Program-made: the position numbers and the translations under genes
In this document: positions 1-64,000 of the stretch, piece by piece
How positions within the stretch are numbered: the stretch's first letter is position 1
Layout: the number at the start of each line of letters is the position of its first letter
IMG/VR virus record: IMGVR_UViG_3300020579_000012
Location: 4,946-68,945 of that record
DNA from: a virus
Strand: one strand, 5' to 3'
DNA length: 64,000 nt
Notes under the pieces: model-generated
Database searches by the model: none
What the model saw: the letters and a program-made list of their open reading frames with translations, nothing else
Told to the model about the DNA's origin: nothing

Positions 1-538
1 ATCCAAAGTTTCCGCCGACGATCGCGAGCTTCGAGACGGCGGCCTTGCAGACTTCCATCTGCGGGCCCCTGGCCTTCTGAGGGATTAGGACTTGCGCCTC
101 CTCGAAAAATAGGACACGAGGGATCTCAGGTTTCGCCCGCATTAGGCGTCCAGCAAAAGCCGTCATGAAGTGTCGAATCGTCCCAAGCGACTCGAAGGCA
201 ATGTCAATCACAGCGCAGATCGGTGTCGCAAGAAGCGCTTCTGCGAGTCTCTCGCCGGAGTCCTTCTCGAACGGGATATCTCCGTATGTCCCGCCGATCA
301 CAGCAACATTCAGTTCACTTGGACTGCCGTCCGGCTTGACCCGAAGACCGTACAGATTGTTTGCCGGATCGGTCGCAATCCATGGGCGCCCCGCATACCA
401 GAGCTCCTCCAGGATCACACCTAGGCCGTAGGTCTTACCCTTCTTTGATTGAGCAAGCATCGCGAGCTTGACGTCGCTCAAATCTTCGGGTAGTCCGAAC
501 GGCTTTCCGCTCGGAATTAGCGTACCGATGTGCAACAT
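1..538 (-). CDS. P-loop NTPase, FtsK/HerA-superfamily-like (N-terminal part; C-terminus lies left of window)
   Basis: Not in ORF track. I checked codon by codon that the frame is open from ATG 536-538 (GGAGCAGAGG upstream) to position 1. Translation MLHIGTLIPSGKPF..AQSKKGKTYG (Walker A-like)..RVLFFEEAQVLIP (Walker B-like)..LAIVGGNFG. Confidence 0.6.
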   Translation of the reverse strand, partial: MLHIGTLIPSGKPFGLPEDLSDVKLAMLAQSKKGKTYGLGVILEELWYAGRPWIATDPANNLYGLRVKPDGSPSELNVAVIGGTYGDIPFEKDSGERLAEALLATPICAVIDIAFESLGTIRHFMTAFAGRLMRAKPEIPRVLFFEEAQVLIPQKARGPQMEVCKAAVSKLAIVGGNFG

Positions 539-575
539 TCCTCTGCTCCTTCTTCTTCTCCCCTGGTCGCGAAAA

Positions 576-1127
576 CTACAGTTCCTTCATCAGGTACTCG
601 AAGAGTTTCTGCTTGGTTTCAAAGACGAGCTGCTCGTGGCGCGGCTCGATGTACTGCGGTACAGGCTCGTCGGAGACGACCTGATCGATCTGCCTGGATA
701 CTCCAGGGAACATGACCCGAAAGGCCTCCCTGATTTGAGCTCGATCCTCATCGTCCTTCCAGGACTCGCCTGCACCCTTGTCGTTGATCGCCCGAATCAC
801 CGCGCCGAAGCCATCGATCATCTTGTCGATAATCTCGTCCGGATCCTGGCCGACAAACGGGCTCGTCTGACGCTCAACGACACGAGGCTTCGGCTGCTCC
901 GGGTTCGTCGTTAGTGTCAGCATGTAGCCATTCTCAAGCTTCTGAATATCGATGACGACGGATGGAGCTTTGCTTGAGAATGCCGGACTTAGGTACGCGC
1001 CCATGCCACCTGGGTAATCTCCACGCATAAGTTTCTCCTTCTCCTTCTTCTCGGCAAGCTTAATGACCCTACGAACTTCTTCTTCAGGTGTCATCGGCAC
1101 AGTAGTTCCATAGTATGCAGAATGCAT
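576..1127 (-). CDS. hypothetical protein (183 aa)
   Basis: Long ORF in the operon orientation; the + strand ORFs overlapping it are Arg/Ser/Pro-rich antisense artefacts. Confidence 0.6.
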   Translation of the reverse strand: MHSAYYGTTVPMTPEEEVRRVIKLAEKKEKEKLMRGDYPGGMGAYLSPAFSSKAPSVVIDIQKLENGYMLTLTTNPEQPKPRVVERQTSPFVGQDPDEIIDKMIDGFGAVIRAINDKGAGESWKDDEDRAQIREAFRVMFPGVSRQIDQVVSDEPVPQYIEPRHEQLVFETKQKLFEYLMKEL

Positions 1128-1146
1128 TCACAATGGTCCAGTCCTT

Positions 1147-1305
1147 TTAGTCCTCTGTCGAATTAATAAAATCAAAGATGTCGAGGTGACAACGTCGACA
1201 TCTGAAAAGCCTCCGTATTTTTAACTTCCCATCCTCTTGGTATTCGAGGTTGTAGCGAAACCACTCGTGATCCATAATCCAGCACCAGATCCTCCGAAGA
1301 GTCAC
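1147..1305 (-). CDS. small hypothetical protein (..FRCRRCHLDIF..)
   Basis: Start trimmed to GTG 1303-1305, just after the stop of the upstream gene; an ATG at 1273-1275 is the alternative. Confidence 0.35.
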   Translation of the reverse strand: MTLRRIWCWIMDHEWFRYNLEYQEDGKLKIRRLFRCRRCHLDIFDFINSTED

Positions 1306-1307
1306 GT

Positions 1308-1640
1308 TTACTCTTCCTCTGACGATTCCTTCGACTCCTTCGGCCGAAAGTCGCTGTGTCGCCTCTGACGTCCGTTGTACTTCCGACGCCACTTCTTCGC
1401 GTCCATGAACGTGACGACGACACGGTCCTCCGGACTGCAAACAGCGATCATAGCGACCCCGAAGACCTTGATCTCATAAAGGGTTCGACCGAAGTTCGTC
1501 TTAACGACCTTCGCTTCGAGGGAGTCCAGCGTCTTTGAGATCTCCGCCTCGGCCTTCATATCCATCAGCAGGCCGATTCTCTTTGCTATCCGAGCCCGCG
1601 CGTGCGGAGAGAACCTCCAACCTTTCGCTTTCAAAGTCAT
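1308..1640 (-). CDS. hypothetical protein (110 aa)
   Basis: ORF-track frame trimmed to ATG 1638-1640; a CGTGTACACG palindrome lies immediately upstream. Confidence 0.55.
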   Translation of the reverse strand: MTLKAKGWRFSPHARARIAKRIGLLMDMKAEAEISKTLDSLEAKVVKTNFGRTLYEIKVFGVAMIAVCSPEDRVVVTFMDAKKWRRKYNGRQRRHSDFRPKESKESSEEE

Positions 1641-1651
1641 CGTGTACACGG
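1640..1651. promoter_or_regulatory. GTGTACAC-core palindrome at a gene junction
   Basis: Minus strand: TGACCGTGTACACGATG (upstream stop, site, downstream start). Confidence 0.5.
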
Positions 1652-1903
1652 TCAGAATGGAATGTCCTCGTCCATCTCCGCCTGAGAGTAGACGAGCTGC
1701 TTCCTACCGACCATCCCCCACACTCCGCGACCCTTCCATCGCCTCTCGAAAGCCGGGAAGACGTTCGACGGTATCGAACAGAAGTCGAACGTCCCGATCG
1801 GGTTCCAGCAGCCTATTACCTCGACGCCAAGCTTCTCGAGCTCCGCCCGGTCGGACTCCTTCGCGCCGATCCAACCCTTGTAGACTAGGATTTCTTTAGG
1901 CAT
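1652..1903 (-). CDS. hypothetical protein (83 aa)
   Basis: Trimmed to ATG 1901-1903 (MPKEILVYKGW..); 8-nt overlap with the upstream gene. Confidence 0.5.
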   Translation of the reverse strand: MPKEILVYKGWIGAKESDRAELEKLGVEVIGCWNPIGTFDFCSIPSNVFPAFERRWKGRGVWGMVGRKQLVYSQAEMDEDIPF

Positions 1904-2213
1904 CTGAAAATTTAAGAGTGAACTTCCCAAGTACAATGAACTGATCCAGCACGCCAAACTTTGTCTCTATGGCGTACGCGGCGCCAACAGGAACCGCAGC
2001 CGTATCGTTCGGCGGCGTCAGAAAACCGCGGCAGATCACTCGACGGTCTGACGATAGAAAAGCAAGGTCGAATGGCTCCGGCACATTCCGGGAGTGGAAA
2101 TAACCTCCCACAGGCGGTCCAACGAAGACGTAGATCGTGTCGTCTGGAATCCGCGGTAGACCTTGAAGCCCGAGCGCTTTCTCCTCCGGAGTCAGTAGCA
2201 CTTTTACATTCAT
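1896..2213 (-). CDS. DUF192-like protein
   Basis: Pattern ..ALGLQGLPRIPDDTIYVF..FHSRNVPEPFDLAFLSSDRRV..AAYAIETKFG matches the DUF192 (COG1430) layout as I remember it. Confidence 0.55.
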   Translation of the reverse strand: MNVKVLLTPEEKALGLQGLPRIPDDTIYVFVGPPVGGYFHSRNVPEPFDLAFLSSDRRVICRGFLTPPNDTAAVPVGAAYAIETKFGVLDQFIVLGKFTLKFSDA

Positions 2214-2326
2214 GATAGTTTGTCTCCGCCAAGTTTTCCGAACGCCGTGATCGACAGAAATGATATCACGCCGGAGACTACGCCGATGAAGGCGAGCGCT
2301 AACAGGACTGGGGACAACAGGATCAT
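2210..2326 (-). CDS. small membrane protein (38 aa)
   Basis: Not in track. MILLSPVLLALAFIGVVSGVISFLSITAFGKLGGDKLS; its stop overlaps the next ATG (ATGA). Confidence 0.4.
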   Translation of the reverse strand: MILLSPVLLALAFIGVVSGVISFLSITAFGKLGGDKLS

Positions 2327-2354
2327 GGTCACTGTGAAACGCACGAAAACCTTC

Positions 2355-2585
2355 CTACCGATCGCAACTAAGATCGAAATACGACGTAGATAGCCATGCC
2401 TTTAAGGAGCATACCATGGTCGGCCGTGGATTTTTAATCATCTCAGCTCTGCTATTTTTCTTCGCAGCGATCGGAGTCACGATGATTCCGCATCCAGAGT
2501 CATGGGCATTCGTCGCGCTGGCGCTCGGAATGGTAGCTGGAAACTGGTCTCCATTCTCCTGGCCTAAGAGAGGTCCGTAGGTCAT
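2355..2585 (-). CDS. hypothetical protein (76 aa); competes with the + strand ORF 2416-2580
   Basis: ATGA overlap with the upstream gene supports it, but the sequence is unremarkable. Confidence 0.3.
   Translation of the reverse strand: MTYGPLLGQENGDQFPATIPSASATNAHDSGCGIIVTPIAAKKNSRAEMIKNPRPTMVCSLKAWLSTSYFDLSCDR
2416..2580 (+). CDS. possible antisense-encoded 2-TM membrane peptide (54 aa)
   Basis: Not in track. AAGGAG sits 6 nt before the ATG; MVGRGFLIISALLFFFAAIGVTMIPHPESWAFVALALGMVAGNWSPFSWPKRGP. Confidence 0.3.
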   Translation: MVGRGFLIISALLFFFAAIGVTMIPHPESWAFVALALGMVAGNWSPFSWPKRGP

Positions 2586-2812
2586 TTCTGCGCTGCCTTA
2601 CGTACCTGTAAAGCCTGAAACTCGACATCTCCGATATCGGAACGCTTGACCCAGACGAACAGGCGATGGTCTGGATCATAGAGGAGCAGCTCGTCCAGGT
2701 TTGCTGGGTACGTGACGCCTTCGGTAATTCCTGATCCGACTACTCGGAAGTGTTCAGCTCTCTCGTACGGACAGCAGCCACCGAGAAGAAGTAGAAGGAC
2801 TAGTTTCTTCAT
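2582..2812 (-). CDS. putative lipoprotein
   Basis: MKKLVLLLLLGGC: signal peptide followed by an L-G-G-C lipobox. Confidence 0.65.
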   Translation of the reverse strand: MKKLVLLLLLGGCCPYERAEHFRVVGSGITEGVTYPANLDELLLYDPDHRLFVWVKRSDIGDVEFQALQVRKAAQK

Positions 2813-2816
2813 ATTC

Positions 2817-2838
2817 GCACTCTTTACCTCTTCTGTAC
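2817..2838 (-). promoter_or_regulatory. 22-bp dyad motif copy
   Basis: GTACAGAAGAGGTAAAGAGTGC, 4 nt before the lipoprotein ATG. Confidence 0.5.
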
Positions 2839-2843
2839 TAATC

Positions 2844-3131
2844 CTACTTTTCGAGAACCGCCAGGATTGCCCCTTCGATCAAGATCACATACTCCTGACC
2901 TTCGATCTTCACGTCTCCAATAAACTGCTCCGAGAAAAGGACCGTGTCCCCCTTCTTCACGCGAGGCTCAATCAGACGACCGGACTGAAACGCGCCTGGG
3001 CCGACGCCTTCCACGATACCACGATTCACCTTCTCCCGAGCCGCGTCAGGAATCAGAATGCCGCCGGGCGTCTTTTCGTCAGCCTTGAGTCTGCGGACAA
3101 CAATGTGGTCTGCCGTCGGGTTGATCTTCAT
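2844..3131 (-). CDS. groES: co-chaperonin GroES (Cpn10)
   Basis: Trimmed to ATG 3129-3131 (GGAGGA upstream). 95 aa: MKINPTADHIVVRRL..GGILIPDAAREKVNRGIVEGVGPG..GDTVLFSEQ..EYVILIEGAILAVLEK. Confidence 0.85.
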   Translation of the reverse strand: MKINPTADHIVVRRLKADEKTPGGILIPDAAREKVNRGIVEGVGPGAFQSGRLIEPRVKKGDTVLFSEQFIGDVKIEGQEYVILIEGAILAVLEK

Positions 3132-3171
3132 AAGTCCTCCTATATTGCCTCGCGCCAAAATAGCGCGTTTA

Positions 3172-3193
3172 GCACTCAACACCTTTTCTGTGC
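3172..3193 (-). promoter_or_regulatory. 22-bp dyad motif copy
   Basis: GCACAGAAAAGGTGTTGAGTGC, 40 nt upstream of the groES ATG. Confidence 0.55.
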
Positions 3194-3196
3194 CAA

Positions 3197-3844
3197 CTAC
3201 CAAGGAGGGGAGCCCCACCGGAACTCCATCCCCATAAGCATCACCTTCACGACGGACGGGCCCTTCAGGTTGACGAGTGGCATTTCCGCTTCGACGCGGA
3301 AGGACTCAGTCGAGTCCAGCTCGAGCGGCTCGCCTTTGTCGGAAACTACGCCCCTGGCATAGTGCGTCCAGATACCCTCCAGGTTGAACCTCTTCAGGCA
3401 GTCCCCGACCTGTTCGTTGAAGACGTTCCACTTGTTGACCTCGGTCTCGATCTTGTAAGCCTCGTCGATCGCGTGCATCGCCAGTCCATCGGTAACGTAC
3501 AGCACCGGAGAGAAGACCGACAGGGGACTCTCCTGCATTGTTACGTTGCCTCCGAAGATGAGCCGTAGCTTCAGATTTTTCAGGATCGTGAGAACATCGC
3601 TCTTGTCGTAGACCTGCTCGAGGGAGACGCCCCAGTAGTAGATCCGGAACGCCCTGGGAGTCCCGAGCATCCCGGAGCAGGTCATGTTCGTGTGAACTCC
3701 ACGCTCCTTCCACTCCCCATCGGGAAAGTGAAGGTTATCGAACAGGTTGACGCTCCCGTCTCCAAGCCCGTGCGACTTCAGTCGAAGCGTGTCGAAGAGG
3801 ACGTCTTTGTACCACTTCGCGTTGGGATGATAGTCTCTAGGCAT
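3197..3844 (-). CDS. beta-rich protein, paralog of the late-module protein 38992-39654 (capsid-like)
   Basis: Shares MLGTPRAFRIYYWG / SLGTPLSFDVFGYN, RLIFGGNVTM / QVVFGQDTTF and similar C-terminal strands with 38992-39654. Confidence 0.6.
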   Translation of the reverse strand: MPRDYHPNAKWYKDVLFDTLRLKSHGLGDGSVNLFDNLHFPDGEWKERGVHTNMTCSGMLGTPRAFRIYYWGVSLEQVYDKSDVLTILKNLKLRLIFGGNVTMQESPLSVFSPVLYVTDGLAMHAIDEAYKIETEVNKWNVFNEQVGDCLKRFNLEGIWTHYARGVVSDKGEPLELDSTESFRVEAEMPLVNLKGPSVVKVMLMGMEFRWGSPPW

Positions 3845-3862
3845 TCTTTACCTCTTCTGTGC
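3841..3862 (-). promoter_or_regulatory. 22-bp dyad motif copy
   Basis: GCACAGAAGAGGTAAAGAATGC; contains the ATG of 3197-3844. Confidence 0.5.
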
Positions 3863-4240
3863 CTACATCACTCTAGGCGGTTGAAGCATCTGCGTGTGGG
3901 CGAATCCGGGATATCTCCCGATTCGGGTCAATGATCTAGCCAGCTCAAACGCCTTTCTCGCTCTCTCGATCGCCGCCAATACTTCATCGCCAGTCGAGCA
4001 GATAACGAGCCTTGTCTCTGGAATGTGGGATCCGTCCAGTTCGCTCGCTACCTCTTCTTCGATCCTTCGCTTCAGATCGTCAGAAAGGTCTCCGGTCTCG
4101 ACCTTCTTAAATCTTCCCTGACCAGGAGCTTGACGACGAAAGTCCTGCTTTACGGGCTCGGTGAATCTGACGGCGAATACACCCGGCTTGTCGGTCGCCA
4201 GAATGGTTACGAACTCCAGATCTCTCATTTTATCCTCCAT
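3863..4240 (-). CDS. hypothetical protein (125 aa)
   Basis: Trimmed to ATG 4238-4240 (MEDKMRDLEF..). Confidence 0.55.
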   Translation of the reverse strand: MEDKMRDLEFVTILATDKPGVFAVRFTEPVKQDFRRQAPGQGRFKKVETGDLSDDLKRRIEEEVASELDGSHIPETRLVICSTGDEVLAAIERARKAFELARSLTRIGRYPGFAHTQMLQPPRVM

Positions 4241-4242
4241 TG

Positions 4243-4264
4243 GCACTCAATCTGCCTTTTGTGC
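4243..4264 (-). promoter_or_regulatory. 22-bp dyad motif copy
   Basis: GCACAAAAGGCAGATTGAGTGC, 2 nt before ATG 4240. Confidence 0.55.
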
Positions 4265-4414
4265 ATGACTACCGTTGGATCTGTGATTGCCGAATACCAT
4301 CTCGTGCGCCCAGTCGATGAAGAAACCGCCCGCTCTGTACCAACGGCGCTTCGCGTAGTCCAGCCAAGCGCGGTCGATAGCGTCGACCCATTCTTGCCGA
4401 CCCTCTGAAGTCAT
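4247..4414 (-). CDS. hypothetical protein (55 aa)
   Basis: Not in track. MTSEGRQEWVDAIDRAWLDYAKRRWYRAGGFFIDW..; ATGA overlap with the upstream gene. Confidence 0.4.
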   Translation of the reverse strand: MTSEGRQEWVDAIDRAWLDYAKRRWYRAGGFFIDWAHEMVFGNHRSNGSHAQKAD

Positions 4415-4608
4415 GAATCACGACTCCTTCTTGGCATCAGAGCAATAAATACGGATGGAAGGCCCATCAGAACTCCAAGTGCAAGAGCGTCGGGATTGTC
4501 CCGTACAGCGCCCTGGAGCCAAGTAAATAGAATCAAGCCGATCCCGATCCGCGCCAGAAGCGCGACGAGACAGCTTAGACCGAGCGGCTCTTCCGTATTC
4601 TCTTTCAC
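4411..4608 (-). CDS. small membrane protein (65 aa)
   Basis: Hydrophobic segments LSCLVALLARIGIGLILF and LGVLMGLPSVFIALM; GTG start with no clear SD. Confidence 0.5.
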   Translation of the reverse strand: MKENTEEPLGLSCLVALLARIGIGLILFTWLQGAVRDNPDALALGVLMGLPSVFIALMPRRSRDS

Positions 4609-4620
4609 GTTATAGCTATT

Positions 4621-4713
4621 TCAGCAATCGCAGCAGTAGCAGCAGCCTTCGCACCGCTCACAATGCTCCTCGGCCATCGCCCCGCACTCAGGACAAAGGA
4701 ATCGAATAATCAT
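4621..4713 (-). CDS. Cys-rich mini-protein (30 aa)
   Basis: Not in track. MIIRFLCPECGAMAEEHCERCEGCCYCCDC. Confidence 0.4.
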   Translation of the reverse strand: MIIRFLCPECGAMAEEHCERCEGCCYCCDC

Positions 4714-4726
4714 TGTGTTCTACCAT

Positions 4727-4748
4727 GCACTCAATTCGGCTTCTGTGC
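4727..4748 (-). promoter_or_regulatory. 22-bp dyad motif copy
   Basis: GCACAGAAGCCGAATTGAGTGC; spans the stop of 4731-4913. Confidence 0.55.
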
Positions 4749-4913
4749 CAACCCGTGTTTAGCGAGTAAGTGATCCTTAATGACCATAACGTCCAGAAAA
4801 TTCAACTCCTCACCGAGGAGGCCACGAGCCTCCATCCTTACTAAAATCGCACCGCAGACGGCACATCTGTAGCAGAACACACCGTCAACGAGGTCTTTAT
4901 TAATGGCTTCCAT
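4731..4913 (-). CDS. small zinc-ribbon-like protein (60 aa)
   Basis: Trimmed to ATG 4911-4913; contains ..FCYRCAVCGAIL.. Confidence 0.5.
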   Translation of the reverse strand: MEAINKDLVDGVFCYRCAVCGAILVRMEARGLLGEELNFLDVMVIKDHLLAKHGLAQKPN

Positions 4914-4923
4914 TTCTACAGTG

Positions 4924-4945
4924 GCACTCAATAGGTCTAGTGTGC
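4924..4945 (-). promoter_or_regulatory. 22-bp dyad motif copy
   Basis: GCACACTAGACCTATTGAGTGC; intergenic. Confidence 0.55.
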
Positions 4946-5119
4946 CTATCGCTTTCCGACCTTACTCTTCATGATTGAACCGAGAAGTTTCAGAGTTTCT
5001 TCAATTGTTGTTCGAACGGCTTCCTTCGACACGACGCGATCCTCATCGGTATCGTCGCACGTCCTGCTCTCAGTCCAGCTAACGATGAATCCACCATCTG
5101 CTGGTGAGACTCGAATCAT
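4946..5119 (-). CDS. hypothetical protein (57 aa; start uncertain)
   Basis: Trimmed to MIRVSPADGGF..; the upstream part of the track ORF overlaps the preceding gene. Confidence 0.4.
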   Translation of the reverse strand: MIRVSPADGGFIVSWTESRTCDDTDEDRVVSKEAVRTTIEETLKLLGSIMKSKVGKR

Positions 5120-5178
5120 GTTTGCAATGCGCAATGGATTTCTCCTAATGAAAAAAGTTCGCCTTCTCAAAATCACAG

Positions 5179-5634
5179 CTATCTCAACCACTGTCGAATT
5201 CCTAGATCTCGTTCCCACTCTACGGTCCACCTACCAAGCCTATCTGCCTCCGTTACAAGCAACTTCACGACTCGCTCAAGTTCAACCGCCATTGCATCGG
5301 CAGCTACCTGGGCAACTTTCGCACCCTTACCGTCACCACGCTTCTTACATCTGTTCGCGTCGTACTGAGCATTATTCCACTCGTTTTCAAGAGACAGGAA
5401 TAGACGCTCCAGAGATTCAAGGGAAACTTTCGGAGGGTTACTTAGACTTTTGGAGAGCCCCCTTCTAATCTCTGCGTATGTCCAAACGAGAGCCTTTGCG
5501 ATGGCTGCGTATGATTTTCTGGTGGCGTCGGCTATTTCAGGATACCGCGCAGACAAAAGCAGTCGATCTGCTGCATTGGAGAGCATTCTTGAGTAATGCC
5601 GGACATCGGAGTACAGGGATTTAGAGGTTCTCAT
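5179..5634 (-). CDS. hypothetical protein (151 aa)
   Basis: First ORF downstream of the sigma70-like promoter and leader at 5685-5793. Confidence 0.6.
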   Translation of the reverse strand: MRTSKSLYSDVRHYSRMLSNAADRLLLSARYPEIADATRKSYAAIAKALVWTYAEIRRGLSKSLSNPPKVSLESLERLFLSLENEWNNAQYDANRCKKRGDGKGAKVAQVAADAMAVELERVVKLLVTEADRLGRWTVEWERDLGIRQWLR

Positions 5635-5684
5635 AAAATTCTCAGAATCCTTCGAGCTGCGGCGAGTCCCATTGACGTGCTGAA

Positions 5685-5759
5685 CTGTCTAAGGTGCAGT
5701 ACGAGAGATAGGACGTCGCCGCAGTTCGTAAGACTCATATCGCACAGCACCTTAGACAG
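5685..5759 (-). other. long stem-loop at the 5' end of the predicted transcript (leader or small RNA)
   Basis: Perfect 13-nt arms CTGTCTAAGGTGC (5685-5697) and GCACCTTAGACAG (5747-5759) with a 49-nt loop; it begins about 5 nt after the -10 box. Confidence 0.5.
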
Positions 5760-5764
5760 CATTC

Positions 5765-5793
5765 AGTATAAGCACTGAACGTACCTCTGTCAA
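5765..5793 (-). promoter_or_regulatory. sigma70-type promoter TTGACA-17-TATACT
   Basis: On the minus strand: TTGACA (5793-5788), 17-nt spacer, TATACT (5770-5765). Confidence 0.65.
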
Positions 5794-5801
5794 GCTGTTC
5801 T

Positions 5802-5823
5802 GCACTCAACAATGCTTCTGTGC
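5802..5823 (-). promoter_or_regulatory. 22-bp dyad motif copy
   Basis: GCACAGAAGCATTGTTGAGTGC; 8 nt upstream of the TTGACA box of the 5765-5793 promoter. Confidence 0.55.
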
Positions 5824-6264
5824 TTACAGCCCGTCGTCCCAGACGCCACCCCACCGATCGCGACGATGACGTAGTTGAGCCTTGGTTATGCCTCTCCCTT
5901 TCTCGAGGAGCGTAACAGTTCCATGGGCCGGGATGCGAACGACCGCTGACGGCCATCCGGCCGTGAAGATCTCAAGACCGTCATCCATCGTCCGAACACC
6001 AAGCGCCAGGAGATCGATCGTCGACCCAATCGGACTCGTCTGCCGGAAGCTGTCACCGGCCTGGATTCTGTTTGGATGGTAATCCATCGGCAGGTAGCAC
6101 TCGCAGCTATTGATGGCGCATGAGCACTTCGCACGATCCTCGTACTCCCTCTGCGCCTTGATCTGGTCCGACAGGCGTAGGGCGGTCTCCTTACGCTTCG
6201 GCTCCTCCTGGAGGACATCCCGAACGAACGTCTCAAGATCTTCGTCGGTGATGAATCTGCTCAT
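5824..6264 (-). CDS. hypothetical protein (146 aa)
   Basis: GGGAGGGG SD before the ATG; ..CSCAINSCECY.. Confidence 0.6.
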   Translation of the reverse strand: MSRFITDEDLETFVRDVLQEEPKRKETALRLSDQIKAQREYEDRAKCSCAINSCECYLPMDYHPNRIQAGDSFRQTSPIGSTIDLLALGVRTMDDGLEIFTAGWPSAVVRIPAHGTVTLLEKGRGITKAQLRHRRDRWGGVWDDGL

Positions 6265-6277
6265 ATCCCCTCCCTAG

Positions 6278-6502
6278 CTACTTCCGGATCAGCAGGTAGA
6301 CGTCCCACTCGGCGCCAGCGCCGCCCTGTTCGCCGCCACAGCACATGGCGTCGGCCGCGATCCCGATGATCTCGCCACCGATCTTTCCGGCCTGGATCAG
6401 CGCGTTCGCCTTCGCCTCCTCGGCGCTCGCATGCGAGGTGCCGACCGCGACATCGTAGGTCCAGCGAGGCCACCAGAGCAGTTTCCTGAGCCACCAGAAC
6501 AT
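6278..6502 (-). CDS. hypothetical protein (74 aa)
   Basis: AGGAGG SD; MFWWLRKLLWWPRW.. Trp-rich N-terminus. Confidence 0.55.
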   Translation of the reverse strand: MFWWLRKLLWWPRWTYDVAVGTSHASAEEAKANALIQAGKIGGEIIGIAADAMCCGGEQGGAGAEWDVYLLIRK

Positions 6503-6514
6503 AGAGCCTCCTAT

Positions 6515-6919
6515 TTATAAATTACAGCAAAGATTCTTGCAGTCCGGCGGAGAGAATTCTCCGGTCGGCTTTCCGCGCGAAACCTCGACGTCGGTCCAAC
6601 GATGGAAAACTCGACATTCCGTGATGAGCCAGTGCTTGTGCTTATCGAGACCAATCCTCTTCCCGCACTCTAAGCAGACCGTCGATCCCGGAACACCCTG
6701 CTTGAAATAATGCCGTTCGCCTTTCTCAAGATGCTTTCTACATGGGTGACACTGATTCATCGTCTGTGGAACGTGCTCGGCAATGCGACCGGCTGCCTCC
6801 TCGCACCATGGGCATAGAAATGTTTCGATAGGACTCCAGGTGTGGTGTTTCCCGACGCACTCCACCATCGCGTAGGTGCCGTTCGTCTCGACGTAAAAGT
6901 CCCCGAGCTTGAATCTCAT
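6515..6919 (-). CDS. Cys/His-rich zinc-binding protein (134 aa)
   Basis: Several CxxC/CxxxH pairs (CPWCEE, CHPCRKH, CLECGK). Confidence 0.6.
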   Translation of the reverse strand: MRFKLGDFYVETNGTYAMVECVGKHHTWSPIETFLCPWCEEAAGRIAEHVPQTMNQCHPCRKHLEKGERHYFKQGVPGSTVCLECGKRIGLDKHKHWLITECRVFHRWTDVEVSRGKPTGEFSPPDCKNLCCNL

Positions 6920-7263
6920 GAAATCGGCTCTAGAAGGGTGATGACGCGGTATTTACCACGCTTCAGGCTCTCATTCCCCATAACCCCACGAAGCTGTATC
7001 CAATTGCTACCGAGCCTGAAATCACAGTTGAAGCTATTTGGGCTGTCACTGTACTCTTCGATCGTCCCGACAAGTACATTCGAATACCGATCGAATACCT
7101 TCTCTGGAACTTGCTTCGCGAGATTGACAAGTGATTGGATCTCTGACTGGCACTGCGATACTCTAACCTTCGCGTCGTCGGCTGCCTGCCGCGTCGACTT
7201 CACGACGGCCTCGAGATCCTTGACGCCCTGGGCGATGATCGCCTCGATGCTCTTCTGAAACAC
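6916..7263 (-). CDS. hypothetical protein (115 aa)
   Basis: Trimmed to GTG 7261-7263, which has GGAGGG 6 nt upstream. Confidence 0.55.
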   Translation of the reverse strand: MFQKSIEAIIAQGVKDLEAVVKSTRQAADDAKVRVSQCQSEIQSLVNLAKQVPEKVFDRYSNVLVGTIEEYSDSPNSFNCDFRLGSNWIQLRGVMGNESLKRGKYRVITLLEPIS

Positions 7264-7288
7264 GGTAACCCTCCTTCTTCTTCTCCAA

Positions 7289-7310
7289 GCACACTTCGAG
7301 CTTTCTGTGC
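7289..7310 (-). promoter_or_regulatory. 22-bp dyad motif copy
   Basis: GCACAGAAAGCTCGAAGTGTGC; intergenic. Confidence 0.55.
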
Positions 7311-7313
7311 AGG

Positions 7314-7541
7314 CTACTTCTTCTCCATCCAGGCCGACAGCTCTGTCACGCAATCCCCACAAAGGTCCTTCCGTTGGAAGGATACCTCGCCCTCCCGGAC
7401 GAGCGGCGCCAGGATCGAAGCTCCACGCTTCACGGACGAGTCCAACGGATCTGGCTTCTCAAGGGCCTTGCTCTCGGCGAACTCCTTAAGACATCTGTCA
7501 CAGTCGTACTTCGTGACCCGGCCGAGCTGCCGACTGCTCAT
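7314..7541 (-). CDS. zinc-ribbon protein (75 aa)
   Basis: CDRC...CGDC. Confidence 0.55.
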   Translation of the reverse strand: MSSRQLGRVTKYDCDRCLKEFAESKALEKPDPLDSSVKRGASILAPLVREGEVSFQRKDLCGDCVTELSAWMEKK

Positions 7542-7882
7542 CGGTTCCTCCTCTCGATTCCTCGCCGGACGCGCTTCGCCTCGCGCTCGGCGCCGCGCTC
7601 CGTGTAAGGGCCAGTAATCTTTGTCGCCTCGAGATGCTTATCGAGGACAATCACGGAGAAGTAGCGAGGCTCCTTAAAGCGACAGGAACCATGCTTCCGC
7701 TCATCGTGCGGACAGACCAGCGGAACGACGACGACCGCGGCCGACTTGATCGCGGCCCGCATAAGCGGATCCCGGCGTTTCGTCTTCTGGAAACAACTAC
7801 GACATATCGGACCGAGCTTCTCGTTCTCAACGAGCAGAAGACACTCGCAGGAAAAGCAATAGGACTCCTCGACTTTTTTCAT
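7538..7882 (-). CDS. Cys-rich protein (114 aa)
   Basis: Trimmed to ATG 7880-7882 (ATGA overlap with the integrase stop); CFSCEC..CRSCF. Confidence 0.55.
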   Translation of the reverse strand: MKKVEESYCFSCECLLLVENEKLGPICRSCFQKTKRRDPLMRAAIKSAAVVVVPLVCPHDERKHGSCRFKEPRYFSVIVLDKHLEATKITGPYTERGAEREAKRVRRGIERRNR

Positions 7883-8664
7883 CTCCGAAGCTTCTCGAAA
7901 GTGTTTACGACCTTCTCTTCCCTTGTATGAACGTAGATCTTCGCCAACTCGATCGAAGACCAACGAAGTTGAGACCTAACGTAGTTAAAGTCAGCTCCAG
8001 CAGCGATTAGCCTACTGGCACGGGTATGTCGAAGGATATGGATCAGACCAAATCGGTCTGGCTTTACGATATCTAAAATCCTTTCGAAGATGCTCTGAAG
8101 CGTCCTCTTTGGAATCTTAAAAAGTAGATCATTCGGACCAAACTGCTTCACCCATGTACGCAACTCGTTCGTAAAATCGCTCTTATTGTCAAGATCGACT
8201 GGTAGAAGAGGGTGCCCTGACTTCTTAAGAGTTGGAATCCAAAGGCTCGAAAATGGACCTTTCTTCCAGTCGACGTATTTCGTACGCATTAGCAATGCTT
8301 CGCCACAGCGGCATCCAGTTTCAAGGATAAATCTGATCGTAATTCCAGCCGGATTCTCAATCTTCTTTGTTTCAGCAAGAACCTCCTTGTACTCCTCGTC
8401 GCTAAGATATTTAGTTGAGTCGATTACCGCGTTCGACGACGAAAGAGTTGAGCCCTTCGAATACTTCGATCTACAGCAACCTTCTAAGCATGTGATGAAC
8501 TTGTCACGACGCCCAGCAGACTTCATTATTTTCTGTTTACAGACGTGATTTGGTGATGTGCAGACCTTCGCTCGATCTCCGATATTGTACCGGGCCATGA
8601 ATGATTTCCCACAAATGAAGCAGGTCGAAGGAATCCGGTACTCTGACTTTTCCTTTTTTTTCAT
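7879..8664 (-). CDS. tyrosine recombinase / phage integrase family, with an N-terminal Cys-rich region
   Basis: TGCRCGEALLMR (Arg box), HILRHTRAS (HxxR), LRWSSIELAKIYVHT (catalytic Tyr). Confidence 0.85.
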   Translation of the reverse strand: MKKKEKSEYRIPSTCFICGKSFMARYNIGDRAKVCTSPNHVCKQKIMKSAGRRDKFITCLEGCCRSKYSKGSTLSSSNAVIDSTKYLSDEEYKEVLAETKKIENPAGITIRFILETGCRCGEALLMRTKYVDWKKGPFSSLWIPTLKKSGHPLLPVDLDNKSDFTNELRTWVKQFGPNDLLFKIPKRTLQSIFERILDIVKPDRFGLIHILRHTRASRLIAAGADFNYVRSQLRWSSIELAKIYVHTREEKVVNTFEKLRR

Positions 8665-9314
8665 TTTTTGTGCTCTCGAACGTAGAAGCCGTAATCCTGT
8701 CGCTTCCCGTCGATGTAGGCAAGCTTTGCACAGGCAAGATTGACACAGTAGTTAAAGGAGACTTGATCTCGCTTCGATCCTGACGAAATCTCATCCCACC
8801 AGAGCTCGTTGAAGCGTCGGACCGTATCGTTGTGCCTCCGGATTAGGATATTCGTCTCTCCTAAACCTGCCGCTGCTGGGTATCCGGCCTTTCTTAGTTT
8901 TGTCAAATGATTGACCATCACCAACGGATCTTCCTTCCCTGCGAGAACCGCCGCATTGCCGCCGATATAAACGCAGTCGATTGTCTGGTGACGAAAGAGC
9001 GCAATGTCGTTGTCCGATGTGTACTTCTCAACGAGCGCGCGCAGATCTACGTCGACAGCGTCGATCGCACCGTCTATCCAAACAACGAGTCGATAGTCTT
9101 GTACTGGACTGGCGTGGGACATGACCTTATATAGCCTCGCGTTGCGCGTCAAATCCTTGAGTACAGTCGGAAGGATAACCACCTTCGCCCGGCTCGGCAC
9201 CCTCTTTGGGTAGGAATCCGTAAGAAAAAATACGTCGATATCTTCCCCGAATTCCGGCTCGACGTACGGATCATAATCTCCAAAAATCCCAGTGTACACG
9301 GCAATTTTTTCCAT
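8661..9314 (-). CDS. DUF616-type glycosyltransferase-like protein
   Basis: IAVYTGIFGDYD..VFFLTD..VVWIDGAI..SKRDQVSFNY matches the DUF616 layout as I remember it. Confidence 0.7.
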   Translation of the reverse strand: MEKIAVYTGIFGDYDPYVEPEFGEDIDVFFLTDSYPKRVPSRAKVVILPTVLKDLTRNARLYKVMSHASPVQDYRLVVWIDGAIDAVDVDLRALVEKYTSDNDIALFRHQTIDCVYIGGNAAVLAGKEDPLVMVNHLTKLRKAGYPAAAGLGETNILIRRHNDTVRRFNELWWDEISSGSKRDQVSFNYCVNLACAKLAYIDGKRQDYGFYVREHKK

Positions 9315-9316
9315 GA

Positions 9317-9865
9317 TTATCGCGGCGGTAAAGGGTTGATCTTCGAAAGAGATTCGTACGACAGCAACTCACCGGCACGTCGACGCGCTTTCAAAAGCAC
9401 GCCCGGCATATTTGGAACATCCTGATCGAGCGTCAGGATCTCCATGTCAACGAAGATCTCACGGAAATGATCCAGCGTGAATCGCCAGTGGTCCTCCGGA
9501 TACGGGTGATACGGGAACCCAGGCGAACGGGTTGTGACGATTAGGAGGCCACCAACCTTCACGACGGCCTTCATCTGGTCTGTAGCCCTTTGCCAAGACT
9601 TGACGTGTTCAAGCATCTCCGTCGAGATGACAACGTCAAACTTTTCCATCCCAAACTCCTGGACGAGCCAGTCGACGCTCACGACCCGGTCGACGCACGG
9701 ACCCATCTGAAAGTCGATGCCCATGTACGAGGCTGGTTTCAACGGCTCAAGGACTTCTCGTGGAGTCCCGTTGACGTTGTAGCTGCCGACCTCCAGGACG
9801 CTCTTGCCGGAGATCTCGTCAGACTTGATCGAACGCTTCAAAAAGTCGATAACCGACGGATGCAT
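9317..9865 (-). CDS. class I SAM-dependent methyltransferase
   Basis: VLEVGSYNVNG (motif I-like) and FDVVISTEMLEHV. Confidence 0.8.
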   Translation of the reverse strand: MHPSVIDFLKRSIKSDEISGKSVLEVGSYNVNGTPREVLEPLKPASYMGIDFQMGPCVDRVVSVDWLVQEFGMEKFDVVISTEMLEHVKSWQRATDQMKAVVKVGGLLIVTTRSPGFPYHPYPEDHWRFTLDHFREIFVDMEILTLDQDVPNMPGVLLKARRRAGELLSYESLSKINPLPPR

Positions 9866-9913
9866 GTTCTTTCCCCTTCTTCAACTGGGATTATACCTTC
9901 AAACCCTAAATCT

Positions 9914-9935
9914 GCACACTATATTTCTACTGTGC
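9914..9935 (-). promoter_or_regulatory. 22-bp dyad motif copy
   Basis: GCACAGTAGAAATATAGTGTGC; a TATAAT lies 23 nt downstream; upstream of the methyltransferase gene. Confidence 0.55.
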
Positions 9936-10247
9936 AGCTCGAACTAAGACAAGAAGATCTCTCAGGATCACCGACTCCTCGAACTGCTGGCAGTCGATAA
10001 GTCTCTGACGGTACTCTTCCGCTTTCTTAACTAAAGCGCCGACCTTGACTTCTGCAACACGTTTATCGGGCTTCTTATTCTTTGCGCATGTCTCGCAGAA
10101 GATGTAGACCCGTCCAATTGCCCGAAGATCGTTAAGGAGTTCGACTTCGCACCCCTCGCAGCAGAAGATATTTCGTTCACCGCAGTTTCCACACCTTGAA
10201 CTTGCAGTTCCTTTTTTGTGGCAGGAAGCCATGACGCATTCAAGCAT
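9927..10247 (-). CDS. Cys-rich protein (106 aa)
   Basis: CGNCG..FCCEGCE..FCETC. Confidence 0.5.
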   Translation of the reverse strand: MLECVMASCHKKGTASSRCGNCGERNIFCCEGCEVELLNDLRAIGRVYIFCETCAKNKKPDKRVAEVKVGALVKKAEEYRQRLIDCQQFEESVILRDLLVLVRAAQ

Positions 10248-10253
10248 CGTAAA

Positions 10254-10691
10254 TCACCTGCAAGCGGCTACTACAGTATCGTGAAGTTCGACTAACCCGA
10301 GCATCTGCTGGTAACTATGAACCCACTCAACCATCCGACGCATCAGGCCGAAGTCCTCGCCCTTGGCGTACAAGCCAATAATCTTAACACCACGCGCCCA
10401 AGCCATCCCGAGCTCTGCCGAGGCATCCTTACCGGACGGACCGATGTACAGCACGCAGTCTGAATTCATAGCGCCGTTCGTGTCGTAGTCGAAAGAGGAC
10501 TTCCCTCGCTCCGACCAGACCCAATCATCAAACGGCATCGGCTTCCCGTCCTTCGTCGCTTCGTGCCCTTTCTGCTCGCCGTGATTGTTCTCGACGAACG
10601 ACAATACCTCATGCCCTCGATCGCGAAGCATGGACGTAAGCATCTCGACGGCATGCTGGTGCTTCCAGGATGCTGCGATGTAGATCTTCAT
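10254..10691 (-). CDS. nucleoside 2-deoxyribosyltransferase-like protein
   Basis: MKIYIAASWKH.. N-terminus and ..GKDASAELGMAWARGVKIIGLY.. resemble the PF05014-like fold signature. Confidence 0.65.
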   Translation of the reverse strand: MKIYIAASWKHQHAVEMLTSMLRDRGHEVLSFVENNHGEQKGHEATKDGKPMPFDDWVWSERGKSSFDYDTNGAMNSDCVLYIGPSGKDASAELGMAWARGVKIIGLYAKGEDFGLMRRMVEWVHSYQQMLGLVELHDTVVAACR

Positions 10692-10711
10692 TTATCCTCC
10701 TTCTTACTAAT

Positions 10712-10733
10712 GCACAGATCCTACCTTCGGTGC
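10712..10733 (-). promoter_or_regulatory. 22-bp dyad motif copy (degenerate)
   Basis: GCACCGAAGGTAGGATCTGTGC; upstream of the deoxyribosyltransferase-like gene. Confidence 0.4.
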
Positions 10734-10828
10734 CGACGGCTTCTAGAAGCACATAGGATCGTCCAAACGAGAACTCCAATAGCAAACCCGAGCGCTTCTA
10801 GAAGGAATATCGGCAGTTCGATCGTCAC
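10721..10828 (-). CDS. possible membrane peptide (35 aa)
   Basis: Not in track. GTG start; TIELPIFLLEALGFAIGVLVWTILCASRSRRHRR; contains both CTTCTAGAAG palindromes. Confidence 0.25.
   Translation of the reverse strand: MTIELPIFLLEALGFAIGVLVWTILCASRSRRHRR
10739..10804. repeat. two copies of the palindrome CTTCTAGAAG, 55 nt apart
   Basis: GCTTCTAGAAGC (10739-10750, perfect 12-mer) and CTTCTAGAAG (10795-10804). Confidence 0.6.
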
Positions 10829-10830
10829 GG

Positions 10831-11025
10831 TCAGTCTTCCTTCTTGCCGAAAAGCGCCTTGATCGCCTTGACAGCAATCCCGGCGACGTTTCCCTGATTC
10901 TTGTCTGCTCCGTGGTCAGCCGCCTTCTGGATGAGCTCCATGAGGTCGGCCTTCATTTTTTCAGGCGCCGAGCCTCCGTACTTCGTAACGAAGGCGTCGA
11001 TATGCGTGAACAGCTCCTTAAGCAT
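10831..11025 (-). CDS. hypothetical protein (64 aa)
   Basis: ORF track; operon orientation. Confidence 0.5.
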   Translation of the reverse strand: MLKELFTHIDAFVTKYGGSAPEKMKADLMELIQKAADHGADKNQGNVAGIAVKAIKALFGKKED

Positions 11026-11233
11026 CTTTTCCCCTTTCAGTTGGTATACGGTTCGCCTTTGAAACGGAGCGACAGGTAAGGACTACTGGAATAAATAAGA
11101 TCAGTCCGACCGACGCCCCTAGCCACCCCCCTGGCCTCTGATCGGACGCCCAGCAAAAAGCGAACAGAGCGACTGCTGTTATCCACCCGGGGTGGTTCTT
11201 TGCTCCATCCAACCATTCTCTCACTGATGTCAT
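11018..11233 (-). CDS. membrane protein (71 aa)
   Basis: Two hydrophobic segments (WITAVALFAFCWA; VGLILFIPVVLTC). Confidence 0.55.
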   Translation of the reverse strand: MTSVREWLDGAKNHPGWITAVALFAFCWASDQRPGGWLGASVGLILFIPVVLTCRSVSKANRIPTERGKDA

Positions 11234-11376
11234 TCCTTTCGCTCTCCACTAGAAGCATCTCCGTTGATCGTACCCCCAAACTTCAAGCGAATCGGAGGAC
11301 CACCATCGAAAAGATAGACCCCATCTTCGGGAACAACGAAAACTTTACATTTTTGATGACACGGACATTCGCACAA
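11230..11376 (-). CDS. Cys-rich ORF with no canonical start (frame open up to 11454)
   Basis: Not in track. ..CDGWAVSPKNAPDGAPDGFVLCECPCHQKCKVFVVPEDGVYLFDGGPPIRLKF..; ends in an ATGA overlap with the next gene; the only start candidate is an internal TTG. Confidence 0.3.
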   Translation of the reverse strand: MCECPCHQKCKVFVVPEDGVYLFDGGPPIRLKFGGTINGDASSGERKE

Positions 11377-11468
11377 AACAAACCCGTCGGGAGCTCCATC
11401 TGGAGCATTTTTAGGACTGACAGCCCATCCGTCACAACTTTCATGAAATCCGCACTAGCACTTAAAGG

Positions 11469-11690
11469 TCATGGCTTTATATATCCGCTGGAAGTATTTG
11501 CGCTTTTCGATGCCAGAATAAGCATCAGGTCGCGGTCATAGCTGAGAACCTGCTCGGCCAAGTCCTGGAGTAGGATCAACTCCAGGATCTCGGCATCCGT
11601 CATTGGGTCGTTCGTCTCCCACTTCTTGAGGATGAGTTCCTGGCGACGGTCGTTCGCCGCGTCCCACCATTTCAACTTCACCGTTGTCAT
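11469..11690 (-). CDS. hypothetical protein (73 aa)
   Basis: ORF track. Confidence 0.5.
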   Translation of the reverse strand: MTTVKLKWWDAANDRRQELILKKWETNDPMTDAEILELILLQDLAEQVLSYDRDLMLILASKSANTSSGYIKP

Positions 11691-11855
11691 CTACGCCTCC
11701 ACCCATTTCCCGTTCTCGCATCTCCGCTTCAGGTGCCCGGCCTCGTCCCGAGGTTCCGTCATCGGCTTCGGGTTCGACTTCCTGCCTTTGGTGGCCCAGA
11801 AATAGACATGGATCACATTTCCGATCCACCACTTAACAGGGTTCATGAATGTCAT
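11691..11855 (-). CDS. hypothetical protein (54 aa)
   Basis: Not in track. MTFMNPVKWWIGNVIHVYFWATKGRKSNPKP..; ATGA overlap upstream and TAGATG junction downstream. Confidence 0.4.
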   Translation of the reverse strand: MTFMNPVKWWIGNVIHVYFWATKGRKSNPKPMTEPRDEAGHLKRRCENGKWVEA

Positions 11856-12037
11856 GATTTGGCTCTCGTAATTCTTAGGTCGCCCATCTCGAACTCTGCC
11901 GCCTCTAGCGCCTTGTTCAGCGCCTTCAACTCGGCCTCGCCGTAGGCTTCAACCTGCCCCTCGTCGAGAGACTCCGCGAAGTTGAGCGCCGCGATCCAGA
12001 CCTTTTCGAGTAGCTTCACCTGATCGGATGGATTCAT
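11852..12037 (-). CDS. hypothetical protein (61 aa)
   Basis: ORF track. Confidence 0.5.
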   Translation of the reverse strand: MNPSDQVKLLEKVWIAALNFAESLDEGQVEAYGEAELKALNKALEAAEFEMGDLRITRAKS

Positions 12038-12058
12038 ATACGGTTCTCCAGGTAGCTC

Positions 12059-12217
12059 TTAGAAGAAATCCCTTCCCGCCGTGCAGGAGTACACGTCCCG
12101 CACGTCATCCCACTGGGCTTTGAGGAAGTCGTACTCCTCCAGGTCCACCGCCTCCGTTGCAGCATAGTCCAGGGCGATCATCCAGAGGAGCATGTCGTCT
12201 TTCGTCATAGCGTTCAT
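12059..12217 (-). CDS. hypothetical acidic protein (52 aa)
   Basis: Not in track. MNAMTKDDMLLWMIALDYAATEAVDLEEYDFLKAQWDD..; ATGA overlap. Confidence 0.4.
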   Translation of the reverse strand: MNAMTKDDMLLWMIALDYAATEAVDLEEYDFLKAQWDDVRDVYSCTAGRDFF

Positions 12218-12387
12218 TTGTCCAGATCAGGAACTCTACGCCCCCTGAGCGCCAGCATCAGGCGGGCACTACCCCGGTCCCAATTCTTCTGGTCGTGCGG
12301 CGACATCTTCTCGTAAGGCACAAGCATCGCCCGCTTCGCCCTCTTGATGCCGCGTTCCAGTCTCTTCTTCTTCCCAGCCTCACTCAT
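12214..12387 (-). CDS. small basic protein (57 aa)
   Basis: Trimmed to ATG 12385-12387 (MSEAGKKKRLERGIKRAKRA..). Confidence 0.45.
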   Translation of the reverse strand: MSEAGKKKRLERGIKRAKRAMLVPYEKMSPHDQKNWDRGSARLMLALRGRRVPDLDK

Positions 12388-12421
12388 TCTGTGCTCCCTT
12401 TTGCAATCGTTCCTACTCGCC

Positions 12422-12625
12422 TTATTCGGAATTACGTACCATCGGAAGATCGTCCAATGGGACTGACTTATGATTCTCCCACTGGATCGAATGCCACACC
12501 CCGTCACCATGAAGTATGGCGTAGTGCGGCGGATCATGGGGCCTCGATCCTTGACACCAAACGAACGCCTCTCCACTCCACGTCCCTTCGACCTTGTACA
12601 CCGAGACGCACCTTTCGTTCAGCAC
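12422..12625 (-). CDS. hypothetical protein (67 aa)
   Basis: GGAGGAGG SD upstream of a GTG/TTG start. Confidence 0.45.
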   Translation of the reverse strand: MLNERCVSVYKVEGTWSGEAFVWCQGSRPHDPPHYAILHGDGVWHSIQWENHKSVPLDDLPMVRNSE

Positions 12626-12841
12626 TCAATACCTCCTCCGCGTCATCGGTGCCTCGGCCTTCTTCGTACACACGAAGCAGTATTCAACGGAAATGAACTT
12701 CACCATCGTCTCTGTAAAGGTCGGCACCAGAAACCTAAAGCCCGTAATTCCCTTCGCCTTCAGGCCGTAGTCGCAGGAAGAGTTAATGGTCGCTATCGCT
12801 TTCAACTCTACTCCGCAGCCATCGCACTTCGTAATCTGCAT
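12626..12841 (-). CDS. zinc-ribbon protein (71 aa)
   Basis: Trimmed to ATG 12839-12841 (MQITKCDGCGVEL..CFVCTKK). Confidence 0.5.
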   Translation of the reverse strand: MQITKCDGCGVELKAIATINSSCDYGLKAKGITGFRFLVPTFTETMVKFISVEYCFVCTKKAEAPMTRRRY

Positions 12842-12858
12842 CTTTACCTCTTCTGTGC
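12838..12858 (-). promoter_or_regulatory. dyad motif copy (21 bp)
   Basis: GCACAGAAGAGGTAAAGATGC; contains ATG 12841. Confidence 0.45.
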
Positions 12859-13188
12859 CAACCCGTTCACGAAAGGAAGCGCCTTCTTCACGCACTCGAG
12901 ATGCAGGCCGTTGTAGTCGCATACCTCGGGTGCATTTTGAGGAAGGATACGCATTGAAATGGCGGGTTCGATTCCCATCTCCATCGCAACCCAGCCAGAG
13001 CTGTCGTGGTAGACCCTGTAAGCCGTAGCCTTGACCGATTTCCCACAGTAGGCGCAACGCCATTGAGGGCATTCTCTGAGCGACTGAGCTGAGGCAACCG
13101 CTCTTTTAAGATCCGCTTCCGAAGGCTCCGCATGACAGCCATCGTGACTGCATTTTGAGACTTCGACCTGAACTCCGTTTATGATCAT
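12844..13188 (-). CDS. Cys-rich protein (114 aa)
   Basis: GGAGGAAAT SD; CSHDGCH..CPQWRCAYCGK. Confidence 0.55.
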   Translation of the reverse strand: MIINGVQVEVSKCSHDGCHAEPSEADLKRAVASAQSLRECPQWRCAYCGKSVKATAYRVYHDSSGWVAMEMGIEPAISMRILPQNAPEVCDYNGLHLECVKKALPFVNGLAQKR

Positions 13189-13196
13189 ATTTCCTC

Positions 13197-13517
13197 CTAC
13201 AGAGCCTTCTTCTTCCTGTCGTACTCTGGAACAAAGTCGTTCACGAGATCGTGCTGTAGCTTTTGGTCGTACTCAGGCGTCTTCGACGGCTTTGTGAAAG
13301 CTCCGCGCCACTCCTCGTCGACATATCCGAGAAAGGTGTGCGCTTCCGCTAGGAGGTACTCGAAGTTATTCTCGAGCTTCTTCTTCCGATTCGGATCCGT
13401 CTCCTCCCACCACGCCTGCCACGTCTTCTCCAGGGTATTGACCACGCGCCGTAGATTGCTAATTGGCATTCCCATTCCCACAGATACCTCCACATCATTG
13501 CTAAGGTTCCTACTCAC
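13197..13517 (-). CDS. hypothetical protein (start uncertain)
   Basis: ORF track; an internal ATG preceded by GGAGGT is an alternative start. Confidence 0.55.
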   Translation of the reverse strand: MSRNLSNDVEVSVGMGMPISNLRRVVNTLEKTWQAWWEETDPNRKKKLENNFEYLLAEAHTFLGYVDEEWRGAFTKPSKTPEYDQKLQHDLVNDFVPEYDRKKKAL

Positions 13518-13529
13518 GAATCTTTAAGA

Positions 13530-13562
13530 GGAGCCCGTCAACGGGGGAACCCGCCGGGCTCC
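13530..13562 (-). terminator. GC-rich hairpin downstream of gene 13619-14161
   Basis: GGAGCCCG..CGGGCTCC 8-bp stem; no U-tract. Confidence 0.35.
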
Positions 13563-13586
13563 AAAGGAAGTTGGATATCAATATAA

Positions 13587-13608
13587 GCACTCATCTTTAC
13601 TTCTATGC
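13587..13608 (-). promoter_or_regulatory. 22-bp dyad motif copy
   Basis: GCATAGAAGTAAAGATGAGTGC; intergenic, followed by TTATATT. Confidence 0.5.
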
Positions 13609-13618
13609 AAACCTAGAC

Positions 13619-14161
13619 TCAAGACTCTCCCCTCATCGTCTCTTCGTTCAGCTTCTTGACACTGATCTCTCCGCGCGCGAGCTGGCCGAGAAGATCTCCG
13701 CCATGCCGTACACCGTCGTCACGCTGACTCCTCAAGGCCGCCCGCACCGCTAAGTCTAGGCGATCGATCACCTTCCCGGTCGCTGCCGGACCCTTATAGA
13801 CCAGCGCCTTTTCGTAGAACGTGGTGTAGTAGGTTCGCCCACGGGTCTCCGTAGGAAGCGGAGAAACGTCTTTAGCGTAGGCGTCCCGATGAGACTTCGA
13901 CGGAGTCAAAACTCGTCTAGTCAATGCCTGAAACGCCTCAACCATCTCCTTCCTAATCTCGTCATCACGAACGAAGAAGTGGGGCCAGTCTGGAACGAGC
14001 CGGAATAGAGCCTCTTCTTTACTCTCCTCTTTGTGGTCTGCGTCCATCTTGACGGCCCTGCCGAGCGAGAGAAGTTTCGCGCATTCGTCGCAAAGACGAT
14101 CAGCATAGCGCCAACCCTTCTTTCCGCAACCGTGGCAGGGCTTATAAGTTCCGCCGCTCAT
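13619..14161 (-). CDS. hypothetical protein with N-terminal zinc ribbon (180 aa)
   Basis: Trimmed to ATG 14159-14161 (GGAG SD); CHGCGKKGW..CDEC. Confidence 0.6.
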   Translation of the reverse strand: MSGGTYKPCHGCGKKGWRYADRLCDECAKLLSLGRAVKMDADHKEESKEEALFRLVPDWPHFFVRDDEIRKEMVEAFQALTRRVLTPSKSHRDAYAKDVSPLPTETRGRTYYTTFYEKALVYKGPAATGKVIDRLDLAVRAALRSQRDDGVRHGGDLLGQLARGEISVKKLNEETMRGES

Positions 14162-14168
14162 AAAGTCT

Positions 14169-14180
14169 CCGTGTACACGA
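14169..14180. promoter_or_regulatory. GTGTACAC-core palindrome at a gene junction
   Basis: Minus strand: TGATCGTGTACACGGAGACTTTATG. Confidence 0.5.
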
Positions 14181-14252
14181 TCACTTCGCCTTGGAATGCT
14201 CACGGACCTTGACGAGAATCTTCTCGAGGCTCTCTGGCGTCGTCCGAATCAT
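14181..14252 (-). CDS. possible 23-aa peptide
   Basis: Not in track. MIRTTPESLEKILVKVREHSKAK; its stop directly abuts the palindrome site at 14169-14180. Confidence 0.2.
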   Translation of the reverse strand: MIRTTPESLEKILVKVREHSKAK

Positions 14253-14271
14253 TGAGTAGTCGAGCCTCGTT

Positions 14272-14577
14272 TCACCGACCAGCCATACCTTTGGTTGGAC
14301 CCTGTGCATCCGTTCCTCCTTCTTCTTCGATGCCATGCGCCTTTATAATCGCGCTCTCGACTGCAGGAATAACTGCCGCTGCGAGATCGCGCAGGATCCG
14401 CTCCTGAGCTGCGCTCGGACATTGCTCAGCAGCAGCGATCATGCCGTCTTTGAAGGCTGTCGAAACAATCCGAATCGTCGACATCAGCAGCGACTCGACG
14501 TCCCTCTCGAAAGACTCGGTCGACTTATCGCCGGTCGCCCGCTTCGCCCATCGGTCAAGGAATTCATCCTTCGTCAC
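14272..14577 (-). CDS. hypothetical protein (101 aa)
   Basis: ORF track, GTG start. Confidence 0.55.
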   Translation of the reverse strand: MTKDEFLDRWAKRATGDKSTESFERDVESLLMSTIRIVSTAFKDGMIAAAEQCPSAAQERILRDLAAAVIPAVESAIIKAHGIEEEGGTDAQGPTKGMAGR

Positions 14578-14620
14578 GTCGCTACCCCTGTATAATTCAT
14601 CCGGACACTTGCCCCTACTG

Positions 14621-14661
14621 GGGCGGGCCGCCGCTGGGGTGTTCCCGGCGACGGCCCGCCC
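14621..14661 (-). terminator. GC-rich hairpin immediately after gene 14666-15319
   Basis: GGGCGGGCCG..CGGCCCGCCC 10-bp stem with a 21-nt loop. Confidence 0.4.
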
Positions 14662-14665
14662 TTCT

Positions 14666-15319
14666 CTAGCAGCCGGTCGCAGTTCCTTGAGACTTCCGAT
14701 GTAACTCGAGAGCTGTCCGGAATGACTTCACTTCTGTCTCGTTGCGATTGAGCGACGGGGACTTGAGCACGATCGCCTCAGCAAGGACCAGGAGACGCCC
14801 GAACGGCTTCGTAGCGAGCTTAGATTTTTCGTTGGCCTCTTTGATACGGATCTCTGCCAGCTCGACCGCCCGCTCGGACTCACGAGCGACGTCATGCGAT
14901 CTCCCTGCGCGACGCTCGGACTTGTCGCGAGCGATCTGCATCGTCGTGAGAGTGTTCTGAAGCGTCACGGTCTTCTGTTCAGCGGAAGCCGTCCGGACGA
15001 GCAAAAGTTTCTCGTTCTCGGTGAACTTATCGAGCTGGCGCTTGTAGTCGACGAGTGCTCGGTCCTTCTGACCGACTTCCTTCCGGAGACCGTCGACCTG
15101 TCCCTGGAGCTCCTTATCGGTCCGGGCCATCTTCAGGCGGACGTTCTCGGCTTCGAGGCGGATCACCTGGGCGTTCTTCTCGCGAACGAGGGACTTCAAA
15201 CTGAGAACCTCAGACTCGAAATCCGAGCTTCGTTTCGTAAGGTTCACGATCCGAAGCTCCAACGCGATCCGATCATCCGACTCCGTCAGCTCCAGGCCCA
15301 TTTCTCTGTCTCCTACCAT
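14666..15319 (-). CDS. coiled-coil protein (217 aa)
   Basis: Heptad-like, E/K/R/L/Q-rich throughout. Confidence 0.65.
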   Translation of the reverse strand: MVGDREMGLELTESDDRIALELRIVNLTKRSSDFESEVLSLKSLVREKNAQVIRLEAENVRLKMARTDKELQGQVDGLRKEVGQKDRALVDYKRQLDKFTENEKLLLVRTASAEQKTVTLQNTLTTMQIARDKSERRAGRSHDVARESERAVELAEIRIKEANEKSKLATKPFGRLLVLAEAIVLKSPSLNRNETEVKSFRTALELHRKSQGTATGC

Positions 15320-15329
15320 CGAAAATTAC

Positions 15330-15446
15330 TTAGTACGCGATCATCCGAAACACTCGAACGGCGACACCAAGAACAGCACCCAGTAGAATGATCGTTGCGG
15401 AAACGATCAGAATACACTCGATCACGTCCCTCGTCTCCTTCCTCAT
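15330..15446 (-). CDS. small membrane protein (38 aa)
   Basis: Trimmed to ATG 15444-15446, 3 nt after a dyad-motif copy; MRKETRDVIECILIVSATIILLGAVLGVAVRVFRMIAY. Confidence 0.4.
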   Translation of the reverse strand: MRKETRDVIECILIVSATIILLGAVLGVAVRVFRMIAY

Positions 15447-15449
15447 CCT

Positions 15450-15471
15450 GCACTGAATCGTAGTACTGTGC
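15450..15471 (-). promoter_or_regulatory. 22-bp dyad motif copy
   Basis: GCACAGTACTACGATTCAGTGC; 3 nt before ATG 15446. Confidence 0.55.
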
Positions 15472-15846
15472 TTACCTAAGATCGTACTTATCCTGCCACG
15501 CAGAGATTCTCTTCTCGTCCCGTACAAGCTCTCCCTGATGGACAGACCAGATTCCTTTTTGATCTACACAGTGCTCGCCCATCGCTTTACAACCTGAAGC
15601 GACACAAACCCACCTAGCGTCCTGGATATGGTGCTGATGCCGATAAAGGCACGACTGGGAAGTGCAGTTGGCTCCCCAGCCTATACTGTGGCCGCAGTGG
15701 ACGATATCCCGAAGTGCTACGTAGTGCTTCTTGTGGCGTCCAAAAGAGCATGGGTTTGAACGGATCACCATCGAAAGAAACATCACTGTGACGACACATA
15801 TGACCACCACGACCGGGATCATCAAGGCGTATTCGAAATCGGTCAT
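15472..15846 (-). CDS. N-terminally anchored Cys/His-rich protein (124 aa)
   Basis: TM segment LMIPVVVVICVVTVMFLSMVI followed by many Cys and His residues. Confidence 0.55.
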   Translation of the reverse strand: MTDFEYALMIPVVVVICVVTVMFLSMVIRSNPCSFGRHKKHYVALRDIVHCGHSIGWGANCTSQSCLYRHQHHIQDARWVCVASGCKAMGEHCVDQKGIWSVHQGELVRDEKRISAWQDKYDLR

Positions 15847-16556
15847 TTGCTATTCTCAAGAGCTAGTTTTACGAGAGTTTCAACGGTGAATTTATCGTCG
15901 ACAGCCCCGTAGTACAGGTCTTTCGGAATAACCTCCTCGCGGGTCAGACATGAGCTCTCTGTAGTCGAAAACTGCCAGCCAGGGTAGTCCTCGACACCGT
16001 AGACCTTGTTGTCGATCCGGCGCCAGTCCCGGCCGAAGAGGGCATCGTGCCGGACCCAGAAGAAGGTCCCGGCCCAGCACCAGCCGCCGCGAAACGGCAT
16101 GTCCGTCGGAAGGTGCGTCCAACGAAGGCAGCCGACCGTCCCGAAGCGTTCGAGGCGCCGATCGATCACACCAGGGAATAGCAGGTTTGCACGGTACAGA
16201 AGCTCCGTCCAGCGCCGGACCGGCTCACGGAAGAAATCGTTCTTCGTAACGCCCTTTGCGTGCGCATAGAAAGTCGCCTCGTCCGACCGCCTGGACTCAA
16301 GCATCCCGAGTCCCTCAAGGAAGTACGCAGTCTCGGCGAGTGCAGGATTATTCCGGCGGACCAGGATCTCGGCTTCGAGCGGCGAAAGCTTGTCGCGAAG
16401 CTCGGCCTCCGGAGCGGTCCGGTCGTCGAGCGCCAGGATGACAATCCGGCGACCGTTCCAGACGTGCCGGTACTCGCGCAGGCGATCGACGTGCCAGGGC
16501 CAAAGCGTCCCACGAATCGGATAGCAGTGGAATAGGAGGTTACGGGTCATCGTCAT
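15843..16556 (-). CDS. hypothetical protein (237 aa), first gene of the second sugar-transferase cluster
   Basis: Long ORF; I recognise no motif with confidence. Confidence 0.6.
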   Translation of the reverse strand: MTMTRNLLFHCYPIRGTLWPWHVDRLREYRHVWNGRRIVILALDDRTAPEAELRDKLSPLEAEILVRRNNPALAETAYFLEGLGMLESRRSDEATFYAHAKGVTKNDFFREPVRRWTELLYRANLLFPGVIDRRLERFGTVGCLRWTHLPTDMPFRGGWCWAGTFFWVRHDALFGRDWRRIDNKVYGVEDYPGWQFSTTESSCLTREEVIPKDLYYGAVDDKFTVETLVKLALENSK

Positions 16557-16614
16557 TGCCAGTTTCCGAGGTCCTTCCGCATCTGCGCCAGCACGTACTC
16601 AACCCAGTCGGCGG

Positions 16615-17139
16615 TTATTTTTTTTTTTTTGAAATACGTCTATTCAACTGTTGCTGAATTCCGGTTGCCCAACGGATGTTGCCGGGTTCGTAGTTCCCGT
16701 TATTTTCGATCCTATCGATCGATACTTTAGAGGAAGGCTTCCTTCCGATCTCATTAACTAAGTCGTTAAAGAAATCATAAAAAGACCTCCTCCAGCGAGC
16801 ACATACAGATATGCCGCGGCCTCCGTAGTTTTTGAAATTTGTGTGGTTTTTATTATGGCACCTCTGAATCATTGCTTCCCAAGTTTGGTACTCAGGTTTG
16901 AATTCAGGTTTTCTAGACATTCCGTGAGTTCTATTTAAGAAACGCTCATCTCGAATACATCCGCAAGATCTCGTTGGATGCCCAGACCTTGAAAGTGAAC
17001 TTCCGTTCACATCAACTATCTTTCCGCAAAGGCATTTACATCTAAATCTTCTATCTCTGTTTCTGCCTTTAACGCCTATAAATTTAAGGACAGTTAATCT
17101 CCCAAATTTCTCTCTGACAGAAACGGATGCCGGTCTCAT
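16615..17139 (-). mobile_element. free-standing HNH homing-endonuclease-like gene
   Basis: FGRLTVLKF..CKCLCGK..SCGC..YGGRGISVCARW..SIDRIENNGNYEPGNIRWAT; visibly more AT-rich than its flanks; ends in an A14 run (KKKK). Confidence 0.8.
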
Positions 17140-17150
17140 CCTTTAAGTCT

Positions 17151-17933
17151 CTACTTTACAGAGGTAATCGAAAAAGATGAGACCTTCCAAGCACCGCCAG
17201 CAGCGACTACGAACAGGCGTCCGGATATCGAGACCTTAACGGCCGGGTGCAATGACGCCTGCTTCCAGTCAACGTGATTCTTCGAGAAGTCTTTTCCATC
17301 CAGCTGCACGATCAGTGCTTCCCGGCGAACCATCAGCTTGACTGTTCTTGGTTTCCCTGACTTGAAGACACACCCATTCGCGTGCTCGCCCTCGCCTCCG
17401 CCGACAAGCGCGAGGCAGCTCTTCGTGCCGTCGTAGCAGTCGAAGTGGAAGGCGCAGAGACCGCCAGGAACGACGATGCCGACGTCGAAGTCCTTGTTTC
17501 CGGAGTCTCCGCGCTCGACGATGAGCGTCAGATCATACTCCTCAGGAAGAGGGCCGTAGTCAAACATCAGCGGTGCGCGCGTCGGCCAGGAGGCCGTTCC
17601 TACGAGGGTTCGTCCGACGAGCTTCCAGCCTTCGGCTTTCTGAACGTCCGCCTTCAAGAGCAGGTCGGTCGTCGCGGTCTGTTTTGTGGGGAAGGATATC
17701 GACGCCCCGGTCAGCGGTCCTGCAGCAGGAGCGGCTGGGTCCTCAGACGGTACCGACAAACGCTCGACGTCTGCCTTGCGGACGCTGACGGTCCGACCGT
17801 CCTTTGTTTGGATAGAGTAGTTATCTCCGTCATCGGAGAGCGACTTCCAGGCGAGGCGCTTCCCGTCCCGGAGGAGCATCTCGTCGGCGGAACATGGGAG
17901 TGCTAACAGGAACGCGATCACAAAGAACCGCAT
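17151..17933 (-). CDS. secreted protein with signal peptide
   Basis: MRFFVIAFLLALPCSADE; beta-rich C-terminal domain. Confidence 0.7.
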   Translation of the reverse strand: MRFFVIAFLLALPCSADEMLLRDGKRLAWKSLSDDGDNYSIQTKDGRTVSVRKADVERLSVPSEDPAAPAAGPLTGASISFPTKQTATTDLLLKADVQKAEGWKLVGRTLVGTASWPTRAPLMFDYGPLPEEYDLTLIVERGDSGNKDFDVGIVVPGGLCAFHFDCYDGTKSCLALVGGGEGEHANGCVFKSGKPRTVKLMVRREALIVQLDGKDFSKNHVDWKQASLHPAVKVSISGRLFVVAAGGAWKVSSFSITSVK

Positions 17934-17940
17934 AACGACC

Positions 17941-18075
17941 TCACTTTCTCTTTAGGACGTCCCAATACGGTGTTTTGCACTTGCCACATCTACGTGGATG
18001 AGGGTCTTTGGAATGCCAGACACAGCCCTTCCGTAGACACTTGTGCTCGTACAGCCTGATCGTGATTCTCATCAT
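17941..18075 (-). CDS. zinc-ribbon mini-protein (44 aa), probably translated from a leaderless or near-leaderless mRNA
   Basis: Not in track. MMRITIRLYEHKCLRKGCVWHSKDPHPRRCGKCKTPYWDVLKRK; the ATG lies about 9 nt after the -10 box. Confidence 0.45.
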   Translation of the reverse strand: MMRITIRLYEHKCLRKGCVWHSKDPHPRRCGKCKTPYWDVLKRK

Positions 18076-18083
18076 GCACCGTC

Positions 18084-18130
18084 AGTGTACACCATCAGTG
18101 TACACTTGTCAATGTAAAATCACTGTACAC
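18084..18130 (-). promoter_or_regulatory. sigma70-type promoter overlapped by three GTGTACAC-type palindromes
   Basis: Minus strand: GGTGTACAGTGATTTTACATTGACAAGTGTACACTGATGGTGTACACT. -35 TTGACA (18112-18107), 17-nt spacer, -10 TACACT (18089-18084); palindromes at 18085-18092, 18098-18105 and 18123-18130 (one mismatch). Confidence 0.65.
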
Positions 18131-18857
18131 CCATTTTCGAATAGACCGGATGCTTCCGGACATCCGCGCGCTCCTGGTCGGTCATGTCGTGCCACTGCTT
18201 CCAGCGACCCTCACGGACCTCGCGCCAGACACCGAATGCGGTGTCGTACTCGACCTTCTGGTCGAGCTCCTTCTTCTCGATCGCCTCAGCGGTCGAGGCG
18301 CTTCCGCGATGCCAGATCGGACAAGAGTGGACACGAACTGATCGGAGACAGAACGAATGCAGCGCACGGTGGATCGCATCCGAGTCAGACATGTAGAAGC
18401 GCATCCGCTCGTCGACCCCTCGCAACTTGTTCCAATAGTCTCGGCGAATCGCCGCAACGTAAAACTGGAGTTGGTCGGTCGTCAGACGGTCGTCGATCTG
18501 ACGCTCATCGGAGATCTCACGCATAGCCTGTCGTGACGGCATCGGCTCCGAAGTCGGCGACGACCCGAACGGATCAGGCGTCGCGAAGGCAAGATCCGGA
18601 TTCCGGTCGATCGCTTCGACGAGACGAAGGTCCCAGTCCGGACAAAGTGCAATGTCTGGGTTCATGATAACAATATAATCACCGCGTCCAGCCGCCGCGA
18701 GATCGTTCCAGAGTCTCGAGAGCGTCTTCGAATTACGACTGTTGTCAAAGTAATGGACTGCGGTTTTACAGGCGCTCATATTCGAGATGTCCTGACGGAG
18801 TCTTGGTAGGTACATGTCGGATCGGTACCCGACTAGAACAATGTCAACTTTCCTCAT
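18120..18857 (-). CDS. glycosyltransferase family 2-like protein
   Basis: Trimmed to ATG 18855-18857; ..DYIVIMNPDIALCPDW..LRGVDERMRFYMSDSDAIHRA. Confidence 0.6.
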   Translation of the reverse strand: MRKVDIVLVGYRSDMYLPRLRQDISNMSACKTAVHYFDNSRNSKTLSRLWNDLAAAGRGDYIVIMNPDIALCPDWDLRLVEAIDRNPDLAFATPDPFGSSPTSEPMPSRQAMREISDERQIDDRLTTDQLQFYVAAIRRDYWNKLRGVDERMRFYMSDSDAIHRALHSFCLRSVRVHSCPIWHRGSASTAEAIEKKELDQKVEYDTAFGVWREVREGRWKQWHDMTDQERADVRKHPVYSKMGVQ

Positions 18858-18865
18858 AGCTTCCC

Positions 18866-19462
18866 TCAGTAGATATAAGCGATCACCTGATCTACCCAAA
18901 TAAGAGCATCTTCCTTCTCCGGATAGAGATTTACAGTCGACTTTACATAGTCGAAATCTCCGCTGTAATGGTTTCCGAAACGACCTACACGTCCAGGCAC
19001 ATTCGGTGCGACCAGCATAGGCGTTCCGACGTTCCCACACAGAATTTCTTTTGATCGCCAGCAGTGTCCGTACGAATGCCTCGGAGAGCAGGCGAGCATC
19101 TTAAAGAGATGTGGACGGGTCGGGTTCTCAGAAACGACCTGACGGATACTGTCGATTGCCCCTGGAGAATATGTGTCGTCGTCGTCCATTACGACGACAT
19201 GGCTACCGAAAGCCTTCTCAAGGCCTACGTTTTTCTGGGCCTGTCCGACCATCTTAGTGACCGGTCCAACTGTGAATTTAGAATCGATCCAACGCCTGTA
19301 GAAATCGAGGATCTTCTCTGCTTCCGGAGACGGACCATCACTGATGACGAGCAGCTCATCGACATTCTTACGGAATCCGTTGTCGATGATGCTGCGGATC
19401 GTCTGCTGAAGCGTCGGACGTCCGACCGTCGGAACTATGATAGATAGCCTGATTTCGCTCAA
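18866..19462 (-). CDS. glycosyltransferase family 2
   Basis: TTG start overlapping the upstream stop (TTGA); LSIIVPTVGRPTLQQTIRSI..VVVMDDDDTYSPGA. Confidence 0.75.
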   Translation of the reverse strand: MSEIRLSIIVPTVGRPTLQQTIRSIIDNGFRKNVDELLVISDGPSPEAEKILDFYRRWIDSKFTVGPVTKMVGQAQKNVGLEKAFGSHVVVMDDDDTYSPGAIDSIRQVVSENPTRPHLFKMLACSPRHSYGHCWRSKEILCGNVGTPMLVAPNVPGRVGRFGNHYSGDFDYVKSTVNLYPEKEDALIWVDQVIAYIY

Positions 19463-21177
19463 GGCTGTACCTCGATCAATCTGTTTGTAATAAGTTCTGC
19501 GGTAATATCCCATGTCATCCGACTCATCCGCACCTGTAGTCGTTCCGTTCGCTCACGAACCTCTCGACCTCCGGAGTGGACAGTTCTGATAAGCTCAGCG
19601 AGGGCACGCCGGGCTCTGGCACCATAGCGCGGCCAGTCCATGTCGACGTACCACGGAGAAACGGACTCCGCTTCCGGACACTTCGATATACCGTCTTTCT
19701 CAAACATCCAGGCATCCTCCCCGAGAACGTCTGGATTCGCACTGTTCCTAGGAACGATGATAGGCTTACCGCAGGCCGCCCCTTCGTGGGATGGGAGCCC
19801 CCAGCCTTCACCAAGACTAGCCGATACGATAGCGTCCGACGACGAGTAGATCTCTGCCATCTGCGTATCCGTGAACTTCCCTTCAAGGATCCAGACGCGC
19901 GTCTTCAGATTTGCGAGCTTGTCGTGAATCCTAGACGACCAAGATCCAGGAGCGTGCGTCGTTGCGATCACGAAGTCGACGTCGGATTTCTTCGGAAACG
20001 CCAGTTCGATCGCCTCCGCGATAAACTCAAAATTCTTCCGGCGGGAAGGTAGTCCGACCGCCAGTGCAATCCAGCCGGACGGGGATCTGTAGTTTCCTCT
20101 TTTCGAGGTCGAGACGAGACGGCATTCAGGGAATGCTATTTTCTTCAAAGGTTTGAAAATTGCTGGATTTATTCCGAGCGGAACCACTCTTGTCGGGATC
20201 CGGACGCCGGAACCGACAAAGGCGCTCTTCCCCCAGTTCGTACACGTCCATAATTCCGAGTACCGAGAATTGATCTTCTCAACCATATCTCGGTGTACAC
20301 GATCAGTCTCCATTAGCGTGTAGCAGATCGAGAATCGATCTTTCTGCGGCTCGTGATCTGGCCCAAAAATCCTTAGGATCGGCGCTTTCGGGCCTATCAA
20401 CGTCGACTGGAATGATTCGACTTTAGTTCTTGTGTACTCGTCAACGAGTATCGCCTCCTTGGAATCTGATTCGATCCGAACAGCCAAACTATTTGCTATC
20501 CGGAATAGGATCTCGCGATTAAGGCGACCGTATGATGCCCAGGATAGGAAGTGTCCTGACTGCAGAACCTCAGGAAAATTAGACTTTTTGTAGACATGCT
20601 TTAGAGCTGTAGATTCAACCGGCTTAGGTTTAGGAGGTTCATAGGTAACAGCTGGAAGCGACTGAACGCTTCCGAACCGCACGACCGCGTCGGATTCCGG
20701 GATGAACGACTCGGCGTGCCAGCGCCATGTCGGCGGCAGGAACAGGAAGGAGGTCTCCCGCGTCTCGGTCAGGGCGATACAGAGATTAACGTCCTCCTTG
20801 CCTGGATACGCGGCGTTCCGCTGGACCCAGCGGTCGAGTAGGCGCCGAGCACCCGTCGTCGGCCGGACGAGGATCGTCTCGAGCGAGACTACTCCGATCC
20901 CGTCGAACTGCCGAGGGGTCGTCGGCGTCGAGCCGATCCGGTCGACGTAGGCTGCGACGTCGAAGTCCTTCGAGCGCAGCCGCTCCAAGACCGGTGCGGT
21001 CCAGACGCGGGCCCCAGGCTGGACGAACAGGAACCCGTCCCGCTCGATCGTGAAGCGGCCGAGTGCGTCCAGGAACGCGTCAGCCGGGGACGGCCCGCGT
21101 GCGAGCGCGCAGATCGTGATGCCTTTCACGTGACCGACGAGCGGCGACGGGGCACCCTTGAAGGTGACGACGATCAT
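19459..21177 (-). CDS. two-domain glycosyltransferase (unknown N-terminal domain plus GT1/GT4-type C-terminal domain)
   Basis: ..SASLGEGWGLPSHEGAACGKPIIVPRNSANPDVLGE.. Confidence 0.8.
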   Translation of the reverse strand: MIVVTFKGAPSPLVGHVKGITICALARGPSPADAFLDALGRFTIERDGFLFVQPGARVWTAPVLERLRSKDFDVAAYVDRIGSTPTTPRQFDGIGVVSLETILVRPTTGARRLLDRWVQRNAAYPGKEDVNLCIALTETRETSFLFLPPTWRWHAESFIPESDAVVRFGSVQSLPAVTYEPPKPKPVESTALKHVYKKSNFPEVLQSGHFLSWASYGRLNREILFRIANSLAVRIESDSKEAILVDEYTRTKVESFQSTLIGPKAPILRIFGPDHEPQKDRFSICYTLMETDRVHRDMVEKINSRYSELWTCTNWGKSAFVGSGVRIPTRVVPLGINPAIFKPLKKIAFPECRLVSTSKRGNYRSPSGWIALAVGLPSRRKNFEFIAEAIELAFPKKSDVDFVIATTHAPGSWSSRIHDKLANLKTRVWILEGKFTDTQMAEIYSSSDAIVSASLGEGWGLPSHEGAACGKPIIVPRNSANPDVLGEDAWMFEKDGISKCPEAESVSPWYVDMDWPRYGARARRALAELIRTVHSGGREVRERTERLQVRMSRMTWDITAELITNRLIEVQP

Positions 21178-21461
21178 CTGCTCCCTCGCTTATTCGATTT
21201 CGCTTTTGTCTTGTGCTTCCCGTTTCCATTCCTTGACACATCGATATCTGCCGTATCGTAGATCGGCATAGTCGGCTTTAGAATTATTTGTTTTATCTTA
21301 ACAGGCTCTCTTGAGAGTCGAGCTCCTTCACATTTCGCTTCGTGACTTAAACCACAAGACCCTTCCCAGCCGAAGGATTGGTGAACGAGTTTGAAGCAGT
21401 ACGGGCAATGTGAGATTGCATATTTCTCACATTCAGTGCAGACCTTCAATTCCGTTGACAT
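21174..21461 (-). CDS. Cys-rich protein (95 aa)
   Basis: CTECEKYAISHCPYC. Confidence 0.5.
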   Translation of the reverse strand: MSTELKVCTECEKYAISHCPYCFKLVHQSFGWEGSCGLSHEAKCEGARLSREPVKIKQIILKPTMPIYDTADIDVSRNGNGKHKTKAKSNKRGSR

Positions 21462-21736
21462 CTAACCTCCAATTCGTGTGCAACGACCGACGCAAGGTCC
21501 TCGATGGTCTCCGGATGCGACGGGAGCGGAGCATCAAGTTCCAAAAGGATGTGGATTAATTTTCCTTCGACCGGAAAGACGGCGGACTTGTTCCAGTCGA
21601 GCGGCCAGCCGGTGAACCGCTCGTTCGTATCAAGGTCCTGAAGACACCAGGAGCAGAGGAAGCAGACCGGCCTTCGAGCCAGCAGCAGCTCCCGAAGCGC
21701 CGAGGACATTTCTATTTGTCGAAGGACTTCGCCCAT
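21446..21736 (-). CDS. hypothetical protein (96 aa)
   Basis: ORF track. Confidence 0.5.
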   Translation of the reverse strand: MGEVLRQIEMSSALRELLLARRPVCFLCSWCLQDLDTNERFTGWPLDWNKSAVFPVEGKLIHILLELDAPLPSHPETIEDLASVVAHELEVRCQRN

Positions 21737-21954
21737 TTCTCCCTCGCTTCCGTCTCACGTGCAATGATCGTATCCTTGAGGCGACGAGCTTCCTCGATCT
21801 GAGGTGTCGTTGCCTCGCCATCGACGACCTTTCGAAGGAGCCTCGAGTACCTCGCCCGAATCCGGTCAAGCTCGGTCCAACCGCGATCACCGCGACGTCG
21901 CTGCGGCAACGGACCGAATATATCGGATGTCTTTTTACGTCCTGTTTCGCCCAT
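21712..21954 (-). CDS. hypothetical protein (80 aa)
   Basis: Trimmed to ATG 21952-21954, preceded by GAGGAGG and the palindrome TCGTGTACACGA. Confidence 0.5.
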   Translation of the reverse strand: MGETGRKKTSDIFGPLPQRRRGDRGWTELDRIRARYSRLLRKVVDGEATTPQIEEARRLKDTIIARETEAREKWAKSFDK

Positions 21955-21965
21955 ATCACACCTCC

Positions 21966-21977
21966 TCGTGTACACGA
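21966..21977. promoter_or_regulatory. GTGTACAC-core palindrome at a gene junction (perfect 12-mer)
   Basis: Minus strand: TGATCGTGTACACGAGGAGGTGTGATATG. Confidence 0.5.
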
Positions 21978-22217
21978 TCAGTTCTCATCCCGATCGATAC
22001 CGTACTGGTCGCACATTTTATGGAGCGTGTCGAGCTGTCGTTGGGTCAACGGTCTCTTGTCGATCTGGAGTTGATCGAGAATGCTCTGAAGGAATCCAGC
22101 CTCCCAGGTATTCAGGTCATCCTCCATAACGTCGAGCGCCTTGGCGAGTGCGAGCTGGCGCTCCAACGTTTCGTTGAAAGCTCGGTCAATGTCGCCAAAT
22201 GGATTCTCAGCGGACAC
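21978..22217 (-). CDS. hypothetical protein (79 aa)
   Basis: Trimmed to GTG 22215-22217 with AGGAGG 6 nt upstream. Confidence 0.5.
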   Translation of the reverse strand: MSAENPFGDIDRAFNETLERQLALAKALDVMEDDLNTWEAGFLQSILDQLQIDKRPLTQRQLDTLHKMCDQYGIDRDEN

Positions 22218-22665
22218 CGAACACCTCCTGGATCTTAACGACGGCGTCGAGAGCCTCCTGGTAGACCGTGGTTCCTTCAAGCGCTTGCAGATCCAGGAGC
22301 GTTTGCAAACATGTTCCATTCCGACCAAAGCGGATCGGCGAGCGGGCGCCTGGAACTTCCTTCACGATCGTCAGGCCGGAGGCTGTCAACATCTCCTCGG
22401 TCATGCATTCGAGGACAAGAAAAGCCTCGTTTCCGGAGAGTCCGGCCGGATAGATATCGCCGTTGTACTCACGAACTAGCGAGAGCCAGAGTGCCTTCTT
22501 CTCACAAAAAAGACTCTTCGGCTCACACGGGCAGACGCCGGACCAGTCCGAGCGACAGCGGATTCCCTGACGCCAGAGGTTACCGAGGACCCCAGCACCC
22601 TTCATAAGGCGGGACGGGATCATAGCGCGTTGCTTAGCTGCGATAGTCTCTTGAATCGAGCTCAT
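22207..22665 (-). CDS. hypothetical protein (152 aa)
   Basis: ORF track; first gene downstream of the AT-rich iteron region. Confidence 0.55.
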   Translation of the reverse strand: MSSIQETIAAKQRAMIPSRLMKGAGVLGNLWRQGIRCRSDWSGVCPCEPKSLFCEKKALWLSLVREYNGDIYPAGLSGNEAFLVLECMTEEMLTASGLTIVKEVPGARSPIRFGRNGTCLQTLLDLQALEGTTVYQEALDAVVKIQEVFGVR

Positions 22666-22705
22666 TTTCGTACCTCAAACGTATCTAACATTCGCATTTT
22701 GAGAC

Positions 22706-22866
22706 GGTGAATTTAGTGACGAAAGTGACAGACCAAACCTATTCTGCTCCACAATTACACACACAGAAAAATATTCCTTTATCGCTACTCTACATAATAT
22801 TTTTCAATACCCTAATTACCAGGGTAGAATAGGTTAGTTCTGTCACTTTAGTCACCAATTGTCACT
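22706..22866. repeat. AT-rich region with inverted clusters of GTGAC iterons (candidate replication origin)
   Basis: GGTGAatttaGTGACgaaaGTGACAGA (22706-22732) faces TCTGTCACtttaGTCACcaattGTCAC (22840-22866). The 17-nt inverted repeat has one mismatch, and iterons are spaced 9-10 nt apart. Confidence 0.5.
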
Positions 22867-22884
22867 GAAAACATCATTTTTAGA

Positions 22885-25296
22885 TCAAAATTCAATATCA
22901 GCCTGTCGTTGGCTCGGTTGAATCGTTGGCTTACCGAACTGAGCTACCTCGTCAAGGGCGCCGGTCGGCGGGTGTCCATTTGACCACGTAAGACCTCCCC
23001 AGCCGCGTGCCTCACCGCGCCGGACCTCTCTAACATTCGCTCCTCGAAGCGTCTTGTTAAACTCGCGCGTTGACATCGGTTTTCTACCACCATCCTCAGA
23101 CCAGATTTTGTACCGATCGTAGACAAGCGGTCCAGCCAGCCAGCCGTTGGAATCATCACGGCAGCACTCCCGGAGGAAGTCATAAGCTGAGTTGCAGTCG
23201 CGTCTGTACTCCTCAAGCGCATTCTTTGAAGACCCAGGTATTGTGAATCGACCGCGAGTCACAAGGCGACTAAGACCATCGACAGCCCGGGACAGGAACG
23301 CCGATAGAAGTCCTGATTCTGAAACCAGCTTCTCTGAGTATTTTTTGATCTCGTTTGCGGTGTCACGGATCCGCTGATTGAATTCAACAAAGAGGAACCG
23401 GTCGAAATAAGCCGACGACCGATCCGTCGCCCTCGGCATCTGATTCGTTGCGAAGACCATCCGGCAGAACGGCCGGAACCAGAAAGGCGCCTTCCCTTTC
23501 TCCTCAGCTTTGATCTGGTTACCGTCGGTGATCTGTTTGAATATTCCAGTGTTCTCAAGCGCCTTCGACTCAAGCTCGTCGTAGCAGTTCGCGAGCTTAC
23601 CGATCAAAACCGAAGCCAGGAATCGTTCCTCGGTAAGGCTTTGAAGCGAGCAGTACGCTATATTTCTTTCGCCGATAAGGTGTTCGACGAGCTCAAGGAA
23701 CGTCGATTTTCCGTTGCCACCTTCTCCTACCATAACAAGACATTTCGTCATCGAAGCGTCTGGGATCATCATATGCCCGACGTATTCCTCTATCATGAGG
23801 ATCGCATCTTCCGGAAGTATTGACTTAAAGAACTTGTCGAGCGTCTCGGACTTCGCGTTTGGATCCCAGGCGACCGGGATTTGGATCGTCGAAATGTATT
23901 TTGGGTCGTGCGGGGAAAGCTGTTTTGTTCTCCAGTCGAGCATTCCGTTTTTGACGTTGATTAGAGTTTTTGCATGGAGATCGACTTCGTCGTACGGTCT
24001 CTTTGAGAGTTCCGTGATGAGCTCGACGACTTCGGTCAGGTGCTTATCCCGGAGAGACTTGCCCATCGCTTTCACGATCTCGCGACGCGCAAAGTCAGAT
24101 CCACCGGGCTTGAAGACGCCGTCCTTGTAGAAGGACAGTCGAATACCTTTCCCGTCATCGCCTATCGGTGTTGCCAGGAAGCGCGTTTCGGACATGATAT
24201 GCGCAGCCAGGAGCGCTGGAACAAGCTTTCCATTCTCGTCGAACCATGGGGGTCCGTCTGAAGGGCCTCTAAGCTCATCGTCCTTCCGGCGTTCCTTTCG
24301 ATCATCCTTCTCTTCGGCACGCTTAATCTCTTCACGTGCCCAAATATCCTCGACTATTTTCTCGATCTCGTCGTCCGGGAGCGGTGGACGATTCTTCTTG
24401 TTCCAGTCTGTTATTGCGTAGAGAGCGAGTTTTCTTGTTTTAAGTTTTGCGCAGTAGTGTCCAGCCATTGCAACGGCCGATAGATGTCGTCCGCCGTAAG
24501 GTCCGCCGGATTCATCGACACCATCTTTAATCTGCTCGATTTTAGGGTCACGGGACGTCGTTGATATTTTTGCGCGGTCCTTCTCTTCCTGCTCGATCTC
24601 GAGGTCATCGACTGATTTCTTTAGGTCCGTGATTGAGAAGTCCTTGAAAACCTCTATCGGGTAACGGTTCCAGGTCGCATCGACGATCTGGCACCATTTC
24701 GGATCTTTAGGATTCTTCAGGTTCATGAAACCCGGCATCCGAAGGATTCTGCGCGGGTCATGAATTGAATCAGAGATCTTAAAGTAGTCCATGATTCCTG
24801 CGCAGACTGGACGCGCTAGTTCTTTCGGATATGGCTTATCGAAGAGCCAGTAGGCGTGCATGCCGCGTCCGGACTCGAGGACGATTGATGGTTGAAGGTC
24901 TCTTGCTTTAAAGTCTGCGACCACTCCATCGAACTGCGCCCGCACGGCCTGCTCGTTTCCATGGAAATCAACATCGACCCAGGCGGCAACGTAGTGTGAA
25001 ACATCGGCGTTCGTTCCGTGCTTCTTCGGTTTCCGGAATCGTGGATTGATGCAATGATGAATATTTTCGACTTGAGTCCGGTTCATGTGATCGAGTTGTC
25101 GTTCGATCGTCGGCCAGTCGGAGAGGACTTGGGCGACCGTGTAGAACATTGCCCGCATCCGCTTAGCGTCGGGGTTCTCCTGCGTCGGTCGGTACTGGAG
25201 CAGATTGAACTCGACGAACCAGTCGCTCGGGGCGGACCCCCAGAGCTCCCGTATGAACTGCGTCGGAGTTACCTTCTCCGACGGTTGATCGATCAT
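22885..25296 (-). CDS. bifunctional primase-polymerase / SF3 (D5/P4-type) helicase
   Basis: AAWVDVDFHG and SGRGMHAYWLF (PrimPol-like); VMVGEGGNGKSTFLE (Walker A); NCYDELE (Walker B). Confidence 0.9.
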   Translation of the reverse strand: MIDQPSEKVTPTQFIRELWGSAPSDWFVEFNLLQYRPTQENPDAKRMRAMFYTVAQVLSDWPTIERQLDHMNRTQVENIHHCINPRFRKPKKHGTNADVSHYVAAWVDVDFHGNEQAVRAQFDGVVADFKARDLQPSIVLESGRGMHAYWLFDKPYPKELARPVCAGIMDYFKISDSIHDPRRILRMPGFMNLKNPKDPKWCQIVDATWNRYPIEVFKDFSITDLKKSVDDLEIEQEEKDRAKISTTSRDPKIEQIKDGVDESGGPYGGRHLSAVAMAGHYCAKLKTRKLALYAITDWNKKNRPPLPDDEIEKIVEDIWAREEIKRAEEKDDRKERRKDDELRGPSDGPPWFDENGKLVPALLAAHIMSETRFLATPIGDDGKGIRLSFYKDGVFKPGGSDFARREIVKAMGKSLRDKHLTEVVELITELSKRPYDEVDLHAKTLINVKNGMLDWRTKQLSPHDPKYISTIQIPVAWDPNAKSETLDKFFKSILPEDAILMIEEYVGHMMIPDASMTKCLVMVGEGGNGKSTFLELVEHLIGERNIAYCSLQSLTEERFLASVLIGKLANCYDELESKALENTGIFKQITDGNQIKAEEKGKAPFWFRPFCRMVFATNQMPRATDRSSAYFDRFLFVEFNQRIRDTANEIKKYSEKLVSESGLLSAFLSRAVDGLSRLVTRGRFTIPGSSKNALEEYRRDCNSAYDFLRECCRDDSNGWLAGPLVYDRYKIWSEDGGRKPMSTREFNKTLRGANVREVRRGEARGWGGLTWSNGHPPTGALDEVAQFGKPTIQPSQRQADIEF

Positions 25297-25432
25297 CGGA
25301 CCCCTCTACTCGCGTTCCCCGAACCCGCCATGTCTCTTCCTATCGCTGCCCTGGGAGCTTCGGAGGAACCTCCCAGGACAGCAGAGGAAGAGGACGGAGA
25401 GGTGGTCACGGCTCTCCGCCCCTGGAGGAACG

Positions 25433-26077
25433 CTAGAAGTCTGCCGGGCCCTTACCGGCGGCCTGCGTGGACTTCTTCGAAGATTCAGCGGCGGGTTTTC
25501 CAGGCGCCGCAGTGAGCTTCTTCTGGTCTGGCTTCGCATCGCCTTTCGCCGCGCTCGCCTTTTCGTTCTTCGGTGGAGTCCAGGGGTTGATGTAGGCGAT
25601 CCGGCTACGGATTCTACCGGATTTTTCAGGGTACTCCTCGTCGTAGACGACACCTTCGAAGGTCCTACCGGCCCATGGGATTGAGACGACCTCTCCCATA
25701 TGGGTCAGGTCTCGTTCGAGGATTACTGAGAGGTCCCGTAGAATGTAAGGCAGGTTCTTTTTTGTGACCCAGAAGACATGTTCGAGAACTTGCCCCTTTG
25801 TGGTGTACGGCTCTTCGGTTTTTTCGTTCTTGACGGATTCGGGCTCAAGGACCTCGCAGAAGAGCTTAAAACCCTTCGTGCCGGACGGCGTCACGAAGAT
25901 TTCGTGATCTGCGAGGACCTGTTCGGAGCTGTCGCGCTGCGTGATTTCCTGGGCGGTCAAGACGAACTTGTACGTATTTGGAGGGATACGCCCAGGAGTC
26001 GCTGCGGGACCTGCTTTCTCTGTTTTTTTGAAGTCCTCTTCGAACTCTCCGAATGGGTTGCTTGGATCGTGCGTCAT
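25433..26077 (-). CDS. possible ssDNA-binding protein (DUF669-like); product uncertain
   Basis: Lies between the two helicase genes; has a Lys/Ala/Pro-rich C-terminal tail; the resemblance is only a layout impression. Confidence 0.5.
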   Translation of the reverse strand: MTHDPSNPFGEFEEDFKKTEKAGPAATPGRIPPNTYKFVLTAQEITQRDSSEQVLADHEIFVTPSGTKGFKLFCEVLEPESVKNEKTEEPYTTKGQVLEHVFWVTKKNLPYILRDLSVILERDLTHMGEVVSIPWAGRTFEGVVYDEEYPEKSGRIRSRIAYINPWTPPKNEKASAAKGDAKPDQKKLTAAPGKPAAESSKKSTQAAGKGPADF

Positions 26078-26138
26078 ACCTTCTCCTTCTTTCTTTGATC
26101 CGTACTGTCAACTATCCAGTCTCTCCAGAGCCAGGATA

Positions 26139-26876
26139 CTAATCGTATTCGAGAACCTTCCTCCTAACCTCCTCTTCTGTGTCGCCTGTCGGGTTTTTGA
26201 TGAAAACAGTTCCGGTAGGATCCCTGGCGACGTAAGCCCTTCCTGCGAGTACATTTCCGAACAGATCGTGCAGGAATTCGATCTGTGGTTTACGTAGATC
26301 TTTTGAAGACTCAACCCCGTAGGCAGCTCGGATCAAGGACTTGCCGTCGGCGGTCCTAAACGATTCGTGGTTGTGTTGGTTATTAGAACAATTCTGCCTT
26401 CGGCACATTTGATTGTCGTCCGGCCAGCTCATATTATTTGCTTTTGTCATGAGAACTTTTATGTCTTCGAGCGTTGCTTCTGGTTGAGATTTATCGATGG
26501 GCGGACCACAGAAGAAGCGATTTATGTCTTTGATATTCTCTTCCGGTGTCGCTGGTGGCGGTAGCGGGTTGGATGGAGGGTCGCTTGGGGCATCTGTCGG
26601 CGGGGGGTCGTTCTTAATTGTGACTGACTTTTCAGCCTCGGTATGTATGGGCTCAAAGAGCTTACTGAATTCGCCAGCTTCGAACATATCCCGGATACTG
26701 AGTTTGTGCGGATTCTTATTTATTTTCCGATTCGCCTTTCTGCATGGACCGCACCTTTTTGGCATCCGATACCCAAGGGTGTCGGCAAACATTTTCTCTC
26801 GCGCGGTGATCTTGAATTCCTGTTGGCAGGCTGCGCAGACAGCTTTCTGGTCTTCGTAGACCTTACGTCCGCTCAT
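26139..26876 (-). CDS. hypothetical protein with N-terminal zinc ribbon (245 aa)
   Basis: CAACQQEF..CGPCRKA; Pro-rich linker. Confidence 0.6.
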   Translation of the reverse strand: MSGRKVYEDQKAVCAACQQEFKITAREKMFADTLGYRMPKRCGPCRKANRKINKNPHKLSIRDMFEAGEFSKLFEPIHTEAEKSVTIKNDPPPTDAPSDPPSNPLPPPATPEENIKDINRFFCGPPIDKSQPEATLEDIKVLMTKANNMSWPDDNQMCRRQNCSNNQHNHESFRTADGKSLIRAAYGVESSKDLRKPQIEFLHDLFGNVLAGRAYVARDPTGTVFIKNPTGDTEEEVRRKVLEYD

Positions 26877-26881
26877 TTAAT

Positions 26882-27091
26882 CTAACCTTCCTTCTTCTCT
26901 TCCTTGGTGTATCGCTTCGTTGTGACAGAATTGGACACACCATCCGGACCGAGTTTTACTTTACACCGATCGCACGGAGCAGTCGTCACGCGGATCTTCG
27001 CGGCGTGCTCTCCTGGAGGCAGGCGCCGGTCTGATTCGAGACCGAGCGACCTGCCGCAGTATCCGCAGATGACGACCTTAGGGAGACTCAT
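26882..27091 (-). CDS. zinc-ribbon protein (69 aa)
   Basis: CGYCGR..CDRC. Confidence 0.5.
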   Translation of the reverse strand: MSLPKVVICGYCGRSLGLESDRRLPPGEHAAKIRVTTAPCDRCKVKLGPDGVSNSVTTKRYTKEEKKEG

Positions 27092-28881
27092 TGACGTATC
27101 TCCTTTGGGGCGCCATTCCGGATTGCCTCATGGAACCAGTCCGGAAGCATCTTCGAGTTCTTCCAGAGGAATGACTCAAAACCCGCGTCCAGCAGATAGG
27201 TCGTTGCCCAGTCGTCGCGCGAGCGTACGGAGCGTCCGTAGGACTGCACGATCTTGAGGGCGCAGAGCCATGCGTACCACTGGGAATCCATGTCCATACG
27301 CTGTTTGATGACCCTGTCCTTCATATTGGGCCATGGCATTTTTGCGATCACCTGGAAGCGCGAGAGGTCACCTTTCAGGTCGAGACCTTCATGCATGGCG
27401 GGCGCGACGATGACGGAGTCTGTCCGGCGGGCGTGCTCGGCCAGCATTTCGTCCTTCGACTCGAAGTGCTCCTGGAACAGAAGCCGGTCGCCGTGCGGAG
27501 CAGGGATGTCATTGAAAAGGATCTTTGAGAGCGAGAAGGAGTGGCAGTGGATGATTCCACGCTGCCCGCGGTGCCGTTCCAGGATCTCGATGACTTTTCG
27601 GACGAACTTCGGCTCGGTCGGATCCTTCGGGTTCTGCTCGCGCGTGAAGTATTTGAAACCGAAGTTTCCGCAGTAAGACTTGTGGATCAGCCGGTTCTCC
27701 ACCGGGAAGTCGCATGGCGTCCGGATTAGCTCGACCTCGTCCATCGAGAGTCCGAGGTTCCGGGCCCAGACCTTGACGTCCAGGATCGTTGCCGACATGA
27801 AGCAGAGGCGATCGGCGTGACGGAACAGTAGATCCTGTGCGAAGTCCTTTGCGTAGAGTGGGCGGGCGACGATCTTCCGGCGCTCGTCGTCGGTCCTTTT
27901 GTCGTTGTACTTTACGACCTCCAGGATCCATTCGGTCTTCTCTAAGAAGGTCATGAAGTTCGAGAGCTTACCGTCCAACTCTCTGAGGGCGTCGATCTCA
28001 GCCGCGGACAGGTCCACGTCGTCGGAGTCCATTGAGCTTTCTGCTTCGCCTTCTGCGGCCTTCAGACGCCGCATGATGAGCGCGACGAGGTCGGTTTCTG
28101 CGAGCCATTCCAGAAACTCCGCCTTCGTCCTGATCTCACGGGTGATCTGGACACCGACCAGCGAGAGCGCCCACTCCGAGAGCTCCAGCGTCACGAATCC
28201 CATCAACTGAGATTCGCAGTTGTGCGCCTCGTCGACGATCATGAGGGCACGTTTCGGGAACCGCGAGATCCGCTTCTGGAAGAGGAAACTTGAGAAGTTG
28301 AAGAGCGAGATCGCTGCGTCGTGGCAGCGCTGAAGCTGCGCCCAGTACGGGCAGCGGTGGAAAGTTGCGGGGAGTGCAAGGCCGACCGCGGCTTGCATCG
28401 GCGAGATCTGCGCTGCGGAGGCATATTGATTAGCCTCGTCCGTGATGCACTCGCCGAGGATGCCTTTCGACCGGCGGCGGCAGACGCCGTCGCCAGCGTC
28501 CTGGCCATCTTCGGCAAGTTCGTGCGTGCAGGAGTAGTTCGACCGGCCCTTCAGCGTCTCGATGTCCGGTGCTGGGTAATCGGTGGCATACTGGTCCTGC
28601 AGGATCTTCTGAGAGGTCAGCATGAAGGTCGATTGTCCGTCCGACCGGAGGGCGTTCGCCAGGGTTTTGCAGGCGTCGGTCTTTCCGGCGCCGGTTGGTA
28701 GCTCTCCGACCACCACGCGCTTTCCCGCCGCGAAGGCCGCAGCGGCGCGCTCAAGGAAGTAAGTCTGTTGCGGGCGTGGAGTTTTCCCTGGTGTGAAGTG
28801 CCCGAGAAGCTGTTCCGCTGTGAATGACCAAGGCTTCACGTTTGAACTGGTTTGCGGTGGCGCGGCAGGCTTTGTGACCAC
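27088..28881 (-). CDS. XPD/DinG-like SF2 helicase with Fe-S cluster cysteines
   Basis: GELPTGAGKTDA (Walker A), IVDEAHNCE (DEAH), Cys residues in YSCTHE..GVCRRR..GECITD..HRCPYW. Confidence 0.9.
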   Translation of the reverse strand: MVTKPAAPPQTSSNVKPWSFTAEQLLGHFTPGKTPRPQQTYFLERAAAAFAAGKRVVVGELPTGAGKTDACKTLANALRSDGQSTFMLTSQKILQDQYATDYPAPDIETLKGRSNYSCTHELAEDGQDAGDGVCRRRSKGILGECITDEANQYASAAQISPMQAAVGLALPATFHRCPYWAQLQRCHDAAISLFNFSSFLFQKRISRFPKRALMIVDEAHNCESQLMGFVTLELSEWALSLVGVQITREIRTKAEFLEWLAETDLVALIMRRLKAAEGEAESSMDSDDVDLSAAEIDALRELDGKLSNFMTFLEKTEWILEVVKYNDKRTDDERRKIVARPLYAKDFAQDLLFRHADRLCFMSATILDVKVWARNLGLSMDEVELIRTPCDFPVENRLIHKSYCGNFGFKYFTREQNPKDPTEPKFVRKVIEILERHRGQRGIIHCHSFSLSKILFNDIPAPHGDRLLFQEHFESKDEMLAEHARRTDSVIVAPAMHEGLDLKGDLSRFQVIAKMPWPNMKDRVIKQRMDMDSQWYAWLCALKIVQSYGRSVRSRDDWATTYLLDAGFESFLWKNSKMLPDWFHEAIRNGAPKEIRQ

Positions 28882-29006
28882 TGACTCCTCCTTCTTCTTT
28901 CCGCACCCGCCAGCGGTTCCTCCACCGCTTTCGGGCGTACTACCTAGAGCCTCTGAATCTTCGCGGCGGTCTTGGATCCGTCCGACAACCTCCCGGAACG
29001 GAAGGT

Positions 29007-29087
29007 GTGAACGCCCGAGCCGGGAGCGGACGAACCGTTACCCCGGCCGCGAAGGTTCAGAGACTCTACGACTACTCGGGCGTTCAC
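29007..29087 (-). other. long stem-loop at the 5' end of the predicted early transcript
   Basis: Perfect 13-nt arms GTGAACGCCCGAG (29007-29019) and CTCGGGCGTTCAC (29075-29087) with a 55-nt loop that holds an inner CCGGG..CCCGG hairpin. Confidence 0.5.
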
Positions 29088-29093
29088 GAAAGG

Positions 29094-29121
29094 AGTATAG
29101 CACGAGACGGAGCCCTGTCAA
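29094..29121 (-). promoter_or_regulatory. sigma70-type promoter TTGACA-16-TATACT (leftward)
   Basis: Minus strand: TTGACA (29121-29116), 16-nt spacer, TATACT (29099-29094). Confidence 0.65.
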
Positions 29122-29156
29122 TGTGAAAAAGAACGAATATTCAGATCGGAAAACGC

Positions 29157-29184
29157 TTGCCTTATTGGCCGGTGCTCATAATAA
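29157..29184 (+). promoter_or_regulatory. candidate rightward promoter TTGCCT-16-TAATAA
   Basis: TTGCCT (29157-29162), TAATAA (29179-29184); overlaps the dyad GGTGC-N12-GCACC (29171-29192); an ATG lies at 29197. Confidence 0.4.
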
Positions 29185-29196
29185 TAAGCACCATAG

Positions 29197-29451
29197 ATGG
29201 GTCGCCCACTTAAAGCAACACTGCCGATCAGTTTGAAGTGTCCTCTCAGCGGTGCGCTGATCGGTTCGAAAGCCTTCGACGAGCACTTTGCGAACGCCTA
29301 TTCGGCGAAAAGCGGTCAGTCCGTCTACGTCCTCTGCTATCCACACGGCTTCCAGGGATTTATCAATAACCCTACTATCGTGGAGCTCGTCAATGCCGAA
29401 GCGGAAAAAGCTCGAGTCCGATCAGCCTCAGCCACTCCTCGACCCCACTGA
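29197..29451 (+). CDS. small hypothetical protein (84 aa), possibly near-leaderless
   Basis: ORF track; MGRPLKATLPISLK..; overlaps the start of the next gene, so one of the two starts must be wrong. Confidence 0.35.
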   Translation: MGRPLKATLPISLKCPLSGALIGSKAFDEHFANAYSAKSGQSVYVLCYPHGFQGFINNPTIVELVNAEAEKARVRSASATPRPH

Positions 29452-31450
29452 GGACGCCTCCGTCGAGACGCAGACATTGCCGGAGCCAGACAACGGCCAT
29501 CCCGAACAGATCGAGACGGTCGAGCCCGTTGAGCCGCCAGCGAAGGTTAAGTACTCGGCGGAAGGATCGCCACGTGCTGTTGCCGCCGCGGCCCGGAAGA
29601 TTGCGAACGTCCAAGTAGCTCCGCTACCAATTCCATCCGATGATGTCGAACCGCCGGATGAGACCGATAACCTGCTTGCCGACGGTCACAATATGGTGAT
29701 CGTTCAGCGTCAATTTCCGAAGTCCGTCGACATGGCGGACGGCTCGAAGCGTCGTTGCGCCGTCAAGCTTCCGGACCGCTATCAGTGCCCGACGACGCGC
29801 GAGGAGATCGAGAATGATGTCTTCGATCGGCATGGTGGGAAGAAGTACAAGTGTACGATCCACCCGGCAACGACAAACGGTGAGTCGACGATTCTTGGCT
29901 TCTTTACGATCGAACATCCGGATCCGGAGGTCGAGCCGTACTTCGACGATGCACCTACCGCCGGGCAACAGGACCCTCGGGATACACGGACGATGGTTCA
30001 TACAAGCGGTGGCGATCCGACCATGCACGAGACCGATGGACTCGCTAAGCTTCGTGCCGATGCTGAGCGACGTCTAGACCGCGCTCGTGTCCGAAAGGAG
30101 ATGAAGGAGCTCGAGGCTGAGGCGAAGCGGCTCGAGGCTGAGATCGACGGGGACGGGAAACCGTCCGCTGCTTTACAGCCTACCGTAGAGTCCGACGAAG
30201 TGAAGAAGCTTCGTGCGGAACTCGCCGAGAAGGATCGCCTGCTTGCTAAAAAAGAAGTCAATGATCGTTTCGATAAGATTGAGAACGTCTTAGGAACAAT
30301 CATGACGACGCTCGCGGCTCCAAAGCCCGTCGAGAAGTCCGGAGACAGCGAGTTAATGAAGTTCATCACGAAGAAGATGGAAACAGACTCGACGCAGATC
30401 ACGGCGCTTATGACTGCGCTCACGGCGAAGGCTCCGGCGCCGGTCCACTCCTCCGGAGACGACCTCGACAAGTTTCTGAGTCGGGCCGAGAAGTTGAAGG
30501 CGATTACCAGCAGCACTGATAGCAAAGGAGGTCGACTTTCGGAGATCGAGAATCGTTTGATAGACGTTGCCTGGGAGCGACTGCAGGGCGGCGATGGGGG
30601 CGACGAGACCGAGGACGTCGCAAAACTTGCCGTCAAGGAGTTCGCGCCGATCTTGAAGACCTTCGTCGAGCAGAAGATGAAGCAGGAGAGCGGTGCGAGC
30701 GGCGGAGCGCCGATCCCTCAGGAACGTCTCCAGCAGATCTACGCCGAGGCAGCTCAAGCCGCCGCAAAGAAAGTCACGGACGACCTTGCAGTCCAGGGTA
30801 TTCAGCTTGCCCAGGGTGTCGACGGCCGATTGATTGCTATGACGGCGGTGAAGTCAGGACCGACAAAGTCGGTTGTTCCGCCACGACAGCACGCAGGTAC
30901 AAAGGTCGTCGCCGAGCAGCGGACATCGTCAGGAGTCGTCAAGCAAGTTTCGATCAAACCGACAGACCTGACGAGCAAGACACAGCCGGAACCGCAGCCA
31001 TCGGCGGAGCCGTCTAAGGAAGGAGGAGACGTGAAACAGGGAGAATTCCCGTTGCTCGGCGAGAACGGGGCGACTCTTAAGATTCCATTCCCGATCAGCC
31101 CCGGCGAGATGAAATATGACAGGAAGCGTGCCGTCGACTTCGTCCTAGCTGGAATCCGATCGGAGATCCGGCAGCAGTTCCCGCAGAAGGCCGAGAACAA
31201 TCAGCAGGTAGAGAGTTATGTTGCTTCAGACGCGATGGCCTACCTCGACGATGAGCTTCTCGATAGTCTTGAGGCGATCGACAACGGACCGCAGCTCGAG
31301 GCGCTTCTAATGCAGTCTGGCGGAGAAGCTTCGCAGATCAACGAGATCAAGAAGGCTGGTGAGGACGAGGTCGTTGCGAGCTTCTTGAGGCGTCTCATCA
31401 AGACGATTCAGACCGAGTGGATTAAAGAAAAGGCGAAGAACACGAAATAA
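29393..31450 (+). CDS. large coiled-coil virion/assembly protein (685 aa)
   Basis: Trimmed to ATG 29393 (GGAG 7 nt upstream); has a central E/K/A-rich coiled coil. Confidence 0.6.
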   Translation: MPKRKKLESDQPQPLLDPTEDASVETQTLPEPDNGHPEQIETVEPVEPPAKVKYSAEGSPRAVAAAARKIANVQVAPLPIPSDDVEPPDETDNLLADGHNMVIVQRQFPKSVDMADGSKRRCAVKLPDRYQCPTTREEIENDVFDRHGGKKYKCTIHPATTNGESTILGFFTIEHPDPEVEPYFDDAPTAGQQDPRDTRTMVHTSGGDPTMHETDGLAKLRADAERRLDRARVRKEMKELEAEAKRLEAEIDGDGKPSAALQPTVESDEVKKLRAELAEKDRLLAKKEVNDRFDKIENVLGTIMTTLAAPKPVEKSGDSELMKFITKKMETDSTQITALMTALTAKAPAPVHSSGDDLDKFLSRAEKLKAITSSTDSKGGRLSEIENRLIDVAWERLQGGDGGDETEDVAKLAVKEFAPILKTFVEQKMKQESGASGGAPIPQERLQQIYAEAAQAAAKKVTDDLAVQGIQLAQGVDGRLIAMTAVKSGPTKSVVPPRQHAGTKVVAEQRTSSGVVKQVSIKPTDLTSKTQPEPQPSAEPSKEGGDVKQGEFPLLGENGATLKIPFPISPGEMKYDRKRAVDFVLAGIRSEIRQQFPQKAENNQQVESYVASDAMAYLDDELLDSLEAIDNGPQLEALLMQSGGEASQINEIKKAGEDEVVASFLRRLIKTIQTEWIKEKAKNTK

Positions 31451-31470
31451 CAATAAGGAGAGAGAATTCG

Positions 31471-31785
31471 ATGGCGCATCTCGAGAATATTCCAAGTCAG
31501 ACTGTAATTCTTGACCAGATCGAGGACCTCTTTCGGCAGTCACTTGCCTTCAGTGGTCGGATCATCGGCGAGTTCTCGAAGTCTCATGGTTTTAGTGAAT
31601 CTGAAACCAAGGACCTCATACTCGCAGCCGGTCCGCTTATCGCAACGGACTATTTGAAGCAGGTAACGGGTGTCGCACAGATCATCGAACGGGCAAACCA
31701 GAGTCAGATCGATGATATGGTGGACTCCATGGAGAAGATCCTCGTCGATATCCGCAAGAGGAACAAGCTGACAGACACGGCCTGA
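31471..31785 (+). CDS. hypothetical protein (104 aa)
   Basis: ORF track. Confidence 0.55.
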   Translation: MAHLENIPSQTVILDQIEDLFRQSLAFSGRIIGEFSKSHGFSESETKDLILAAGPLIATDYLKQVTGVAQIIERANQSQIDDMVDSMEKILVDIRKRNKLTDTA

Positions 31786-31790
31786 ACTGA

Positions 31791-31802
31791 CCGTGTACAC
31801 GG
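31791..31802. promoter_or_regulatory. GTGTACAC-core palindrome at a gene junction (perfect 12-mer, + strand operon)
   Basis: TGAACTGACCGTGTACACGGAGAATTTTCGAGATG. Confidence 0.5.
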
Positions 31803-31814
31803 AGAATTTTCGAG

Positions 31815-32138
31815 ATGCCTCCTGATGAACAGGACGTCCAGATCCGCGCTCAGCGTGCGGCATTTATAAAGGCCTTTCAGGATATTTCCGTTGCGACGGC
31901 GAATCTTGCTGCGATCTCGAAGAAGCAGATCGAGCTCATGAACGCTATGATCGACACGGCGACTGGCCTAGCTGCTACGGTTATGGAACCGAAGGATGGT
32001 CTCCGAGATGTGATCGATGAGTTGATCGAAGAGATCAACGGGCTTCGGGGAGACATTCGACTCATCGCGAAGGCAGGCGGCATGAACGGAGTGCTCGCGG
32101 CGCTCTTTTCCGGCGTGCGCGGACGGAAGGGTGGCTGA
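31815..32138 (+). CDS. hypothetical protein (107 aa)
   Basis: ORF track; short hydrophobic C-terminus followed by RGRKGG. Confidence 0.55.
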   Translation: MPPDEQDVQIRAQRAAFIKAFQDISVATANLAAISKKQIELMNAMIDTATGLAATVMEPKDGLRDVIDELIEEINGLRGDIRLIAKAGGMNGVLAALFSGVRGRKGG

Positions 32139-32139
32139 T

Positions 32140-32289
32140 GTGCGATTCTTTCGTTGGATCCGGCAGACGCTATGCGGCCTGCGTGGTCGTCATGATCCGC
32201 ATACCGAAAATGTCGCCGCGCTTTGGGGGCGGACGCGCTGGTGCCGGGTCTGTCGGCGCTGTGGAAAGGTTCTCGAGATTTTATAATTC
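32140..32289 (+). CDS. possible zinc-ribbon peptide (49 aa)
   Basis: Not in track. GTG start overlapping TGATG; ..WCRVCRRCGKVLEIL; a competing ATG frame runs 32138-32311. Confidence 0.25.
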
Positions 32290-32298
32290 ACATTTCGT

Positions 32299-32327
32299 TT
32301 GACAAACGGGTCTTCTTATCGCAAACT
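32299..32327 (+). promoter_or_regulatory. candidate promoter TTGACA-17-CAAACT
   Basis: Perfect -35 box, weak -10 box; upstream of the Com-like gene. Confidence 0.35.
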
Positions 32328-32420
32328 CTGACTTAGATGATTCGGCGGATCACCCGAACTGGGTGGACAAGCCGCGCGGCGTGAAGACGCTACGCGGCTT
32401 GCTTCGTTGAGAGACGAAAG

Positions 32421-32603
32421 ATGCCTGAGAGCAGCACGGTTGGTGGGGACCTTCGGTGTCCGGCCTGCGCGAACTGGATCCTGAGAGGATGGTTCGAGGG
32501 TGGGTTGAACCTGAAGTGCGGCAACAAGAGATGTGCCGCGCAGCTCCGAGTGGAGATGCGATCCGGGAAGCCGACGATCACCGTGCTCTCGACAAAAAAG
32601 TAG
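32421..32603 (+). CDS. Com-like zinc-ribbon protein (60 aa)
   Basis: DLRCPACANWILRGWFEGGLNLKCGNKRCAAQLRV follows the Mu Com-family pattern (RC..C..L..g.l.iKC..C). Confidence 0.5.
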   Translation: MPESSTVGGDLRCPACANWILRGWFEGGLNLKCGNKRCAAQLRVEMRSGKPTITVLSTKK

Positions 32604-32720
32604 GCGGATCGCCCGTCCTGGGCGGACAGCCTGGAGAAATCCAGGGAGCGCAATGCGCTGTTCGCTCGGTACAACCGAACGTAACCTGCACCTCCAGCTT
32701 AACTTAGTTCCTTCTTCTTC

Positions 32721-32754
32721 GAGGGGGCTCAGTTCCTCCATACTGAGCCCCCTC
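32721..32754 (+). other. perfect 12-bp hairpin in the leader of gene 32781
   Basis: GAGGGGGCTCAG-ttcctccata-CTGAGCCCCCTC; the loop carries CCUCC; no U-tract. Confidence 0.5.
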
Positions 32755-32780
32755 GCCCCATACACCGTCGGAGCCTCTCG

Positions 32781-34433
32781 ATGAGCAACACTGTCGAGAA
32801 TCTCGATCGTGGCGTGTCAGGCACGTCGGCGACGCTCGACAAGATGCACCAGCTCGTCGCTCAGGGAAAACTCGACCCGACGTTTCAAAAGATTGCGACT
32901 TGGATCCGCGCATCCGTCTCACAGGATCGTCGTGGCAAGACCAAGGATACGGCCGACGCGATCTTCGATTGGGTGAAGACGAGCGGGATCTTTCAGTCAG
33001 ATCCATTTCAGATCGAGAAGATTGAAAGTCCGATCGAAGCGATGCGTCCGATCATCCAGGCGCGTCAGGCAGGCACATATACGGGACCCGGTCTCTTTGT
33101 CGGTGACTGCGACACGTTTGCGATCATAACTGCGACACTTGGCGGCATTCTAGGTTTCCAGTACGCCTTCGAGACCGCGAAGGTCGACGCCTCTCGTCCG
33201 GACGAGTTTTCGCACGTCTGGACGGCACTACTTGTCGACAACGACTGGTACCCGCTCGACTCCTCGACTCCTGGCGCCTACCCAGGCTGGCGCCCTCCTG
33301 TCGCGCCGAATCTGCTGGCGCGTTGGCCGGAGCAACCGATCGAGAACTTCGTCAAGGGGTCCGTCATGAGCGCATTCAACCGCGGACTCGGCGATAACCA
33401 GACCTCACCGACTGCTGGAATTGACACAGCGTATCCGCAGGACTACATCGCCTACGGTGTTCCGAAAGATTTTGGCGCTGGCCCTGGCGTGATTCCGCAA
33501 GCGAACTTCGATGATCTTCAACTTCTCCCGCCGCATGAGACGCAGATTCCGGACGCCGACATGCAGCCGGACATGCATCTGCTTAAGGCTGCGCCGCTAC
33601 TAAACCCATCCGAACGGATCGAGTCGATCTCTGGATTCCCGACAAACGACCACGGAAACCCGTACTTCCAGAGCAAACCCGGCAACCCACGCTACAAGGT
33701 AGAAAACCAGTTTTACCCGCCCGGCTCGCGCTGGAACGGGCAGATGGGTCACGACATCGTCCGGTACGTTAAGACCGGGTCGTACGTGAAGGTCAAGAGT
33801 GCCGAGTCCCCAGAGAGACAAGTGAGGGCGAATATGGCTCAACCGATGATGGTTCGCAGGCGTATCATCATGTCGAACGGACGACAGATTCCGTTCGGTG
33901 CGATGGAGGGCCTCGGTCAGACTGATCCTGGTCTTGTCACGTCACTTGATCCGTCCGTCTCAGACCCGACAGCCACACCACCGGACACGTCGGGGATGGT
34001 TACGTCGCTTGGGCCGACTCCGGCTCCAGCTCCGACTCCAACTCCGGCTCCAGCACCATCTTCGGCCTCCATCATGTCGACCGCCGTCACGTCGAATCAG
34101 CTTGCACCGACGCCGACTCCAGCCGCCTCATCGAGCCCGCAAGCCGCTGCCGCAGCATCCGCTGGAGGATCTGTCTGGTCGTCGATCTCATCTGCCTTCC
34201 AGGCTGCTGGAACGATCGCCCCGGCCGCGATGCAGTCATCGTTGATGCAGTCCGTTATCGCAGCGACGAACAAGCTTGCCGGGAAAACCGTTCTCGCACC
34301 CGGCGTCGTTCCATGGTACCTGAACCCGATCACGCTCTTCACGCTCGCCCTGATTGGTGGCGGCGGCTACTACATTCTGCACAAGAACCGTCCTGGGGGC
34401 TCCGGAACTCGCCGTCGCCGTCGGTACGCCTAA
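32781..34433 (+). CDS. transglutaminase-like cysteine peptidase with S/T/P/A-rich linker and C-terminal TM anchor
   Basis: GDCDTFAIITATL..SHVWTALLV..WYPLDSS (Cys-His-Asp layout); ends ..VVPWYLNPITLFTLALIGGGGYYILHKNRPGGSGTRRRRRYA. Confidence 0.7.
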   Translation: MSNTVENLDRGVSGTSATLDKMHQLVAQGKLDPTFQKIATWIRASVSQDRRGKTKDTADAIFDWVKTSGIFQSDPFQIEKIESPIEAMRPIIQARQAGTYTGPGLFVGDCDTFAIITATLGGILGFQYAFETAKVDASRPDEFSHVWTALLVDNDWYPLDSSTPGAYPGWRPPVAPNLLARWPEQPIENFVKGSVMSAFNRGLGDNQTSPTAGIDTAYPQDYIAYGVPKDFGAGPGVIPQANFDDLQLLPPHETQIPDADMQPDMHLLKAAPLLNPSERIESISGFPTNDHGNPYFQSKPGNPRYKVENQFYPPGSRWNGQMGHDIVRYVKTGSYVKVKSAESPERQVRANMAQPMMVRRRIIMSNGRQIPFGAMEGLGQTDPGLVTSLDPSVSDPTATPPDTSGMVTSLGPTPAPAPTPTPAPAPSSASIMSTAVTSNQLAPTPTPAASSSPQAAAAASAGGSVWSSISSAFQAAGTIAPAAMQSSLMQSVIAATNKLAGKTVLAPGVVPWYLNPITLFTLALIGGGGYYILHKNRPGGSGTRRRRRYA

Positions 34434-34437
34434 GTAA

Positions 34438-34707
34438 ATGTCTCAGATCATCTACGTCCGGAGACCCGGCCTCGGCGACGTGACTTCATCGATCACGGAC
34501 GCTGCGACCGCGTCTATGGCTCCCGTGATCGAGCAGATGCTCGTGAATGACGTTCTACCGATGGTTGTTGTCGGTATGGTTGCGGGAGCCGCCGTCGCCG
34601 CGTTCATCGGCACATGGTTTTCGCACAAGGCGATGCGTTCTGCAGGAGTTATCAGGAAGAATCCTGTCGCGCGGACGTACGTCTCGCTCCGACGGAGGCG
34701 TGCGTGA
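34438..34707 (+). CDS. membrane protein (89 aa) with basic tail
   Basis: IYVRRPGLGD near the N-terminus; TM segment MVVVGMVAGAAVAAFIGTWF; ..IRKNPVARTYVSLRRRRA. Confidence 0.55.
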   Translation: MSQIIYVRRPGLGDVTSSITDAATASMAPVIEQMLVNDVLPMVVVGMVAGAAVAAFIGTWFSHKAMRSAGVIRKNPVARTYVSLRRRRA

Positions 34708-34730
34708 GCTGGCTGAATTTAAAATCAAGG

Positions 34731-37697
34731 ATGATGTCAGAGCTTCGGCGCTGGGCTCGAGGTATTACAGAGACCAGCGGCCCGGAGTTCAACTTCGACG
34801 CCGAGTCGGCAATCTGGTGGTTCGCAAACGACTACCACAGCGGCGGCGGCAGCGAGCTCTATCAGATCCTCTCGATGTCGAAACTCCGTCCCGGTCCGTC
34901 GCACCGTTCTGTCTCAGACGAGGGTGAGATCCCGGCGATGATGTACGAGGCTCTCGAGCAGAAGTTCATCCCGAAGGGTAAAGCTAAACGGAATCCTTCC
35001 CGTGTCCGAGCGAACAGTAACTACGCTCATCAGGACGCGAAGCTTTTCCAGATCGTCTACATCGGTCGATCGAAGTACCGAGCGATCGGACGGCTGCCAG
35101 ACGGAATCATGCTCTGGAAGGGCTCAGGTCCGACGATTTATATGTTGATCGAGAATGCCCAGGGCGAGTGGGGAACCGGTCGCTTCGACAACAAACTCTT
35201 CGCGCAGCCGGTCGCCCAGCAGTTCTCGCGTCTGCCGACAGAGACCAAGCGGTACATCATCACCCAGCAGAAACGCGGTTCGGCGATCACTCCGGGCGGC
35301 ATCTGGAAGAACTCCGGAGGCTCCGTGCGGAAGAATATCTACACCTTTAACAATCCCGGCAACGCCCAGAAGATTCTCGCCGAGAACTTCATGCGCGGCG
35401 CGAACTCCGGCGTTGCATCGTCGATGTACATCCACGGGAACAGGATCTACTCGTACGGCCCGCACTTCCCGATCGCGCAGCGGAACGACGACGGGACGAT
35501 CCTGATCCGGCACCCGAGCAAGAAGGCGCCGTCAAAGACGACTGCGGGGCACATCTCCGCCGTCGTGAATGCTGCGCGTCAGGTCTACTCGCCCGACTCG
35601 ATTCTGTATGACACGGCCGGGGAGCTTTCGGCTGAGGCGAAAGGTCCGGCGGCGTACTCGAACCCAGGTGTCAGAAAAAACATCTACACGTTCAACAATC
35701 CGCGTGACTCCTCTGTCGAGTCCGCCGCTCGCGCGGTCGGTCTGTTCGTTGGAGTTTGGTCGCCTGGAGACGGACAGACACGATATCGCTTCTTCTCGAA
35801 GACAACGCGCGGTAGTCGGTATGCCGATTACCACGAGGGCGATGGCATCTACACGGCGCTCGGACGGAAGGACGCGCTGGCGTTCATTGCGGCATACGGG
35901 AAGGGCCGTGGAGCCAGGAGAAATCCAAAGACGTCGGTATATGTTATCGAAGGCTTCACACACCGTGGTCGACGCGGCAAAAGTCAACGGCGTGCGGAAT
36001 TCAGGACGCCGTCTCTCACAGAGGCACGTGCGAGAGCGGAGCAGATATTCCAGGAGACCGGCGTTGTTGTTGCGATCACTCAGAGGAACCCACTGACACG
36101 CTCGGAGGCCGGATACCTGCTTCGGCATGCGAAGGCAGACGTCACCGAGGCAGCCGTCGCTCGCCGACATGGCCTGACCTACGAGCAGAAGTACGCCGTC
36201 GGACACGCCCGCGGGATCGGCTTCGCGGTCCAGGAGACAGGACCGAAGGCAGCGCGGAAGGCCTGGGTCGATCTCCATACGAGGTTGGATCGGGTCACTC
36301 GGAATCCGTGCTTGAATAATCCAACCTGCGCGAATCCGAGGCATCCGCACGGTCCTGTCGAGAACACAGCCTACGGACAGCGTCGTTCGTATGCCGACTT
36401 CGTCGCGCGGAAGCGTGCGGAGTACGGTGACAAGTTCGACGACTCGGATCTCGCGCCTCAGTTCATCCAGTACTACGAATCCGGCGCGCGGATCGAGGTC
36501 GAGTTCGTCTCGTCGACAACCGGTAAGCCGTACGAGACGAAGCGCGGTCGCGTCGGCGTGACGACCGGCTGGAAGCCTGTCTTTCTGCTCATGCTGACAA
36601 CGAGAAGTATGGGTTCTCCGTACACGCTCGGGAAAAATGATCGTGTAGTCCGGTTCGTCCGGTCGAACCCTCTTACCGTCTCCGAAGACAGAGAGATCGA
36701 GCACGTCGCAAGACGTGAGAGGATCATAGGCGAGCAGATTCAGAGTCCCGGCAGCCGCGGGTATGCACTCGGTCACTCGGACGGAATGAACCACGTCCGG
36801 AGGAAGTACGGCCCTATTCGTCGCAACCCTCTCCTCCAGACGATCGGCCTGATGGCAAACCCGCCGGTCTCTGACCAGTGGAACAGGATGACGTCGCGCC
36901 AGCGACTCCATGCGCTCGAGTTCGTCGGCTACCCGACGGATTTCGCCAGTTCGATGGCCCGGCGCCTCTGGATGACGCTTCCTGGGACTGCTCGCGAGCG
37001 CCTCGAGTCCGCTCGGCTCGACACGAGCTCGCGCGGGACGACCCGTCGGCGCGTCGCTGTGCCGGTCGGGGCGAATCCTCTGACACGGACAGAATCAGGT
37101 CAGATCCTTCGGGATGCGAGATTTGACGCCCGTTACGGATCGACATTTCAGGGTGGACACACTCGCTCATCCCGTGCCGGGATGGCCTGGGCGAAGGCGA
37201 AAGTCGTCCGTCAGTACGGACCGAAGAGCGCTCGTCGCGCTGCGAGTCGGATTGCCGATAAAGCTCGGACTGTGGCGCGGACGGCGATGTCGAACCCCGG
37301 TGTCCGCTTCCCGAAGCCCGGCACGAAGTTGACCGTTGCACAAGCCTTCGAGCTCGCGCGCCGGATCGGCGATCGGGCCCTGATCGAGCAGTGCCGGAAG
37401 GCGCTGAAGCTCCAGAAGGCCGCCAACAAGGACGTCAAGTGTGTCATCTGGAAGACCTTTCCGATGGGCTCGAAAGGACAAATCGACTCGGTGATCGCCC
37501 TGACGCACTACGGCGACTCGCCGGAGACGATGTACCGGCCGCCGCCAGGATCGAAGAAGGGCAACCACATGTACCGTCACAACTGGGGCGAGAAGGGCGG
37601 CAAGCAGACCGTCCCGCTGCTCGCCTCGGCGGACGGGAAGATGCTGCTGATGCCGCTTGAAGGTAAGAAGGTCGCTTCCGATTGGCTGAGGCATTGA
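34731..37697 (+). CDS. large multi-repeat virion protein (988 aa)
   Basis: Trimmed to ATG 34731 (AAGGA SD). VRKNIYTFNNP occurs twice with different codons; three NPLT..GH..YGP modules; more than ten basic-N-P motifs. Confidence 0.7.
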   Translation: MMSELRRWARGITETSGPEFNFDAESAIWWFANDYHSGGGSELYQILSMSKLRPGPSHRSVSDEGEIPAMMYEALEQKFIPKGKAKRNPSRVRANSNYAHQDAKLFQIVYIGRSKYRAIGRLPDGIMLWKGSGPTIYMLIENAQGEWGTGRFDNKLFAQPVAQQFSRLPTETKRYIITQQKRGSAITPGGIWKNSGGSVRKNIYTFNNPGNAQKILAENFMRGANSGVASSMYIHGNRIYSYGPHFPIAQRNDDGTILIRHPSKKAPSKTTAGHISAVVNAARQVYSPDSILYDTAGELSAEAKGPAAYSNPGVRKNIYTFNNPRDSSVESAARAVGLFVGVWSPGDGQTRYRFFSKTTRGSRYADYHEGDGIYTALGRKDALAFIAAYGKGRGARRNPKTSVYVIEGFTHRGRRGKSQRRAEFRTPSLTEARARAEQIFQETGVVVAITQRNPLTRSEAGYLLRHAKADVTEAAVARRHGLTYEQKYAVGHARGIGFAVQETGPKAARKAWVDLHTRLDRVTRNPCLNNPTCANPRHPHGPVENTAYGQRRSYADFVARKRAEYGDKFDDSDLAPQFIQYYESGARIEVEFVSSTTGKPYETKRGRVGVTTGWKPVFLLMLTTRSMGSPYTLGKNDRVVRFVRSNPLTVSEDREIEHVARRERIIGEQIQSPGSRGYALGHSDGMNHVRRKYGPIRRNPLLQTIGLMANPPVSDQWNRMTSRQRLHALEFVGYPTDFASSMARRLWMTLPGTARERLESARLDTSSRGTTRRRVAVPVGANPLTRTESGQILRDARFDARYGSTFQGGHTRSSRAGMAWAKAKVVRQYGPKSARRAASRIADKARTVARTAMSNPGVRFPKPGTKLTVAQAFELARRIGDRALIEQCRKALKLQKAANKDVKCVIWKTFPMGSKGQIDSVIALTHYGDSPETMYRPPPGSKKGNHMYRHNWGEKGGKQTVPLLASADGKMLLMPLEGKKVASDWLRH

Positions 37698-37707
37698 GGG
37701 TGAGATC

Positions 37708-38817
37708 ATGATCGGAGCACTTGTATTTGCGAACCCCGGGCGGCCTGTCGCCGCACGGCGGAGACGTTCACGTTCCAGAACCGCCCGCGCGACGGGCAAG
37801 GAGATCAGGATGGCACGCACTCGTACGCGCCGTCGGGCAGGGCGGCGTAGGAATGCCAAAGGGCATTTCATGAAGACACGCCGGTCGTCCCGGCGTCGGA
37901 ACCCCAGCGGTCACATCAAGGTAGGCCGCCGCTGGAGGAAGATCACGAAGTTCGCCACGCGCCGCAAGCGCGGCAAGCGTCGCGGACAGATTCGTGGGTT
38001 TCACTTTCCGAAGCGGTATCGCCGGTCGCGTCGGCGCGTCCACCGGAACCCGGTGGTCGTGTCGAATCCGCGTCGGAGCCGTCGTCGGGCCCGCCGGAAT
38101 CCGTACCGTCGGAGCTATCGGCACGCGCGCCGGAACCCGGCCGTGTCGATGCGTCTGTCGAACGATCCGATCGCGGCGATCAAGAATGCGCTGATGTCGG
38201 CGTTCTCGATGGACACCGCAGAGACGCTGTTCCAGATGGGCCTCGGCTTCGGCGGTGCGATGTCTATGAGCAAGTGGCTGTACGTTCAGCCCTGGATGCC
38301 CGCCACGGCCACGACGGCGCCGTTCGTGCAGGTCGGGTCGACGCTGTTGTCGACCGCGCTGTTGACCGGTGCGTCGGTTCTGCTCAAGAATCCGAAGTTG
38401 ACGGCCCGGGTCCTGACCGGCGGTCTCTTCGCAACGCTTTGGCAGGGGCTCTCTCTGGCGGTTGCCGGAACCCCGGTCCAGCAGTTCATTCCGACCCTCT
38501 CCGGTTCGCCGGAGACCGATGCCTTCCGGAAGGCGATCGAGGCGGAGGTCCTCAAGGAGCTCAAGGGTGGCGGCGTCCACGGCTACCTGCGTGCGGCGGG
38601 TTCCGAGGGGATGTCGACCTACCTGCAGCCTGCCGGGATCGCGTACCTCAAGCCCGCGGGCAGCGAGGCGTACCTGACCCAGGTGAACACCGAGCGTGCG
38701 AACGCCGGGATGGGCGCCTATTTGACCCAGGTCAATTCCGAGATGGCGAATGCCGGAGTCGGACACGACCAGGGCGACGACGAGTTCTCCCGTCGGGGCA
38801 TGTCGGAGAGGTTCTAG
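37708..38817 (+). CDS. protamine-like Arg-rich N-terminal domain fused to a membrane domain (369 aa)
   Basis: About 51 Arg in the first ~150 aa by my count; hydrophobic core LGFGGAMSMSKW..STALLTGASVLL..LFATLWQGLSLAVAG; repeated YL-x-x-AG / AYLTQVN units. Confidence 0.7.
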   Translation: MIGALVFANPGRPVAARRRRSRSRTARATGKEIRMARTRTRRRAGRRRNAKGHFMKTRRSSRRRNPSGHIKVGRRWRKITKFATRRKRGKRRGQIRGFHFPKRYRRSRRRVHRNPVVVSNPRRSRRRARRNPYRRSYRHARRNPAVSMRLSNDPIAAIKNALMSAFSMDTAETLFQMGLGFGGAMSMSKWLYVQPWMPATATTAPFVQVGSTLLSTALLTGASVLLKNPKLTARVLTGGLFATLWQGLSLAVAGTPVQQFIPTLSGSPETDAFRKAIEAEVLKELKGGGVHGYLRAAGSEGMSTYLQPAGIAYLKPAGSEAYLTQVNTERANAGMGAYLTQVNSEMANAGVGHDQGDDEFSRRGMSERF

Positions 38818-38833
38818 ATCAGAGCGATCGAAG

Positions 38834-38899
38834 GGAGCACCGGGGACGTGAGTCTCCGGTGCCTCCCCGAGGGGTGTCCAGAACGGACGCCCCTCGGGG
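38834..38899 (+). terminator. two adjacent GC-rich hairpins after gene 37708-38817
   Basis: GGAGCACCGG..CCGGTGCCTCC and CCCCGAGGGG-15nt-CCCCTCGGGG. Confidence 0.4.
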
Positions 38900-38991
38900 A
38901 GCCGGGCCAGAACGCCAGCCCGTCCCGCGGTATTTTGTGGACGAAAGTCCCGGCCGATGCGGAAGTGGCGTGAGATCGAAAGGTGGAAGCC

Positions 38992-39654
38992 ATGAATATG
39001 GGACAGGCGGCGGCAGCCGCGGCGGCGGATCCCGCCAGCCAGGGAGTGACGGTCGTTCAACCGTACTACAAGATCACGCAGGGCGTTCCTGCGGCGATCG
39101 TGCGGTCGTACAAGCAGCCCTTGTACGACTCCGAGATCATCCTGGCGTCGGCGCCGCAGCGTGAGTTCACGCTGTACCAGAAGCCCGTCGGCCAGACGCT
39201 CAACGACGGTGTGACCGTGAAGACGTTCTTGTACTCGAACCAGACCCAGGCGGGCTCCCTCGGGACTCCCCTGAGTTTCGACGTATTCGGGTATAACTGC
39301 CGCATCTGGGGCAGCCCGGCGTCCAAGCTCCTGTCGATCGGCAACTACACCCTGGTCGAAGCCGCGGGCGTCGCCCAGGTCGTTTTCGGACAGGACACGA
39401 CCTTCCTGACGATCCCGATCGAGGACGTGCCGTCCGGCGTCGACACCGAAGGTCAGGCCGTGACCGATGCTCCGCACATCGGCTGGGGCGTGAGCGACAA
39501 CATCTACCGGTTCGATATCGGTGGACGTGCGCTCCACATCAACGCGACAGAGCCGTATTCCGTCAAGATCTCCTGGCCGAGCGGGCTGACCGGCACGACC
39601 GGCAACCTGCTCTTCCGCTGGTTCATGAGGGGCATCCTCTACAAGGGCGTCTAG
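38992..39654 (+). CDS. beta-rich capsid-like protein (220 aa), candidate small major capsid protein
   Basis: Ala-rich N-terminus; ..SLGTPLSFDVFGYNCRIWG..QVVFGQDTTFLTIPIEDVP..LLFRWFMRGILYKGV; flanked by strong hairpins; paralog of 3197-3844. Confidence 0.6.
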   Translation: MNMGQAAAAAAADPASQGVTVVQPYYKITQGVPAAIVRSYKQPLYDSEIILASAPQREFTLYQKPVGQTLNDGVTVKTFLYSNQTQAGSLGTPLSFDVFGYNCRIWGSPASKLLSIGNYTLVEAAGVAQVVFGQDTTFLTIPIEDVPSGVDTEGQAVTDAPHIGWGVSDNIYRFDIGGRALHINATEPYSVKISWPSGLTGTTGNLLFRWFMRGILYKGV

Positions 39655-39681
39655 AGCGCCTTTGGCATCGAGTGTAACTTC

Positions 39682-39704
39682 GCGTGCCCCGAAGAGGGGC
39701 ACGC
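39682..39704 (+). terminator. hairpin directly after the capsid-like gene
   Basis: GCGTGCCCC-gaaga-GGGGCACGC (9-bp stem). Confidence 0.45.
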
Positions 39705-39786
39705 CTTGATGGACTCGACGAACTAGAATAGCGCCCGCACTGTGCGCGGTCCGCTTCCCTGCTGAGTAGCTCGGAAGGAGACGACG

Positions 39787-40728
39787 ATGAGTTGGGGTCA
39801 GGTACCGACATTCCTCCGCGACAAGGACACCGGCCAGATCTACATGAACCCAGCGAAGGACTGGGTTCAACCGTTCGAGCTGACGGTCTCGAAGCCGAAC
39901 CAGATCATCCACCTCGCAGCAGGAGAGAGTCGTGGGGTCTTTCCGCTCACGGCCCAGTACGACGGGCCGATCGAGGTTTTCTATGTCAAAGCGAACGTCT
40001 ATGCTCCGGCCGAGGACCCGACACAGCCGGGCGCGCTCCTTCAGACGTACGATATCGATTTCCTGCTGGAGCATCCTGGAAAGCGGATTCAGTTCTCGAA
40101 CAGGATCGTTCCGCTCCTGGCCCTATCCGGGAACGCTGCGCAGCCGTACGTCCTGCCGGAGACGATCTTTGTTCCGCCGGTCCAGTCGCTCAATCTGACA
40201 CTCGTAAACAACGATCTTGTGAACGCCGTCTTCGTTGAGTTTGTTCTTGGCGGGATCAAGTTCTATCCGAATCAGGCGCCCGCCGGTCAGATCAAGGACG
40301 AGGTTTGGAAGTACGTCGATCGGCGTGAGCGGACCTATTGCTACTTTCAGACGACTGACGAGCCGGTCGTTCTGACGGCGCTCCAGGAGACCATGTTCTT
40401 CATGACGATCCCGGACAACTCGGACTTTGAGTGCTTCAAGCTCTCGCAGCAGTCGACCGACGTCTTTCGCTGTTTGATTCGAGATGGTCAGAATGACCGG
40501 GCTCTAACCGGTGATCGGATCCACCGGGACCTGCTGTTCGGAGGTCACGCACAGATGCCACTAGGAGCACAGTTCCTTGGCTCCGGTGGGATCTGGCCCG
40601 CTCGGTGGGCGTCATCCTGGCTGATTCGACGATCGACGAAAGTCCAGCTCGACCTGTCGGACATCTCGGACGCTTCGAACACGATCAAGGTCGTCTTCGC
40701 GGGGAGAAAGATCTCGTATGTCAGCTAA
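39787..40728 (+). CDS. beta-rich capsid-like protein (313 aa), candidate large major capsid protein
   Basis: ..PYVLPETIFVPPVQSLNLTLVNN..VFVEFVLGGIKFY..TIKVVFAGRKISYVS: alternating-strand pattern throughout. Confidence 0.6.
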   Translation: MSWGQVPTFLRDKDTGQIYMNPAKDWVQPFELTVSKPNQIIHLAAGESRGVFPLTAQYDGPIEVFYVKANVYAPAEDPTQPGALLQTYDIDFLLEHPGKRIQFSNRIVPLLALSGNAAQPYVLPETIFVPPVQSLNLTLVNNDLVNAVFVEFVLGGIKFYPNQAPAGQIKDEVWKYVDRRERTYCYFQTTDEPVVLTALQETMFFMTIPDNSDFECFKLSQQSTDVFRCLIRDGQNDRALTGDRIHRDLLFGGHAQMPLGAQFLGSGGIWPARWASSWLIRRSTKVQLDLSDISDASNTIKVVFAGRKISYVS

Positions 40729-41455
40729 GAGGCCGCCGGGACGTCCTCCGGGACGCCCGCCGGGCCCCCCTCGCCCGCCGCGTGGCGGTGGCATGGGCGG
40801 TCCCGATCACGAGGAGTACCAATACGAGGGCTGGCGTGACGCCGGACAGGGCGAGCCGCGTCCGAACGACGTCGTCTTTGATCCTAACTGTCCGCCGCAG
40901 CCGGACCCGTGCGCAAAGCCGCGAGTTTGCTTCGTCAAGTTTCCGGCCTTCAATCAGCCACCTTGGTTCTCGAAACCGCTGATTAAAGTTCGCTCGTCGC
41001 TCGTGATTCCGGCGGGACAGATTGCGCTGATATTCGACCGTGAGATTCCTGATCGGCAGCGTGCAGTCTCGTCGTTTCTTGGGATCGACGTTGCACCGAT
41101 TGCGCCGCTACTTAACTCTCAGCTTGAGTTCTGGTTTCAGCTCGGCCAGAAGGGTATCGCTGCGCCATCCTCAAACGTCATCCCTGTCTGGGACGATCAG
41201 AATCCGACAAGCTACGGGACATCTCACGCGATCCAGTCTGGCCGAACGACCGTCTGGCCCGGTGTTGGAACACCTCTAAACTTTCAAGAAGTTGGCCTGC
41301 AGTTCGGTCTGCGTGGCCGCTGTCAGTTTCAAGGGCTTATCGAGAACAAGTCTGGCGTCGCGATTACGGTCCGCGGTGTCTTCGGCTACTACTACTACTG
41401 GGCGTCCGCAAAGGGCGGAGCGTCCGAGTGGGAGTCCGGCGACTTCGAGGCCTAG
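40718..41455 (+). CDS. beta-rich structural protein with Pro/Gly-rich N-terminus (245 aa)
   Basis: MSAKRPPGRPPGRPPGPPRPPRGGG..; shares GVGTPLNFQEVG and AITVRGVFGYYYY motifs with 38992-39654. Confidence 0.55.
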   Translation: MSAKRPPGRPPGRPPGPPRPPRGGGMGGPDHEEYQYEGWRDAGQGEPRPNDVVFDPNCPPQPDPCAKPRVCFVKFPAFNQPPWFSKPLIKVRSSLVIPAGQIALIFDREIPDRQRAVSSFLGIDVAPIAPLLNSQLEFWFQLGQKGIAAPSSNVIPVWDDQNPTSYGTSHAIQSGRTTVWPGVGTPLNFQEVGLQFGLRGRCQFQGLIENKSGVAITVRGVFGYYYYWASAKGGASEWESGDFEA

Positions 41456-41476
41456 AGGTTTCGAGAAGGAGACACG

Positions 41477-41884
41477 ATGCCCGCGCCACTAAATCCGAAC
41501 CTCTGGCCCTCAGTCCTGCACGACGAGAACGGGATCCCGATCGGCCCACTGAACCCGCTGCCTGTTACGGGCGGTGGCGGTGGCGGCGGTGCTGCGAACC
41601 GTCCGGCCTTCGTGACCGGTCAGGTCAATGTCCCGGTTCCGGGAACCGCCGCGCAGCTTCCGGCGCAGGCGATTCCGGACGGTTTCACGATCTTCATCCG
41701 CGCGAAGGTCACGAACACCGGGAACATCTACATCGGGAACTCTGCACCGAACGCCCAGAATCATCTTGTCGCTTTCATCCTGGAGCCAGGCGCCTTCCTC
41801 GAGTACGGCATCACGAACGGCGATCTCGTCTTTCTGGACGCGGACGACGCGAACGACGGCGTCATGTGGACCTCCGAGGTATAG
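41477..41884 (+). CDS. small beta-sandwich structural protein (135 aa)
   Basis: poly-Gly linker followed by ..FTIFIRAKVTNTGNIYIGNS.. Confidence 0.55.
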   Translation: MPAPLNPNLWPSVLHDENGIPIGPLNPLPVTGGGGGGGAANRPAFVTGQVNVPVPGTAAQLPAQAIPDGFTIFIRAKVTNTGNIYIGNSAPNAQNHLVAFILEPGAFLEYGITNGDLVFLDADDANDGVMWTSEV

Positions 41885-41887
41885 ACC

Positions 41888-42787
41888 ATGGCAAGCGGTG
41901 GAATTGGAAATCAGTCCCCGGCGTCACTCTTCCAGGCACGTCTGGACACGACGGACGGCGTCAATAATCTCCTGACCCTGAAACAGTACCAGGGAAACAA
42001 AGTCGTCGTTTCCGGAGTGACGGTCGTGATTCCCGGAGGCGGTCTGACCGTCTCGGTAGCTGCGAACCTGATCGACCCGGCCGGAGCGGACTTCGGCTCT
42101 CCCGGCGTCGCCAGCACGCTATACTATGTCTACATCTCGAACGCAAGGTCTCCATTTGCGCCGTCGTCGATCCGGCTCTGCGCGACCGCACCGACCCTGG
42201 TGAACGGTGTCAAGTACCTCGGTGCCGCCGGGAACGCGCTCAACTGGCGCTTCGTCGGCTGGGTCTTCCTGAACGCCACGCCGCAGTTCGAGTCCTCACT
42301 GACGGGAAGACTCATCGTCAACTACTACAACCGGCTGCTCCTGAAGCTATTCACCTGTCCCGGATATGTCGACGACAACGCGGCCACCCTATACCTGTGT
42401 AACAATACGGTATGGGATCAGATCTCGAAGGGGACTGTAACGGGCGGCGTCGACAGCCGCGTGACCTACATCGCCAACGGCGAGGATGCTCAGTCATTCA
42501 AGATCGCCGGATCCGCGGACAATACTGTAGGCCGTCCGGGACTTATTGGGCTTGGTATCGACACACCGAACACCTCAAAAGTAGAGGCGATCCTGGATAA
42601 TCCAACCGCAGGGGATATCTCGATCCATGAGACATACGAAGATGTGGGCGTTGAAGGCCACCACACTGCCGACCTTCTTGGCATGCAGACTGCCGTGAAT
42701 CCGATGAACGTCTTCGCGGACGACGTCCGGAACGGCGGCACGAAAGACCCATTTTTGACTTACCTCACGGGAACGCTGTTCGCGTAA
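41888..42787 (+). CDS. spike/fibre-like structural protein (299 aa)
   Basis: MASGGIGN.. N-terminus; beta-rich. Confidence 0.6.
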   Translation: MASGGIGNQSPASLFQARLDTTDGVNNLLTLKQYQGNKVVVSGVTVVIPGGGLTVSVAANLIDPAGADFGSPGVASTLYYVYISNARSPFAPSSIRLCATAPTLVNGVKYLGAAGNALNWRFVGWVFLNATPQFESSLTGRLIVNYYNRLLLKLFTCPGYVDDNAATLYLCNNTVWDQISKGTVTGGVDSRVTYIANGEDAQSFKIAGSADNTVGRPGLIGLGIDTPNTSKVEAILDNPTAGDISIHETYEDVGVEGHHTADLLGMQTAVNPMNVFADDVRNGGTKDPFLTYLTGTLFA

Positions 42788-42791
42788 CGAT

Positions 42792-43460
42792 ATGGCGAGC
42801 GGCGGCGGCCCCGGCGGGGGCGGAGGCCCCGGAGGGTCTGGAGGCGGTATCAAGCACTATTGCGAAGTCCGATTGGACGCGACCATGGCCCTGCTGGGCG
42901 CCACCCGGTACATGGTACCCTGGACCCATGTCGTCTACGACGAGAGCGGGATCTACTCGATCGTCGTCGATCCGTCTCCTCCGGCAAACTGGAATCCGGA
43001 CGGCCGGTACGGTGCGTTCGATATCCCGGAGGACGGATCATGGACCCTCTGGTGTCAGGCCTATCAGCAGACATCGGGAAGCACGGAACACGGTCTGAAC
43101 TTTCTGAGAGATATTCCTGCGGTTCAGCACTCTCCGACAGCACTTCCCGGAGACCACGCGCGGGGAGAATGGCTCCTACTCCAGAACCCGGTATCTCCGG
43201 ACGCTACGAACCAGCCGATGACGTCCATCTACAAGGGTGCGCTGTTTAAGGGTGATCGAATCTACTGCGAGGTGCAATCCGCGGACCCTTTCTACCTTCT
43301 GTACAACGATCCCGCAATACCTCCTCCGGGCTGGGGTGGCACCGTTCAGGACTGGATCAATGCCCAGGCGATCCGGCCGAAGGAGCAGTACGTTTACCCG
43401 AGGATGGTGGCGTACATGGATGGCCCGTTGCCGCCACTCTTGGATAAGATTCTGAGCTGA
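42792..43460 (+). CDS. Gly-rich N-terminus plus C1q/TNF-like-looking beta domain (222 aa)
   Basis: MASGGGPGGGGGPGGSGGGIKH..; ..GAFDIPEDGSWTLWCQAY..IYCEVQS. Confidence 0.55.
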   Translation: MASGGGPGGGGGPGGSGGGIKHYCEVRLDATMALLGATRYMVPWTHVVYDESGIYSIVVDPSPPANWNPDGRYGAFDIPEDGSWTLWCQAYQQTSGSTEHGLNFLRDIPAVQHSPTALPGDHARGEWLLLQNPVSPDATNQPMTSIYKGALFKGDRIYCEVQSADPFYLLYNDPAIPPPGWGGTVQDWINAQAIRPKEQYVYPRMVAYMDGPLPPLLDKILS

Positions 43461-43470
43461 ATGGAACTCT

Positions 43471-43860
43471 ATGGCTAAAGGCGGAGGTCCTGGTGGCGGC
43501 TCCGGTTCGAAACAAGCCGGAAACGTAATCGACGTAACTGGAACCAGCACCGATATCAACACCACTGTATTCGATGTTGTTCAGGCTCGAGGGCTGGTCG
43601 GCATTGGAGCAATCAAGAATACGGGCGCCAATAGCATTACGATCATCGAGACCGTCACCGACAAGTTCGGCGTCACGACGCCTGTGCCGACGGACATCCC
43701 GGCCGGAGACCAGTACATCCTGAATCCGCAGTCCAGTTTCAACGATGAGATCACGAACTCCTGGCCCCCATATACGGAGTACAAACTGGAGGTTCAGAGC
43801 ACGACCGCCGGTCAGCCGAGCACCTTCGAGTTGCACTACATCGATGTTTCACCGTCCTGA
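43471..43860 (+). CDS. small structural protein with Gly-rich N-terminus (129 aa)
   Basis: MAKGGGPGGGSGSKQ.. Confidence 0.55.
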   Translation: MAKGGGPGGGSGSKQAGNVIDVTGTSTDINTTVFDVVQARGLVGIGAIKNTGANSITIIETVTDKFGVTTPVPTDIPAGDQYILNPQSSFNDEITNSWPPYTEYKLEVQSTTAGQPSTFELHYIDVSPS

Positions 43861-43896
43861 TGAACATGAACTTCTTACTTGTAGCGTGGTGTCCTA

Positions 43897-44295
43897 ATGG
43901 CCGCGGTTAAGAGAGAGAAGACCGGGCTCTCGGCAGAGTTCGCGGACACGCTTCCGACGTACGCATTCACGTGGCCCGGGCCGAATAACCTGAACACTAC
44001 GAGCAATGCGGACACTCCGAGATTGATCGGGAAGAACAATTTCGTATCTCGTGCGGCCGGTCAGGTCGTCGTCGCTCCGGTCGGTGCCGCGATCACGGTG
44101 GATCTTCAGATCGGTCTCCGGTCGACAGGTGTCTTGGCGGCGGCCTTCGCGACCGTCACCATTCCGGACGGAGCTTTGACGGTGGATTTCGGATTCGCTG
44201 CGGTCGAGATCGACAGCGCGCACTTTCTTGCGGCGAACATCACGCAGGTCGGCTCCGGAACACCCGGGAAGAACATGACCATTCAGGTGTTCTGA
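43897..44295 (+). CDS. small structural protein (132 aa)
   Basis: ORF track. Confidence 0.55.
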   Translation: MAAVKREKTGLSAEFADTLPTYAFTWPGPNNLNTTSNADTPRLIGKNNFVSRAAGQVVVAPVGAAITVDLQIGLRSTGVLAAAFATVTIPDGALTVDFGFAAVEIDSAHFLAANITQVGSGTPGKNMTIQVF

Positions 44296-44296
44296 G

Positions 44297-45010
44297 ATGG
44301 GAAACTTCACCAGTCCCGGCGGAACGCTCGTCTGCGAGATCTGGGCTGACGGCGGAATCGGACAGACATGGGGGTCAGCATCCGGAAAGGGCGGCGGGGG
44401 TGGCAGCTACGCGAGGGTGGAGCTTGTGACAGCTCCCGGAGACATACTGCAATTCCTCGACACTGGTGCTGGTGGCATAACTAAACTCACCGTAGCAGCA
44501 GTAATCAAGGCGTCAGCAGGGAATGGAGGTGCTGGTGCTGGGGGTGGAGGAGTTGCTACCGTCGGCGACGTGCTTTATAACGGCGGAAGTGGAGCCAATG
44601 CCTCGGATGTCAACGGTTTCAATGATGACGGAGGCGGCGGAGGAGGACCTGCTCTAAGAGATACCAATGGCGTTAGCACGCCTACTACCACAAGTATTCT
44701 TGGCGGTGTAACGTCGCCTGGGAATTTTGGTGGAGAAGGCGGTGGGAGATTTTCTAGCGCTCCTCAGCCTCCTGAAAGTGGGAGCTCTCCAGGAGGCGGC
44801 GGAGGCGGTGCAGGGAATGGAAATCCTAGCCCTGGCGGTAGTAGTGGTGGCTATGCGGTTGCTGTCTGGACTTTGGCAAACTGGAATGGGAATCCGCAGG
44901 TTGGTGGGACTCTTCCTGTTTCAGGCGCAAGTCCATTATATACCGAAGGGGCGCCTCAACCGGCTCCTCCGGCCTTGGATCCGACGCAGCGAGCGGCATT
45001 TGTGATGTGA
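44297..45010 (+). CDS. glycine-rich domain protein (fibre-associated type)
   Basis: ..CEIWADGGIG..GKGGGGGSYARVEL.. and several further poly-Gly blocks. Confidence 0.6.
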   Translation: MGNFTSPGGTLVCEIWADGGIGQTWGSASGKGGGGGSYARVELVTAPGDILQFLDTGAGGITKLTVAAVIKASAGNGGAGAGGGGVATVGDVLYNGGSGANASDVNGFNDDGGGGGGPALRDTNGVSTPTTTSILGGVTSPGNFGGEGGGRFSSAPQPPESGSSPGGGGGGAGNGNPSPGGSSGGYAVAVWTLANWNGNPQVGGTLPVSGASPLYTEGAPQPAPPALDPTQRAAFVM

Positions 45011-45066
45011 GTTCGCTCTTTGAAGATGTACTATATGATTATAAATGACCGGGGCTAGGAGGATGG

Positions 45067-45330
45067 GTGAACCTTCTATTGGCGGCGCTTTCAGCGACGA
45101 ACGTTGATCCACCGGCCGGAACGTTCAGTCAGGCGTCCTGGGCGATTATTGTCGTGCTCGGGGCTGCACTTATGGCGGTTAGTGGTTTTGCCGTCAAGTG
45201 GTTGACGAAGATGTATGACGATTTAAAGGCGTGCAATGCGGCTCGTGCAGCTCAGGAGGAGGACATTCTCGGGCTGCTGAAAGTGCTGAGGCTTCAGATG
45301 GAACAGTCTAGAGGAGGTAGACCACGATGA
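45067..45330 (+). CDS. membrane protein (87 aa), holin-like position
   Basis: TM segment WAIIVVLGAALMAVSGFAV followed by a charged helix. Confidence 0.5.
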   Translation: MNLLLAALSATNVDPPAGTFSQASWAIIVVLGAALMAVSGFAVKWLTKMYDDLKACNAARAAQEEDILGLLKVLRLQMEQSRGGRPR

Positions 45331-45557
45331 CTGTACGGAGCATGAGCACAGCGAAGTTCCTGTGTCACAAAGCTCACATTGCTCGTGAGGAGCTGACGCT
45401 TGAGGCCCAAAAATTGTTCGACTTATACAACGATCCGAATGTCGCACCAGAGCAAAAGGAGATCGCACGGCAGCAGCTTGACGAGGCGATCGAAAAGCTC
45501 GAAAAGAAGGTGACGACCAGGAGACTTCCTGACCAGAAGAAGGAAGATACACCCTGA
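45327..45557 (+). CDS. hypothetical protein (76 aa)
   Basis: ORF track; ATGA overlap. Confidence 0.5.
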   Translation: MTVRSMSTAKFLCHKAHIAREELTLEAQKLFDLYNDPNVAPEQKEIARQQLDEAIEKLEKKVTTRRLPDQKKEDTP

Positions 45558-45566
45558 AGCACTTGA

Positions 45567-45593
45567 AACCGCCCGACCCCTAGCCGGGCGGTT
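45567..45593 (+). terminator. candidate intrinsic terminator
   Basis: AACCGCCCG-acccctagc-CGGGCGGTT followed by CTGATCC (weak U-tract). Confidence 0.45.
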
Positions 45594-45662
45594 CTGATCC
45601 GGCGATCGGTGATTACTGATGGAAAGCCCGGGGCGGGCGGGAATATTTAGAGGAGGGTTCAA

Positions 45663-46235
45663 ATGGCGGACGAAGCGGCGGCAGCGACCTCGGCGACGGC
45701 GGTGAAGCCGGGCTGGCAGACGACGGAGTTCTGGCTTCATTTGATCGCCACATTAGCTGGTGCAGTAATGGCGAGCGGTCTTCCGAGTAACAGTAAGATC
45801 GTGCAGGTTGCGGGCATGGCGACCTCTTTGATCTCTGTGCTCGGTTATACGACGAGTCGCACGATGGTCAAGAATGCGGCGCAGGCTTTTTTGATCGGAA
45901 TCCTCCTGATGGGGGCTGGCTGCAAGACCATTGACGCAAAGACGCTGGCGGACTTTCAGACCGGCGAGGCACTAATCCTGAAGGACATGGCGAAGTACAT
46001 CGCCGCGGATGTTGCGGCTGGGAAAACCCCGACGATCACCCAGGCCGCCCTCGACGCGCATATGATAAAGATCAAGGCGGATGTTACGAGCGTCGATCCG
46101 ACGGAGGAGCAGGCGATCATGGCTCAGTTCCAAGCCTATATTGCTAGTGACTCGAAGATGTCCGCTGGAACGCTCCGGGCATGGAACGGAGAAGTCAGCG
46201 GACATTTGGCTCTATTCACGTCGGTTCATCGGTAG
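45663..46235 (+). CDS. membrane protein with holin-like N-terminus and an internal lipobox-like LMGAGC (190 aa)
   Basis: ..KPGWQTTEFWLHLIATLAGAVMASGL..VAGMATSLISVLGY..FLIGILLMGAGCKTID. Confidence 0.55.
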   Translation: MADEAAAATSATAVKPGWQTTEFWLHLIATLAGAVMASGLPSNSKIVQVAGMATSLISVLGYTTSRTMVKNAAQAFLIGILLMGAGCKTIDAKTLADFQTGEALILKDMAKYIAADVAAGKTPTITQAALDAHMIKIKADVTSVDPTEEQAIMAQFQAYIASDSKMSAGTLRAWNGEVSGHLALFTSVHR

Positions 46236-46261
46236 ACCCTGAAAGAGAAAGAGAGAGTCCT

Positions 46262-46669
46262 ATGGTAGACCAAATTCCTCCGACCCCTGTACCGGCTCCT
46301 ACCCCCGCACCCGCCGGGCTAGACTGGTCCGCGATTGGCTCATCGATCCTAGCCGATGCGAAGGCCGCCCTCGGTGCGGCGGCGACCGGTTTCCTTACCA
46401 CGCATCCGAACGCTCTGGCCTTTCTGGAGAATTCGAGTATCGAAGCGGCTAAGTCCCTCGTCCTGTACGCCATCACCTCTGACCCGGATGCGAAGGCAGA
46501 TCTGAAGCTTCAGGTTGACCTCTGGCGACAGGGGATCAAGGAAGAGGCGGAGTCCATCGTCAAGGACATTCTGGACGAAGCGCCTTCGGTGTTCATGACC
46601 ATTGTTGAGGACATCGGGCGGATCGCCATGGGCCTCGCGCCGGTCCTGTTGAAGGCCATTCCGATCTGA
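46262..46669 (+). CDS. hypothetical protein (135 aa)
   Basis: Trimmed to ATG 46262; Pro/Ala-rich N-terminus and hydrophobic C-terminus. Confidence 0.5.
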   Translation: MVDQIPPTPVPAPTPAPAGLDWSAIGSSILADAKAALGAAATGFLTTHPNALAFLENSSIEAAKSLVLYAITSDPDAKADLKLQVDLWRQGIKEEAESIVKDILDEAPSVFMTIVEDIGRIAMGLAPVLLKAIPI

Positions 46670-46685
46670 CGAAACGGAGAATCCG

Positions 46686-47828
46686 ATGCAAGTTTACGCG
46701 CCCCCCGGCCCAGGTCTTGGAAGCCAGGAGGTTTCTGCCTTTCAGCGCCTTTCGCCCAGGTCTAGGGCACTTGTTGCGGATGAGTTTCGGAGCCCGGAGT
46801 CGCACGAGGCGATCCGATGGGTCCTCCAGCAGCGAGATCCGGAGGCCGCGTTAGCCGATGCGATTTCCGAGAATGTTCATCAGGCGTCCAGAGACGCTGC
46901 GTCTGGTGTTGGGCTTGGTGACGGACTTGGACGGAGCTTCTTTAAGAGACTTGCGAGGTTGCACCGAAAGATCTTCAACGTCTTCAAGAAGGTCGATCCG
47001 GGGCTTCATGCGCTGACAAAGAAGAAGCACAGTGGCTCAGCGGCGGTTCCGTACGCAGCGGCGACCGCCTCGGCACCAGCGCCGACGCCGCCTCCTGTCG
47101 ATTCTGGATCTTCGGCGGCCCCTGGGATGTACAACATGCCTGCACCGATTGTGCCTACTCCTTCAGCTTCACAGCCGTCTCCATCTTCGTCGATGTACAA
47201 TATGCCATCTCCGCAGGTGCCGGTCAACTATGTCCAGGAGCAGCCGCCGACGGATCCATCTGCTTCCGCTCCTCCTACGTTCGATCCGTCGACGATGACA
47301 CAGGTTGCTGCTCCCGCAACTCCTGTAGCTCCTGTTCCAGCAGCAGCATCGCCTTCTACACCCGTTGCTGCTTCGTCGTATACGACCGGCACGGACGAGA
47401 CGGCCGGGCTCCCGTCGGCAACAGGTTACACGCTGACCGTTGAGGGCCAAACGATCACGAACTATCCGGTTGACATCACGCAGATCTCGTCACTCGTCCA
47501 GTCTGGCACGCAGCCCGGAGACCGCTTCGAGATTCTAGCAGATGGAGTTGGGACCGGGCTCCGGGTCCGGACGACCACAGGTTTCATTTCGATCCCAGAT
47601 TCTATGCGTGCGCAGGTTCAGGCAATGCCGAAGGGTCAAGTTCTCGCTCTCTTAACGCAGGCCGCGGCGAATGTTGCGGCGTCTGGAGTCCCGATGCCGA
47701 CACCGCTTCCGGCGACGCCGCCACCGAGCGCAGCACCGGCCTCGGACGGTGGTGGAATAGTCTGGCTACTCGGCGCTGGCGGTGTTGTGGCAGCTCTAGC
47801 GGTCGCTGGTGGAGGGAAGCGTCGGTGA
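46686..47828 (+). CDS. S/P/A-rich protein with C-terminal GG-TM-basic anchor (380 aa)
   Basis: Ends ..ASDGGGIVWLLGAGGVVAALAVAGGGKRR. Confidence 0.6.
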   Translation: MQVYAPPGPGLGSQEVSAFQRLSPRSRALVADEFRSPESHEAIRWVLQQRDPEAALADAISENVHQASRDAASGVGLGDGLGRSFFKRLARLHRKIFNVFKKVDPGLHALTKKKHSGSAAVPYAAATASAPAPTPPPVDSGSSAAPGMYNMPAPIVPTPSASQPSPSSSMYNMPSPQVPVNYVQEQPPTDPSASAPPTFDPSTMTQVAAPATPVAPVPAAASPSTPVAASSYTTGTDETAGLPSATGYTLTVEGQTITNYPVDITQISSLVQSGTQPGDRFEILADGVGTGLRVRTTTGFISIPDSMRAQVQAMPKGQVLALLTQAAANVAASGVPMPTPLPATPPPSAAPASDGGGIVWLLGAGGVVAALAVAGGGKRR

Positions 47829-49162
47829 GCGTCCGCTACATCAAACGTCCGACGGTTACGTACATCCGGCGACCCGGCCTTGGAGGATTCGCTCCTCCGT
47901 CAGATCCGACCGCCGGATTGCCGGGTGGCGGTCCGATCTCATATCCAGGAGGCCCTGTAAATCAAACTTATACAGGACCTCAGAATCAATTCCGTTATCT
48001 TGCCGACGGAACTGCCCAGCAGCTTATTTTTCCTAAGTATTTCAGTGGAACAAATGCTGGATCGTGGCAAAACGTAACCGACATAAGTAGCGTAGCTTTC
48101 GAGGGTATGAAGTGGTACGTCGATGGGATCTACTTCATTTATAGTGCAACAGACCCTCAATCTGGAGCGAGGAATCCTGGATGGCATCTAAGCCTTCCAG
48201 GTGCGCAGGAGATCTACTCGCGCGCCAATGCTATGAGATCTTCAGGGAATATAATCTATGCGCCGCTCCCTCCCGGCGTAGACCAGACGACCATTGTTAG
48301 TCCGAGCAACAACACATGGAGTACTCCTCCGGATTCTATCAATGTTGATTACATAACTGCGAAGCAGGCGGCGAGTCAGAACGTCCGCAGCAACACCTAT
48401 CGGATCTACGATCCGTTCACTTGGCAGGGGTATCAGGCTCTTCCTGATGGTTTCATGGAGCCGGTTGACGGAGGTGTCTGGGTCCTCGCTTCCGACAACG
48501 TGCTCGATGCTGTTCAGCAGAAGTTCGGAATTTTTGCGGATCCATGGTACTGGCTGGTTGCGACGCACCCGACGACCGGTCAGGAGCGGCTCTTTCTCGT
48601 GAATCGTGGACCGAATATCAGTAACATCTTCACGCGACTCGGAAAGACAGGTCCCATGGTGATCTCGATCCTCGGGACTGTGCTTGCACCGTTTACGCTT
48701 GGCATCTCGGCCGCCGTCGCCGCGGTCGCTGACACGGCCATCGCGATCGAACAGAAGAAGGCAGCAGCAGCAGCCGCAGCCGCGGCCAATCAGCACCAAG
48801 CCGACGTTCTTCAGCAGCAGGTTAACGACCAGACGGTCCAGGTCACTGCGCAGGCCGACTCCGTCTATCAGGCGAACCAGACAGCATTCCTGGCGGCCGG
48901 GTACACGCAGGCCATCTGGAATGGGCTCACGCTCGATCAGAAAACCGCCCTTCTCCAGCAGGCCGCCGCCGGACAGCTCCAGCCAACCCCAGCCGCGGTT
49001 GCCGTGGCTCAGCAGACCCAGCAGACCGTCGCCAATGCCATCCAGAGCGCTACAGTAAACGCGGCGCTAGGTACGCAACAGCCGACGTCATCCGGCGGCG
49101 TCTGGCTCCTGTTGCTCGGCGGTGGAGCTGCACTGGCGTTTGCCGGGGGTGGAAAGAAGTAG
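47825..49162 (+). CDS. protein with Q/A-rich coiled coil and C-terminal GG-TM-basic anchor (445 aa)
   Basis: GTGA overlap at the start; N-terminal YIRRPGLGG; ends ..TSSGGVWLLLLGGGAALAFAGGGKK. Confidence 0.6.
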   Translation: MSVRYIKRPTVTYIRRPGLGGFAPPSDPTAGLPGGGPISYPGGPVNQTYTGPQNQFRYLADGTAQQLIFPKYFSGTNAGSWQNVTDISSVAFEGMKWYVDGIYFIYSATDPQSGARNPGWHLSLPGAQEIYSRANAMRSSGNIIYAPLPPGVDQTTIVSPSNNTWSTPPDSINVDYITAKQAASQNVRSNTYRIYDPFTWQGYQALPDGFMEPVDGGVWVLASDNVLDAVQQKFGIFADPWYWLVATHPTTGQERLFLVNRGPNISNIFTRLGKTGPMVISILGTVLAPFTLGISAAVAAVADTAIAIEQKKAAAAAAAAANQHQADVLQQQVNDQTVQVTAQADSVYQANQTAFLAAGYTQAIWNGLTLDQKTALLQQAAAGQLQPTPAAVAVAQQTQQTVANAIQSATVNAALGTQQPTSSGGVWLLLLGGGAALAFAGGGKK

Positions 49163-49164
49163 CC

Positions 49165-49767
49165 ATGGACCCAGACGTCACCTACGCCCGGGCCCTCGCG
49201 ACCGCCTTTGCGGCGGACATAGACAATCCGTCAATCGCCGGGGTGATCCAACGTGGTGGCCTTACGCAGGACCAGTTTACGTCGATTGTTTATCGGGACA
49301 TTCAGCGGGGCCTTACCGGAGCACCTGGACCAGCTCTTTTTCCGTCTGTTCGGGCTTTTGCACGTCAGGTTGTTGGTATTACAGCGATAAAGCAGGCGAG
49401 GAGCTACGGACTCTCGCAGGCCTCTTCTGACATCGGCGGGGCCGCCGGTTTAGTCGGCGCTATTGCTGGAGCTGTTGGTGCGATTTGGAGTACGAAGATC
49501 AACACCGACTCCCAGAAGAATCTTGCAAAGATCCAGGCAAACGAGGCGCAGATCACTCAGAACTCCCAGACACTTGCTGCGCAGTCTGCATTGATCCAGA
49601 ATGCGACAGCGAACGGCGTACTCCTCTCTCCGGCGGGAGGTGTGACTCCTGTGACCGCGATAGGTCCGTCGGGGACTCTGACCGCCGTTAGTGGTCTTCC
49701 GGTTCTGGCGATCGGAACGGCGCTCGCAGCGATGGTGTTCGGTGGCTACTTCTTCGCAAAAGGATGA
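49165..49767 (+). CDS. tail-anchored membrane protein (200 aa)
   Basis: Ends ..GLPVLAIGTALAAMVFGGYFFAKG. Confidence 0.55.
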   Translation: MDPDVTYARALATAFAADIDNPSIAGVIQRGGLTQDQFTSIVYRDIQRGLTGAPGPALFPSVRAFARQVVGITAIKQARSYGLSQASSDIGGAAGLVGAIAGAVGAIWSTKINTDSQKNLAKIQANEAQITQNSQTLAAQSALIQNATANGVLLSPAGGVTPVTAIGPSGTLTAVSGLPVLAIGTALAAMVFGGYFFAKG

Positions 49768-49771
49768 TTCT

Positions 49772-50629
49772 ATGAGAAACCTGCAGCACGGCGTTAGAGT
49801 CCGCGTCGTCCAGACGCCGTTGGTTATGTACGTCAACGAGGCGACCTGGATCCCCAGCGGCATGCATGGCTACGGCGACGAGGGCTGGCGGAGCGGCATG
49901 TCCGCCTACCCGGTCGTCGATGACGACTCCGCCGCGATCGAGCCGCTCGTCTCGAAGCTCATGGTGAATGGGTTACCGGAGGCACAGGCAAGGGCAATCG
50001 TTCAGGCCGCCGTAGGGCGTGTCCGGTCGGTTGGAGGCGGTATGGGCGCCTCGTTGATGGTTGAGAAGGCTACCGCTCTCGACGCGGTCTTCCAGGGTCT
50101 CTTAGTCAGGGGTATCCCTGCCGATCGAGCCCGTATTCTCGTCAACCGGGCTGCCATGCGTCGTGCCGGTCTGTCCGGTATGGGCCAGAGCGCGACCGTC
50201 GACGCTGCAGTCCTGCAGAAGGCGAGCGATACGCAGACCCAGCACCAAGCTTTAATTGCCCAGTACGCCGCGGCGACAGACCCCACTTCGCAACTGGATA
50301 TCCGGAACCAGATTGATGCTCTGTATTCCGACTGGACGACCTACGCGGTCGGCGTCGAGAATGGTCAGCCTCCGTACCAGTGGAATCTGGCCGACCCGAC
50401 CGCGGCAATCCTTTCGTCGATCCGAAATGACATCGCGAATACGCTGTCCCTGATCGATGCCGGGAAGGCTCAGCTCGCGCTCCAAAAGAACATCGTGACC
50501 TCCTGGTCGCAGTCTTCGCCGAATATGACCATGCCGACGATATCACCAGGCGATGTCCCCTGGTACGTCTGGGCGGGTGGCGGTGTGGTTGGCCTGACAG
50601 CACTCAGCAAGTTATTCGGGAAGAAGTGA
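49772..50629 (+). CDS. tail-anchored membrane protein (285 aa)
   Basis: Trimmed to ATG 49772; ends ..GDVPWYVWAGGGVVGLTALSKLFGKK. Confidence 0.55.
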   Translation: MRNLQHGVRVRVVQTPLVMYVNEATWIPSGMHGYGDEGWRSGMSAYPVVDDDSAAIEPLVSKLMVNGLPEAQARAIVQAAVGRVRSVGGGMGASLMVEKATALDAVFQGLLVRGIPADRARILVNRAAMRRAGLSGMGQSATVDAAVLQKASDTQTQHQALIAQYAAATDPTSQLDIRNQIDALYSDWTTYAVGVENGQPPYQWNLADPTAAILSSIRNDIANTLSLIDAGKAQLALQKNIVTSWSQSSPNMTMPTISPGDVPWYVWAGGGVVGLTALSKLFGKK

Positions 50630-50642
50630 CATTACGTTTCCT

Positions 50643-50664
50643 GCACAGTAGAATAGTTCAGCCG
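50643..50664 (+). promoter_or_regulatory. dyad motif copy on the + strand (right half degenerate)
   Basis: GCACAGTAGAATAGTTCAGCCG; upstream of the late glycosyltransferase gene. Confidence 0.35.
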
Positions 50665-50706
50665 CGGCATGGTGCTTCGGCGGGGTGAAGAAGAAGGAGA
50701 GGGGTT

Positions 50707-52035
50707 ATGCCTCAGAAACCGCAGCTCATCGACATGATCCGGACGGTCCCGGAAGTCGCCGTGCGACTTTGGGCGGGCGGAGTCCCGCGCCCGTCCGACG
50801 ATGGCGTCCGGATCGAGTTCGAGGGCCACATGCCGGTATTTCATGCGGACATCTACCAGCAGGCCGACAAAGTCGCTCGGATCCTGGCGATCCGCTGGGG
50901 CAGTCGCAAGCTCCGGTCGATGACGGACCTTTTGGATCTCCGGCACGCCGCTGAGGATGTTTTCATCGAAAATCTCTTCCATCGAGAGGACACACCGAAA
51001 GTCCTCTTTGTTCCGGCTGGTGAGACCGCCTCCGGCTTCTACCGTGCGATGATCCCGGCAGATCTGATGAATGAGGGCGGCCGGATCATCTCCCATTGGA
51101 CGAGTCGCCCGGATGTTGCGAAGGCACTTCGCTACGACGTCCTTTGGATCCAGCTCATCACGGCGCCGATTCTGATCGAGATCGCCCGTCAGGCGCAGGC
51201 GAGCGGCGTCCGGATCGTCTACGACATCGACGACAACCTGTCTGCGATTCCAGACGAGAATCAAGCAAAGAACGTCTACGGGACTCCGGAAAAGCAGGCG
51301 GAGATCCGGGCGATGATCGATTTGGCGGATCTCGTCACAGTCTCGACGGCACCGCTCGGGCGGGTCATTGCCGCTCGGCACCCTGGCAAACGGGTCGTCG
51401 TCCTTCCGAATATGGTGACGGCGAACGTTGCTCCGCGTCGGCATACACCGAATCCTGGCTTTGTTCGGATACTCTGGGCCGGAACGCCGACACATAAGCG
51501 GGACCTCGCGATCGTTGCACCCGCACTCCGGGAGCTGCTCCGGGAGCGGAACGGAAATGTTCGCTTTACGCTCTTCGGCGAGCGCGTCCCGGAGGCCCTG
51601 GCGGACTGCCAACAGTGGATCGACCTTAAGAAGCCGGTCGACTTTCAGGACTACCACGACGAGCTTGCCGAGCTCGCCGCGGACTTTGGGATCGTCCCGC
51701 TCGAGGCGAATGCCTTTAACGAATCGAAGTCCGGCTTGAAGGGTCTCGAGTACGCCTCCGCGGGCTACCCGATGCTCTGTTCTCCGGCCGCTGAGTACCC
51801 GGACATGGTCCGGGACGGATTCCCGTCCGCACTCGTTGCCGATGGCGACTGGCTTCCCGCGCTCCGGTACATGGTCGATCTGACGGCCAAGGAACGCGAT
51901 ATCATGGGGAAGGCTTGCATTGACTGGGCCACCCGGAACCGCTGCATGGGGACGAACCATGCAGACCAGTGGGCCGACGTTGTCCATGATCTTCTCGGGA
52001 AGCCGACGAAGGCGGAACTGAAGCTGGTGAGTTGA
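50707..52035 (+). CDS. glycosyltransferase (GT1/GT4-like) inside the late module
   Basis: ..IDLADLVTVSTAPLG..VVVLPNMV..RILWAGTPTHKRDL..NESKSGLKGLEYASAGYPMLCSP. Confidence 0.8.
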   Translation: MPQKPQLIDMIRTVPEVAVRLWAGGVPRPSDDGVRIEFEGHMPVFHADIYQQADKVARILAIRWGSRKLRSMTDLLDLRHAAEDVFIENLFHREDTPKVLFVPAGETASGFYRAMIPADLMNEGGRIISHWTSRPDVAKALRYDVLWIQLITAPILIEIARQAQASGVRIVYDIDDNLSAIPDENQAKNVYGTPEKQAEIRAMIDLADLVTVSTAPLGRVIAARHPGKRVVVLPNMVTANVAPRRHTPNPGFVRILWAGTPTHKRDLAIVAPALRELLRERNGNVRFTLFGERVPEALADCQQWIDLKKPVDFQDYHDELAELAADFGIVPLEANAFNESKSGLKGLEYASAGYPMLCSPAAEYPDMVRDGFPSALVADGDWLPALRYMVDLTAKERDIMGKACIDWATRNRCMGTNHADQWADVVHDLLGKPTKAELKLVS

Positions 52036-52301
52036 TGGCGCGACTTGATGCAGCGATCGATGTGGCGACGGAGTACGCCTACCACCTCTACAAGGTGGAC
52101 GGCGTTCCACAGGCTCAGGCCATCACGATCGGTGCGGCGGCGGTCGTCCGGGCAGCTCGTGCGAATCCGTTAAAGTTCGTCACGCCGAGAGCACAGCCAC
52201 AGCCGGAGTCCGCACTTGGTTGGTCCGGACAGGCACTCTCACTGGTTGGTTCATCTCTCTCGGTAATCGGTTTGATTAAAACACTTTTCGGTGGAGGATA
52301 G
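52032..52301 (+). CDS. tail-anchored small protein (89 aa)
   Basis: Ends ..GQALSLVGSSLSVIGLIKTLFGGG. Confidence 0.5.
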   Translation: MMARLDAAIDVATEYAYHLYKVDGVPQAQAITIGAAAVVRAARANPLKFVTPRAQPQPESALGWSGQALSLVGSSLSVIGLIKTLFGGG

Positions 52302-52305
52302 AAAG

Positions 52306-52716
52306 ATGTCGAAGGGAATCCGACGCTCCGGTCCAGGAAAATGTAACACGATCCTAGACTCGGTCATCTACCAGATGATCGGAGAGGGCATGGGCGACGA
52401 GTCTTGCGGGGATGTTTCCGAGGTTGGATTCGCTGCCGAGAAGATCTCTCTCGGTAGGGATGCTATCAAGGAGGCTGAGAGAATTGCCGCGGAAGACGAC
52501 GGTCTGACCGACGAGGAAGTCGATATGATAAAAGACTCCGTCGGGGCGATCATGGTCGAGAACGACCAAGGATTCGTCACTGTCGACTACTACGAAAATG
52601 AGAAGGAATTCGAGAAGGACTGGGAGGAAATCCAGGACGACGCTTCCCCTGAAGACGAGGAAGAAGAGGAAGAGGAATCTGAAGAGGAAGACGCCGAGAC
52701 CGAGGAGGCTGAATAG
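52306..52716 (+). CDS. highly acidic protein with poly-Glu tail (136 aa)
   Basis: GGAGGA SD; ends ..DDASPEDEEEEEEESEEEDAETEEAE. Confidence 0.55.
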   Translation: MSKGIRRSGPGKCNTILDSVIYQMIGEGMGDESCGDVSEVGFAAEKISLGRDAIKEAERIAAEDDGLTDEEVDMIKDSVGAIMVENDQGFVTVDYYENEKEFEKDWEEIQDDASPEDEEEEEEESEEEDAETEEAE

Positions 52717-52718
52717 CC

Positions 52719-53168
52719 ATGTCGCTGACAACCGAACAGTACAGGACCTTGGCAGACGTCCAGCGCAACCTCGTCCGACGTGGGGTGAGTCCGGTAGCCG
52801 CAGGGCAGGCGATCCTCCGTGCCGTCGACCGGGTGGCGCCGGGTGGCATGGGCTCGTGTGGTCCGGACTGCTGCTGCTGCCGTGGCAGTGGCGTCGGACA
52901 GACTACTCTTGCGCCCCTCTCGACGACGACCGGCGGGCTGGCGCCAACGACGGCCAGTCCCGTAGCCGGAGCCCCTCCGATCATCTCGACGATCGACGCG
53001 GCAGGGAATAATCCGTCCGTTGCGGCAATGCGGGACCTCGTCGGGAAGTGGTCTTGGGTGATTCCGGTTGGCGGTCTATTGATGTCCGCGAAGTCGAAGT
53101 TCACGGACTGGCGGGCCTCGAAGACGGATCCGGCGTATGCTGCTTCGAAGAGTCTGAGGAGCCGGTGA
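52719..53168 (+). CDS. hypothetical protein (149 aa)
   Basis: ..GSCGPDCCCCRGSG.. followed by a T/A/P-rich linker. Confidence 0.5.
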   Translation: MSLTTEQYRTLADVQRNLVRRGVSPVAAGQAILRAVDRVAPGGMGSCGPDCCCCRGSGVGQTTLAPLSTTTGGLAPTTASPVAGAPPIISTIDAAGNNPSVAAMRDLVGKWSWVIPVGGLLMSAKSKFTDWRASKTDPAYAASKSLRSR

Positions 53169-53395
53169 AGCTGCTGAAAGCCTTCAGGTTTCTTCATAAG
53201 AAGAAACCGTGTTTTCGATGCGGCGGGAACGCGACAGTCGGGTATATGTCGATCGACTACTGCGTGATCTGCCGTGAAGTCGTGATGAGAATGATGCCGA
53301 TCGTCGGGTTTGGCGGGATGTTCGGGTTTCCGGGGGCGACCGGATACTTGGAGTTCCCGAATTTGGAGAAGATCCAGGAGAAGAAGGAGAACTGA
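53165..53395 (+). CDS. small zinc-ribbon/hydrophobic protein (76 aa; start uncertain)
   Basis: GTG overlapping the upstream stop; CFRCGG..CVICRE. Confidence 0.4.
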   Translation: MKLLKAFRFLHKKKPCFRCGGNATVGYMSIDYCVICREVVMRMMPIVGFGGMFGFPGATGYLEFPNLEKIQEKKEN

Positions 53396-53396
53396 C

Positions 53397-53711
53397 ATGG
53401 GAGACGCGCCGTACATCATCATCAAGAACCGTCCCGGGTCCGGGGCCTTTAAGCGGTCGATCAGAACCCCTCGTTTCTGGCAGCACAACGAGACCGGGAA
53501 CGTGGTCGAGATCGTCCGAGTTCAGGAGGTCGACGGGAGCTGGCTCAGGTACATCTTCATCGATCCGACTGTTCCCGGCGTGCAGCTTTCCATGCCGTTC
53601 AAGACCCGGGAGAATCCGTACCAGCCACCCGGCCGATCGACGCCGCTGATGGAGCCTGGTTTTGAGGACCAGTACCACGTTTACAAGGACCAGCAGAGCA
53701 CGCGGGTCTAG
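53397..53711 (+). CDS. hypothetical protein (104 aa)
   Basis: AAGGAG 8 nt upstream of ATG 53397. Confidence 0.5.
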   Translation: MGDAPYIIIKNRPGSGAFKRSIRTPRFWQHNETGNVVEIVRVQEVDGSWLRYIFIDPTVPGVQLSMPFKTRENPYQPPGRSTPLMEPGFEDQYHVYKDQQSTRV

Positions 53712-53713
53712 TT

Positions 53714-54223
53714 ATGGATGAACTCAATAAACCACAAAAGGTCCGGCCGATTGTATTTCCGGACATCCTGTCTCCCGAGGAGCTCGACCGGGAGATCCGT
53801 CGCGTCTGGAAGATCTGTATCGCCGCGTCTGTCTCGGTTCCGCTCCTGGCGTGCGTCGTCGTGGCACTCCTGTTCTTCGGCGTCACGGACCTAAAGACCG
53901 TCGGACTGATCGCCTACCCGATAACGGCGATCGTTCTGATGACGTTCGGGCTCGCCTTCGTGATCCCGGCGACACTGACCAGCATCCGCCGCGTTTCGGC
54001 TACGGTCCGGATGGCCTATACAGGGCTACAGACGAACCAGCAGACGACGGAGTCGATAAAGGCCTTTCTCGAGGAGGCTCGGCCGATCGTCGATGTCATG
54101 AAGAATCAGATCCAGGACGGTTTCCTTGAGAAAATCGAGGGACACTTGAAGACGATCGCCGAGCGCGTCAAGCGCGACACGACGCCGTTGCCGACAGGTC
54201 GCCGACCCTCGATCGAGGCCTAA
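53714..54223 (+). CDS. membrane protein (169 aa)
   Basis: Two TM segments (ICIAASVSVPLLACVVVALLFFGV; LIAYPITAIVLMTFGLAFVIPA). Confidence 0.55.
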   Translation: MDELNKPQKVRPIVFPDILSPEELDREIRRVWKICIAASVSVPLLACVVVALLFFGVTDLKTVGLIAYPITAIVLMTFGLAFVIPATLTSIRRVSATVRMAYTGLQTNQQTTESIKAFLEEARPIVDVMKNQIQDGFLEKIEGHLKTIAERVKRDTTPLPTGRRPSIEA

Positions 54224-54232
54224 CGGAAAAAT

Positions 54233-54667
54233 ATGGCAGGCGGCGGAGGCAGCGGGACGATTTACCTGAGAGGCTCTACCTATCAATGCTGCGGCAGCAT
54301 ATCCCAAAATAAAGACGTGGTGACGATCCGGAAGGGCCAGCCAGTTGCCGTTCACTCGAGCGGAGTCGGAGTCGTCCTGGCCGGTGCCGCTCTCAACGGG
54401 ATGTACGCTGTTGGACTAGCGAAGGAAGACATTGCGGTAGGCGCGAGCGGACCGATCGCAGACTTCGGCGACTTCCAGATGTCCGACTGGACACCCGTCG
54501 TCGGTTCGCCGTCCCTGGCGGCGAAGGCAACGTACTTCCTAAGTGACGTGGTAGGCCAGCTCTCGACAGTTTCTCCGTCATCCCCTGGAGACGTCAGTCA
54601 GATTGTTCTGCGTGAGATAGCTCCGGACACTGCGTCGCTACGAATAGAATCTCCGATTTTGATCTGA
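54233..54667 (+). CDS. small beta-rich structural protein, paralog of 54676-55152
   Basis: MAGGGGSG.. N-terminus; ends ..LRIESPILI. Confidence 0.55.
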   Translation: MAGGGGSGTIYLRGSTYQCCGSISQNKDVVTIRKGQPVAVHSSGVGVVLAGAALNGMYAVGLAKEDIAVGASGPIADFGDFQMSDWTPVVGSPSLAAKATYFLSDVVGQLSTVSPSSPGDVSQIVLREIAPDTASLRIESPILI

Positions 54668-54675
54668 GGTGATCC

Positions 54676-55152
54676 TTGGCACTCAGAAAACCGCTCGTCT
54701 TCAACGGCGGCATCCAGCAGCTCCAGAGTGGAGACACCCTGGATGCCGCACGGTCCGATTCATCCGGTCTGATCCAGACGAACGACAACGTCGGCGCAAT
54801 GATCGCCGGACAGGTCGTATACAACGACGCGAACGACGGCGTCAAGAGCGCGAAGGCTGACGCCAGCGCGACGAAGGACGTCGTCGGTCTGATGCTCGAC
54901 ACTCCGGCGGCGGCCGGAACCGGCTTCGTCGCTATGAGCGGACCGGTCACGTTGACGACCGCGCAATGGGATGCGGTCTTCGGGACGTCCGGAGGACTGA
55001 CAAAGGGAACTCGCTACTACCTGTCGGCAACATCCGCCGGTCAGGGTCAGGCTGGTGCCCCAACCACCGTGGGACAGTATGTCGTCGAACTCGGTATCGC
55101 CATTTCGACGACCGAGCTGATGCTTGCGATCAGGAGCCCGATCCTCCTTTGA
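54676..55152 (+). CDS. small beta-rich structural protein, paralog of 54233-54667
   Basis: Ends ..LMLAIRSPILL; shares the G..V..G.A.S/T..L.I.SPIL pattern. Confidence 0.55.
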   Translation: MALRKPLVFNGGIQQLQSGDTLDAARSDSSGLIQTNDNVGAMIAGQVVYNDANDGVKSAKADASATKDVVGLMLDTPAAAGTGFVAMSGPVTLTTAQWDAVFGTSGGLTKGTRYYLSATSAGQGQAGAPTTVGQYVVELGIAISTTELMLAIRSPILL

Positions 55153-55370
55153 GCGACAAGAAGCCTCTTGTCCTGGGGACCGATCCGTCGAGCGGTGCGG
55201 TTCAGATGCAGCAGATTCAGCCGTGCGATCAGGTTAACCCGGCCTCGCTCCCGTTCGATCGGGAGACGAATTTGCGTAGGCTCTTTCGTGTCCTGATTCG
55301 AGATCTGATGAGCATTGGATTCCCTGTGTCTCAGGAATTGATCGACGAAGCCTCTAAGCAAGGATACTGA
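55149..55370 (+). CDS. hypothetical protein (73 aa; TTG start)
   Basis: TTGA overlap with the upstream stop. Confidence 0.4.
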   Translation: MSDKKPLVLGTDPSSGAVQMQQIQPCDQVNPASLPFDRETNLRRLFRVLIRDLMSIGFPVSQELIDEASKQGY

Positions 55371-55371
55371 C

Positions 55372-56136
55372 ATGGCAAACTTCACAGCGATCGTACGAGG
55401 GATAGCGCAGCGCGTCCTCGCGATCACATCGCCGACCCCGGACGGAACGGAGACACCGAACGGAGTCCGTACTGGGAGATTCAACGAACTATTCTCGCTG
55501 AATCTCTGGGCAAAACAGCACGGCCTCGCGGACGAGGAGTCGTCCTTTGTGATGTCCGGAACGCTCGGCACCGGAGTCGCAACGATCGCTGCGCTCACGG
55601 GGCTTGTCGATACATCTCCTTTTATCATTGCGAAGAATATTGCTGATCCGTCAACCGGGATCCGGTCCTATCTCGACCTCTTGAAGCTCATCTGCACGGT
55701 GGCCGGGACAGCAGGGACGGCGCTTCGATACGGGGTCAAAGTCGGACCGAGTCGACAAGACCCGACCGGAATGGACGCTGCATTCAACCCGACTCTGGCG
55801 GCACCGACCGGCGTTCCACAAAACGTCCAGGCGTCCAGCCAGAGGCAGTCGATCCTGCGCGTCTATGCCGGGGCGCTCGTTGCACCGGCCGCTCAGGGCG
55901 GTACGCGCCAGCTTGGGGGAGGTCTCCTGAAGAGCGCAATCCCCGTCGCCAACGACCAATACATCATCAACTTCGGCGGAATCGATCCGGCCGCGCCTGC
56001 AACCCAGGTCGATAGGAACGACGCGCATCCTTCGGTGGTAATCCCTCCCGGCTACTCCGCGTTCATACACATTTGGCTCCCCTCGCAGTCTGCGGCCTCG
56101 AGCTACGAGATTCAACTCCATCATCACGAAAGATAG
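55372..56136 (+). CDS. structural protein (254 aa), fold unknown
   Basis: ORF track; last large late ORF. Confidence 0.6.
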   Translation: MANFTAIVRGIAQRVLAITSPTPDGTETPNGVRTGRFNELFSLNLWAKQHGLADEESSFVMSGTLGTGVATIAALTGLVDTSPFIIAKNIADPSTGIRSYLDLLKLICTVAGTAGTALRYGVKVGPSRQDPTGMDAAFNPTLAAPTGVPQNVQASSQRQSILRVYAGALVAPAAQGGTRQLGGGLLKSAIPVANDQYIINFGGIDPAAPATQVDRNDAHPSVVIPPGYSAFIHIWLPSQSAASSYEIQLHHHER

Positions 56137-56139
56137 ATC

Positions 56140-56538
56140 GTGACCAGAGTCGAAGTCCTCTTCGATCTCATCCGGACACAGGCGTCGCTCCGGTTCCCCT
56201 GGATCGCCCAGGTCAAGGTGAAGTTCTGTCCGATGGCCGACCGGGATCACGGGATGAAATGGCGCCAGTTCGCCCATACAAATCATCGCGTGTACACGGT
56301 CTGTTTCGCGAAGGCGGCCGAGATCGAACTCTTCGACGAGGAGGTCCTCGGGATGTCGGCGCACGAGCTGGGGCATATCGTCGGGAAGCGTCTTCGATAC
56401 CCGGAGCACTCGCGGCCGACGACGACGAAGAGGACCCCCAAGGCCGTCCAGGACGAGGCCGACAGGATCGCCCAGGAGGTCCTTGGGTTCGACGGCCTTC
56501 ACTACAACCACCGGACGCTCCAGGAGCTTAGAGGATAG
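56140..56538 (+). CDS. small HEXXH metallopeptidase-like protein
   Basis: ..GMSAHELGHIVGK.. Confidence 0.6.
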   Translation: MTRVEVLFDLIRTQASLRFPWIAQVKVKFCPMADRDHGMKWRQFAHTNHRVYTVCFAKAAEIELFDEEVLGMSAHELGHIVGKRLRYPEHSRPTTTKRTPKAVQDEADRIAQEVLGFDGLHYNHRTLQELRG

Positions 56539-56755
56539 TCTCCTCCGGCGTGTCCGGCAACGTGAAGGCGACCGTCATCTGGAACTCATAGATCAGCCGT
56601 TTGGCCGCGTCAATCGAGACGAGCTTCCAATAAAACGGGTCTCCGCGCTCGTCCCGGAACTGCAGGCAGGCGACGATCTCGTCGTCGGAGATCTGGATCC
56701 TGAGCGGACAATTGGAGCCCTTGATCGCATAGACCTTCAAGCGCCCAACCCCCAC
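56528..56755 (-). CDS. hypothetical protein (75 aa)
   Basis: ORF track; its 3' end converges on and overlaps gene 56140-56538 by 11 nt. Confidence 0.5.
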   Translation of the reverse strand: MGVGRLKVYAIKGSNCPLRIQISDDEIVACLQFRDERGDPFYWKLVSIDAAKRLIYEFQMTVAFTLPDTPEETIL

Positions 56756-56790
56756 CCGGTCGCGCCTGCTATTTTATACGATCTCCAGGT

Positions 56791-57030
56791 CTAGCGCCAG
56801 ATGCAGCGGCACCAGTCATGCTCGCCCTGATGATGGTTGCAGAGCCCGTAGATCTCCACCTTGCAGACGACGCACTTCTTGCAGTCCGAGCTCGAGACGG
56901 CGTTCCTCGCGATCGAGTACCTTCTCAGGATGGAGAATCTTGAGCGCGTCACGGTGAAAAGGGCCGCCAGCATGAACATTCCAAAGGATACCCCGAACGT
57001 CGCCTTCCAGTGGACCAGGATGCTCGTCAT
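56791..57030 (-). CDS. membrane plus Cys-rich protein (79 aa)
   Basis: TM segment FGVSFGMFMLAALFTV; CKKCVVCK..CNHH. Confidence 0.5.
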   Translation of the reverse strand: MTSILVHWKATFGVSFGMFMLAALFTVTRSRFSILRRYSIARNAVSSSDCKKCVVCKVEIYGLCNHHQGEHDWCRCIWR

Positions 57031-57051
57031 GGCTCTCTCTCCTGCAGTACG

Positions 57052-57073
57052 GCACTTTATAACAGTTCTGTGC
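57052..57073 (-). promoter_or_regulatory. 22-bp dyad motif copy
   Basis: GCACAGAACTGTTATAAAGTGC; intergenic. Confidence 0.55.
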
Positions 57074-57075
57074 AG

Positions 57076-57261
57076 CTACCCGGAACGGACCTTGTTCTTG
57101 TGGGACTTGAGCTCCTGCTTTGTCCTGTTCTGTCGACCGTGCCGTCCATGGTCCTTCGAGCTGCTTTGAGCCTTGTAGTCCCTATCCAACCTCTCGCAGA
57201 GATCGTCGCAGAAACGTCGATCGCCCAGGATTACTTCTCCGCACCAGAAGCAGGTTTTCAT
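57076..57261 (-). CDS. zinc-ribbon protein with basic tail (61 aa)
   Basis: CFWCGE..FCDDLCE. Confidence 0.5.
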   Translation of the reverse strand: MKTCFWCGEVILGDRRFCDDLCERLDRDYKAQSSSKDHGRHGRQNRTKQELKSHKNKVRSG

Positions 57262-57276
57262 GTATTATTTTACACA

Positions 57277-57292
57277 AAGAAGATTACAGGGA
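57277..57292 (-). promoter_or_regulatory. CCCT(A)GTAATCTTCT motif copy
   Basis: Minus strand: TCCCTGTAATCTTCTTT, 19 nt before ATG 57261. Confidence 0.4.
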
Positions 57293-57466
57293 GAGAGGCT
57301 TTCGCCCATGGATCTTCTTAAAGAGATCCTCGTACACCTTCCTTGCCTTCGGTCCGCTGACGAAGCACTTACCGCCGCCAGCTATGAACCCTCGACGCCC
57401 CTTCTTCCTTGGGGCGAGAAGTGAAAGGCTCACGTAGTACGCCTTGTCTCGATGCGCCTTGTCCAT
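57284..57466 (-). CDS. small basic protein (60 aa)
   Basis: Trimmed to ATG 57464-57466. Confidence 0.45.
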   Translation of the reverse strand: MDKAHRDKAYYVSLSLLAPRKKGRRGFIAGGGKCFVSGPKARKVYEDLFKKIHGRKPLSL

Positions 57467-57474
57467 GAAACCCC

Positions 57475-57717
57475 CTAATAGAGGTCTTCGCTCATCAGAA
57501 CAGTATAGAGCTTCGGAACCTGCCCAGCCTCGAACGCCACCTTTGCTGCTTCCTTCCTGTCTAAGAACTTTCCGCATTCGGTGACGAATCCCTGGGTCCC
57601 CCTGACCGGGGCGGCCTTGCGACCGAGCTCGTCGATGATTTTTTGAATCACGTCGTGGTGCCTACGGCCGGTCCAGACGACGCCACCGTGTATGATGGCG
57701 GCCTCTTTGATCCTCAT
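57475..57717 (-). CDS. hypothetical protein (80 aa)
   Basis: AAIIHGGVVWTGRRHHDVI..GFVTECGKFLDRKEAAKVAFEAGQ: a pattern I have seen in uncharacterised phage proteins. Confidence 0.55.
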   Translation of the reverse strand: MRIKEAAIIHGGVVWTGRRHHDVIQKIIDELGRKAAPVRGTQGFVTECGKFLDRKEAAKVAFEAGQVPKLYTVLMSEDLY

Positions 57718-57728
57718 TTATCTTCCGC

Positions 57729-57746
57729 AGAGAAGATTACGTAGGG
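57729..57746 (-). promoter_or_regulatory. CCCTACGTAATCTTCT motif copy
   Basis: Minus strand: CCCTACGTAATCTTCTC, 16 nt before ATG 57717. Confidence 0.45.
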
Positions 57747-57747
57747 A

Positions 57748-58014
57748 TTAACATCTCTCAGCGTTCTCGTGAAGCACGCTCCTTGATGAGAATTCGTCAT
57801 TTTTCATCGCCGTGAAGTGCTCCTTATTCACCCAGTACAGCTTTTGGTCAGCCTCGCAAATCACGAGCAGGTAGGTCTTATGTGAGAACCACGTATCCTT
57901 GACCCAGACGCCAAGAGCCCGGACTGGAGCGTCGGTGATCGGAGCGGCCTCAAGATCATCGAAGTTGATCCTGAATACATTGCCCTTGATCGGTTCCTGA
58001 AACATCGAGACCAT
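57748..58014 (-). CDS. hypothetical protein (88 aa)
   Basis: ORF track. Confidence 0.5.
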   Translation of the reverse strand: MVSMFQEPIKGNVFRINFDDLEAAPITDAPVRALGVWVKDTWFSHKTYLLVICEADQKLYWVNKEHFTAMKNDEFSSRSVLHENAERC

Positions 58015-58024
58015 ATTCTCTCCT

Positions 58025-58042
58025 GAGAAGATTACGTAGGGA
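58025..58042 (-). promoter_or_regulatory. CCCTACGTAATCTTCT motif copy
   Basis: Minus strand: TCCCTACGTAATCTTCTC, 14 nt before ATG 58014; 17 of 17 nt identical to the 57729 copy. Confidence 0.45.
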
Positions 58043-58253
58043 GACTCCCCATAAACTTCCTGGCGTCCTCTAGCGTATGGAGCCTATGAAGCTCTCCACT
58101 TAGAGGATGCTCGACCTCTACCACAATTGAGTTCCAAGCGAGCGTCCTATCTGATCCGATGCGGTCGCCTTCGGCTTTATATTTGAATTGAAGTCCAGCC
58201 GCATGTAGCAGGCTCGCTATGGTGACCGCAACCTCATCAGCATCCATAATCAT
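58032..58253 (-). CDS. hypothetical protein (73 aa)
   Basis: ORF track. Confidence 0.5.
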   Translation of the reverse strand: MIMDADEVAVTIASLLHAAGLQFKYKAEGDRIGSDRTLAWNSIVVEVEHPLSGELHRLHTLEDARKFMGSLPT

Positions 58254-58474
58254 AATCTTATTCCGAACCGTCTTGCGTACTCGTCTTTGAGCGCCGAAAG
58301 GCGGTCCTCTGCGATCTTAATCTCCGTCTCCAGTCGCGACTTATTGATTCGACCTTGGACCCGATAGCACTCAGGATTTCCACAAAGAATCCACTTCGCA
58401 TAATACGGCTTCGCGTGGTCAGGCTCGTATTCGAACCTGCAGCCACAGTCCATCGGGATCTCAACGATCGCCAT
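58250..58474 (-). CDS. hypothetical protein (74 aa)
   Basis: ORF track; ATGA overlap. Confidence 0.5.
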   Translation of the reverse strand: MAIVEIPMDCGCRFEYEPDHAKPYYAKWILCGNPECYRVQGRINKSRLETEIKIAEDRLSALKDEYARRFGIRL

Positions 58475-58713
58475 TAGTATCCACGTTCTTTCAGGTGCTT
58501 ATCGACGGCATTGCTTACGGTATCAAGTAGCACCTTTCGGCAAGATTCGCATACCTCCGTATGCTTATTGAAGGTCTTTGCTTCTCTACTTGTGATTTTA
58601 GCACCAACCATCTTGAACAATTTCTTTTTGAACTGCTCGCAGGTCATAATCTTCTTCCACAATGAAACCGGGTTTATCGGGCCTTTCCCCGGTAAGCGGG
58701 TTCCAACTGGCAC
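58474..58713 (-). CDS. anti-sigma zf-HC2-like small protein (start may be ATG 58645-58647)
   Basis: MTCEQFKKKLFKMVGAKITSREAKTFNKHTEVCESCRKVL follows the C..x..H..x3..C..x2..C pattern of putative-zinc-finger anti-sigma factors. Confidence 0.45.
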   Translation of the reverse strand: MPVGTRLPGKGPINPVSLWKKIMTCEQFKKKLFKMVGAKITSREAKTFNKHTEVCESCRKVLLDTVSNAVDKHLKERGY

Positions 58714-58733
58714 CCAACCCGCGATAGCCTTTC

Positions 58734-59246
58734 TTATTTAGCCGTCACCTCTTCTGCGGCCCGCCAGTCCGCTTCCCTATCGCCAAGCCGCCGATCCATC
58801 CTCTGGCACGTTTCCGGCTCAAGGTGGGCGTCATTCACGATCCGGAAGTAAAACTCGTTCCACCACTCTCTGATAGTTTGATCGGGATGTTTGTATCCCA
58901 GAATCTCAGCAGCGTGCATCAGGTGCAGTTGGAAGTGATGCGGGAGTTCGTCTACCGAGCGAAAATACTCATTGGCGTATGAGTCTAGCTGATCGTATCC
59001 ACTCAACCCAGATCCATCCGGCGGCCTTGGTATCGGGCCCGTAAAGGACCCCCCTCCCGGAGTTAGGGGGTCCAATAGAGCCTTCTTATCGAACGCTGAT
59101 ACCAAGAATGAGCGCCGGAGCCATCGACAGAGAACCTTGACGGGATGATCCTTCTTGATACCGTCTGGGCCTCGAACGGAGGCGATCAAAACAGACTGCT
59201 GCATCATCGGAAGCTCGTGAACCCAGGGCTGTAAAACGGATGGCAT
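58734..59246 (-). CDS. hypothetical protein (170 aa)
   Basis: ORF track; AAAGGAGAGAG SD. Confidence 0.6.
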   Translation of the reverse strand: MPSVLQPWVHELPMMQQSVLIASVRGPDGIKKDHPVKVLCRWLRRSFLVSAFDKKALLDPLTPGGGSFTGPIPRPPDGSGLSGYDQLDSYANEYFRSVDELPHHFQLHLMHAAEILGYKHPDQTIREWWNEFYFRIVNDAHLEPETCQRMDRRLGDREADWRAAEEVTAK

Positions 59247-59270
59247 AGCTCTCTCCTTTATCTTCTTCCA

Positions 59271-59285
59271 CTAAGATTACTTAGG
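59271..59285 (-). promoter_or_regulatory. CCTAAGTAATCTT motif copy (degenerate)
   Basis: Minus strand: CCTAAGTAATCTTAG, 27 nt before ATG 59246. Confidence 0.3.
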
Positions 59286-59484
59286 CGACCTTCTGGCCGA
59301 CCACTTCATAGTCTACTGAGAGGCCGCAATTGTGAAGGAGGCCCCGGATCACCTCTCCGTTTTTGATTTCGTCCGTCTTGGAGAAATCGACCATGGTCAG
59401 CTTTCGCTGGAACGCGAAGACGTGGACCTTGGTAGAGTCGAGCATCACAACCTTGCCGCAGTGAAGGCATTTCGCGTTCATCAT
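59281..59484 (-). CDS. hypothetical protein (67 aa)
   Basis: ORF track; AGGAGAGG SD. Confidence 0.5.
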   Translation of the reverse strand: MMNAKCLHCGKVVMLDSTKVHVFAFQRKLTMVDFSKTDEIKNGEVIRGLLHNCGLSVDYEVVGQKVA

Positions 59485-59526
59485 CCTCTCCTATAATCTT
59501 CCCGTTGTACGATTATATACACTACG

Positions 59527-59548
59527 GCACAGAATTTAGCTAGTGTGC
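59527..59548 (-). promoter_or_regulatory. 22-bp dyad motif copy (fits in both orientations)
   Basis: GCACACTAGCTAAATTCTGTGC on the minus strand, followed 9 nt later by TATAAT. Confidence 0.5.
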
Positions 59549-59552
59549 AGGT

Positions 59553-60056
59553 CTATTCCAGGACCCCGAGCGTCTTCATGTCGGCAGCAAAATGACCCAT
59601 CAGCTTCGGGAGACGGGCCTGAAGCCACTTCTCGACGTCCGGCCAGTGGTCCGTGTACGGCATCGCATCTCCGGGAACGGCGCCGAAGACAATCGTCGAC
59701 TTGAATGCGTCCCGCGGGTCGACGCGCTGGTACTTGTCCAGCGCGATCTTGCCCATCGCCATCTCCCACCAGTATTTCGCATTGGCGAGGTAGTGCATCG
59801 GCTCTCCGGTAGAAACGAGGTGCCACTTCAAGTACGGAGCAAGCTGCGGGAAGTGCCGCTCGATCTCATTATGCTGCATCCCACCGGAGTCGTCCTTCCA
59901 TCCGCGTCCGTTCCAGATGTCGATCCTTGCGGTCGCAGAGAAGTGCGGTGCCTGCTGATTCCGGCGCCCGAAGTCGTAGTCGAGGCCGTAGGTCGCCTGG
60001 ATCCGATACTTCTGGCCGCGTTCGGTGAACTCCTTCCAGGGCGTCATTTTCATCAT
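59553..60056 (-). CDS. hypothetical protein (167 aa)
   Basis: ORF track. Confidence 0.6.
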   Translation of the reverse strand: MMKMTPWKEFTERGQKYRIQATYGLDYDFGRRNQQAPHFSATARIDIWNGRGWKDDSGGMQHNEIERHFPQLAPYLKWHLVSTGEPMHYLANAKYWWEMAMGKIALDKYQRVDPRDAFKSTIVFGAVPGDAMPYTDHWPDVEKWLQARLPKLMGHFAADMKTLGVLE

Positions 60057-60069
60057 GGCTCATTCCTCC

Positions 60070-61197
60070 CTATTTCGTAAGCTTGTGCTTGTAGTATCTC
60101 GCGGACTTTACAACTGCCTTTGTTGCGTGCGCGCCTTCCGGGACTCCGGCAAAGATCCAGTCCCTCTCAGCATCGAGCCGGGTCATCTGCCCGCAGCCTT
60201 CACAGGCGACCTTCGGATCACCGTAGCCTGAGACGGGACCGATCGTTGCAAGCGTCGCCGCCGAAACCTTCTCACGGCTTTTTGGGCAGTAGCCTGCGGT
60301 CTCTAGCTTCGCAGCGGCCCCGGCCCGTTCAGCGCCCGGCGTCTTGTGGTTGCGGAACTTCCAGCTCTGCTTATTAACGCTCGCAACCGCGCCGCAGCTC
60401 GGACACTTCACGTAGACGGTCATTCTGTTGTACAGGCCCTTCAGAAGCGCCTCCGGAACAAACTGTCCGCTCATCGGACATACTCCAGCCGCAGCGGCGA
60501 GCTCGCGCTTCTCCTCCGCGGCGCTCTTTGTTGCTCCAAGGAGGATCCGAAGTTCGTCCTCTGACGGCCGGGTATACAACTTCCCGCCGACCTCAGCCTC
60601 GATGAAGACGAGAGGGTACTGAAAGTACGGCGTGACGTTCGGGATACGGCGAATCACGTACTTGATGTCAACGTCGCCGCGGAAGTAGGCACCTTCCAGG
60701 TAGACCTGTAGGTTCCCACGGAAGTAACCCGCCCTCCAATCGAACTTGATGACGGCATTCTTGAGATCCTGTCTGGCGCCGAGGACGTTGGAGATCTTCC
60801 CAATGTTCTTGTAGACGAAGGAGTTCCTGGCGTTTTCGTAGGATTCGTTGGCTTCTTTATCGGCGTAGTGGTATGTCAGTTTGAAGTTTCCAACAACCGC
60901 GCGCATATCCTCCCAGGTATTAAAGAACCCGTGTGTAGGTCCGATATAGTCTGCGAACGTGTGCCAGTTCGAAAACTGCCTGTGTCCGTATCTGTCTGTC
61001 GGGATCTTTCCTGAGCTTGACTTTACGGTGTCGATGAAGTTCGTGAACGCACCTTTCGCGTGCTCCCGGTACGCCTTAATGAGGTCCTCTCGAATCTTCT
61101 CGCCGATCGAGTTGAAGGCGTCCTCGAACATCCGGATAATCCGGAGCATCGCCGGATTCTTCTCCCACTTCTTCATGCTGACGTCAAGCTTGCCCAT
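60070..61197 (-). CDS. hypothetical protein with C-terminal zinc ribbons (375 aa)
   Basis: Trimmed to ATG 61195-61197 (GAGGAGGAG SD, TAATG overlap); ..KCPSCGA..ACEGCGQ. Confidence 0.65.
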   Translation of the reverse strand: MGKLDVSMKKWEKNPAMLRIIRMFEDAFNSIGEKIREDLIKAYREHAKGAFTNFIDTVKSSSGKIPTDRYGHRQFSNWHTFADYIGPTHGFFNTWEDMRAVVGNFKLTYHYADKEANESYENARNSFVYKNIGKISNVLGARQDLKNAVIKFDWRAGYFRGNLQVYLEGAYFRGDVDIKYVIRRIPNVTPYFQYPLVFIEAEVGGKLYTRPSEDELRILLGATKSAAEEKRELAAAAGVCPMSGQFVPEALLKGLYNRMTVYVKCPSCGAVASVNKQSWKFRNHKTPGAERAGAAAKLETAGYCPKSREKVSAATLATIGPVSGYGDPKVACEGCGQMTRLDAERDWIFAGVPEGAHATKAVVKSARYYKHKLTK

Positions 61198-61556
61198 TAC
61201 TCCTCCTCTGGATCTTTCGGATTCGCGACGGCCCGGAGACCGGTCGACGGCCGAGCTTTGACCTTCGACTTTCCTCTGATCCACTTGACCCGACGCCGTC
61301 CGCCGTCCGTCAGCTCAAACAGATACGGCTTCTTTGCGCCGTCAAGGCGATTCGTCGTCACGAGTCCATTCATAATCGCCCGGTTCAGGATCGTCAGGAC
61401 CGTCCCCCTGTGGACGCCCTCACTGTGCGGTCCCATCCCGCCAAGGATAGAACTGATCGTCACGGGACCAGCAGCCAACTGCAGTAAAACCGACCTGGAG
61501 AGGCCGGTCGGACCGTACGGATTCGGAGTCCCTTTTCTGAGGTTCGGATTTCCCAT
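61197..61556 (-). CDS. winged-helix DNA-binding protein (PadR/MarR-like impression)
   Basis: ..LSRSVLLQLAAGPVTISSILGG..VHRGTVLTILNRAIMNGLVTT..KKPYLFELTDGGRRRV. Confidence 0.5.
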   Translation of the reverse strand: MGNPNLRKGTPNPYGPTGLSRSVLLQLAAGPVTISSILGGMGPHSEGVHRGTVLTILNRAIMNGLVTTNRLDGAKKPYLFELTDGGRRRVKWIRGKSKVKARPSTGLRAVANPKDPEEE

Positions 61557-61920
61557 TCTTGTCTCCCTGAAGGATTGTAGCCTTTCGACGCTGCTGAATC
61601 GACCTTCCTCGAGCGATCATATCCTGGACGTTCTGGAGCTGCGTTCCTGGTTGGATGTGCTCCAGGACGTTGACGCATCGGCGGTTGTCACAGCCGTGCC
61701 GGAGGACCTTTCCGCGCGGCGGCCAGCAACCGAATAGGATCCTGTAGGCGACCTTGTGGGCCCGCTCTACGTGCCCGTTCAGCTTGAAGGCGCCAAAGCC
61801 GCCGTCCCAAGGCTCCTTCCTCCAAGTCCGAACTGACGCCGTCCAGAGCCAGCAACCGGTCTCCGGGCAGATCCGGACCTTCTTCCAGAAACGCTCGCAA
61901 TCTCGCTTCGTCACGTCCAA
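61420..61920 (-). mobile_element. HNH endonuclease gene
   Basis: ..TGCWLWTASV..GGFGAFKLNGHVERAHKVAY..RHGCDNRRCVNVLEHIQPGTQLQNVQD; its 3' end overlaps the next ORF by 137 nt. Confidence 0.75.
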
Positions 61921-61941
61921 ACCCCCTCGTTTCCGGTCAAA

Positions 61942-62145
61942 TTACCCCTGGTTACCGACGCGAAAGACAGCCCGCCATAAGGCCCGTTTCAAACGATTTC
62001 GATAGTTTCTGTCGTTCCGATCCGGCAGGACCTCCATCCCGCACAAACAGAGCCCGTACGGAACGATCCCGTAGAGGGCAGCACGCTTCCGGGTCTGCTG
62101 TATTGCCAGGAAATCAGGTCTCTGACCGCAGACACGGCAGGTCAC
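61942..62145 (-). CDS. hypothetical protein (67 aa)
   Basis: ORF track; MTCRVCGQ.. Confidence 0.45.
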   Translation of the reverse strand: MTCRVCGQRPDFLAIQQTRKRAALYGIVPYGLCLCGMEVLPDRNDRNYRNRLKRALWRAVFRVGNQG

Positions 62146-62375
62146 TTCGCTTTCCTAATCGAATCAAGAAGCGCACGTTTCTCATCTTCCAGCTCCCATC
62201 GATCAATTCCGGTGAACTCATAAAGCAGGTCAGCGTGCGGCTTGTAGATATCGTCCTTCGTCAGGATAATACCCTTCTCTTCGCAGAACATCAGGAAGTC
62301 GTGAACGAACTGTGTCTTATCAGAGACCGTCTCGAGCTTTGCATGCTGCGGGTACTTCTTCGCATCGATCGCCAT
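62142..62375 (-). CDS. hypothetical protein (77 aa)
   Basis: GAAGGAGGAG SD. Confidence 0.5.
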   Translation of the reverse strand: MAIDAKKYPQHAKLETVSDKTQFVHDFLMFCEEKGIILTKDDIYKPHADLLYEFTGIDRWELEDEKRALLDSIRKAK

Positions 62376-62428
62376 TTCTCCTCCTTCTTCATTCCTCGTG
62401 GACGGTCCACTCGGGCCGCCCGCGAGGA

Positions 62429-62454
62429 GGGCCGGAGCGAAGTTGCTCCGGCCC
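62429..62454 (-). terminator. hairpin after the HTH regulator gene
   Basis: GGGCCGGAGC-gaagtt-GCTCCGGCCC. Confidence 0.35.
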
Positions 62455-62500
62455 GGATAGAGTGGGGTACAGTCCAGAGGGACTGCCTCCCTCCTTCATG

Positions 62501-62803
62501 TCAGAGTTTGAAGTCAGGCTCCCCGTATAGCATTCGTCGGATCCGAGCGACCTCCGCAACGGTAACGCTCCGGACGACAGACAGCGTCTTGATGTGGCCT
62601 TCTCTCGGAAACAGAGTCTCAAGTGTCCGGCGCATCGTTCCTTTACCAGCCACCCTCGGCTTGTAGCCTAGCTCCTTCGCTTTGTCGAAAACGAGCTTGA
62701 TCGTGTCCTTCCTGAAAACTGGTCCGCTGACCTGATTTAAGATCTTATTCACTGTCGAAACGTCGAGCCCGACCGCCGCTGCGATCTCTACCTGGGTGGT
62801 CAT
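62501..62803 (-). CDS. stand-alone LacI/GalR-type HTH DNA-binding protein (100 aa)
   Basis: Trimmed to ATG 62801-62803 (GAAGGAG SD); MTTQVEIAAAVGLDVSTVNKILNQ. Confidence 0.6.
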   Translation of the reverse strand: MTTQVEIAAAVGLDVSTVNKILNQVSGPVFRKDTIKLVFDKAKELGYKPRVAGKGTMRRTLETLFPREGHIKTLSVVRSVTVAEVARIRRMLYGEPDFKL

Positions 62804-62816
62804 ATAATCTCCTTCT

Positions 62817-62942
62817 TCAAAACTCAACGATGCCACGTTTCGAATCGATCAAGATCACCTTGTACGTCTGGATCAACTCCGAGACCTGCTCGTCGGTCAT
62901 GACGTCAAAGAGTTTGCCGCAGATATAGACGGTCCACTTCAA
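62817..62942 (-). CDS. possible 41-aa protein
   Basis: Not in track. TTG start; KWTVYICGKLFDVMTDEQVSELIQTYKVILID.. Confidence 0.25.
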   Translation of the reverse strand: MKWTVYICGKLFDVMTDEQVSELIQTYKVILIDSKRGIVEF

Positions 62943-62947
62943 ATTCG

Positions 62948-63262
62948 TCACCGCCGAACCCTCCTTCCCGTCGTAAGAAGCGCCAGTGTCCGACGGCGAA
63001 TCTGCGCTTCGGACTTCCGTCGCTCACGAATCTCTTCGGCGTGCTCCTCGCTGTACTGCCGAAGCTTCTCCTTGGTCTCCTCAGACATCGGAGGCCCTTG
63101 GACACCGAGAAGCTTCCGGACGAGACGACCAGCCGCGTCCTCCTGACCGGACTGCCGAAGCTCGACAACGCGGGCCCAGCCGTCGTACTGGCGGTCCAGG
63201 CCGCGCTTCAATGCCGCGTACAAGTACGGGCACTTCTTTGGGTTGACATCAGATAGTTTCAT
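62948..63262 (-). CDS. hypothetical basic protein (104 aa)
   Basis: ORF track; GGAGGA SD. Confidence 0.5.
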   Translation of the reverse strand: MKLSDVNPKKCPYLYAALKRGLDRQYDGWARVVELRQSGQEDAAGRLVRKLLGVQGPPMSEETKEKLRQYSEEHAEEIRERRKSEAQIRRRTLALLTTGRRVRR

Positions 63263-63281
63263 GAGTCCTCCTTCAGTTCTT

Positions 63282-64000
63282 CTACGACTTCACCGCGAAC
63301 GTCGCCACCATGCGCGAATGCCACTCCTCAGCCCATTCCAGCGCGAGCTTGGCAGCGGCATTCTTCTTCGGGGTGTCGCCGGGATTGATGGCCGTGAAGA
63401 ACGCCTCTGCTGGGCGATGGCTGTTTGGTGTCAGTCCAGGGATCTCCGCGTAGTTGCACTTCCTGGCGTTGGCGATGGTACCCACCAGACACGCGCATTC
63501 GCCTTCGTAGGTCGATCCGTTGACTTTGCCATCCTTGAGCGCCTGGATCAGCGCGGGAACCTCAGCCGGGGCCGCCGAAAGGACGGCCCAGAAGTCGTCG
63601 CGGATGGGCGTCAGGTCGGCATCGCGCAGGTCGGCACCGCGCAGGTCGGCACCGCGCAGGTCGGCACCGCGCAGGTCGGCACCGCGCAGGTCGGCATCGC
63701 GCAGGTCGGCATCGCGCAGGAAGGCACCGCGCAGGACGGCACCGCGCAGGTCGGCATCGCGCAGGTCGGCATCGCGCAGGTCGGCATCGCGCAGGACGGC
63801 ACCGGGCAGGACGGCACCGGGCAGGACGGCACCGCGCAGGTCGGCACCGCGCAGGAAGGCACCGCGCAGGTCGGCACCGCGCAGGAAGGCACCGGGCAGG
63901 ACGGCACCGCGCAGGTCGGCACCGCGCAGGTCGGCACCGCGCAGGTCGGCACCGCGCAGGTCGGCACCGCGCAGGTCGGCACCGCGCAGGTCGGCACCGC
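63282..64000 (-). CDS. pentapeptide-repeat protein (N-terminus beyond the right edge) with a ~110-aa non-repeat C-terminal domain
   Basis: I checked the frame (codon starts divisible by 3): it is open from 64000 to the stop at 63282. It reads ..(RGADL)n, [66 protein letters not shown]... The track shows only the last 67 aa and a wrong-frame PTCAV ORF. Confidence 0.8.
63612..64000. repeat. tandem 15-nt repeat, about 26 units, continuing off the window
   Basis: Unit CAGGTCGGCACCGCG with a few variants (GTC/GAC/GAA, ACC/ATC, GCG/GGG). Confidence 0.95.

Follow-up and report, generated by a model that had tools for sequence, protein, structure and literature searches.

The core palindrome analyzed here has its nearest described counterpart in the operators of Phd/YefM-type regulators. 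The phd-doc operator of phage P1 reads TATAAT-T-GTGTACAC-ATAAC-GAGTACAC-GAGG..ATG, and in the yefM-yoeB operators of E. coli, TGTACA cores lie 12 bp apart and overlap the -10 (PMC4803016). Sites dispersed over a genome are known from mycobacteriophage L5, where a site that is 13 bp long and fully asymmetric occurs more than 20 times and is bound by a monomeric repressor with a helix-turn-helix and a stoperator domain (PMC9283540). The Cluster K start-associated sequences (SAS/ESAS) are short repeated motifs in a single orientation that directly precede the start codons of some genes, mostly non-structural ones, and sometimes include the upstream stop codon; they are conserved across subclusters beside genes of different families, and their function has only been proposed (PMC3203893). 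The non-palindromic SAS (GGGATAGGAGCCC) is the ribosome-binding site itself, at a distance of 3-7 bp from the start codon (PMC3203893).

We analyzed a 64,000-nt stretch (the window; positions 4,946 to 68,945 of IMGVR_UViG_3300020579_000012) of an uncharacterized soil virus of ~68.5 kb. All nine exact copies of GTGTACAC listed in the initial annotation were confirmed (1642, 9292, 14171, 18085, 18098, 20293, 21968, 31793, and 56290), and a tenth lies just outside, 3.6 kb past the left end of the window (L037:15863). The claimed over-representation survived Markov backgrounds, with 0.3-1.4 copies expected in the window (0.29-1.37 under orders 1-5) against nine observed; in 100 dinucleotide-preserving shuffles the mean count was 0.38 and the highest was 2. 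The order-6 expectation of 5.8 is uninformative because its 7-mers derive from the GTGTACAC sites themselves. Under an order-3 model, GTGTACAC ranked first among all 8-mers in the window (18 counts on both strands versus 0.94 expected, P about 2e-17), and the 10-mer CGTGTACACG was found five times versus 0.03-0.07 expected. Six of the nine copies lie at junctions or in non-coding DNA, which amounts to about 10-17% of the window based on our own gene calls. One-mismatch variants were not enriched in the window (eight found). Two of them look real, namely CTGTACAC at 18123, which adjoins the double site 18085/18098, and an intergenic copy whose membership in the site set is uncertain:

12594..12601, minus strand: one-mismatch copy GTGTACAA (minus strand) / TTGTACAC, in the 238-nt intergenic gap 12388-12625

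The GTGTACAC sites fall into two classes, single copies within an extended motif (class I) and a promoter cluster (class II). The latter is located at 18.1 kb:

18084..18130, minus strand: class II cluster, three core copies over a sigma70-like promoter
17941..18075, minus strand: basic zinc-ribbon ORF of 44 aa (MMRITIRLYEHKC...), first gene under the site-bearing promoter

Two exact copies (18085-18092 and 18098-18105) are spaced 13 bp centre to centre, and a third with one mismatch, GTGTACAG (18123-18130), follows 25 bp further upstream. Beneath them lies an operon-internal promoter at 18112..18084, composed of TTGACA (18112..18107), a 17-nt spacer and TACACT (18089..18084), which was also recovered by a consensus scan. 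Centred near -12, -25, and -50, the sites cover the -10, the spacer/-35, and the region around -50. Two of the three copies are upstream of the likely transcription start and therefore cannot act on that promoter's own mRNA. The ATG of the zinc-ribbon ORF, which has no Pfam family match, is only 8 nt downstream of the -10 hexamer, so its mRNA is probably leaderless. Homologous zinc-ribbon ORFs follow the conserved promoter in two relatives (L001 and L002), and the equivalent promoters of c0003 (TTGACA-N17-TACCAT) and c5575 (TTGACA-N16-TATAAT) carry no sites. The -10 of the window virus, TACACT, accommodates a site, as against TACCAT or TATAAT in the relatives; site gain in the window virus would be the pattern one expects if an existing promoter had been brought under a new regulator.

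This cluster has the same core and the same 13-bp centre-to-centre tandem spacing as the P1 phd-doc operator and, in line with Phd/YefM operators, its sites overlap or adjoin the -10 of the promoter and the Shine-Dalgarno sequence. On an unrelated IMG/VR viral contig, GTGTACAC-N5-GTGTACAC stands directly upstream of a PhdYeFM gene (Pfam threshold passed, E = 4.8e-11). Tandem GTGTACAC pairs occur in 16 IMG/VR stretches, about the chance frequency by a rough estimate, so pairing is not specific in itself. Known Phd/YefM operators consist of a single local pair serving autoregulation of the toxin-antitoxin operon to which it belongs, whereas this virus has about 10 copies over 68 kb, mostly single and with long asymmetric flanks, and the gene behind the tandem sites is the zinc-ribbon ORF. 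No toxin was detected in the genome. Likewise, phmmer, Pfam (108 ORFs), NCBIfam, and local hhalign revealed no Phd/YefM or ribbon-helix-helix protein in the complete genome (hhalign probabilities all ≤5.4% versus 99.7% for the positive control), nor did precomputed Pfam matches covering the 4.8 kb beyond the window. Among helix-turn-helix proteins, a weak LacI-type headpiece (62501-62803) is the sole sequence-specific candidate, and nothing connects it with the motif. The INPHARED phage collection contains no matches to this virus, and its primase shares <35% identity with that of any deposited phage. It encodes a tyrosine integrase (Xer/integron-like tyrosine recombinase, 7879-8664; best NCBIfam matches to XerA and integron-integrase models) and no RNA polymerase or sigma-factor family in 108 ORFs (Pfam and NCBIfam among the searches); it is thus probably temperate, dependent on the host polymerase, and in need of silencing long operons.

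The remaining copies comprise four class I junction sites and three copies inside genes:

1634..1660, minus strand: junction site ttCTGACC-GTGTACAC-GATGACTTT; its TGA is the stop of gene 1652..1903
14161..14190, minus strand: junction site GAAGTGATC-GTGTACAC-GGAGACTTTATGA, upstream of the 180-aa zinc-ribbon gene 13619..14161
21960..21987, minus strand: junction site gagaaCTGATC-GTGTACAC-GAGGAGGtgtgatATG; its TGA is the stop of gene 21978..22217
31786..31817, plus strand: junction site aaCTGACC-GTGTACAC-GGAGAAttttcgagATG, in the rightward arm between genes 31471..31785 and 31815..32138
20293..20307, minus strand: class I-type site ACTGATC-GTGTACAC, inside the 572-aa glycosyltransferase gene 19459..21177
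56290..56297, minus strand: core copy with flank cAGACC, oriented leftward, in the last rightward gene 56140..56538 (codons R-V-Y-T)
9292..9299, minus strand: core copy in codons 6-8 (A-V-Y-T) of the glycosyltransferase-like gene 8661..9314

The initial annotation had reported four copies of an extended form, TGA(T/C)CGTGTACACG(A/G), at 1640, 14169, 21966, and 31791, lying behind the stop codon of the preceding gene. Core and extended sequence are correct, but the TGA at 31793 is not the upstream gene's stop, which lies 5 nt earlier, and a fifth copy, at 20293, shares the 5' extension (ACTGATC). The conserved motif is also longer than described, being an asymmetric, oriented element of ~25 nt (aaCTGAyC-GTGTACAC-GnnGActTy) that abuts or includes the Shine-Dalgarno sequence and the start codon. 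It occupies stop-to-start junctions, N-terminal codons and, through synonymous codon choice, one intragenic position. The core falls within the first codons or 1-25 nt ahead of the start codon in at least eight gene contexts: 9 nt separate it from the ATG at 14171, site 21968 precedes gene 21712..21954, and the 110-aa gene downstream of 1642 (public-collection call) starts at an ATG 1 nt past the core or at a GTG within it. Six of seven oriented sites point in the direction of the local gene, a bias that is weak by itself (about P = 0.06). The seventh (56290), antisense to its gene and about 240 nt from the convergence point of two transcription units, points along leftward read-through across that point. 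Site 20293, at residues T-D-R-V-H, is formed by particular codon choices (R-V-H is CGT GTA CAC in the window versus AGA GTT CAT in the c5575 homologue). That a site with the full 5' extension is codon-made and lies within a gene, far from any gene start, speaks for function residing in the DNA or RNA sequence itself rather than in a ribosome-binding context.

Conservation in relatives had been proposed as a check, and relatives with protein identities of just 48-65% do keep the junction sites at corresponding positions. In c5575 (L002:13339, with TAA as the stop), L012, L013, and L015, the equivalent of 21968 is located ~0.7-1 kb past the primase gene; c0003 lacks it. At 14171, a 30-nt block spanning the Shine-Dalgarno sequence, the spacer, and the ATG is invariant across the window, L036, and c5575 (L042), although L036 has a different gene upstream and c5575 a different one downstream. 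One flanking gene is also replaced beside the retained motif at 1642 (c270) and 21968 (L013, L015). At 31793, CTGACCGTGTACACGG is invariant in c5575 and c270 inside a variable spacer with insertions and deletions. Site 1642 is kept in c270 (L060:5433), where ATGACCGTGTACAC encodes the N-terminus M-T-V-Y-T, and 56290 recurs there as well (L008:13840); L010 has no RVYT codons and carries a core copy ~150 nt further on, intergenic at the convergence point.

Similar to L5 stoperators, a single motif occupies both a promoter and short intergenic gaps within operons, with its orientation following the direction of transcription; L5 is a temperate phage relying on host RNA polymerase (PMC9283540), as the window virus probably is. 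It differs in its palindromic core, which has no sequence similarity to the L5 site, in that no such repressor was detected, and in being an unrelated virus. With Cluster K SAS/ESAS the motif shares location, a single orientation, the in-motif stop codon, and conservation beside differing genes; here, however, the core stands upstream of the Shine-Dalgarno sequence at variable distance, and its further occurrences include a triplet on a promoter and one copy within a gene. The conserved inverted repeats (CIRs) bound by the phiC31 repressor comprise an autoregulating operator and, spread over the phage genome, highly conserved intergenic copies; this likeness is a lead only.

Judged from sequence, the GTGTACAC sites are most likely candidate binding sites for one regulatory protein. 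The reading that fits best, with a probability of roughly 0.45, treats them, as the initial annotation had suggested, as dispersed operators and roadblocks that act on DNA, and likens them to the L5 stoperators. Promoter-overlapping copies, the Phd/YefM-like core and spacing, orientation, and the retention of sites despite 35-50% protein divergence and swapped flanking genes all favor it, and the core, a perfect 8-10-bp palindrome, looks suited to recognition in double-stranded DNA by a symmetric dimer. Against it stand the searches that found no binding protein, the ten sites compared with far more (>20) in L5, and c5575, which has class I sites and lacks class II sites at the homologous promoter. 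Moreover, a symmetric dimer does not account for the asymmetric ~25-nt class I motif; an mRNA-level function would, and the long flanks by ribosome-binding sites fit such a role about equally well.

The main rival, which we consider rather unlikely, accordingly places the function at gene starts in the transcript, where an RNA-binding protein or endoribonuclease would recognize the oriented 22-25 nt UGAYCGUGUACACGGAGACUUY and set translation initiation or processing of selected cistrons, the palindrome being incidental. Cluster K start-associated sequences, for which such a role has been proposed, and T4 RegA/RegB provide the models. The motif's asymmetry and co-orientation with genes, its proximity to start codons, the invariant block at 14171, and the TGA kept at 31793 where it is no stop codon speak for this, as do several small basic zinc-ribbon proteins of the virus that could be RNA binders. 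Cluster K start-associated sequences follow the same logic of location and orientation (PMC3203893). Such a role leaves unexplained the two promoter copies upstream of the transcription start, which lack the flanks, as well as the intragenic site 20293 and the antisense site 56290. A core-to-start distance ranging from 1 nt (or overlap) to 25 nt is a poor fit for a ribosome-positioning element, RNA folding around 12 sites gave no consistent fold and Rfam no match, and a perfect 8-10-nt palindrome is unexpected in a single-stranded RNA site. It is improbable that class I motifs are compact promoters for the host polymerase with a virus-encoded factor or alternative sigma factor, each marked gene receiving its own transcript from a start at or just past the motif. 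T7-type promoters have a similar layout to this contiguous, oriented ~22-nt element just upstream of a purine-rich start region. Some copies have GAAC 15-16 nt upstream of (C/A)GAC, loosely resembling ECF sigma-factor promoters, and a small protein (58474-58647) appears from its sequence to resemble zf-HC2 anti-sigma factors. However, the 108 ORFs contain no polymerase or sigma-factor family, no sigma70 -35/-10 pair surrounds the junction sites, and the virus uses ordinary TTGACA/TATAAT promoters elsewhere. The best-conserved part, the central palindrome, would occupy the ECF promoter spacer, and a -10-like role would put the start after the Shine-Dalgarno sequence in several copies, including 14171.

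We give little credence to the motif as a module boundary, serving as crossover point or linker for gene-module exchange between related viruses, or as the target of a virus-encoded nuclease, nickase, or recombinase. The replacement of one-side genes at 14171, 1642, and 21968, the partial 18-bp dyad of the extended motif (symmetric at positions +/-1, +/-2, and +/-5), and two candidate enzymes, the Xer/integron-like recombinase and a strongly matching HNH endonuclease (61420-61914; phrog_374, 4e-56), point in this direction. Yet no cassette is flanked by two motif copies, the motif is unlike an integron attC site or GTTRRRY, mosaic breakpoints are expected beside any conserved regulatory sequence, and the triple site on the promoter is left unexplained. 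Ten self-targets for a cutting enzyme would harm the virus. The modification or nicking target proposed in the initial annotation finds no backing, though with the HNH gene present it may still apply: GTAC is not avoided (217 observed versus 121-202 expected), no DNA methyltransferase family was found, and oriented copies occur on both strands, unlike in T5-type phages, whose nick sites lie on one strand. That the copies are functionless by-products of V-Y-T codons (GTG TAC AC) and base composition is scarcely credible. Copies 9292 (AVYT), 56290 (RVYT), and L011:7398 (PVYT) are in-frame V-Y-T codons, and c0003 has the same peptide as the window at 9292 (MEKIAVYT) without a site because GTC replaces GTG; 9292 may thus be a by-product of coding sequence. 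For junction and promoter copies this explanation is already contradicted by an enrichment of about 20-fold under every informative background, the location of six of the nine copies, conserved flanks, and retention at matching positions inside variable spacers, so it could apply only to 9292 and perhaps 56290.

Under the operator and roadblock reading, GTGTACAC would be the core recognition sequence of one putative sequence-specific DNA-binding protein, encoded by either the virus or its host and probably a small dimer that, in the manner of Phd/YefM-type or ribbon-helix-helix-type regulators, reads a short palindrome. Cooperative binding at the three 18.1-kb sites would block initiation of the downstream operon, beginning with the leaderless zinc-ribbon gene. 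The single, higher-information class I sites (aaCTGAyC-GTGTACAC-G...) lie at gene boundaries along the leftward unit of 41 kb and where the rightward unit begins. Protein bound to them would hinder RNA polymerase arriving by read-through from upstream, acting in an orientation-dependent manner as a roadblock or local brake. Such roadblocks would split the long operons of this virus into separately controlled segments, as with the stoperators of mycobacteriophage L5.

The octamer palindrome GTGTACAC (the core) is present in nine exact copies in the window (1642, 9292, 14171, 18085, 18098, 20293, 21968, 31793 and 56290), precisely where the initial annotation had placed them, and a tenth lies 3.6 kb past the left end of the window (position 15863 of L037, a contig identical to the window virus). 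The over-representation claimed there survived the Markov control proposed with it: models of orders 1–5 predict only 0.29–1.37 copies against the nine observed, and dinucleotide-preserving shuffles of the window averaged 0.38 copies and never exceeded 2. The order-6 expectation of 5.8 mirrors only the 7-mers that these sites supply. No other 8-mer of the window is as over-represented as GTGTACAC under an order-3 model, and CGTGTACACG occurs five times against 0.03–0.07 expected. Because one-mismatch variants appear only at chance-level frequency, selection acts on the exact core. TGTACA is contained in 9/9 window copies. Restriction-site avoidance was rejected, as GTAC is not depleted in the window and GTGTACAC is enriched instead; candidate methyltransferases or nucleases were limited to a generic SAM-dependent methyltransferase (9317–9865) and an HNH endonuclease (61420–61914).

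The metagenomic contig from which the 64-kb window comes is 68,831 bp long. Together, L037 (100% identical) and L036 (98% identical, circularly permuted) close a circle at ~68.5 kb, with leftward genes running from ~29 kb through position 1 and round to 56.5 kb, and rightward genes between 29.4 and 56.5 kb. Among the genes that could be recognised are a primase, helicase, tyrosine integrase, GroES, HNH endonuclease, SAM-dependent methyltransferase and several glycosyltransferases. Searches that included Pfam and NCBIfam on 108 ORFs detected no capsid, portal, terminase, RNA polymerase or sigma-factor family among the virus genes, and no tRNA genes were found in the virus sequence. The large rightward genes (29393–56538; 685, 550, 988, 380 and 445 aa, among others) matched no Pfam or PHROG structural family, and this virus is perhaps not a conventional tailed phage. 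INPHARED contained no nucleotide match to the window, and a primase search of GTDB genomes returned no relatives; those found are all soil-type metagenome contigs with primase identities of 54–83%.

Several further features were recorded. The viral GroES co-chaperonin (2844–3131) was matched at E of about 1e-25, and the tyrosine recombinase (7879–8664) has XerA and integron-integrase models as its best NCBIfam matches. A 57-aa protein (58474–58647) shows, by sequence reading only, an anti-sigma-factor-like zinc-binding pattern, H-x3-C-x2-C. At 63612–64000, the 15-nt unit CAGGTCGGCACCGCG is repeated ~26 times (93% matches) in a tandem array that extends to the window end, nearly to the contig end; it lies inside an ORF, where it would encode a 5-aa repeat, and L036 has a different 125-aa gene at this position.

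Class I sites are single core copies embedded in a longer oriented motif, aaCTGAyC-GTGTACAC-GnnGActTy, obtained from an alignment of 14 oriented instances from six genomes, in which information reaches well past the core. Those in short spaces inside operons are the junction sites:

1642, with the ATG beginning 1 nt past the core end
14171, 21968, 31793 and L037:15863, with 9–25 nt from the core end to the start codon

The TGA of the motif frequently terminates the upstream gene, is retained though not a stop at 31793, L003:6122 (on another contig) and 20293 (out of frame), and is exchanged for TAA or TAG at two sites in relatives. The extended motif has no symmetry, in contrast to its perfectly palindromic core, and runs parallel to the gene that holds or follows it in 6 of 7 oriented copies, a bias that taken alone gives P ~0.06. 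Elsewhere the core serves as N-terminal codons (M-T-V-Y-T in the related virus c270, V-Y-T in the relative L015 and MEKIAVYT at 9292). Site 20293 lies within a 572-aa glycosyltransferase gene, in which a conserved R-V-H is encoded as CGT GTA CAC after ACT GAT, recreating ACTGATCGTGTACAC, while a relative uses AGA GTT CAT. Site 56290 is antisense within the last rightward gene, ~240 nt away from where the two transcription directions converge, and c270 has it as well; the relative L010 lacks the codons of this site, yet has a copy in the adjoining intergenic region.

Conservation of the junction sites, the other check attached to the earlier claim, was borne out at the post-primase site, 14171 and 31793. 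The post-primase site (21968) is found again in the related virus c5575 and in L012, L013 and L015 despite differing small neighbour genes. Around 14171, three genomes share the 30-nt block GAAGTGATCGTGTACACGGAGACTTTATGA without change, with the upstream gene swapped in L036 and the downstream gene swapped in c5575, and at 31793 CTGACCGTGTACACGG is invariant amid a spacer rich in insertions and deletions. In the related virus c0003, sites were absent across the 43 kb sampled. The extended 19-nt pattern was found in 24 IMG/VR stretches, of which four belong to this virus family (L042, L050, L056 and L060), while the remainder are in coding DNA and appear to match by chance; a search for a host or prophage with the 19-nt motif gave four matches, all in unrelated coding DNA.

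Three further copies, one of them with a mismatch, form the class II cluster over a sigma70-like promoter (18112..18084):

18130–18084, minus strand, class II cluster, GTGTACAG-N17-GTGTACAC-N5-GTGTACAC over TTGACA-N17-TACACT
18075–17941, minus strand, 44-aa zinc-ribbon ORF with its ATG 8 nt past the -10 hexamer of this promoter

The copies at 18085 and 18098 overlap the promoter and are spaced 13 bp centre to centre. The counterpart promoters, TTGACA-N17-TACCAT in c0003 and TTGACA-N16-TATAAT in c5575 (ATG likewise 8 nt on), also come with a zinc-ribbon ORF and contain no GTGTACAC. As the promoter is shared without the sites, the window virus has gained three copies on a conserved internal promoter, and one of these supplies its -10. 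In both the window and c5575 the gene starts 8 nt after the -10, which points to leaderless mRNAs in this virus and its host.

A second dispersed junction motif, unrelated to GTGTACAC, consists of a stop codon (TAG/TAA), 0–4 nt, GCACAGAA, N8 and GAGTGC(C), and is oriented with leftward transcription:

3187, 3856, 4742, 5817, 7304, 12388, 12852 and 57067, minus strand, window
10712 and 59527, plus strand, window, variants
2269, 7419, 8071, 8613, 12666 and 18733, in L011, another contig

Its GGCAC and GTGCC could form a 5-bp stem. The motif is also found in c0003, where it additionally forms complete inverted repeats, GGCACAGAA-N6-TTCTGTGCC, and one such repeat adjoins a TTGACA. We had considered that a different motif replaces GTGTACAC in the site-less c0003, which would point to immunity groups co-evolving; since the window also has GCACAGAA-N8-GAGTGC, this motif is a separate system and no replacement.

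The two arms are separated by a divergent promoter region (29094–29192) that contains no GTGTACAC, and the rightward operon has a 643-nt gap (32139–32780) that is also present in relatives:

29121..29094, minus strand, arm promoter, TTGACA-N16-TATACT with upstream TG
29157–29185, plus strand, arm promoter, TTGCCT-N17-AATAAT
32421–32603, in the gap, 60-aa zinc-ribbon ORF (CPAC...CGNKRC)
32305..32278, in the gap, antisense promoter-like site, TTGTCA-N16-TAAAAT

The -10 of the plus-strand arm promoter sits in the inverted repeat GGTGCT-N10-AGCACC (29171–29192), which could be a separate operator. Just after this promoter, an 84-aa ORF (29197–29451) overlaps the out-of-frame start of the 685-aa gene (29393–31450), where a frameshift is possible. 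The 60-aa ORF resembles Mu Com but gave only a weak zinc-finger match in Pfam.

The class II arrangement resembles operators of the Phd/YefM type. The sequence of the P1 phd-doc control region is TATAAT-T-GTGTACAC-ATAAC-GAGTACAC-GAGGTGTTT-ATG, and GTGTACAC equals the perfect phd-doc site; octamer and 13-bp spacing are the same as in the window, and phd-doc likewise abuts the Shine-Dalgarno sequence. In E. coli yefM-yoeB, operators with TGTACA cores lie 12 bp apart and overlap the -10, according to a review (PMC4803016). Two features of such operators, a TGTACA-core palindrome and two neighbours 12–13 bp centre to centre at a promoter -10, are present in the window. Scanning IMG/VR for GTGTACAC-N5-GTGTACAC returned 16 stretches, about the number expected by chance on our own rough estimate. 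One tandem pair is directly upstream of a gene above the Pfam PhdYeFM threshold, that in stretch L021 belongs to a five-site array behind TTGACT and before an ORF with a Phd-like N-terminus (by eye), and others precede ribbon-helix-helix-like ORFs (weak RHH_5 match). The P1, yefM-yoeB and IMG/VR cases point to short palindromes in 13-bp tandem as typical operators of small dimeric regulators.

Phd/YefM operators, which a Phd/YefM dimer binds with the toxin acting as co-repressor, lie upstream of a phd/yefM-toxin pair that they autoregulate, whereas the window cluster precedes the 44-aa zinc-ribbon ORF. The PhdYeFM, Doc and YoeB families were not detected by Pfam (108 ORFs), phmmer, hhalign or precomputed Pfam for the rest of the genome. 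Likewise, neither a Phd/YefM nor a ribbon-helix-helix protein turned up in phmmer with three seeds, in Pfam and NCBIfam on 108 ORFs, in two regular-expression screens, among six candidate small proteins compared with Pfam at E up to 1, or among precomputed Pfam matches for the 4.8 kb beyond the window. When seed profiles were aligned with 124 proteins by hhalign, the top probability was 5.4%, compared with 99.7% for the positive control. A virus-encoded binding protein of these types was therefore rejected. The sole helix-turn-helix candidate is a 100-aa protein (62501–62803, minus strand), 79% conserved in c270, which comprises little beyond a LacI/CcpA-type DNA-binding headpiece and weakly matches LacI-family structures and Pfam LacI, HTH_3 and HTH_24. 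A virus without its own binding protein might instead use Phd/YefM-type operators to exploit a host toxin-antitoxin repressor complex as a dispersed repressor and roadblock, which we regard as highly unlikely. Antitoxins are labile and undergo degradation during stress or abortive-infection responses. If this host-antitoxin reading were true, antitoxin loss would free the internal promoter and the read-through blocks, and viral expression or prophage induction would be tied to the host toxin-antitoxin defence state. The operator match offers a testable tie between viral gene control and toxin-antitoxin regulators.

For dispersed operators or roadblocks, the model is the mycobacteriophage L5 stoperator, an asymmetric site oriented with transcription whose 13-bp consensus is related to GGTGGMTGTCAAG and at which bound repressor halts elongating RNA polymerase depending on orientation. 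Both systems place one motif at a promoter (18084–18130 in the window) and in short intra-operon intergenic spaces. The boundary location fits stoperator logic (PMC9283540), as may the orientation, which is mostly shared with transcription. The window virus differs in its sequence, which is unrelated to GGTGGMTGTCAAG, and in its copy number of about 10, against more than 20 in L5 (PMC9283540). An L5-type repressor (monomeric, helix-turn-helix plus stoperator domain) was not recognised in searches of libraries that hold no stoperator-domain profile. The main rival is an mRNA-level gene-start element. Like the start-associated sequence (SAS) of Cluster K mycobacteriophages, GTGTACAC sites have one orientation, lie mostly before non-structural genes and are kept across relatives beside different gene families, and their long asymmetric flanks beside ribosome-binding sites fit SAS logic (PMC3203893), which keeps an mRNA-level role alive. 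The SAS, however, is a 13-bp element that contains the Shine-Dalgarno core and lies 3–7 bp before the start codon, whereas the GTGTACAC core is apart from the Shine-Dalgarno sequence, 1–25 nt before the start or in the first codons, with one copy gene-internal. A shared RNA structure was rejected, as RNAfold on 88-nt windows at 12 sites gave no common fold and Rfam no match. The promoter cluster, the palindromic core, the lack of a shared RNA fold and the codon choice at the gene-internal site lead us to favour a putative DNA-level protein-binding site.

Weaker candidates are the promoter, enzyme-target, recombination-linker and chance explanations. T7-type, ECF sigma-factor-type and T4-late-type promoter models were ruled out by geometry and by the lack of a polymerase or sigma-factor gene, and integron attC-like cassette boundaries by the lack of paired sites around cassettes. 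Just outside the window, a 468-aa ORF (L037:11676–13082) resembles, by eye, an FtsK/HerA-type ATPase with a C-terminal winged helix; KOPS-like polar sequences for such an ATPase would leave the junction location unexplained. The literature found for GTGTACAC concerned unrelated uses only, such as primers and a Plasmodium AP2-G motif. The operator or roadblock role suggested initially gains from the promoter cluster, the boundary location and, more weakly, the mostly transcription-parallel orientation, and loses from the binding protein not found in our searches; we hold it tentatively, at a probability of about 45%.

GTGTACAC provides a concrete handle for finding the regulator and helps delimit transcription units in a nearly unannotated genome, and the invariance of the 30-nt block where adjoining genes were swapped cleanly exemplifies a regulatory sequence outlasting mosaic recombination. 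If the sites are dispersed operators or roadblocks, stoperator-like silencing of long operons would extend beyond Cluster A mycobacteriophages to a deeply divergent soil virus family whose structural genes match no known families, where the motif is unrelated and the protein presumably so too.

Follow-up and report, generated by a model that had tools for sequence, protein, structure and literature searches.

A 22-bp sequence repeated along the early arms of this phage is a genuine, strongly conserved signal at the boundaries of small early genes in a novel family of soil phages, where it constitutes a gene-junction element. Among the functions considered, we favour an operator- or "stoperator"-like protein-binding site that would double as a recombination linker, with a probability of about 0.4. 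The window referred to below is the whole stretch of 64,000 nucleotides that was analysed.

A search of the 64-kb window with the pattern GCACAGAAG-N5-TTGAGTGC returned 12 matches at three mismatches or fewer, 11 of them on the minus strand, against 0.07 expected from 100 dinucleotide shuffles of the window. A weight matrix made from 67 non-redundant sites scored above 12 bits at 14 places (0.06 in shuffles), and inclusion of weaker copies and of one with a 1-nt deletion brought the total to 16. An earlier note on this DNA had estimated about 16 copies; this count holds, and the dyad ends GGCAC...GTGCC it described are real, a G preceding the 22-mer in 48 and a C following it in 49 of the 67 non-redundant sites. 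About 16 of the 22 positions are nearly invariant, and these include positions that cannot pair (A5/A18, G6/G17), which implies sequence-specific recognition and not a bare hairpin. Every copy in the window lies at a gene boundary in the minus-strand early arms, and no sites were found in the late arm. The copies are as follows.

1097..1118, plus strand: near-palindromic inverted copy GCACAGTAGTTCCATAGTATGC, 14.8 bits, with its best reading against the direction of the neighbouring genes; it stands 2 nt ahead of a minus-strand gene's start codon (ATG at 1094) and follows a terminator-like hairpin
2817..2838, minus strand: junction copy, variant C' GTACAGAAGAGGTAAAGAGTGC, 27.4 bits
3172..3193, minus strand: junction copy, variant D GCACAGAAAAGGTGTTGAGTGC, 32.4 bits, upstream of a GroES-like gene
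3841..3862, minus strand: junction copy, variant C, 33.4 bits, whose spacer GAGGT is a Shine-Dalgarno sequence (SD)
4243..4264, minus strand: junction copy, variant A, 32.4 bits, whose built-in TGA (positions 16-18) ends the upstream ORF
4727..4748, minus strand: junction copy, variant B, the exact consensus, 35.9 bits; the upstream ORF (...AQKPN*) terminates at its built-in TGA
4924..4945, minus strand: junction copy, variant E, centre GACCTA, 33.3 bits
5802..5823, minus strand: promoter-flanking copy, 8 nt upstream of a -35 box, site centre at about -54.5
7289..7310, minus strand: weak copy GCACAGAAAGCTCGAAGTGTGC, 13.5 bits, before a conserved gene for a 115-aa "anchor" protein
9914..9935, minus strand: near-palindromic copy, variant F, with TATAAT 18 nt later, site centre at about -41.5
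10712..10733, minus strand: low-scoring copy GCACCGAAGGTAGGATCTGTGC of more palindromic form, followed by an SD and ATG
12838..12858, minus strand: copy of variant C that has lost 1 nt, GCACAGAAGAGGTAAAG-ATGC
13587..13608, minus strand: copy GCATAGAAGTAAAGATGAGTGC, 21.4 bits, with TATATT 1 nt later
15450..15471, minus strand: copy GCACAGTACTACGATTCAGTGC, with an ortholog in lineage L133 at 1184
57052..57073, minus strand: copy in the second minus-strand arm, 21.2 bits, before an SD and ATG
59527..59548, minus strand: near-palindromic copy with TATAAT 9 nt later, overlapping the promoter core

All asymmetric copies are co-oriented with transcription. The earlier note had placed one copy on the plus strand before a late glycosyltransferase; an opposite-strand copy does exist, but it is that at 1097-1118, whose inverted orientation is kept in its L133 ortholog (at 18025), and not that at 59527. 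The latter is near-palindromic, its ortholog in L135 (18957) clearly reads in gene sense (27.6 bits, TATAAT 8 nt downstream) and gene-calling programs put a gene on the minus strand at 59553-60056 beside it, so that no plus-strand copy before a late glycosyltransferase remains. The motif had rightly been said to contain the ATG at 3841 (positions 19-21 of the motif, 3844-3842, opening a 215-aa gene also called in an identical contig) and at 12838 (12841-12839, beginning the ORF MQITKCDGCG). At 4243, the proposed distance of 2-4 nt between motif and start should probably be revised, the likely start being the second ATG, behind GGAGG.

Some copies lie near predicted promoters, the strongest of which is given here.

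5765..5793, minus strand: sigma70-type promoter TTGACA-17-TATACT, 11 of 12 consensus matches

It is the only 11/12 match between 1 and 16.5 kb and, judging from sequence, probably drives the operon with the E,B,A,C,D,C' array; sigma70 promoter calls are consensus matches only. The abutment of the 5802 copy on the -35 box of a canonical promoter, reported previously, was verified (8 nt), and copy and promoter are conserved together in L133. Further, an inverted copy in L145 (13909) sits 9 nt from TTGACT-17-TATACT, variant F stands 15-18 nt ahead of a -10 hexamer in four lineages (18 nt in L132 and L133, as in the window; 15 nt to TATAGT in L135) and 59527-type copies precede TATAAT by 8-9 nt in two. 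Sites of both orientations are found overlapping the few sigma70-type promoters or next to them, some of these copies being palindromic or inverted, and most sites of the window have neither a sigma70 promoter nor a terminator stem-loop.

Gaps between accessory early genes measure only about 20-40 nt. Site-by-site mapping placed the stop of the upstream gene at -6 to -1 relative to the motif, or inside it at positions 7, 13 or 16; the overlap with stop codons seen in several copies by the earlier note is therefore systematic. The start codon of the following gene is at position 19 of the motif or 11-16 nt past it (positions 33-38), which argues strongly against a promoter firing from the 3' end of the motif. 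In 17 of the 23 sites with a start at position 19, the spacer is a correctly spaced SD (Fisher p = 1.3e-7), and the presence of SD and start codon inside the motif makes it part of the translated message.

Four proteins of the window were considered in relation to the sites.

6916..7263, minus strand: conserved 115-aa anchor protein
7879..8664, minus strand: Xer/IntI-like tyrosine recombinase with a Cys-rich N-terminus (Pfam Phage_integrase 1e-12; PHROG integrase 5e-21; best solved relatives in PDB IntI4, 2.6e-5, and XerH, 7.5e-5)
61197..61556, minus strand: 119-aa ORF with a sub-threshold PadR-like match, conserved in L135 and overlapping neighbouring ORFs
62501..62803, minus strand: 100-aa protein with a LacI-type HTH headpiece and hinge and no effector domain

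The recombinase is a candidate partner of the sites: its orthologs adjoin arrays in eight lineages, and it was not seen in the 11-17 kb examined of the array-bearing L076, L138 and L147. In every lineage examined the anchor gene is found upstream of the array, directly so in several; in the window four genes lie between them. The predicted model of the anchor protein (pLDDT 80) had no significant fold match. Of the two regulators nominated by the earlier note, the protein at 62501-62803 carries a genuine LacI-type DNA-binding headpiece and is, from its sequence, a candidate regulator, but nothing ties it to the motif. LacI-family operators are conserved near the centre and not at the outer ends, which counts against the operator reading as far as this protein is concerned. 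For the ORF at 61197-61556, the sub-threshold PadR match is what supports the winged-helix assignment. No binding protein for the 22-mer and no homolog of two-domain stoperator repressors was identified, no RNA-binding protein or RNase was recognised in the phage, and the genome of about 69 kb, including the 4.9 kb outside the window, contains no recognisable RNA polymerase or sigma factor, nor homologs of the ECF-type sigma genes of two related lineages, L141 and L149. Several large proteins of the phage have no detectable homologs.

The motif is kept in relatives: at least 15 lineages of uncultivated phages of about 65-73 kb carry it, including lineages found through the anchor protein independently of the motif (L138, L140, L141, L142 and L147). 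The anchor protein of L140 is only 32% identical, yet the motif is present, and a perfect palindrome GCACAGAA-N6-TTCTGTGC is seen in that lineage. The centres fall into five discrete types, matched exactly by 70 sites against 4 that are one base off, and their order E,B,A,C,D(,G) is the same across all lineages although the intervening genes are unrelated; in variants C, D and G the centre is accounted for by an SD plus a stop codon. L149 has almost no copies. A sister lineage (L150-type) uses a different 7-6-7 palindrome with the same junction layout (23 copies in 17.8 kb against 2 expected), which, from sequence comparison, has the look of co-evolving protein-site pairs.

Homology between phages often stops exactly at the 22-mer; it is one-sided, and the break falls at the motif or within it. 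Up to one such site the sequences of L076 and L001 share about 98% identity and are unrelated 1-3 nt beyond it, the homology between the window and L133 breaks near motif position 14 of sites whose centres differ, and L148 harbours a window-type E-gene-B unit inserted between foreign junction motifs. Some other recent exchanges were joined at ribosome-binding sites instead, and gene families also change slots without flanking sites, with homology beginning at the ATG. Conservation in relatives, ordered variants, the built-in stop/SD/start design and recombination breakpoints were absent from the earlier note.

Under the favoured operator/stoperator reading, the 22-mer would be the DNA recognition site of a phage-specified, sequence-specific protein that would act in two kinds of place, much as L5-type phages have it. 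One is the sigma70-type promoters of the early arms, which a few near-palindromic or inverted copies overlap or adjoin. The other is nearly every boundary of the small, fast-changing accessory genes inside those operons, where asymmetric copies stand and the bound protein could stop or dampen read-through. Protein binding, binding to DNA and an effect on transcription are what we infer here. The putative operator of a phage-encoded regulator, suggested previously, remains the best-supported reading, in view of the sites flanking promoters in either orientation, the retention of the inverted 1097 copy in L133, the sister palindrome and the lack of compensated arm changes. The regulator had also been called dimeric, which is half right as to the dyad, but asymmetry is consistent among the copies of the array, with GCACAG as the left half and a right half that reads GCACTC, and a simple homodimer does not explain it. 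Also against an operator, five exactly conserved centres (70 versus 4) would be unexpected if the centre were free, the late arm is devoid of sites, unlike the situation for L5 stoperators, and the coupling of stops and starts fits an RNA-level role equally well. Such a role, which we regard as unlikely, would make the 22-mer an element of the polycistronic early mRNA, either the target of an RNA-binding protein or nuclease (a RegA/RegB-like operator or processing site) or a coupling hairpin, a weak one beside the next ribosome-binding site being opened by a ribosome terminating at the adjacent stop. It would agree with the asymmetric copies all lying on the sense strand, with the fixed stop and start positions and with the SD falling in the "loop" where the start is at position 19; the outer GGCAC/GUGCC stem is present in 74 of 88 minimum-energy folds, at a mean of -6.1 kcal/mol versus -2.5 for shuffles. 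The nearest published analogue by position, the start-associated sequence (SAS) of Cluster K mycobacteriophages, was proposed to have a role in translation initiation (PMC3203893). However, compensatory changes are absent from both motif types (none in the window type, where one-sided changes are about half wobble and half breaking; 0 against 65 one-sided in the L150 type), the most conserved inner bases are unable to pair, variant C sacrifices the stem for its ATG in 12 copies, and the hairpin of variants A, B and E covers neither SD nor start. The inverted or palindromic promoter copies conserved among lineages would go unrecognised in sense RNA, an Rfam search gave no family match, and the phage is without a recognised RNA-binding protein or RNase.

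Selected recombination sites, an explanation that we hold to be quite improbable, would be 8-6-8 sites in a set order and incompatible with one another ("heterospecific"). Either the Xer/IntI-like recombinase or short-homology recombination would act on them. Cassettes could in this way be traded in register between co-infecting relatives, while the differing centres would prevent deletions between sites within a genome. The imperfect inverted arms around a 6-bp centre, the discrete centre types in constant order between unrelated genes, the one-sided homology breaks (L076/L001, window/L133), the L148 unit and the recombinase gene near the array in eight lineages, with its IntI4 and XerH relatives, all point that way. 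Against it stand the joints at ribosome-binding sites, the relocation of gene families without sites, the array-bearing L076, L138 and L147 with no recombinase in the 11-17 kb examined, and the C, D and G centres explained by SD and stop codon; the window and L133 differ in their centres, so an identical overlap was not needed for that exchange. Conserved regulatory motifs are also known to serve incidentally as crossover points, PeSLs being an example (PMC2839356). A phage-specific promoter class, perhaps with leaderless or short-leader mRNAs, had been offered by the earlier note; it would be read by a polymerase or sigma factor that the phage specifies. It would suit a long, information-rich, directional motif ahead of many early genes, the ECF-type sigma genes of L141 and L149 and the large proteins devoid of homologs, but it is already largely refuted and retains very little probability: SD (17 sites) and start (23 sites) lie inside the motif, upstream ORFs end inside it, its conserved blocks are about 13 bp apart and fit neither -35/-10 nor -24/-12 spacing (sigma54 had been correctly rejected), no polymerase or L141/L149-type sigma is recognisable either in the window or in the remaining 4.9 kb of the genome, and sigma-bearing L149 is almost motif-free.

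Tyrosine-recombinase cassette systems include integron attC arrays, pdif modules and engineered heterospecific lox sites. As in integron-type arrays, a single promoter in the window precedes a series of small genes that have no promoters of their own, an imperfect palindrome delimits each gene, a tyrosine recombinase gene is nearby and gene content varies among relatives; sites differing in their centres would be incompatible with one another, like heterospecific lox sites. In integrons, however, each cassette carries its site along and no order is maintained; in these phages the sites hold their order and it is the genes that change. The attC sites are 57-141 bp long and recognised by structure. 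Recombination at the phage sites is putative, and some joints lie outside them.

A comparable class of repeats is already known in phages, namely stoperators, SAS/ESAS, Cluster O repeats and PeSLs. The operators and stoperators of Cluster A mycobacteriophages, bound by L5 gp71-type repressors, occur in tens of copies at promoters and in short intergenic gaps of operons (PMC9283540). The window motif resembles them in sequence layout, by its many copies of one short conserved sequence, its dual placement and its asymmetric copies oriented with transcription, any binding and elongation block being putative here; it differs by its 22 bp with dyad ends (13 bp and fully asymmetric in stoperators), its confinement to the early arms (both arms in stoperators), its built-in stop, SD and start codons and its five ordered centres (PMC9283540). 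The SAS/ESAS of Cluster K mycobacteriophages (PMC3203893) are likewise repeats that are asymmetric but have symmetric outer bases. Some copies contain an SD core. They stand within a few bases of start codons and at times take in the upstream stop, and they are found beside non-structural genes of differing families only, in a single orientation with one or two inverted copies per genome; the left inverted repeat of ESAS is better conserved than the right. Their sequence (GGGATAGGAGCCC) is unrelated and of another length, their host phylum probably differs, and ordered variants and repeat-located breakpoints, as seen here, were not found for them in the passages of that source consulted. The 17-bp dyad TGTTCGGNNNCCGAACA of Cluster O mycobacteriophages (more than 30 copies) is also dispersed; its arms do not vary but its centre does. 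Many of its copies are intergenic or at gene 5' ends, positions are conserved across related genomes, and it most resembles the L150-type palindrome; unlike the window motif, it is fully symmetric, without orientation bias, genome-wide including inside genes, and not described with stops or starts (PMC4351075). T4-type PeSLs similarly punctuate hyperplastic regions of small non-essential early genes with short conserved motifs whose recombination shuffles genes among related phages, but each combines a sigma70 promoter and a terminator stem-loop (PMC2839356, PMC4122927).

Returning to the operator/stoperator-like site, the short intergenic gaps would be the reason why it is built into the junction itself, where it gives the upstream gene in-frame stop codons and, in some variants, the next gene its ribosome-binding site and start codon. 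Sequence comparisons indicate that the 22-mer marks the points where related phages swap genes. Being the sole sequence common to otherwise unrelated genes, it would be where these phages cross over, and genes would consequently be exchanged slot by slot with the order of site variants kept.

At no more than 3 mismatches, the pattern GCACAGAAG-N5-TTGAGTGC of the 22-bp junction repeat matched 12 times in the window against 0.07 expected, 11 of the 12 matches being on the minus strand, and a weight matrix based on 67 non-redundant sites retained 14 places above 12 bits, compared with 0.06 in shuffled sequences. The enrichment over a shuffled background that the earlier note had proposed as a check was thus obtained, and its count of about 16 copies corresponded to these 14 places plus a weaker copy at 10712 and a copy one nucleotide shorter at 12838. 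All copies were situated at gene boundaries of the early arms, and the plus-strand block (29.3-56.5 kb) contained none that scored more than 12 bits in the weight-matrix scan. The extended consensus was wG-GCACAG[A/t]AG-NNNNA-[T/A][T/A]GAGTGC-C, with an 8-6-8 layout of inverted arms around a 6-bp centre (GCACAGAA / GNNNNA / TTGAGTGC). Copies at gene junctions were asymmetric, the left half being GCACAG and the right half reading GCACTC, with an A at position 18, and such copies were always co-oriented with transcription in the window and in its relatives. A minority of copies were palindromic (GCACAG...CTGTGC) or inverted, and these adjoined sigma70-type elements. A perfect palindrome, GCACAGAA-N6-TTCTGTGC, was found in the related locus L140, and the inverted orientation of the copy at 1097 was kept in another relative, L133. 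The assignment of the 59527 copy to the plus strand could not be maintained, since this copy is near-palindromic, its ortholog lies in gene-sense orientation and gene callers place an adjoining gene on the minus strand.

The anatomy of the junctions was analyzed on 88 non-redundant sites, 86 of which had an assignable upstream ORF. The stop codon of this ORF began at -3 (12 sites) or at motif position 7 (9), 13 (18) or 16 (15); these four positions share a single frame of the motif, in which TAG, TAA/TGA and TGA codons are built in, and the remaining stops were mostly located 4-6 nt before the motif. The GGTAG frequently seen upstream of the motif was also considered as an RfaH/ops-like element, a reading that was discarded as its TAG is the stop codon of the upstream gene, selected owing to the conserved G that precedes the motif. 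In 23 sites the downstream ORF started at motif position 19, and in 27 others, with a Shine-Dalgarno sequence (SD) of its own, at positions 33-38 (11-16 nt past the motif), the start being more distant where the gap contained a promoter. For starts at position 19, the N5 spacer was GAGGT or AAGGTG, which is a correctly spaced SD, and such a spacer was present in 17 of these 23 sites versus 8 of 63 others (p = 1.3e-7). Owing to these positions of stop codons, SD and start codons, the motif is part of the translated message.

Genes of the window were on the minus strand at 1-28,881 and 56,528-64,000, with a plus-strand block in between, and the two minus-strand arms run on into each other across the window ends. 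Megablast of 40 kb against 50,697 GenBank phage records revealed no close relative. Because a public metagenome contig of 68,831 bp was 100% identical to the window across 11,127 nt, the window represents 64 kb of a phage genome of about 69 kb. Both ends of this contig break inside a 15-bp tandem array, of which at least 26 near-identical copies occupy 63612-64000 and extend past the right edge, continuing in L145 (a contig carrying sequence outside the window) at about 15825-16037. This array is coding and its minus (sense) frame specifies a pentapeptide-repeat protein whose repeats are unusually uniform, which ruled out a non-coding iteron or binding array. Pentapeptide-repeat proteins can be DNA mimics and act on gyrase.

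The early arms consisted of about 89% ORF by longest-ORF calls. Minus-strand genes encoded a D5-type primase/helicase, a DEAD_2 helicase, glycosyltransferases, a methyltransferase, a GroES-like protein, two HNH endonucleases and a 261-aa tyrosine recombinase, the last being the only feature that suggests a temperate lifestyle. Most structural proteins of the window had no match in PHROG, and no tRNA gene was found in the window; in L133, a tRNA-like 3' end (GGTTCGATTCC...CCA) lies at about 9330-9420, between an F-type site and a methyltransferase gene. Glycosyltransferase and sugar-modifying genes occurred in both arms (17151-21177 and 50707-52035) as well as in the related loci L142, L147, L148 and L149, suggesting modification of DNA or of surface glycans. 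Many of the small early proteins encoded on the minus strand at 4000-15000 contained paired CxxC motifs and were zinc-ribbon-like. Two small genes of this arm were as follows.

2844-3131, minus strand: GroES-like co-chaperonin (Cpn10; E 1.6e-22), within the motif-punctuated array
7314-7541, minus strand: 75-aa zinc-ribbon-like protein, adjoining the gene of the conserved anchor protein and kept in nearly all lineages

Some copies of the motif were associated with promoter elements. The copy at 5802 lies 8 nt upstream of TTGACA-17-TATACT, the sole 11/12 sigma70 match in 1-16.5 kb, and an inverted copy just beyond the window lies 9 nt upstream of TTGACT-17-TATACT. Among near-palindromic copies, variant F was followed by a -10 hexamer 15-18 nt downstream in four lineages, and the 59527 type by TATAAT 8-9 nt downstream in two lineages. 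Matches resembling intrinsic terminators were at chance level in 1-16.5 kb; the hairpin given here was among the few convincing ones of the early arm.

1165-1200, minus strand: terminator-like hairpin GTCGACG...CTCGAC followed by TCTTTGATTTTATT, upstream of the site at 1097

The earlier note had also envisaged a phage-specific promoter class. This reading is strongly disfavoured, and we consider it highly improbable, because the motif lies within translated message (SD and start codon inside it, upstream ORFs ending inside it), because neither the window nor the other 4.9 kb of the genome contained a recognisable RNA polymerase or sigma factor gene, and because the spacing of the conserved blocks matches neither -35/-10 nor -24/-12 elements. 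A T7-like or other phage polymerase was sought among the large proteins: the 803-aa protein is the D5-type primase/helicase, and the others were helicase, glycosyltransferases or proteins without matches. The GG and GC elements of sigma54 promoters are exactly 10 bp apart (TGGCAC-N5-TTGCW), whereas in the motif GCAC is followed by 10 bases up to TTGA and 14 up to GTGC, about half a turn off, and the dismissal of sigma54 in the earlier note was therefore right. A sigma factor as reader of the motif was likewise rejected, since the ECF-type genes of two related lineages have no homolog in the window genome.

L141, 18492-18811: ECF-type sigma factor gene (Sigma70_r2/r4_2)
L149, 15600-16085: ECF-type sigma factor gene (Sigma70_r2/r4_2)

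In L149, this sigma gene is present and the 22-bp motif is nearly absent.

Viral and metagenome collections scanned for the exact pattern yielded contigs with 2-8 motif copies each. Such a sample is motif-biased, and relatives were therefore also gathered through their proteins. Queries with single proteins yielded few or none, so alignments were used instead: the recombinase search led to four contigs, and the 115-aa anchor protein (6916-7263), which adjoins the arrays, had 63 homologs and was the source of the lineages obtained independently of the motif. A 64-aa protein (10831-11025) also belongs to the conserved early proteins. Among these, the motif was present in L138, L140 (whose anchor protein is only 32% identical), L141, L142 and L147, reduced to one weak copy in L149, and absent from L150. 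Conservation in relatives, another check set out beforehand, therefore held in five lineages found independently of the motif. A motif scan of 185,579 genomes could not designate a host, as single matches occurred in about the number expected by chance. The only host hint, too weak for a name, was L051 (JBGPNZ010000020.1), a 15.7-kb phage-like contig with two exact copies that was binned with a Nitrospiraceae MAG. The short metagenome contigs L082 and L121 stop 1-22 nt from a motif copy, a pattern that populations polymorphic on one side of the motif would be expected to produce.

A second motif type was found in a sister phage group. L150 carried TAGGT-AATCTTC-N6-GAAGAT[T/A] in 23 copies over 17.8 kb (1-17781; about 2 expected), and L148 combined about 25 copies of this type (5596-18742) with two window-type sites. 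Like the window motif, it was situated at gene boundaries and followed the same rules: the upstream stop directly precedes the motif or falls within it, the centre provides an SD, and the next gene starts at the right arm or directly behind it, here as A(A)ATG. That a sister lineage keeps this layout with another sequence is what co-evolving protein-site pairs would look like. Its arms vary and thereby allow a cleaner test: 65 changes were one-sided, 48 in the downstream arm versus 17 in the upstream arm, and none was compensated (0 among 67 changes). Such a pattern fits two half-sites that would be read independently on DNA, the downstream half being relaxed by overlapping translation signals, and does not fit an RNA stem.

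The best-supported reading, to which we assign a probability of roughly 0.4, is that a phage-specified protein recognises the motif as its DNA site. The site would be built into the gene junction and would be used at promoters and cistron boundaries, in the manner of the L5 operator and stoperators; as a side effect, it may act as a crossover point for gene exchange, as do the PeSLs of T4-type phages. Its main rival is an operator or coupling element acting at the RNA level, for which the tight stop/start geometry can be invoked and which we regard as unlikely. A GGCAC/GUGCC stem did form in 74 of 88 folds; the best-conserved inner bases are unable to pair, one-sided changes that break a pair were about as frequent as those leaving a wobble, and there were no compensated pairs. 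With covariation absent from both motif types and no Rfam family matching the motif, an RNA hairpin was rejected, and the conservation of inverted copies also speaks against action at the RNA level.

The centres of the motif also had to be accounted for. In 21 lineages, the centres of sites scoring more than 16 bits matched one of five types exactly in 70 cases and were one mismatch off in only 4.

Motif types and their centres
Type A: GGCAGA
Type B: GCCGAA
Type C: GAGGTA
Type D: AAGGTG
Type E: GACCTA
Type G: AGGCTG

Wherever a lineage had several types, they followed a single order along transcription, E, B, A, C, D (then G). Genes behind sites of the same type almost never clustered together, and one gene family may fill different slots. 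SD and stop codon explain the centres of types C, D and G; those of types A, B and E have no such explanation. Only a selected function in recombination accounts directly for type-specific centres and their kept order, and the 8-6-8 layout corresponds to the inverted arms around a 6-8 bp centre of tyrosine recombinase core sites. Across loci, one-sided homology was found in 9 of 3,576 site pairs and two-sided homology in 0, and the break fell at or within the motif in 6 of the 9. L076 and L001, two related loci, showed about 98% identity along the 150 nt leading to the site, and from 1-3 nt beyond it they were unrelated. The window and L133 were near-identical downstream and unrelated upstream, with a break at about position 14 and different centres, and in L148 a window-type E-gene-B unit was found between two L150-type motifs. 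However, a recently moved gene (88% nucleotide identity) was bounded by SD sequences, not by the motif, and in another gene family homology began at the ATG. The motif is thus not the sole joint. These joints at ribosome-binding sites and start codons, together with the break joining different centres, weaken the case for a selected recombination function, which we regard as quite unlikely. Its most specific form, a natural cassette-exchange system of ordered, mutually incompatible sites (8-bp arms, 6-bp type-specific centre) that would be read by the conserved Xer/IntI-like recombinase, is a long shot. If true, early accessory genes could be exchanged between co-infecting phages one slot at a time, with no loss of a phage's own genes, and phages would have their own equivalent of integrons or of engineered heterospecific lox sites, with site families differing by lineage.

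Returning to a DNA site read by a phage-specified protein, the helix-turn-helix product of 62501-62803 (100 aa), proposed earlier as a possible regulator, proved to have a LacI-type headpiece and hinge and no effector domain. It aligned with residues 3-64 of PDB 3dbi, one homolog carries PF00356, JGI names its homologs LacI/PurR, and its best 35 Foldseek matches were all LacI-family headpieces. It is a candidate DNA-binding reader of the motif. LacI-family operators are palindromes of about 16-20 bp in which conservation peaks near a central CG step. By contrast, the motif has a variable centre and best-conserved outer ends, a central CG occurs only in variant B, and its conservation profile differs from that of typical LacI-family operators. 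The winged-helix protein also proposed (61197-61556, 119 aa) gave a PadR match, at sub-threshold level only. The anchor protein was not retained as a regulator, since its confident model (pLDDT 80) had no significant fold match. Among solved structures, the recombinase (7879-8664, minus strand) came nearest to IntI4 and XerH, whose E-values differed too little for a subfamily assignment. It was present in 8 array-bearing lineages and not seen in the 11-17 kb covered of three others. Its N-terminal region of about 80 aa is Cys-rich and zinc-finger-like where a core-binding domain is usual, the Cys being invariant in 5 orthologs.

Dispersed boundary repeats are known in several phage groups (stoperators, SAS/ESAS, Cluster O repeats, PeSLs), most of them without known function. 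In L5, operator and stoperator sites are found at promoters and cistron boundaries (PMC9283540), where a phage repressor that binds them blocks initiation and elongation. The motif resembles them in being a short site in many copies (16 in the window) at junctions and promoters, with asymmetric copies oriented along transcription. It differs in its dyad-symmetric ends and its few palindromic or inverted copies, and, unlike stoperators, which occupy both the early and the late arms of a temperate phage, it is missing from the plus-strand block at the 12-bit level. The published elements that come closest in position and behaviour are the Cluster K SAS/ESAS and the Cluster O repeat. The Cluster K elements (PMC3203893), of unknown function, have the consensus GGGATAGGAGCCC and lie 3-7 bp before start codons; the motif differs in sequence, is similar in position (start at 19 or 11-16 nt past the motif), and is analogous to SAS, not a member. 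The Cluster O repeat is a 17-bp dyad of unknown function (PMC4351075). In T4-type phages, recombination between PeSLs swaps neighbouring genes (PMC2839356). One-sided homology breaking at the motif (6 of 9 pairs) and the cassette insertion in L148 are reminiscent of PeSLs, which consist of a sigma70 promoter and a terminator stem-loop, whereas the early arm had only one strong promoter match and terminators at chance level. The motif shares no sequence with any of these elements; it is an element of this kind that belongs to no named family, and the phage that carries it represents a new phage family.

What is added here is a deeply novel family of uncultivated phages in which the repeat works as a full adaptor between genes, providing stop, ribosome-binding site and start. 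Across lineages whose proteins are only 30-75% identical, the five centre variants are preserved in sequence and in rank order, although the genes lying between them are completely replaced. In a sister lineage another palindrome serves the same design, and cassettes of one type can sit in arrays of the other. These phages offer a concrete system for testing the regulation and exchange of fast-evolving early genes, and comparison of lineages may reveal the protein that reads the site.
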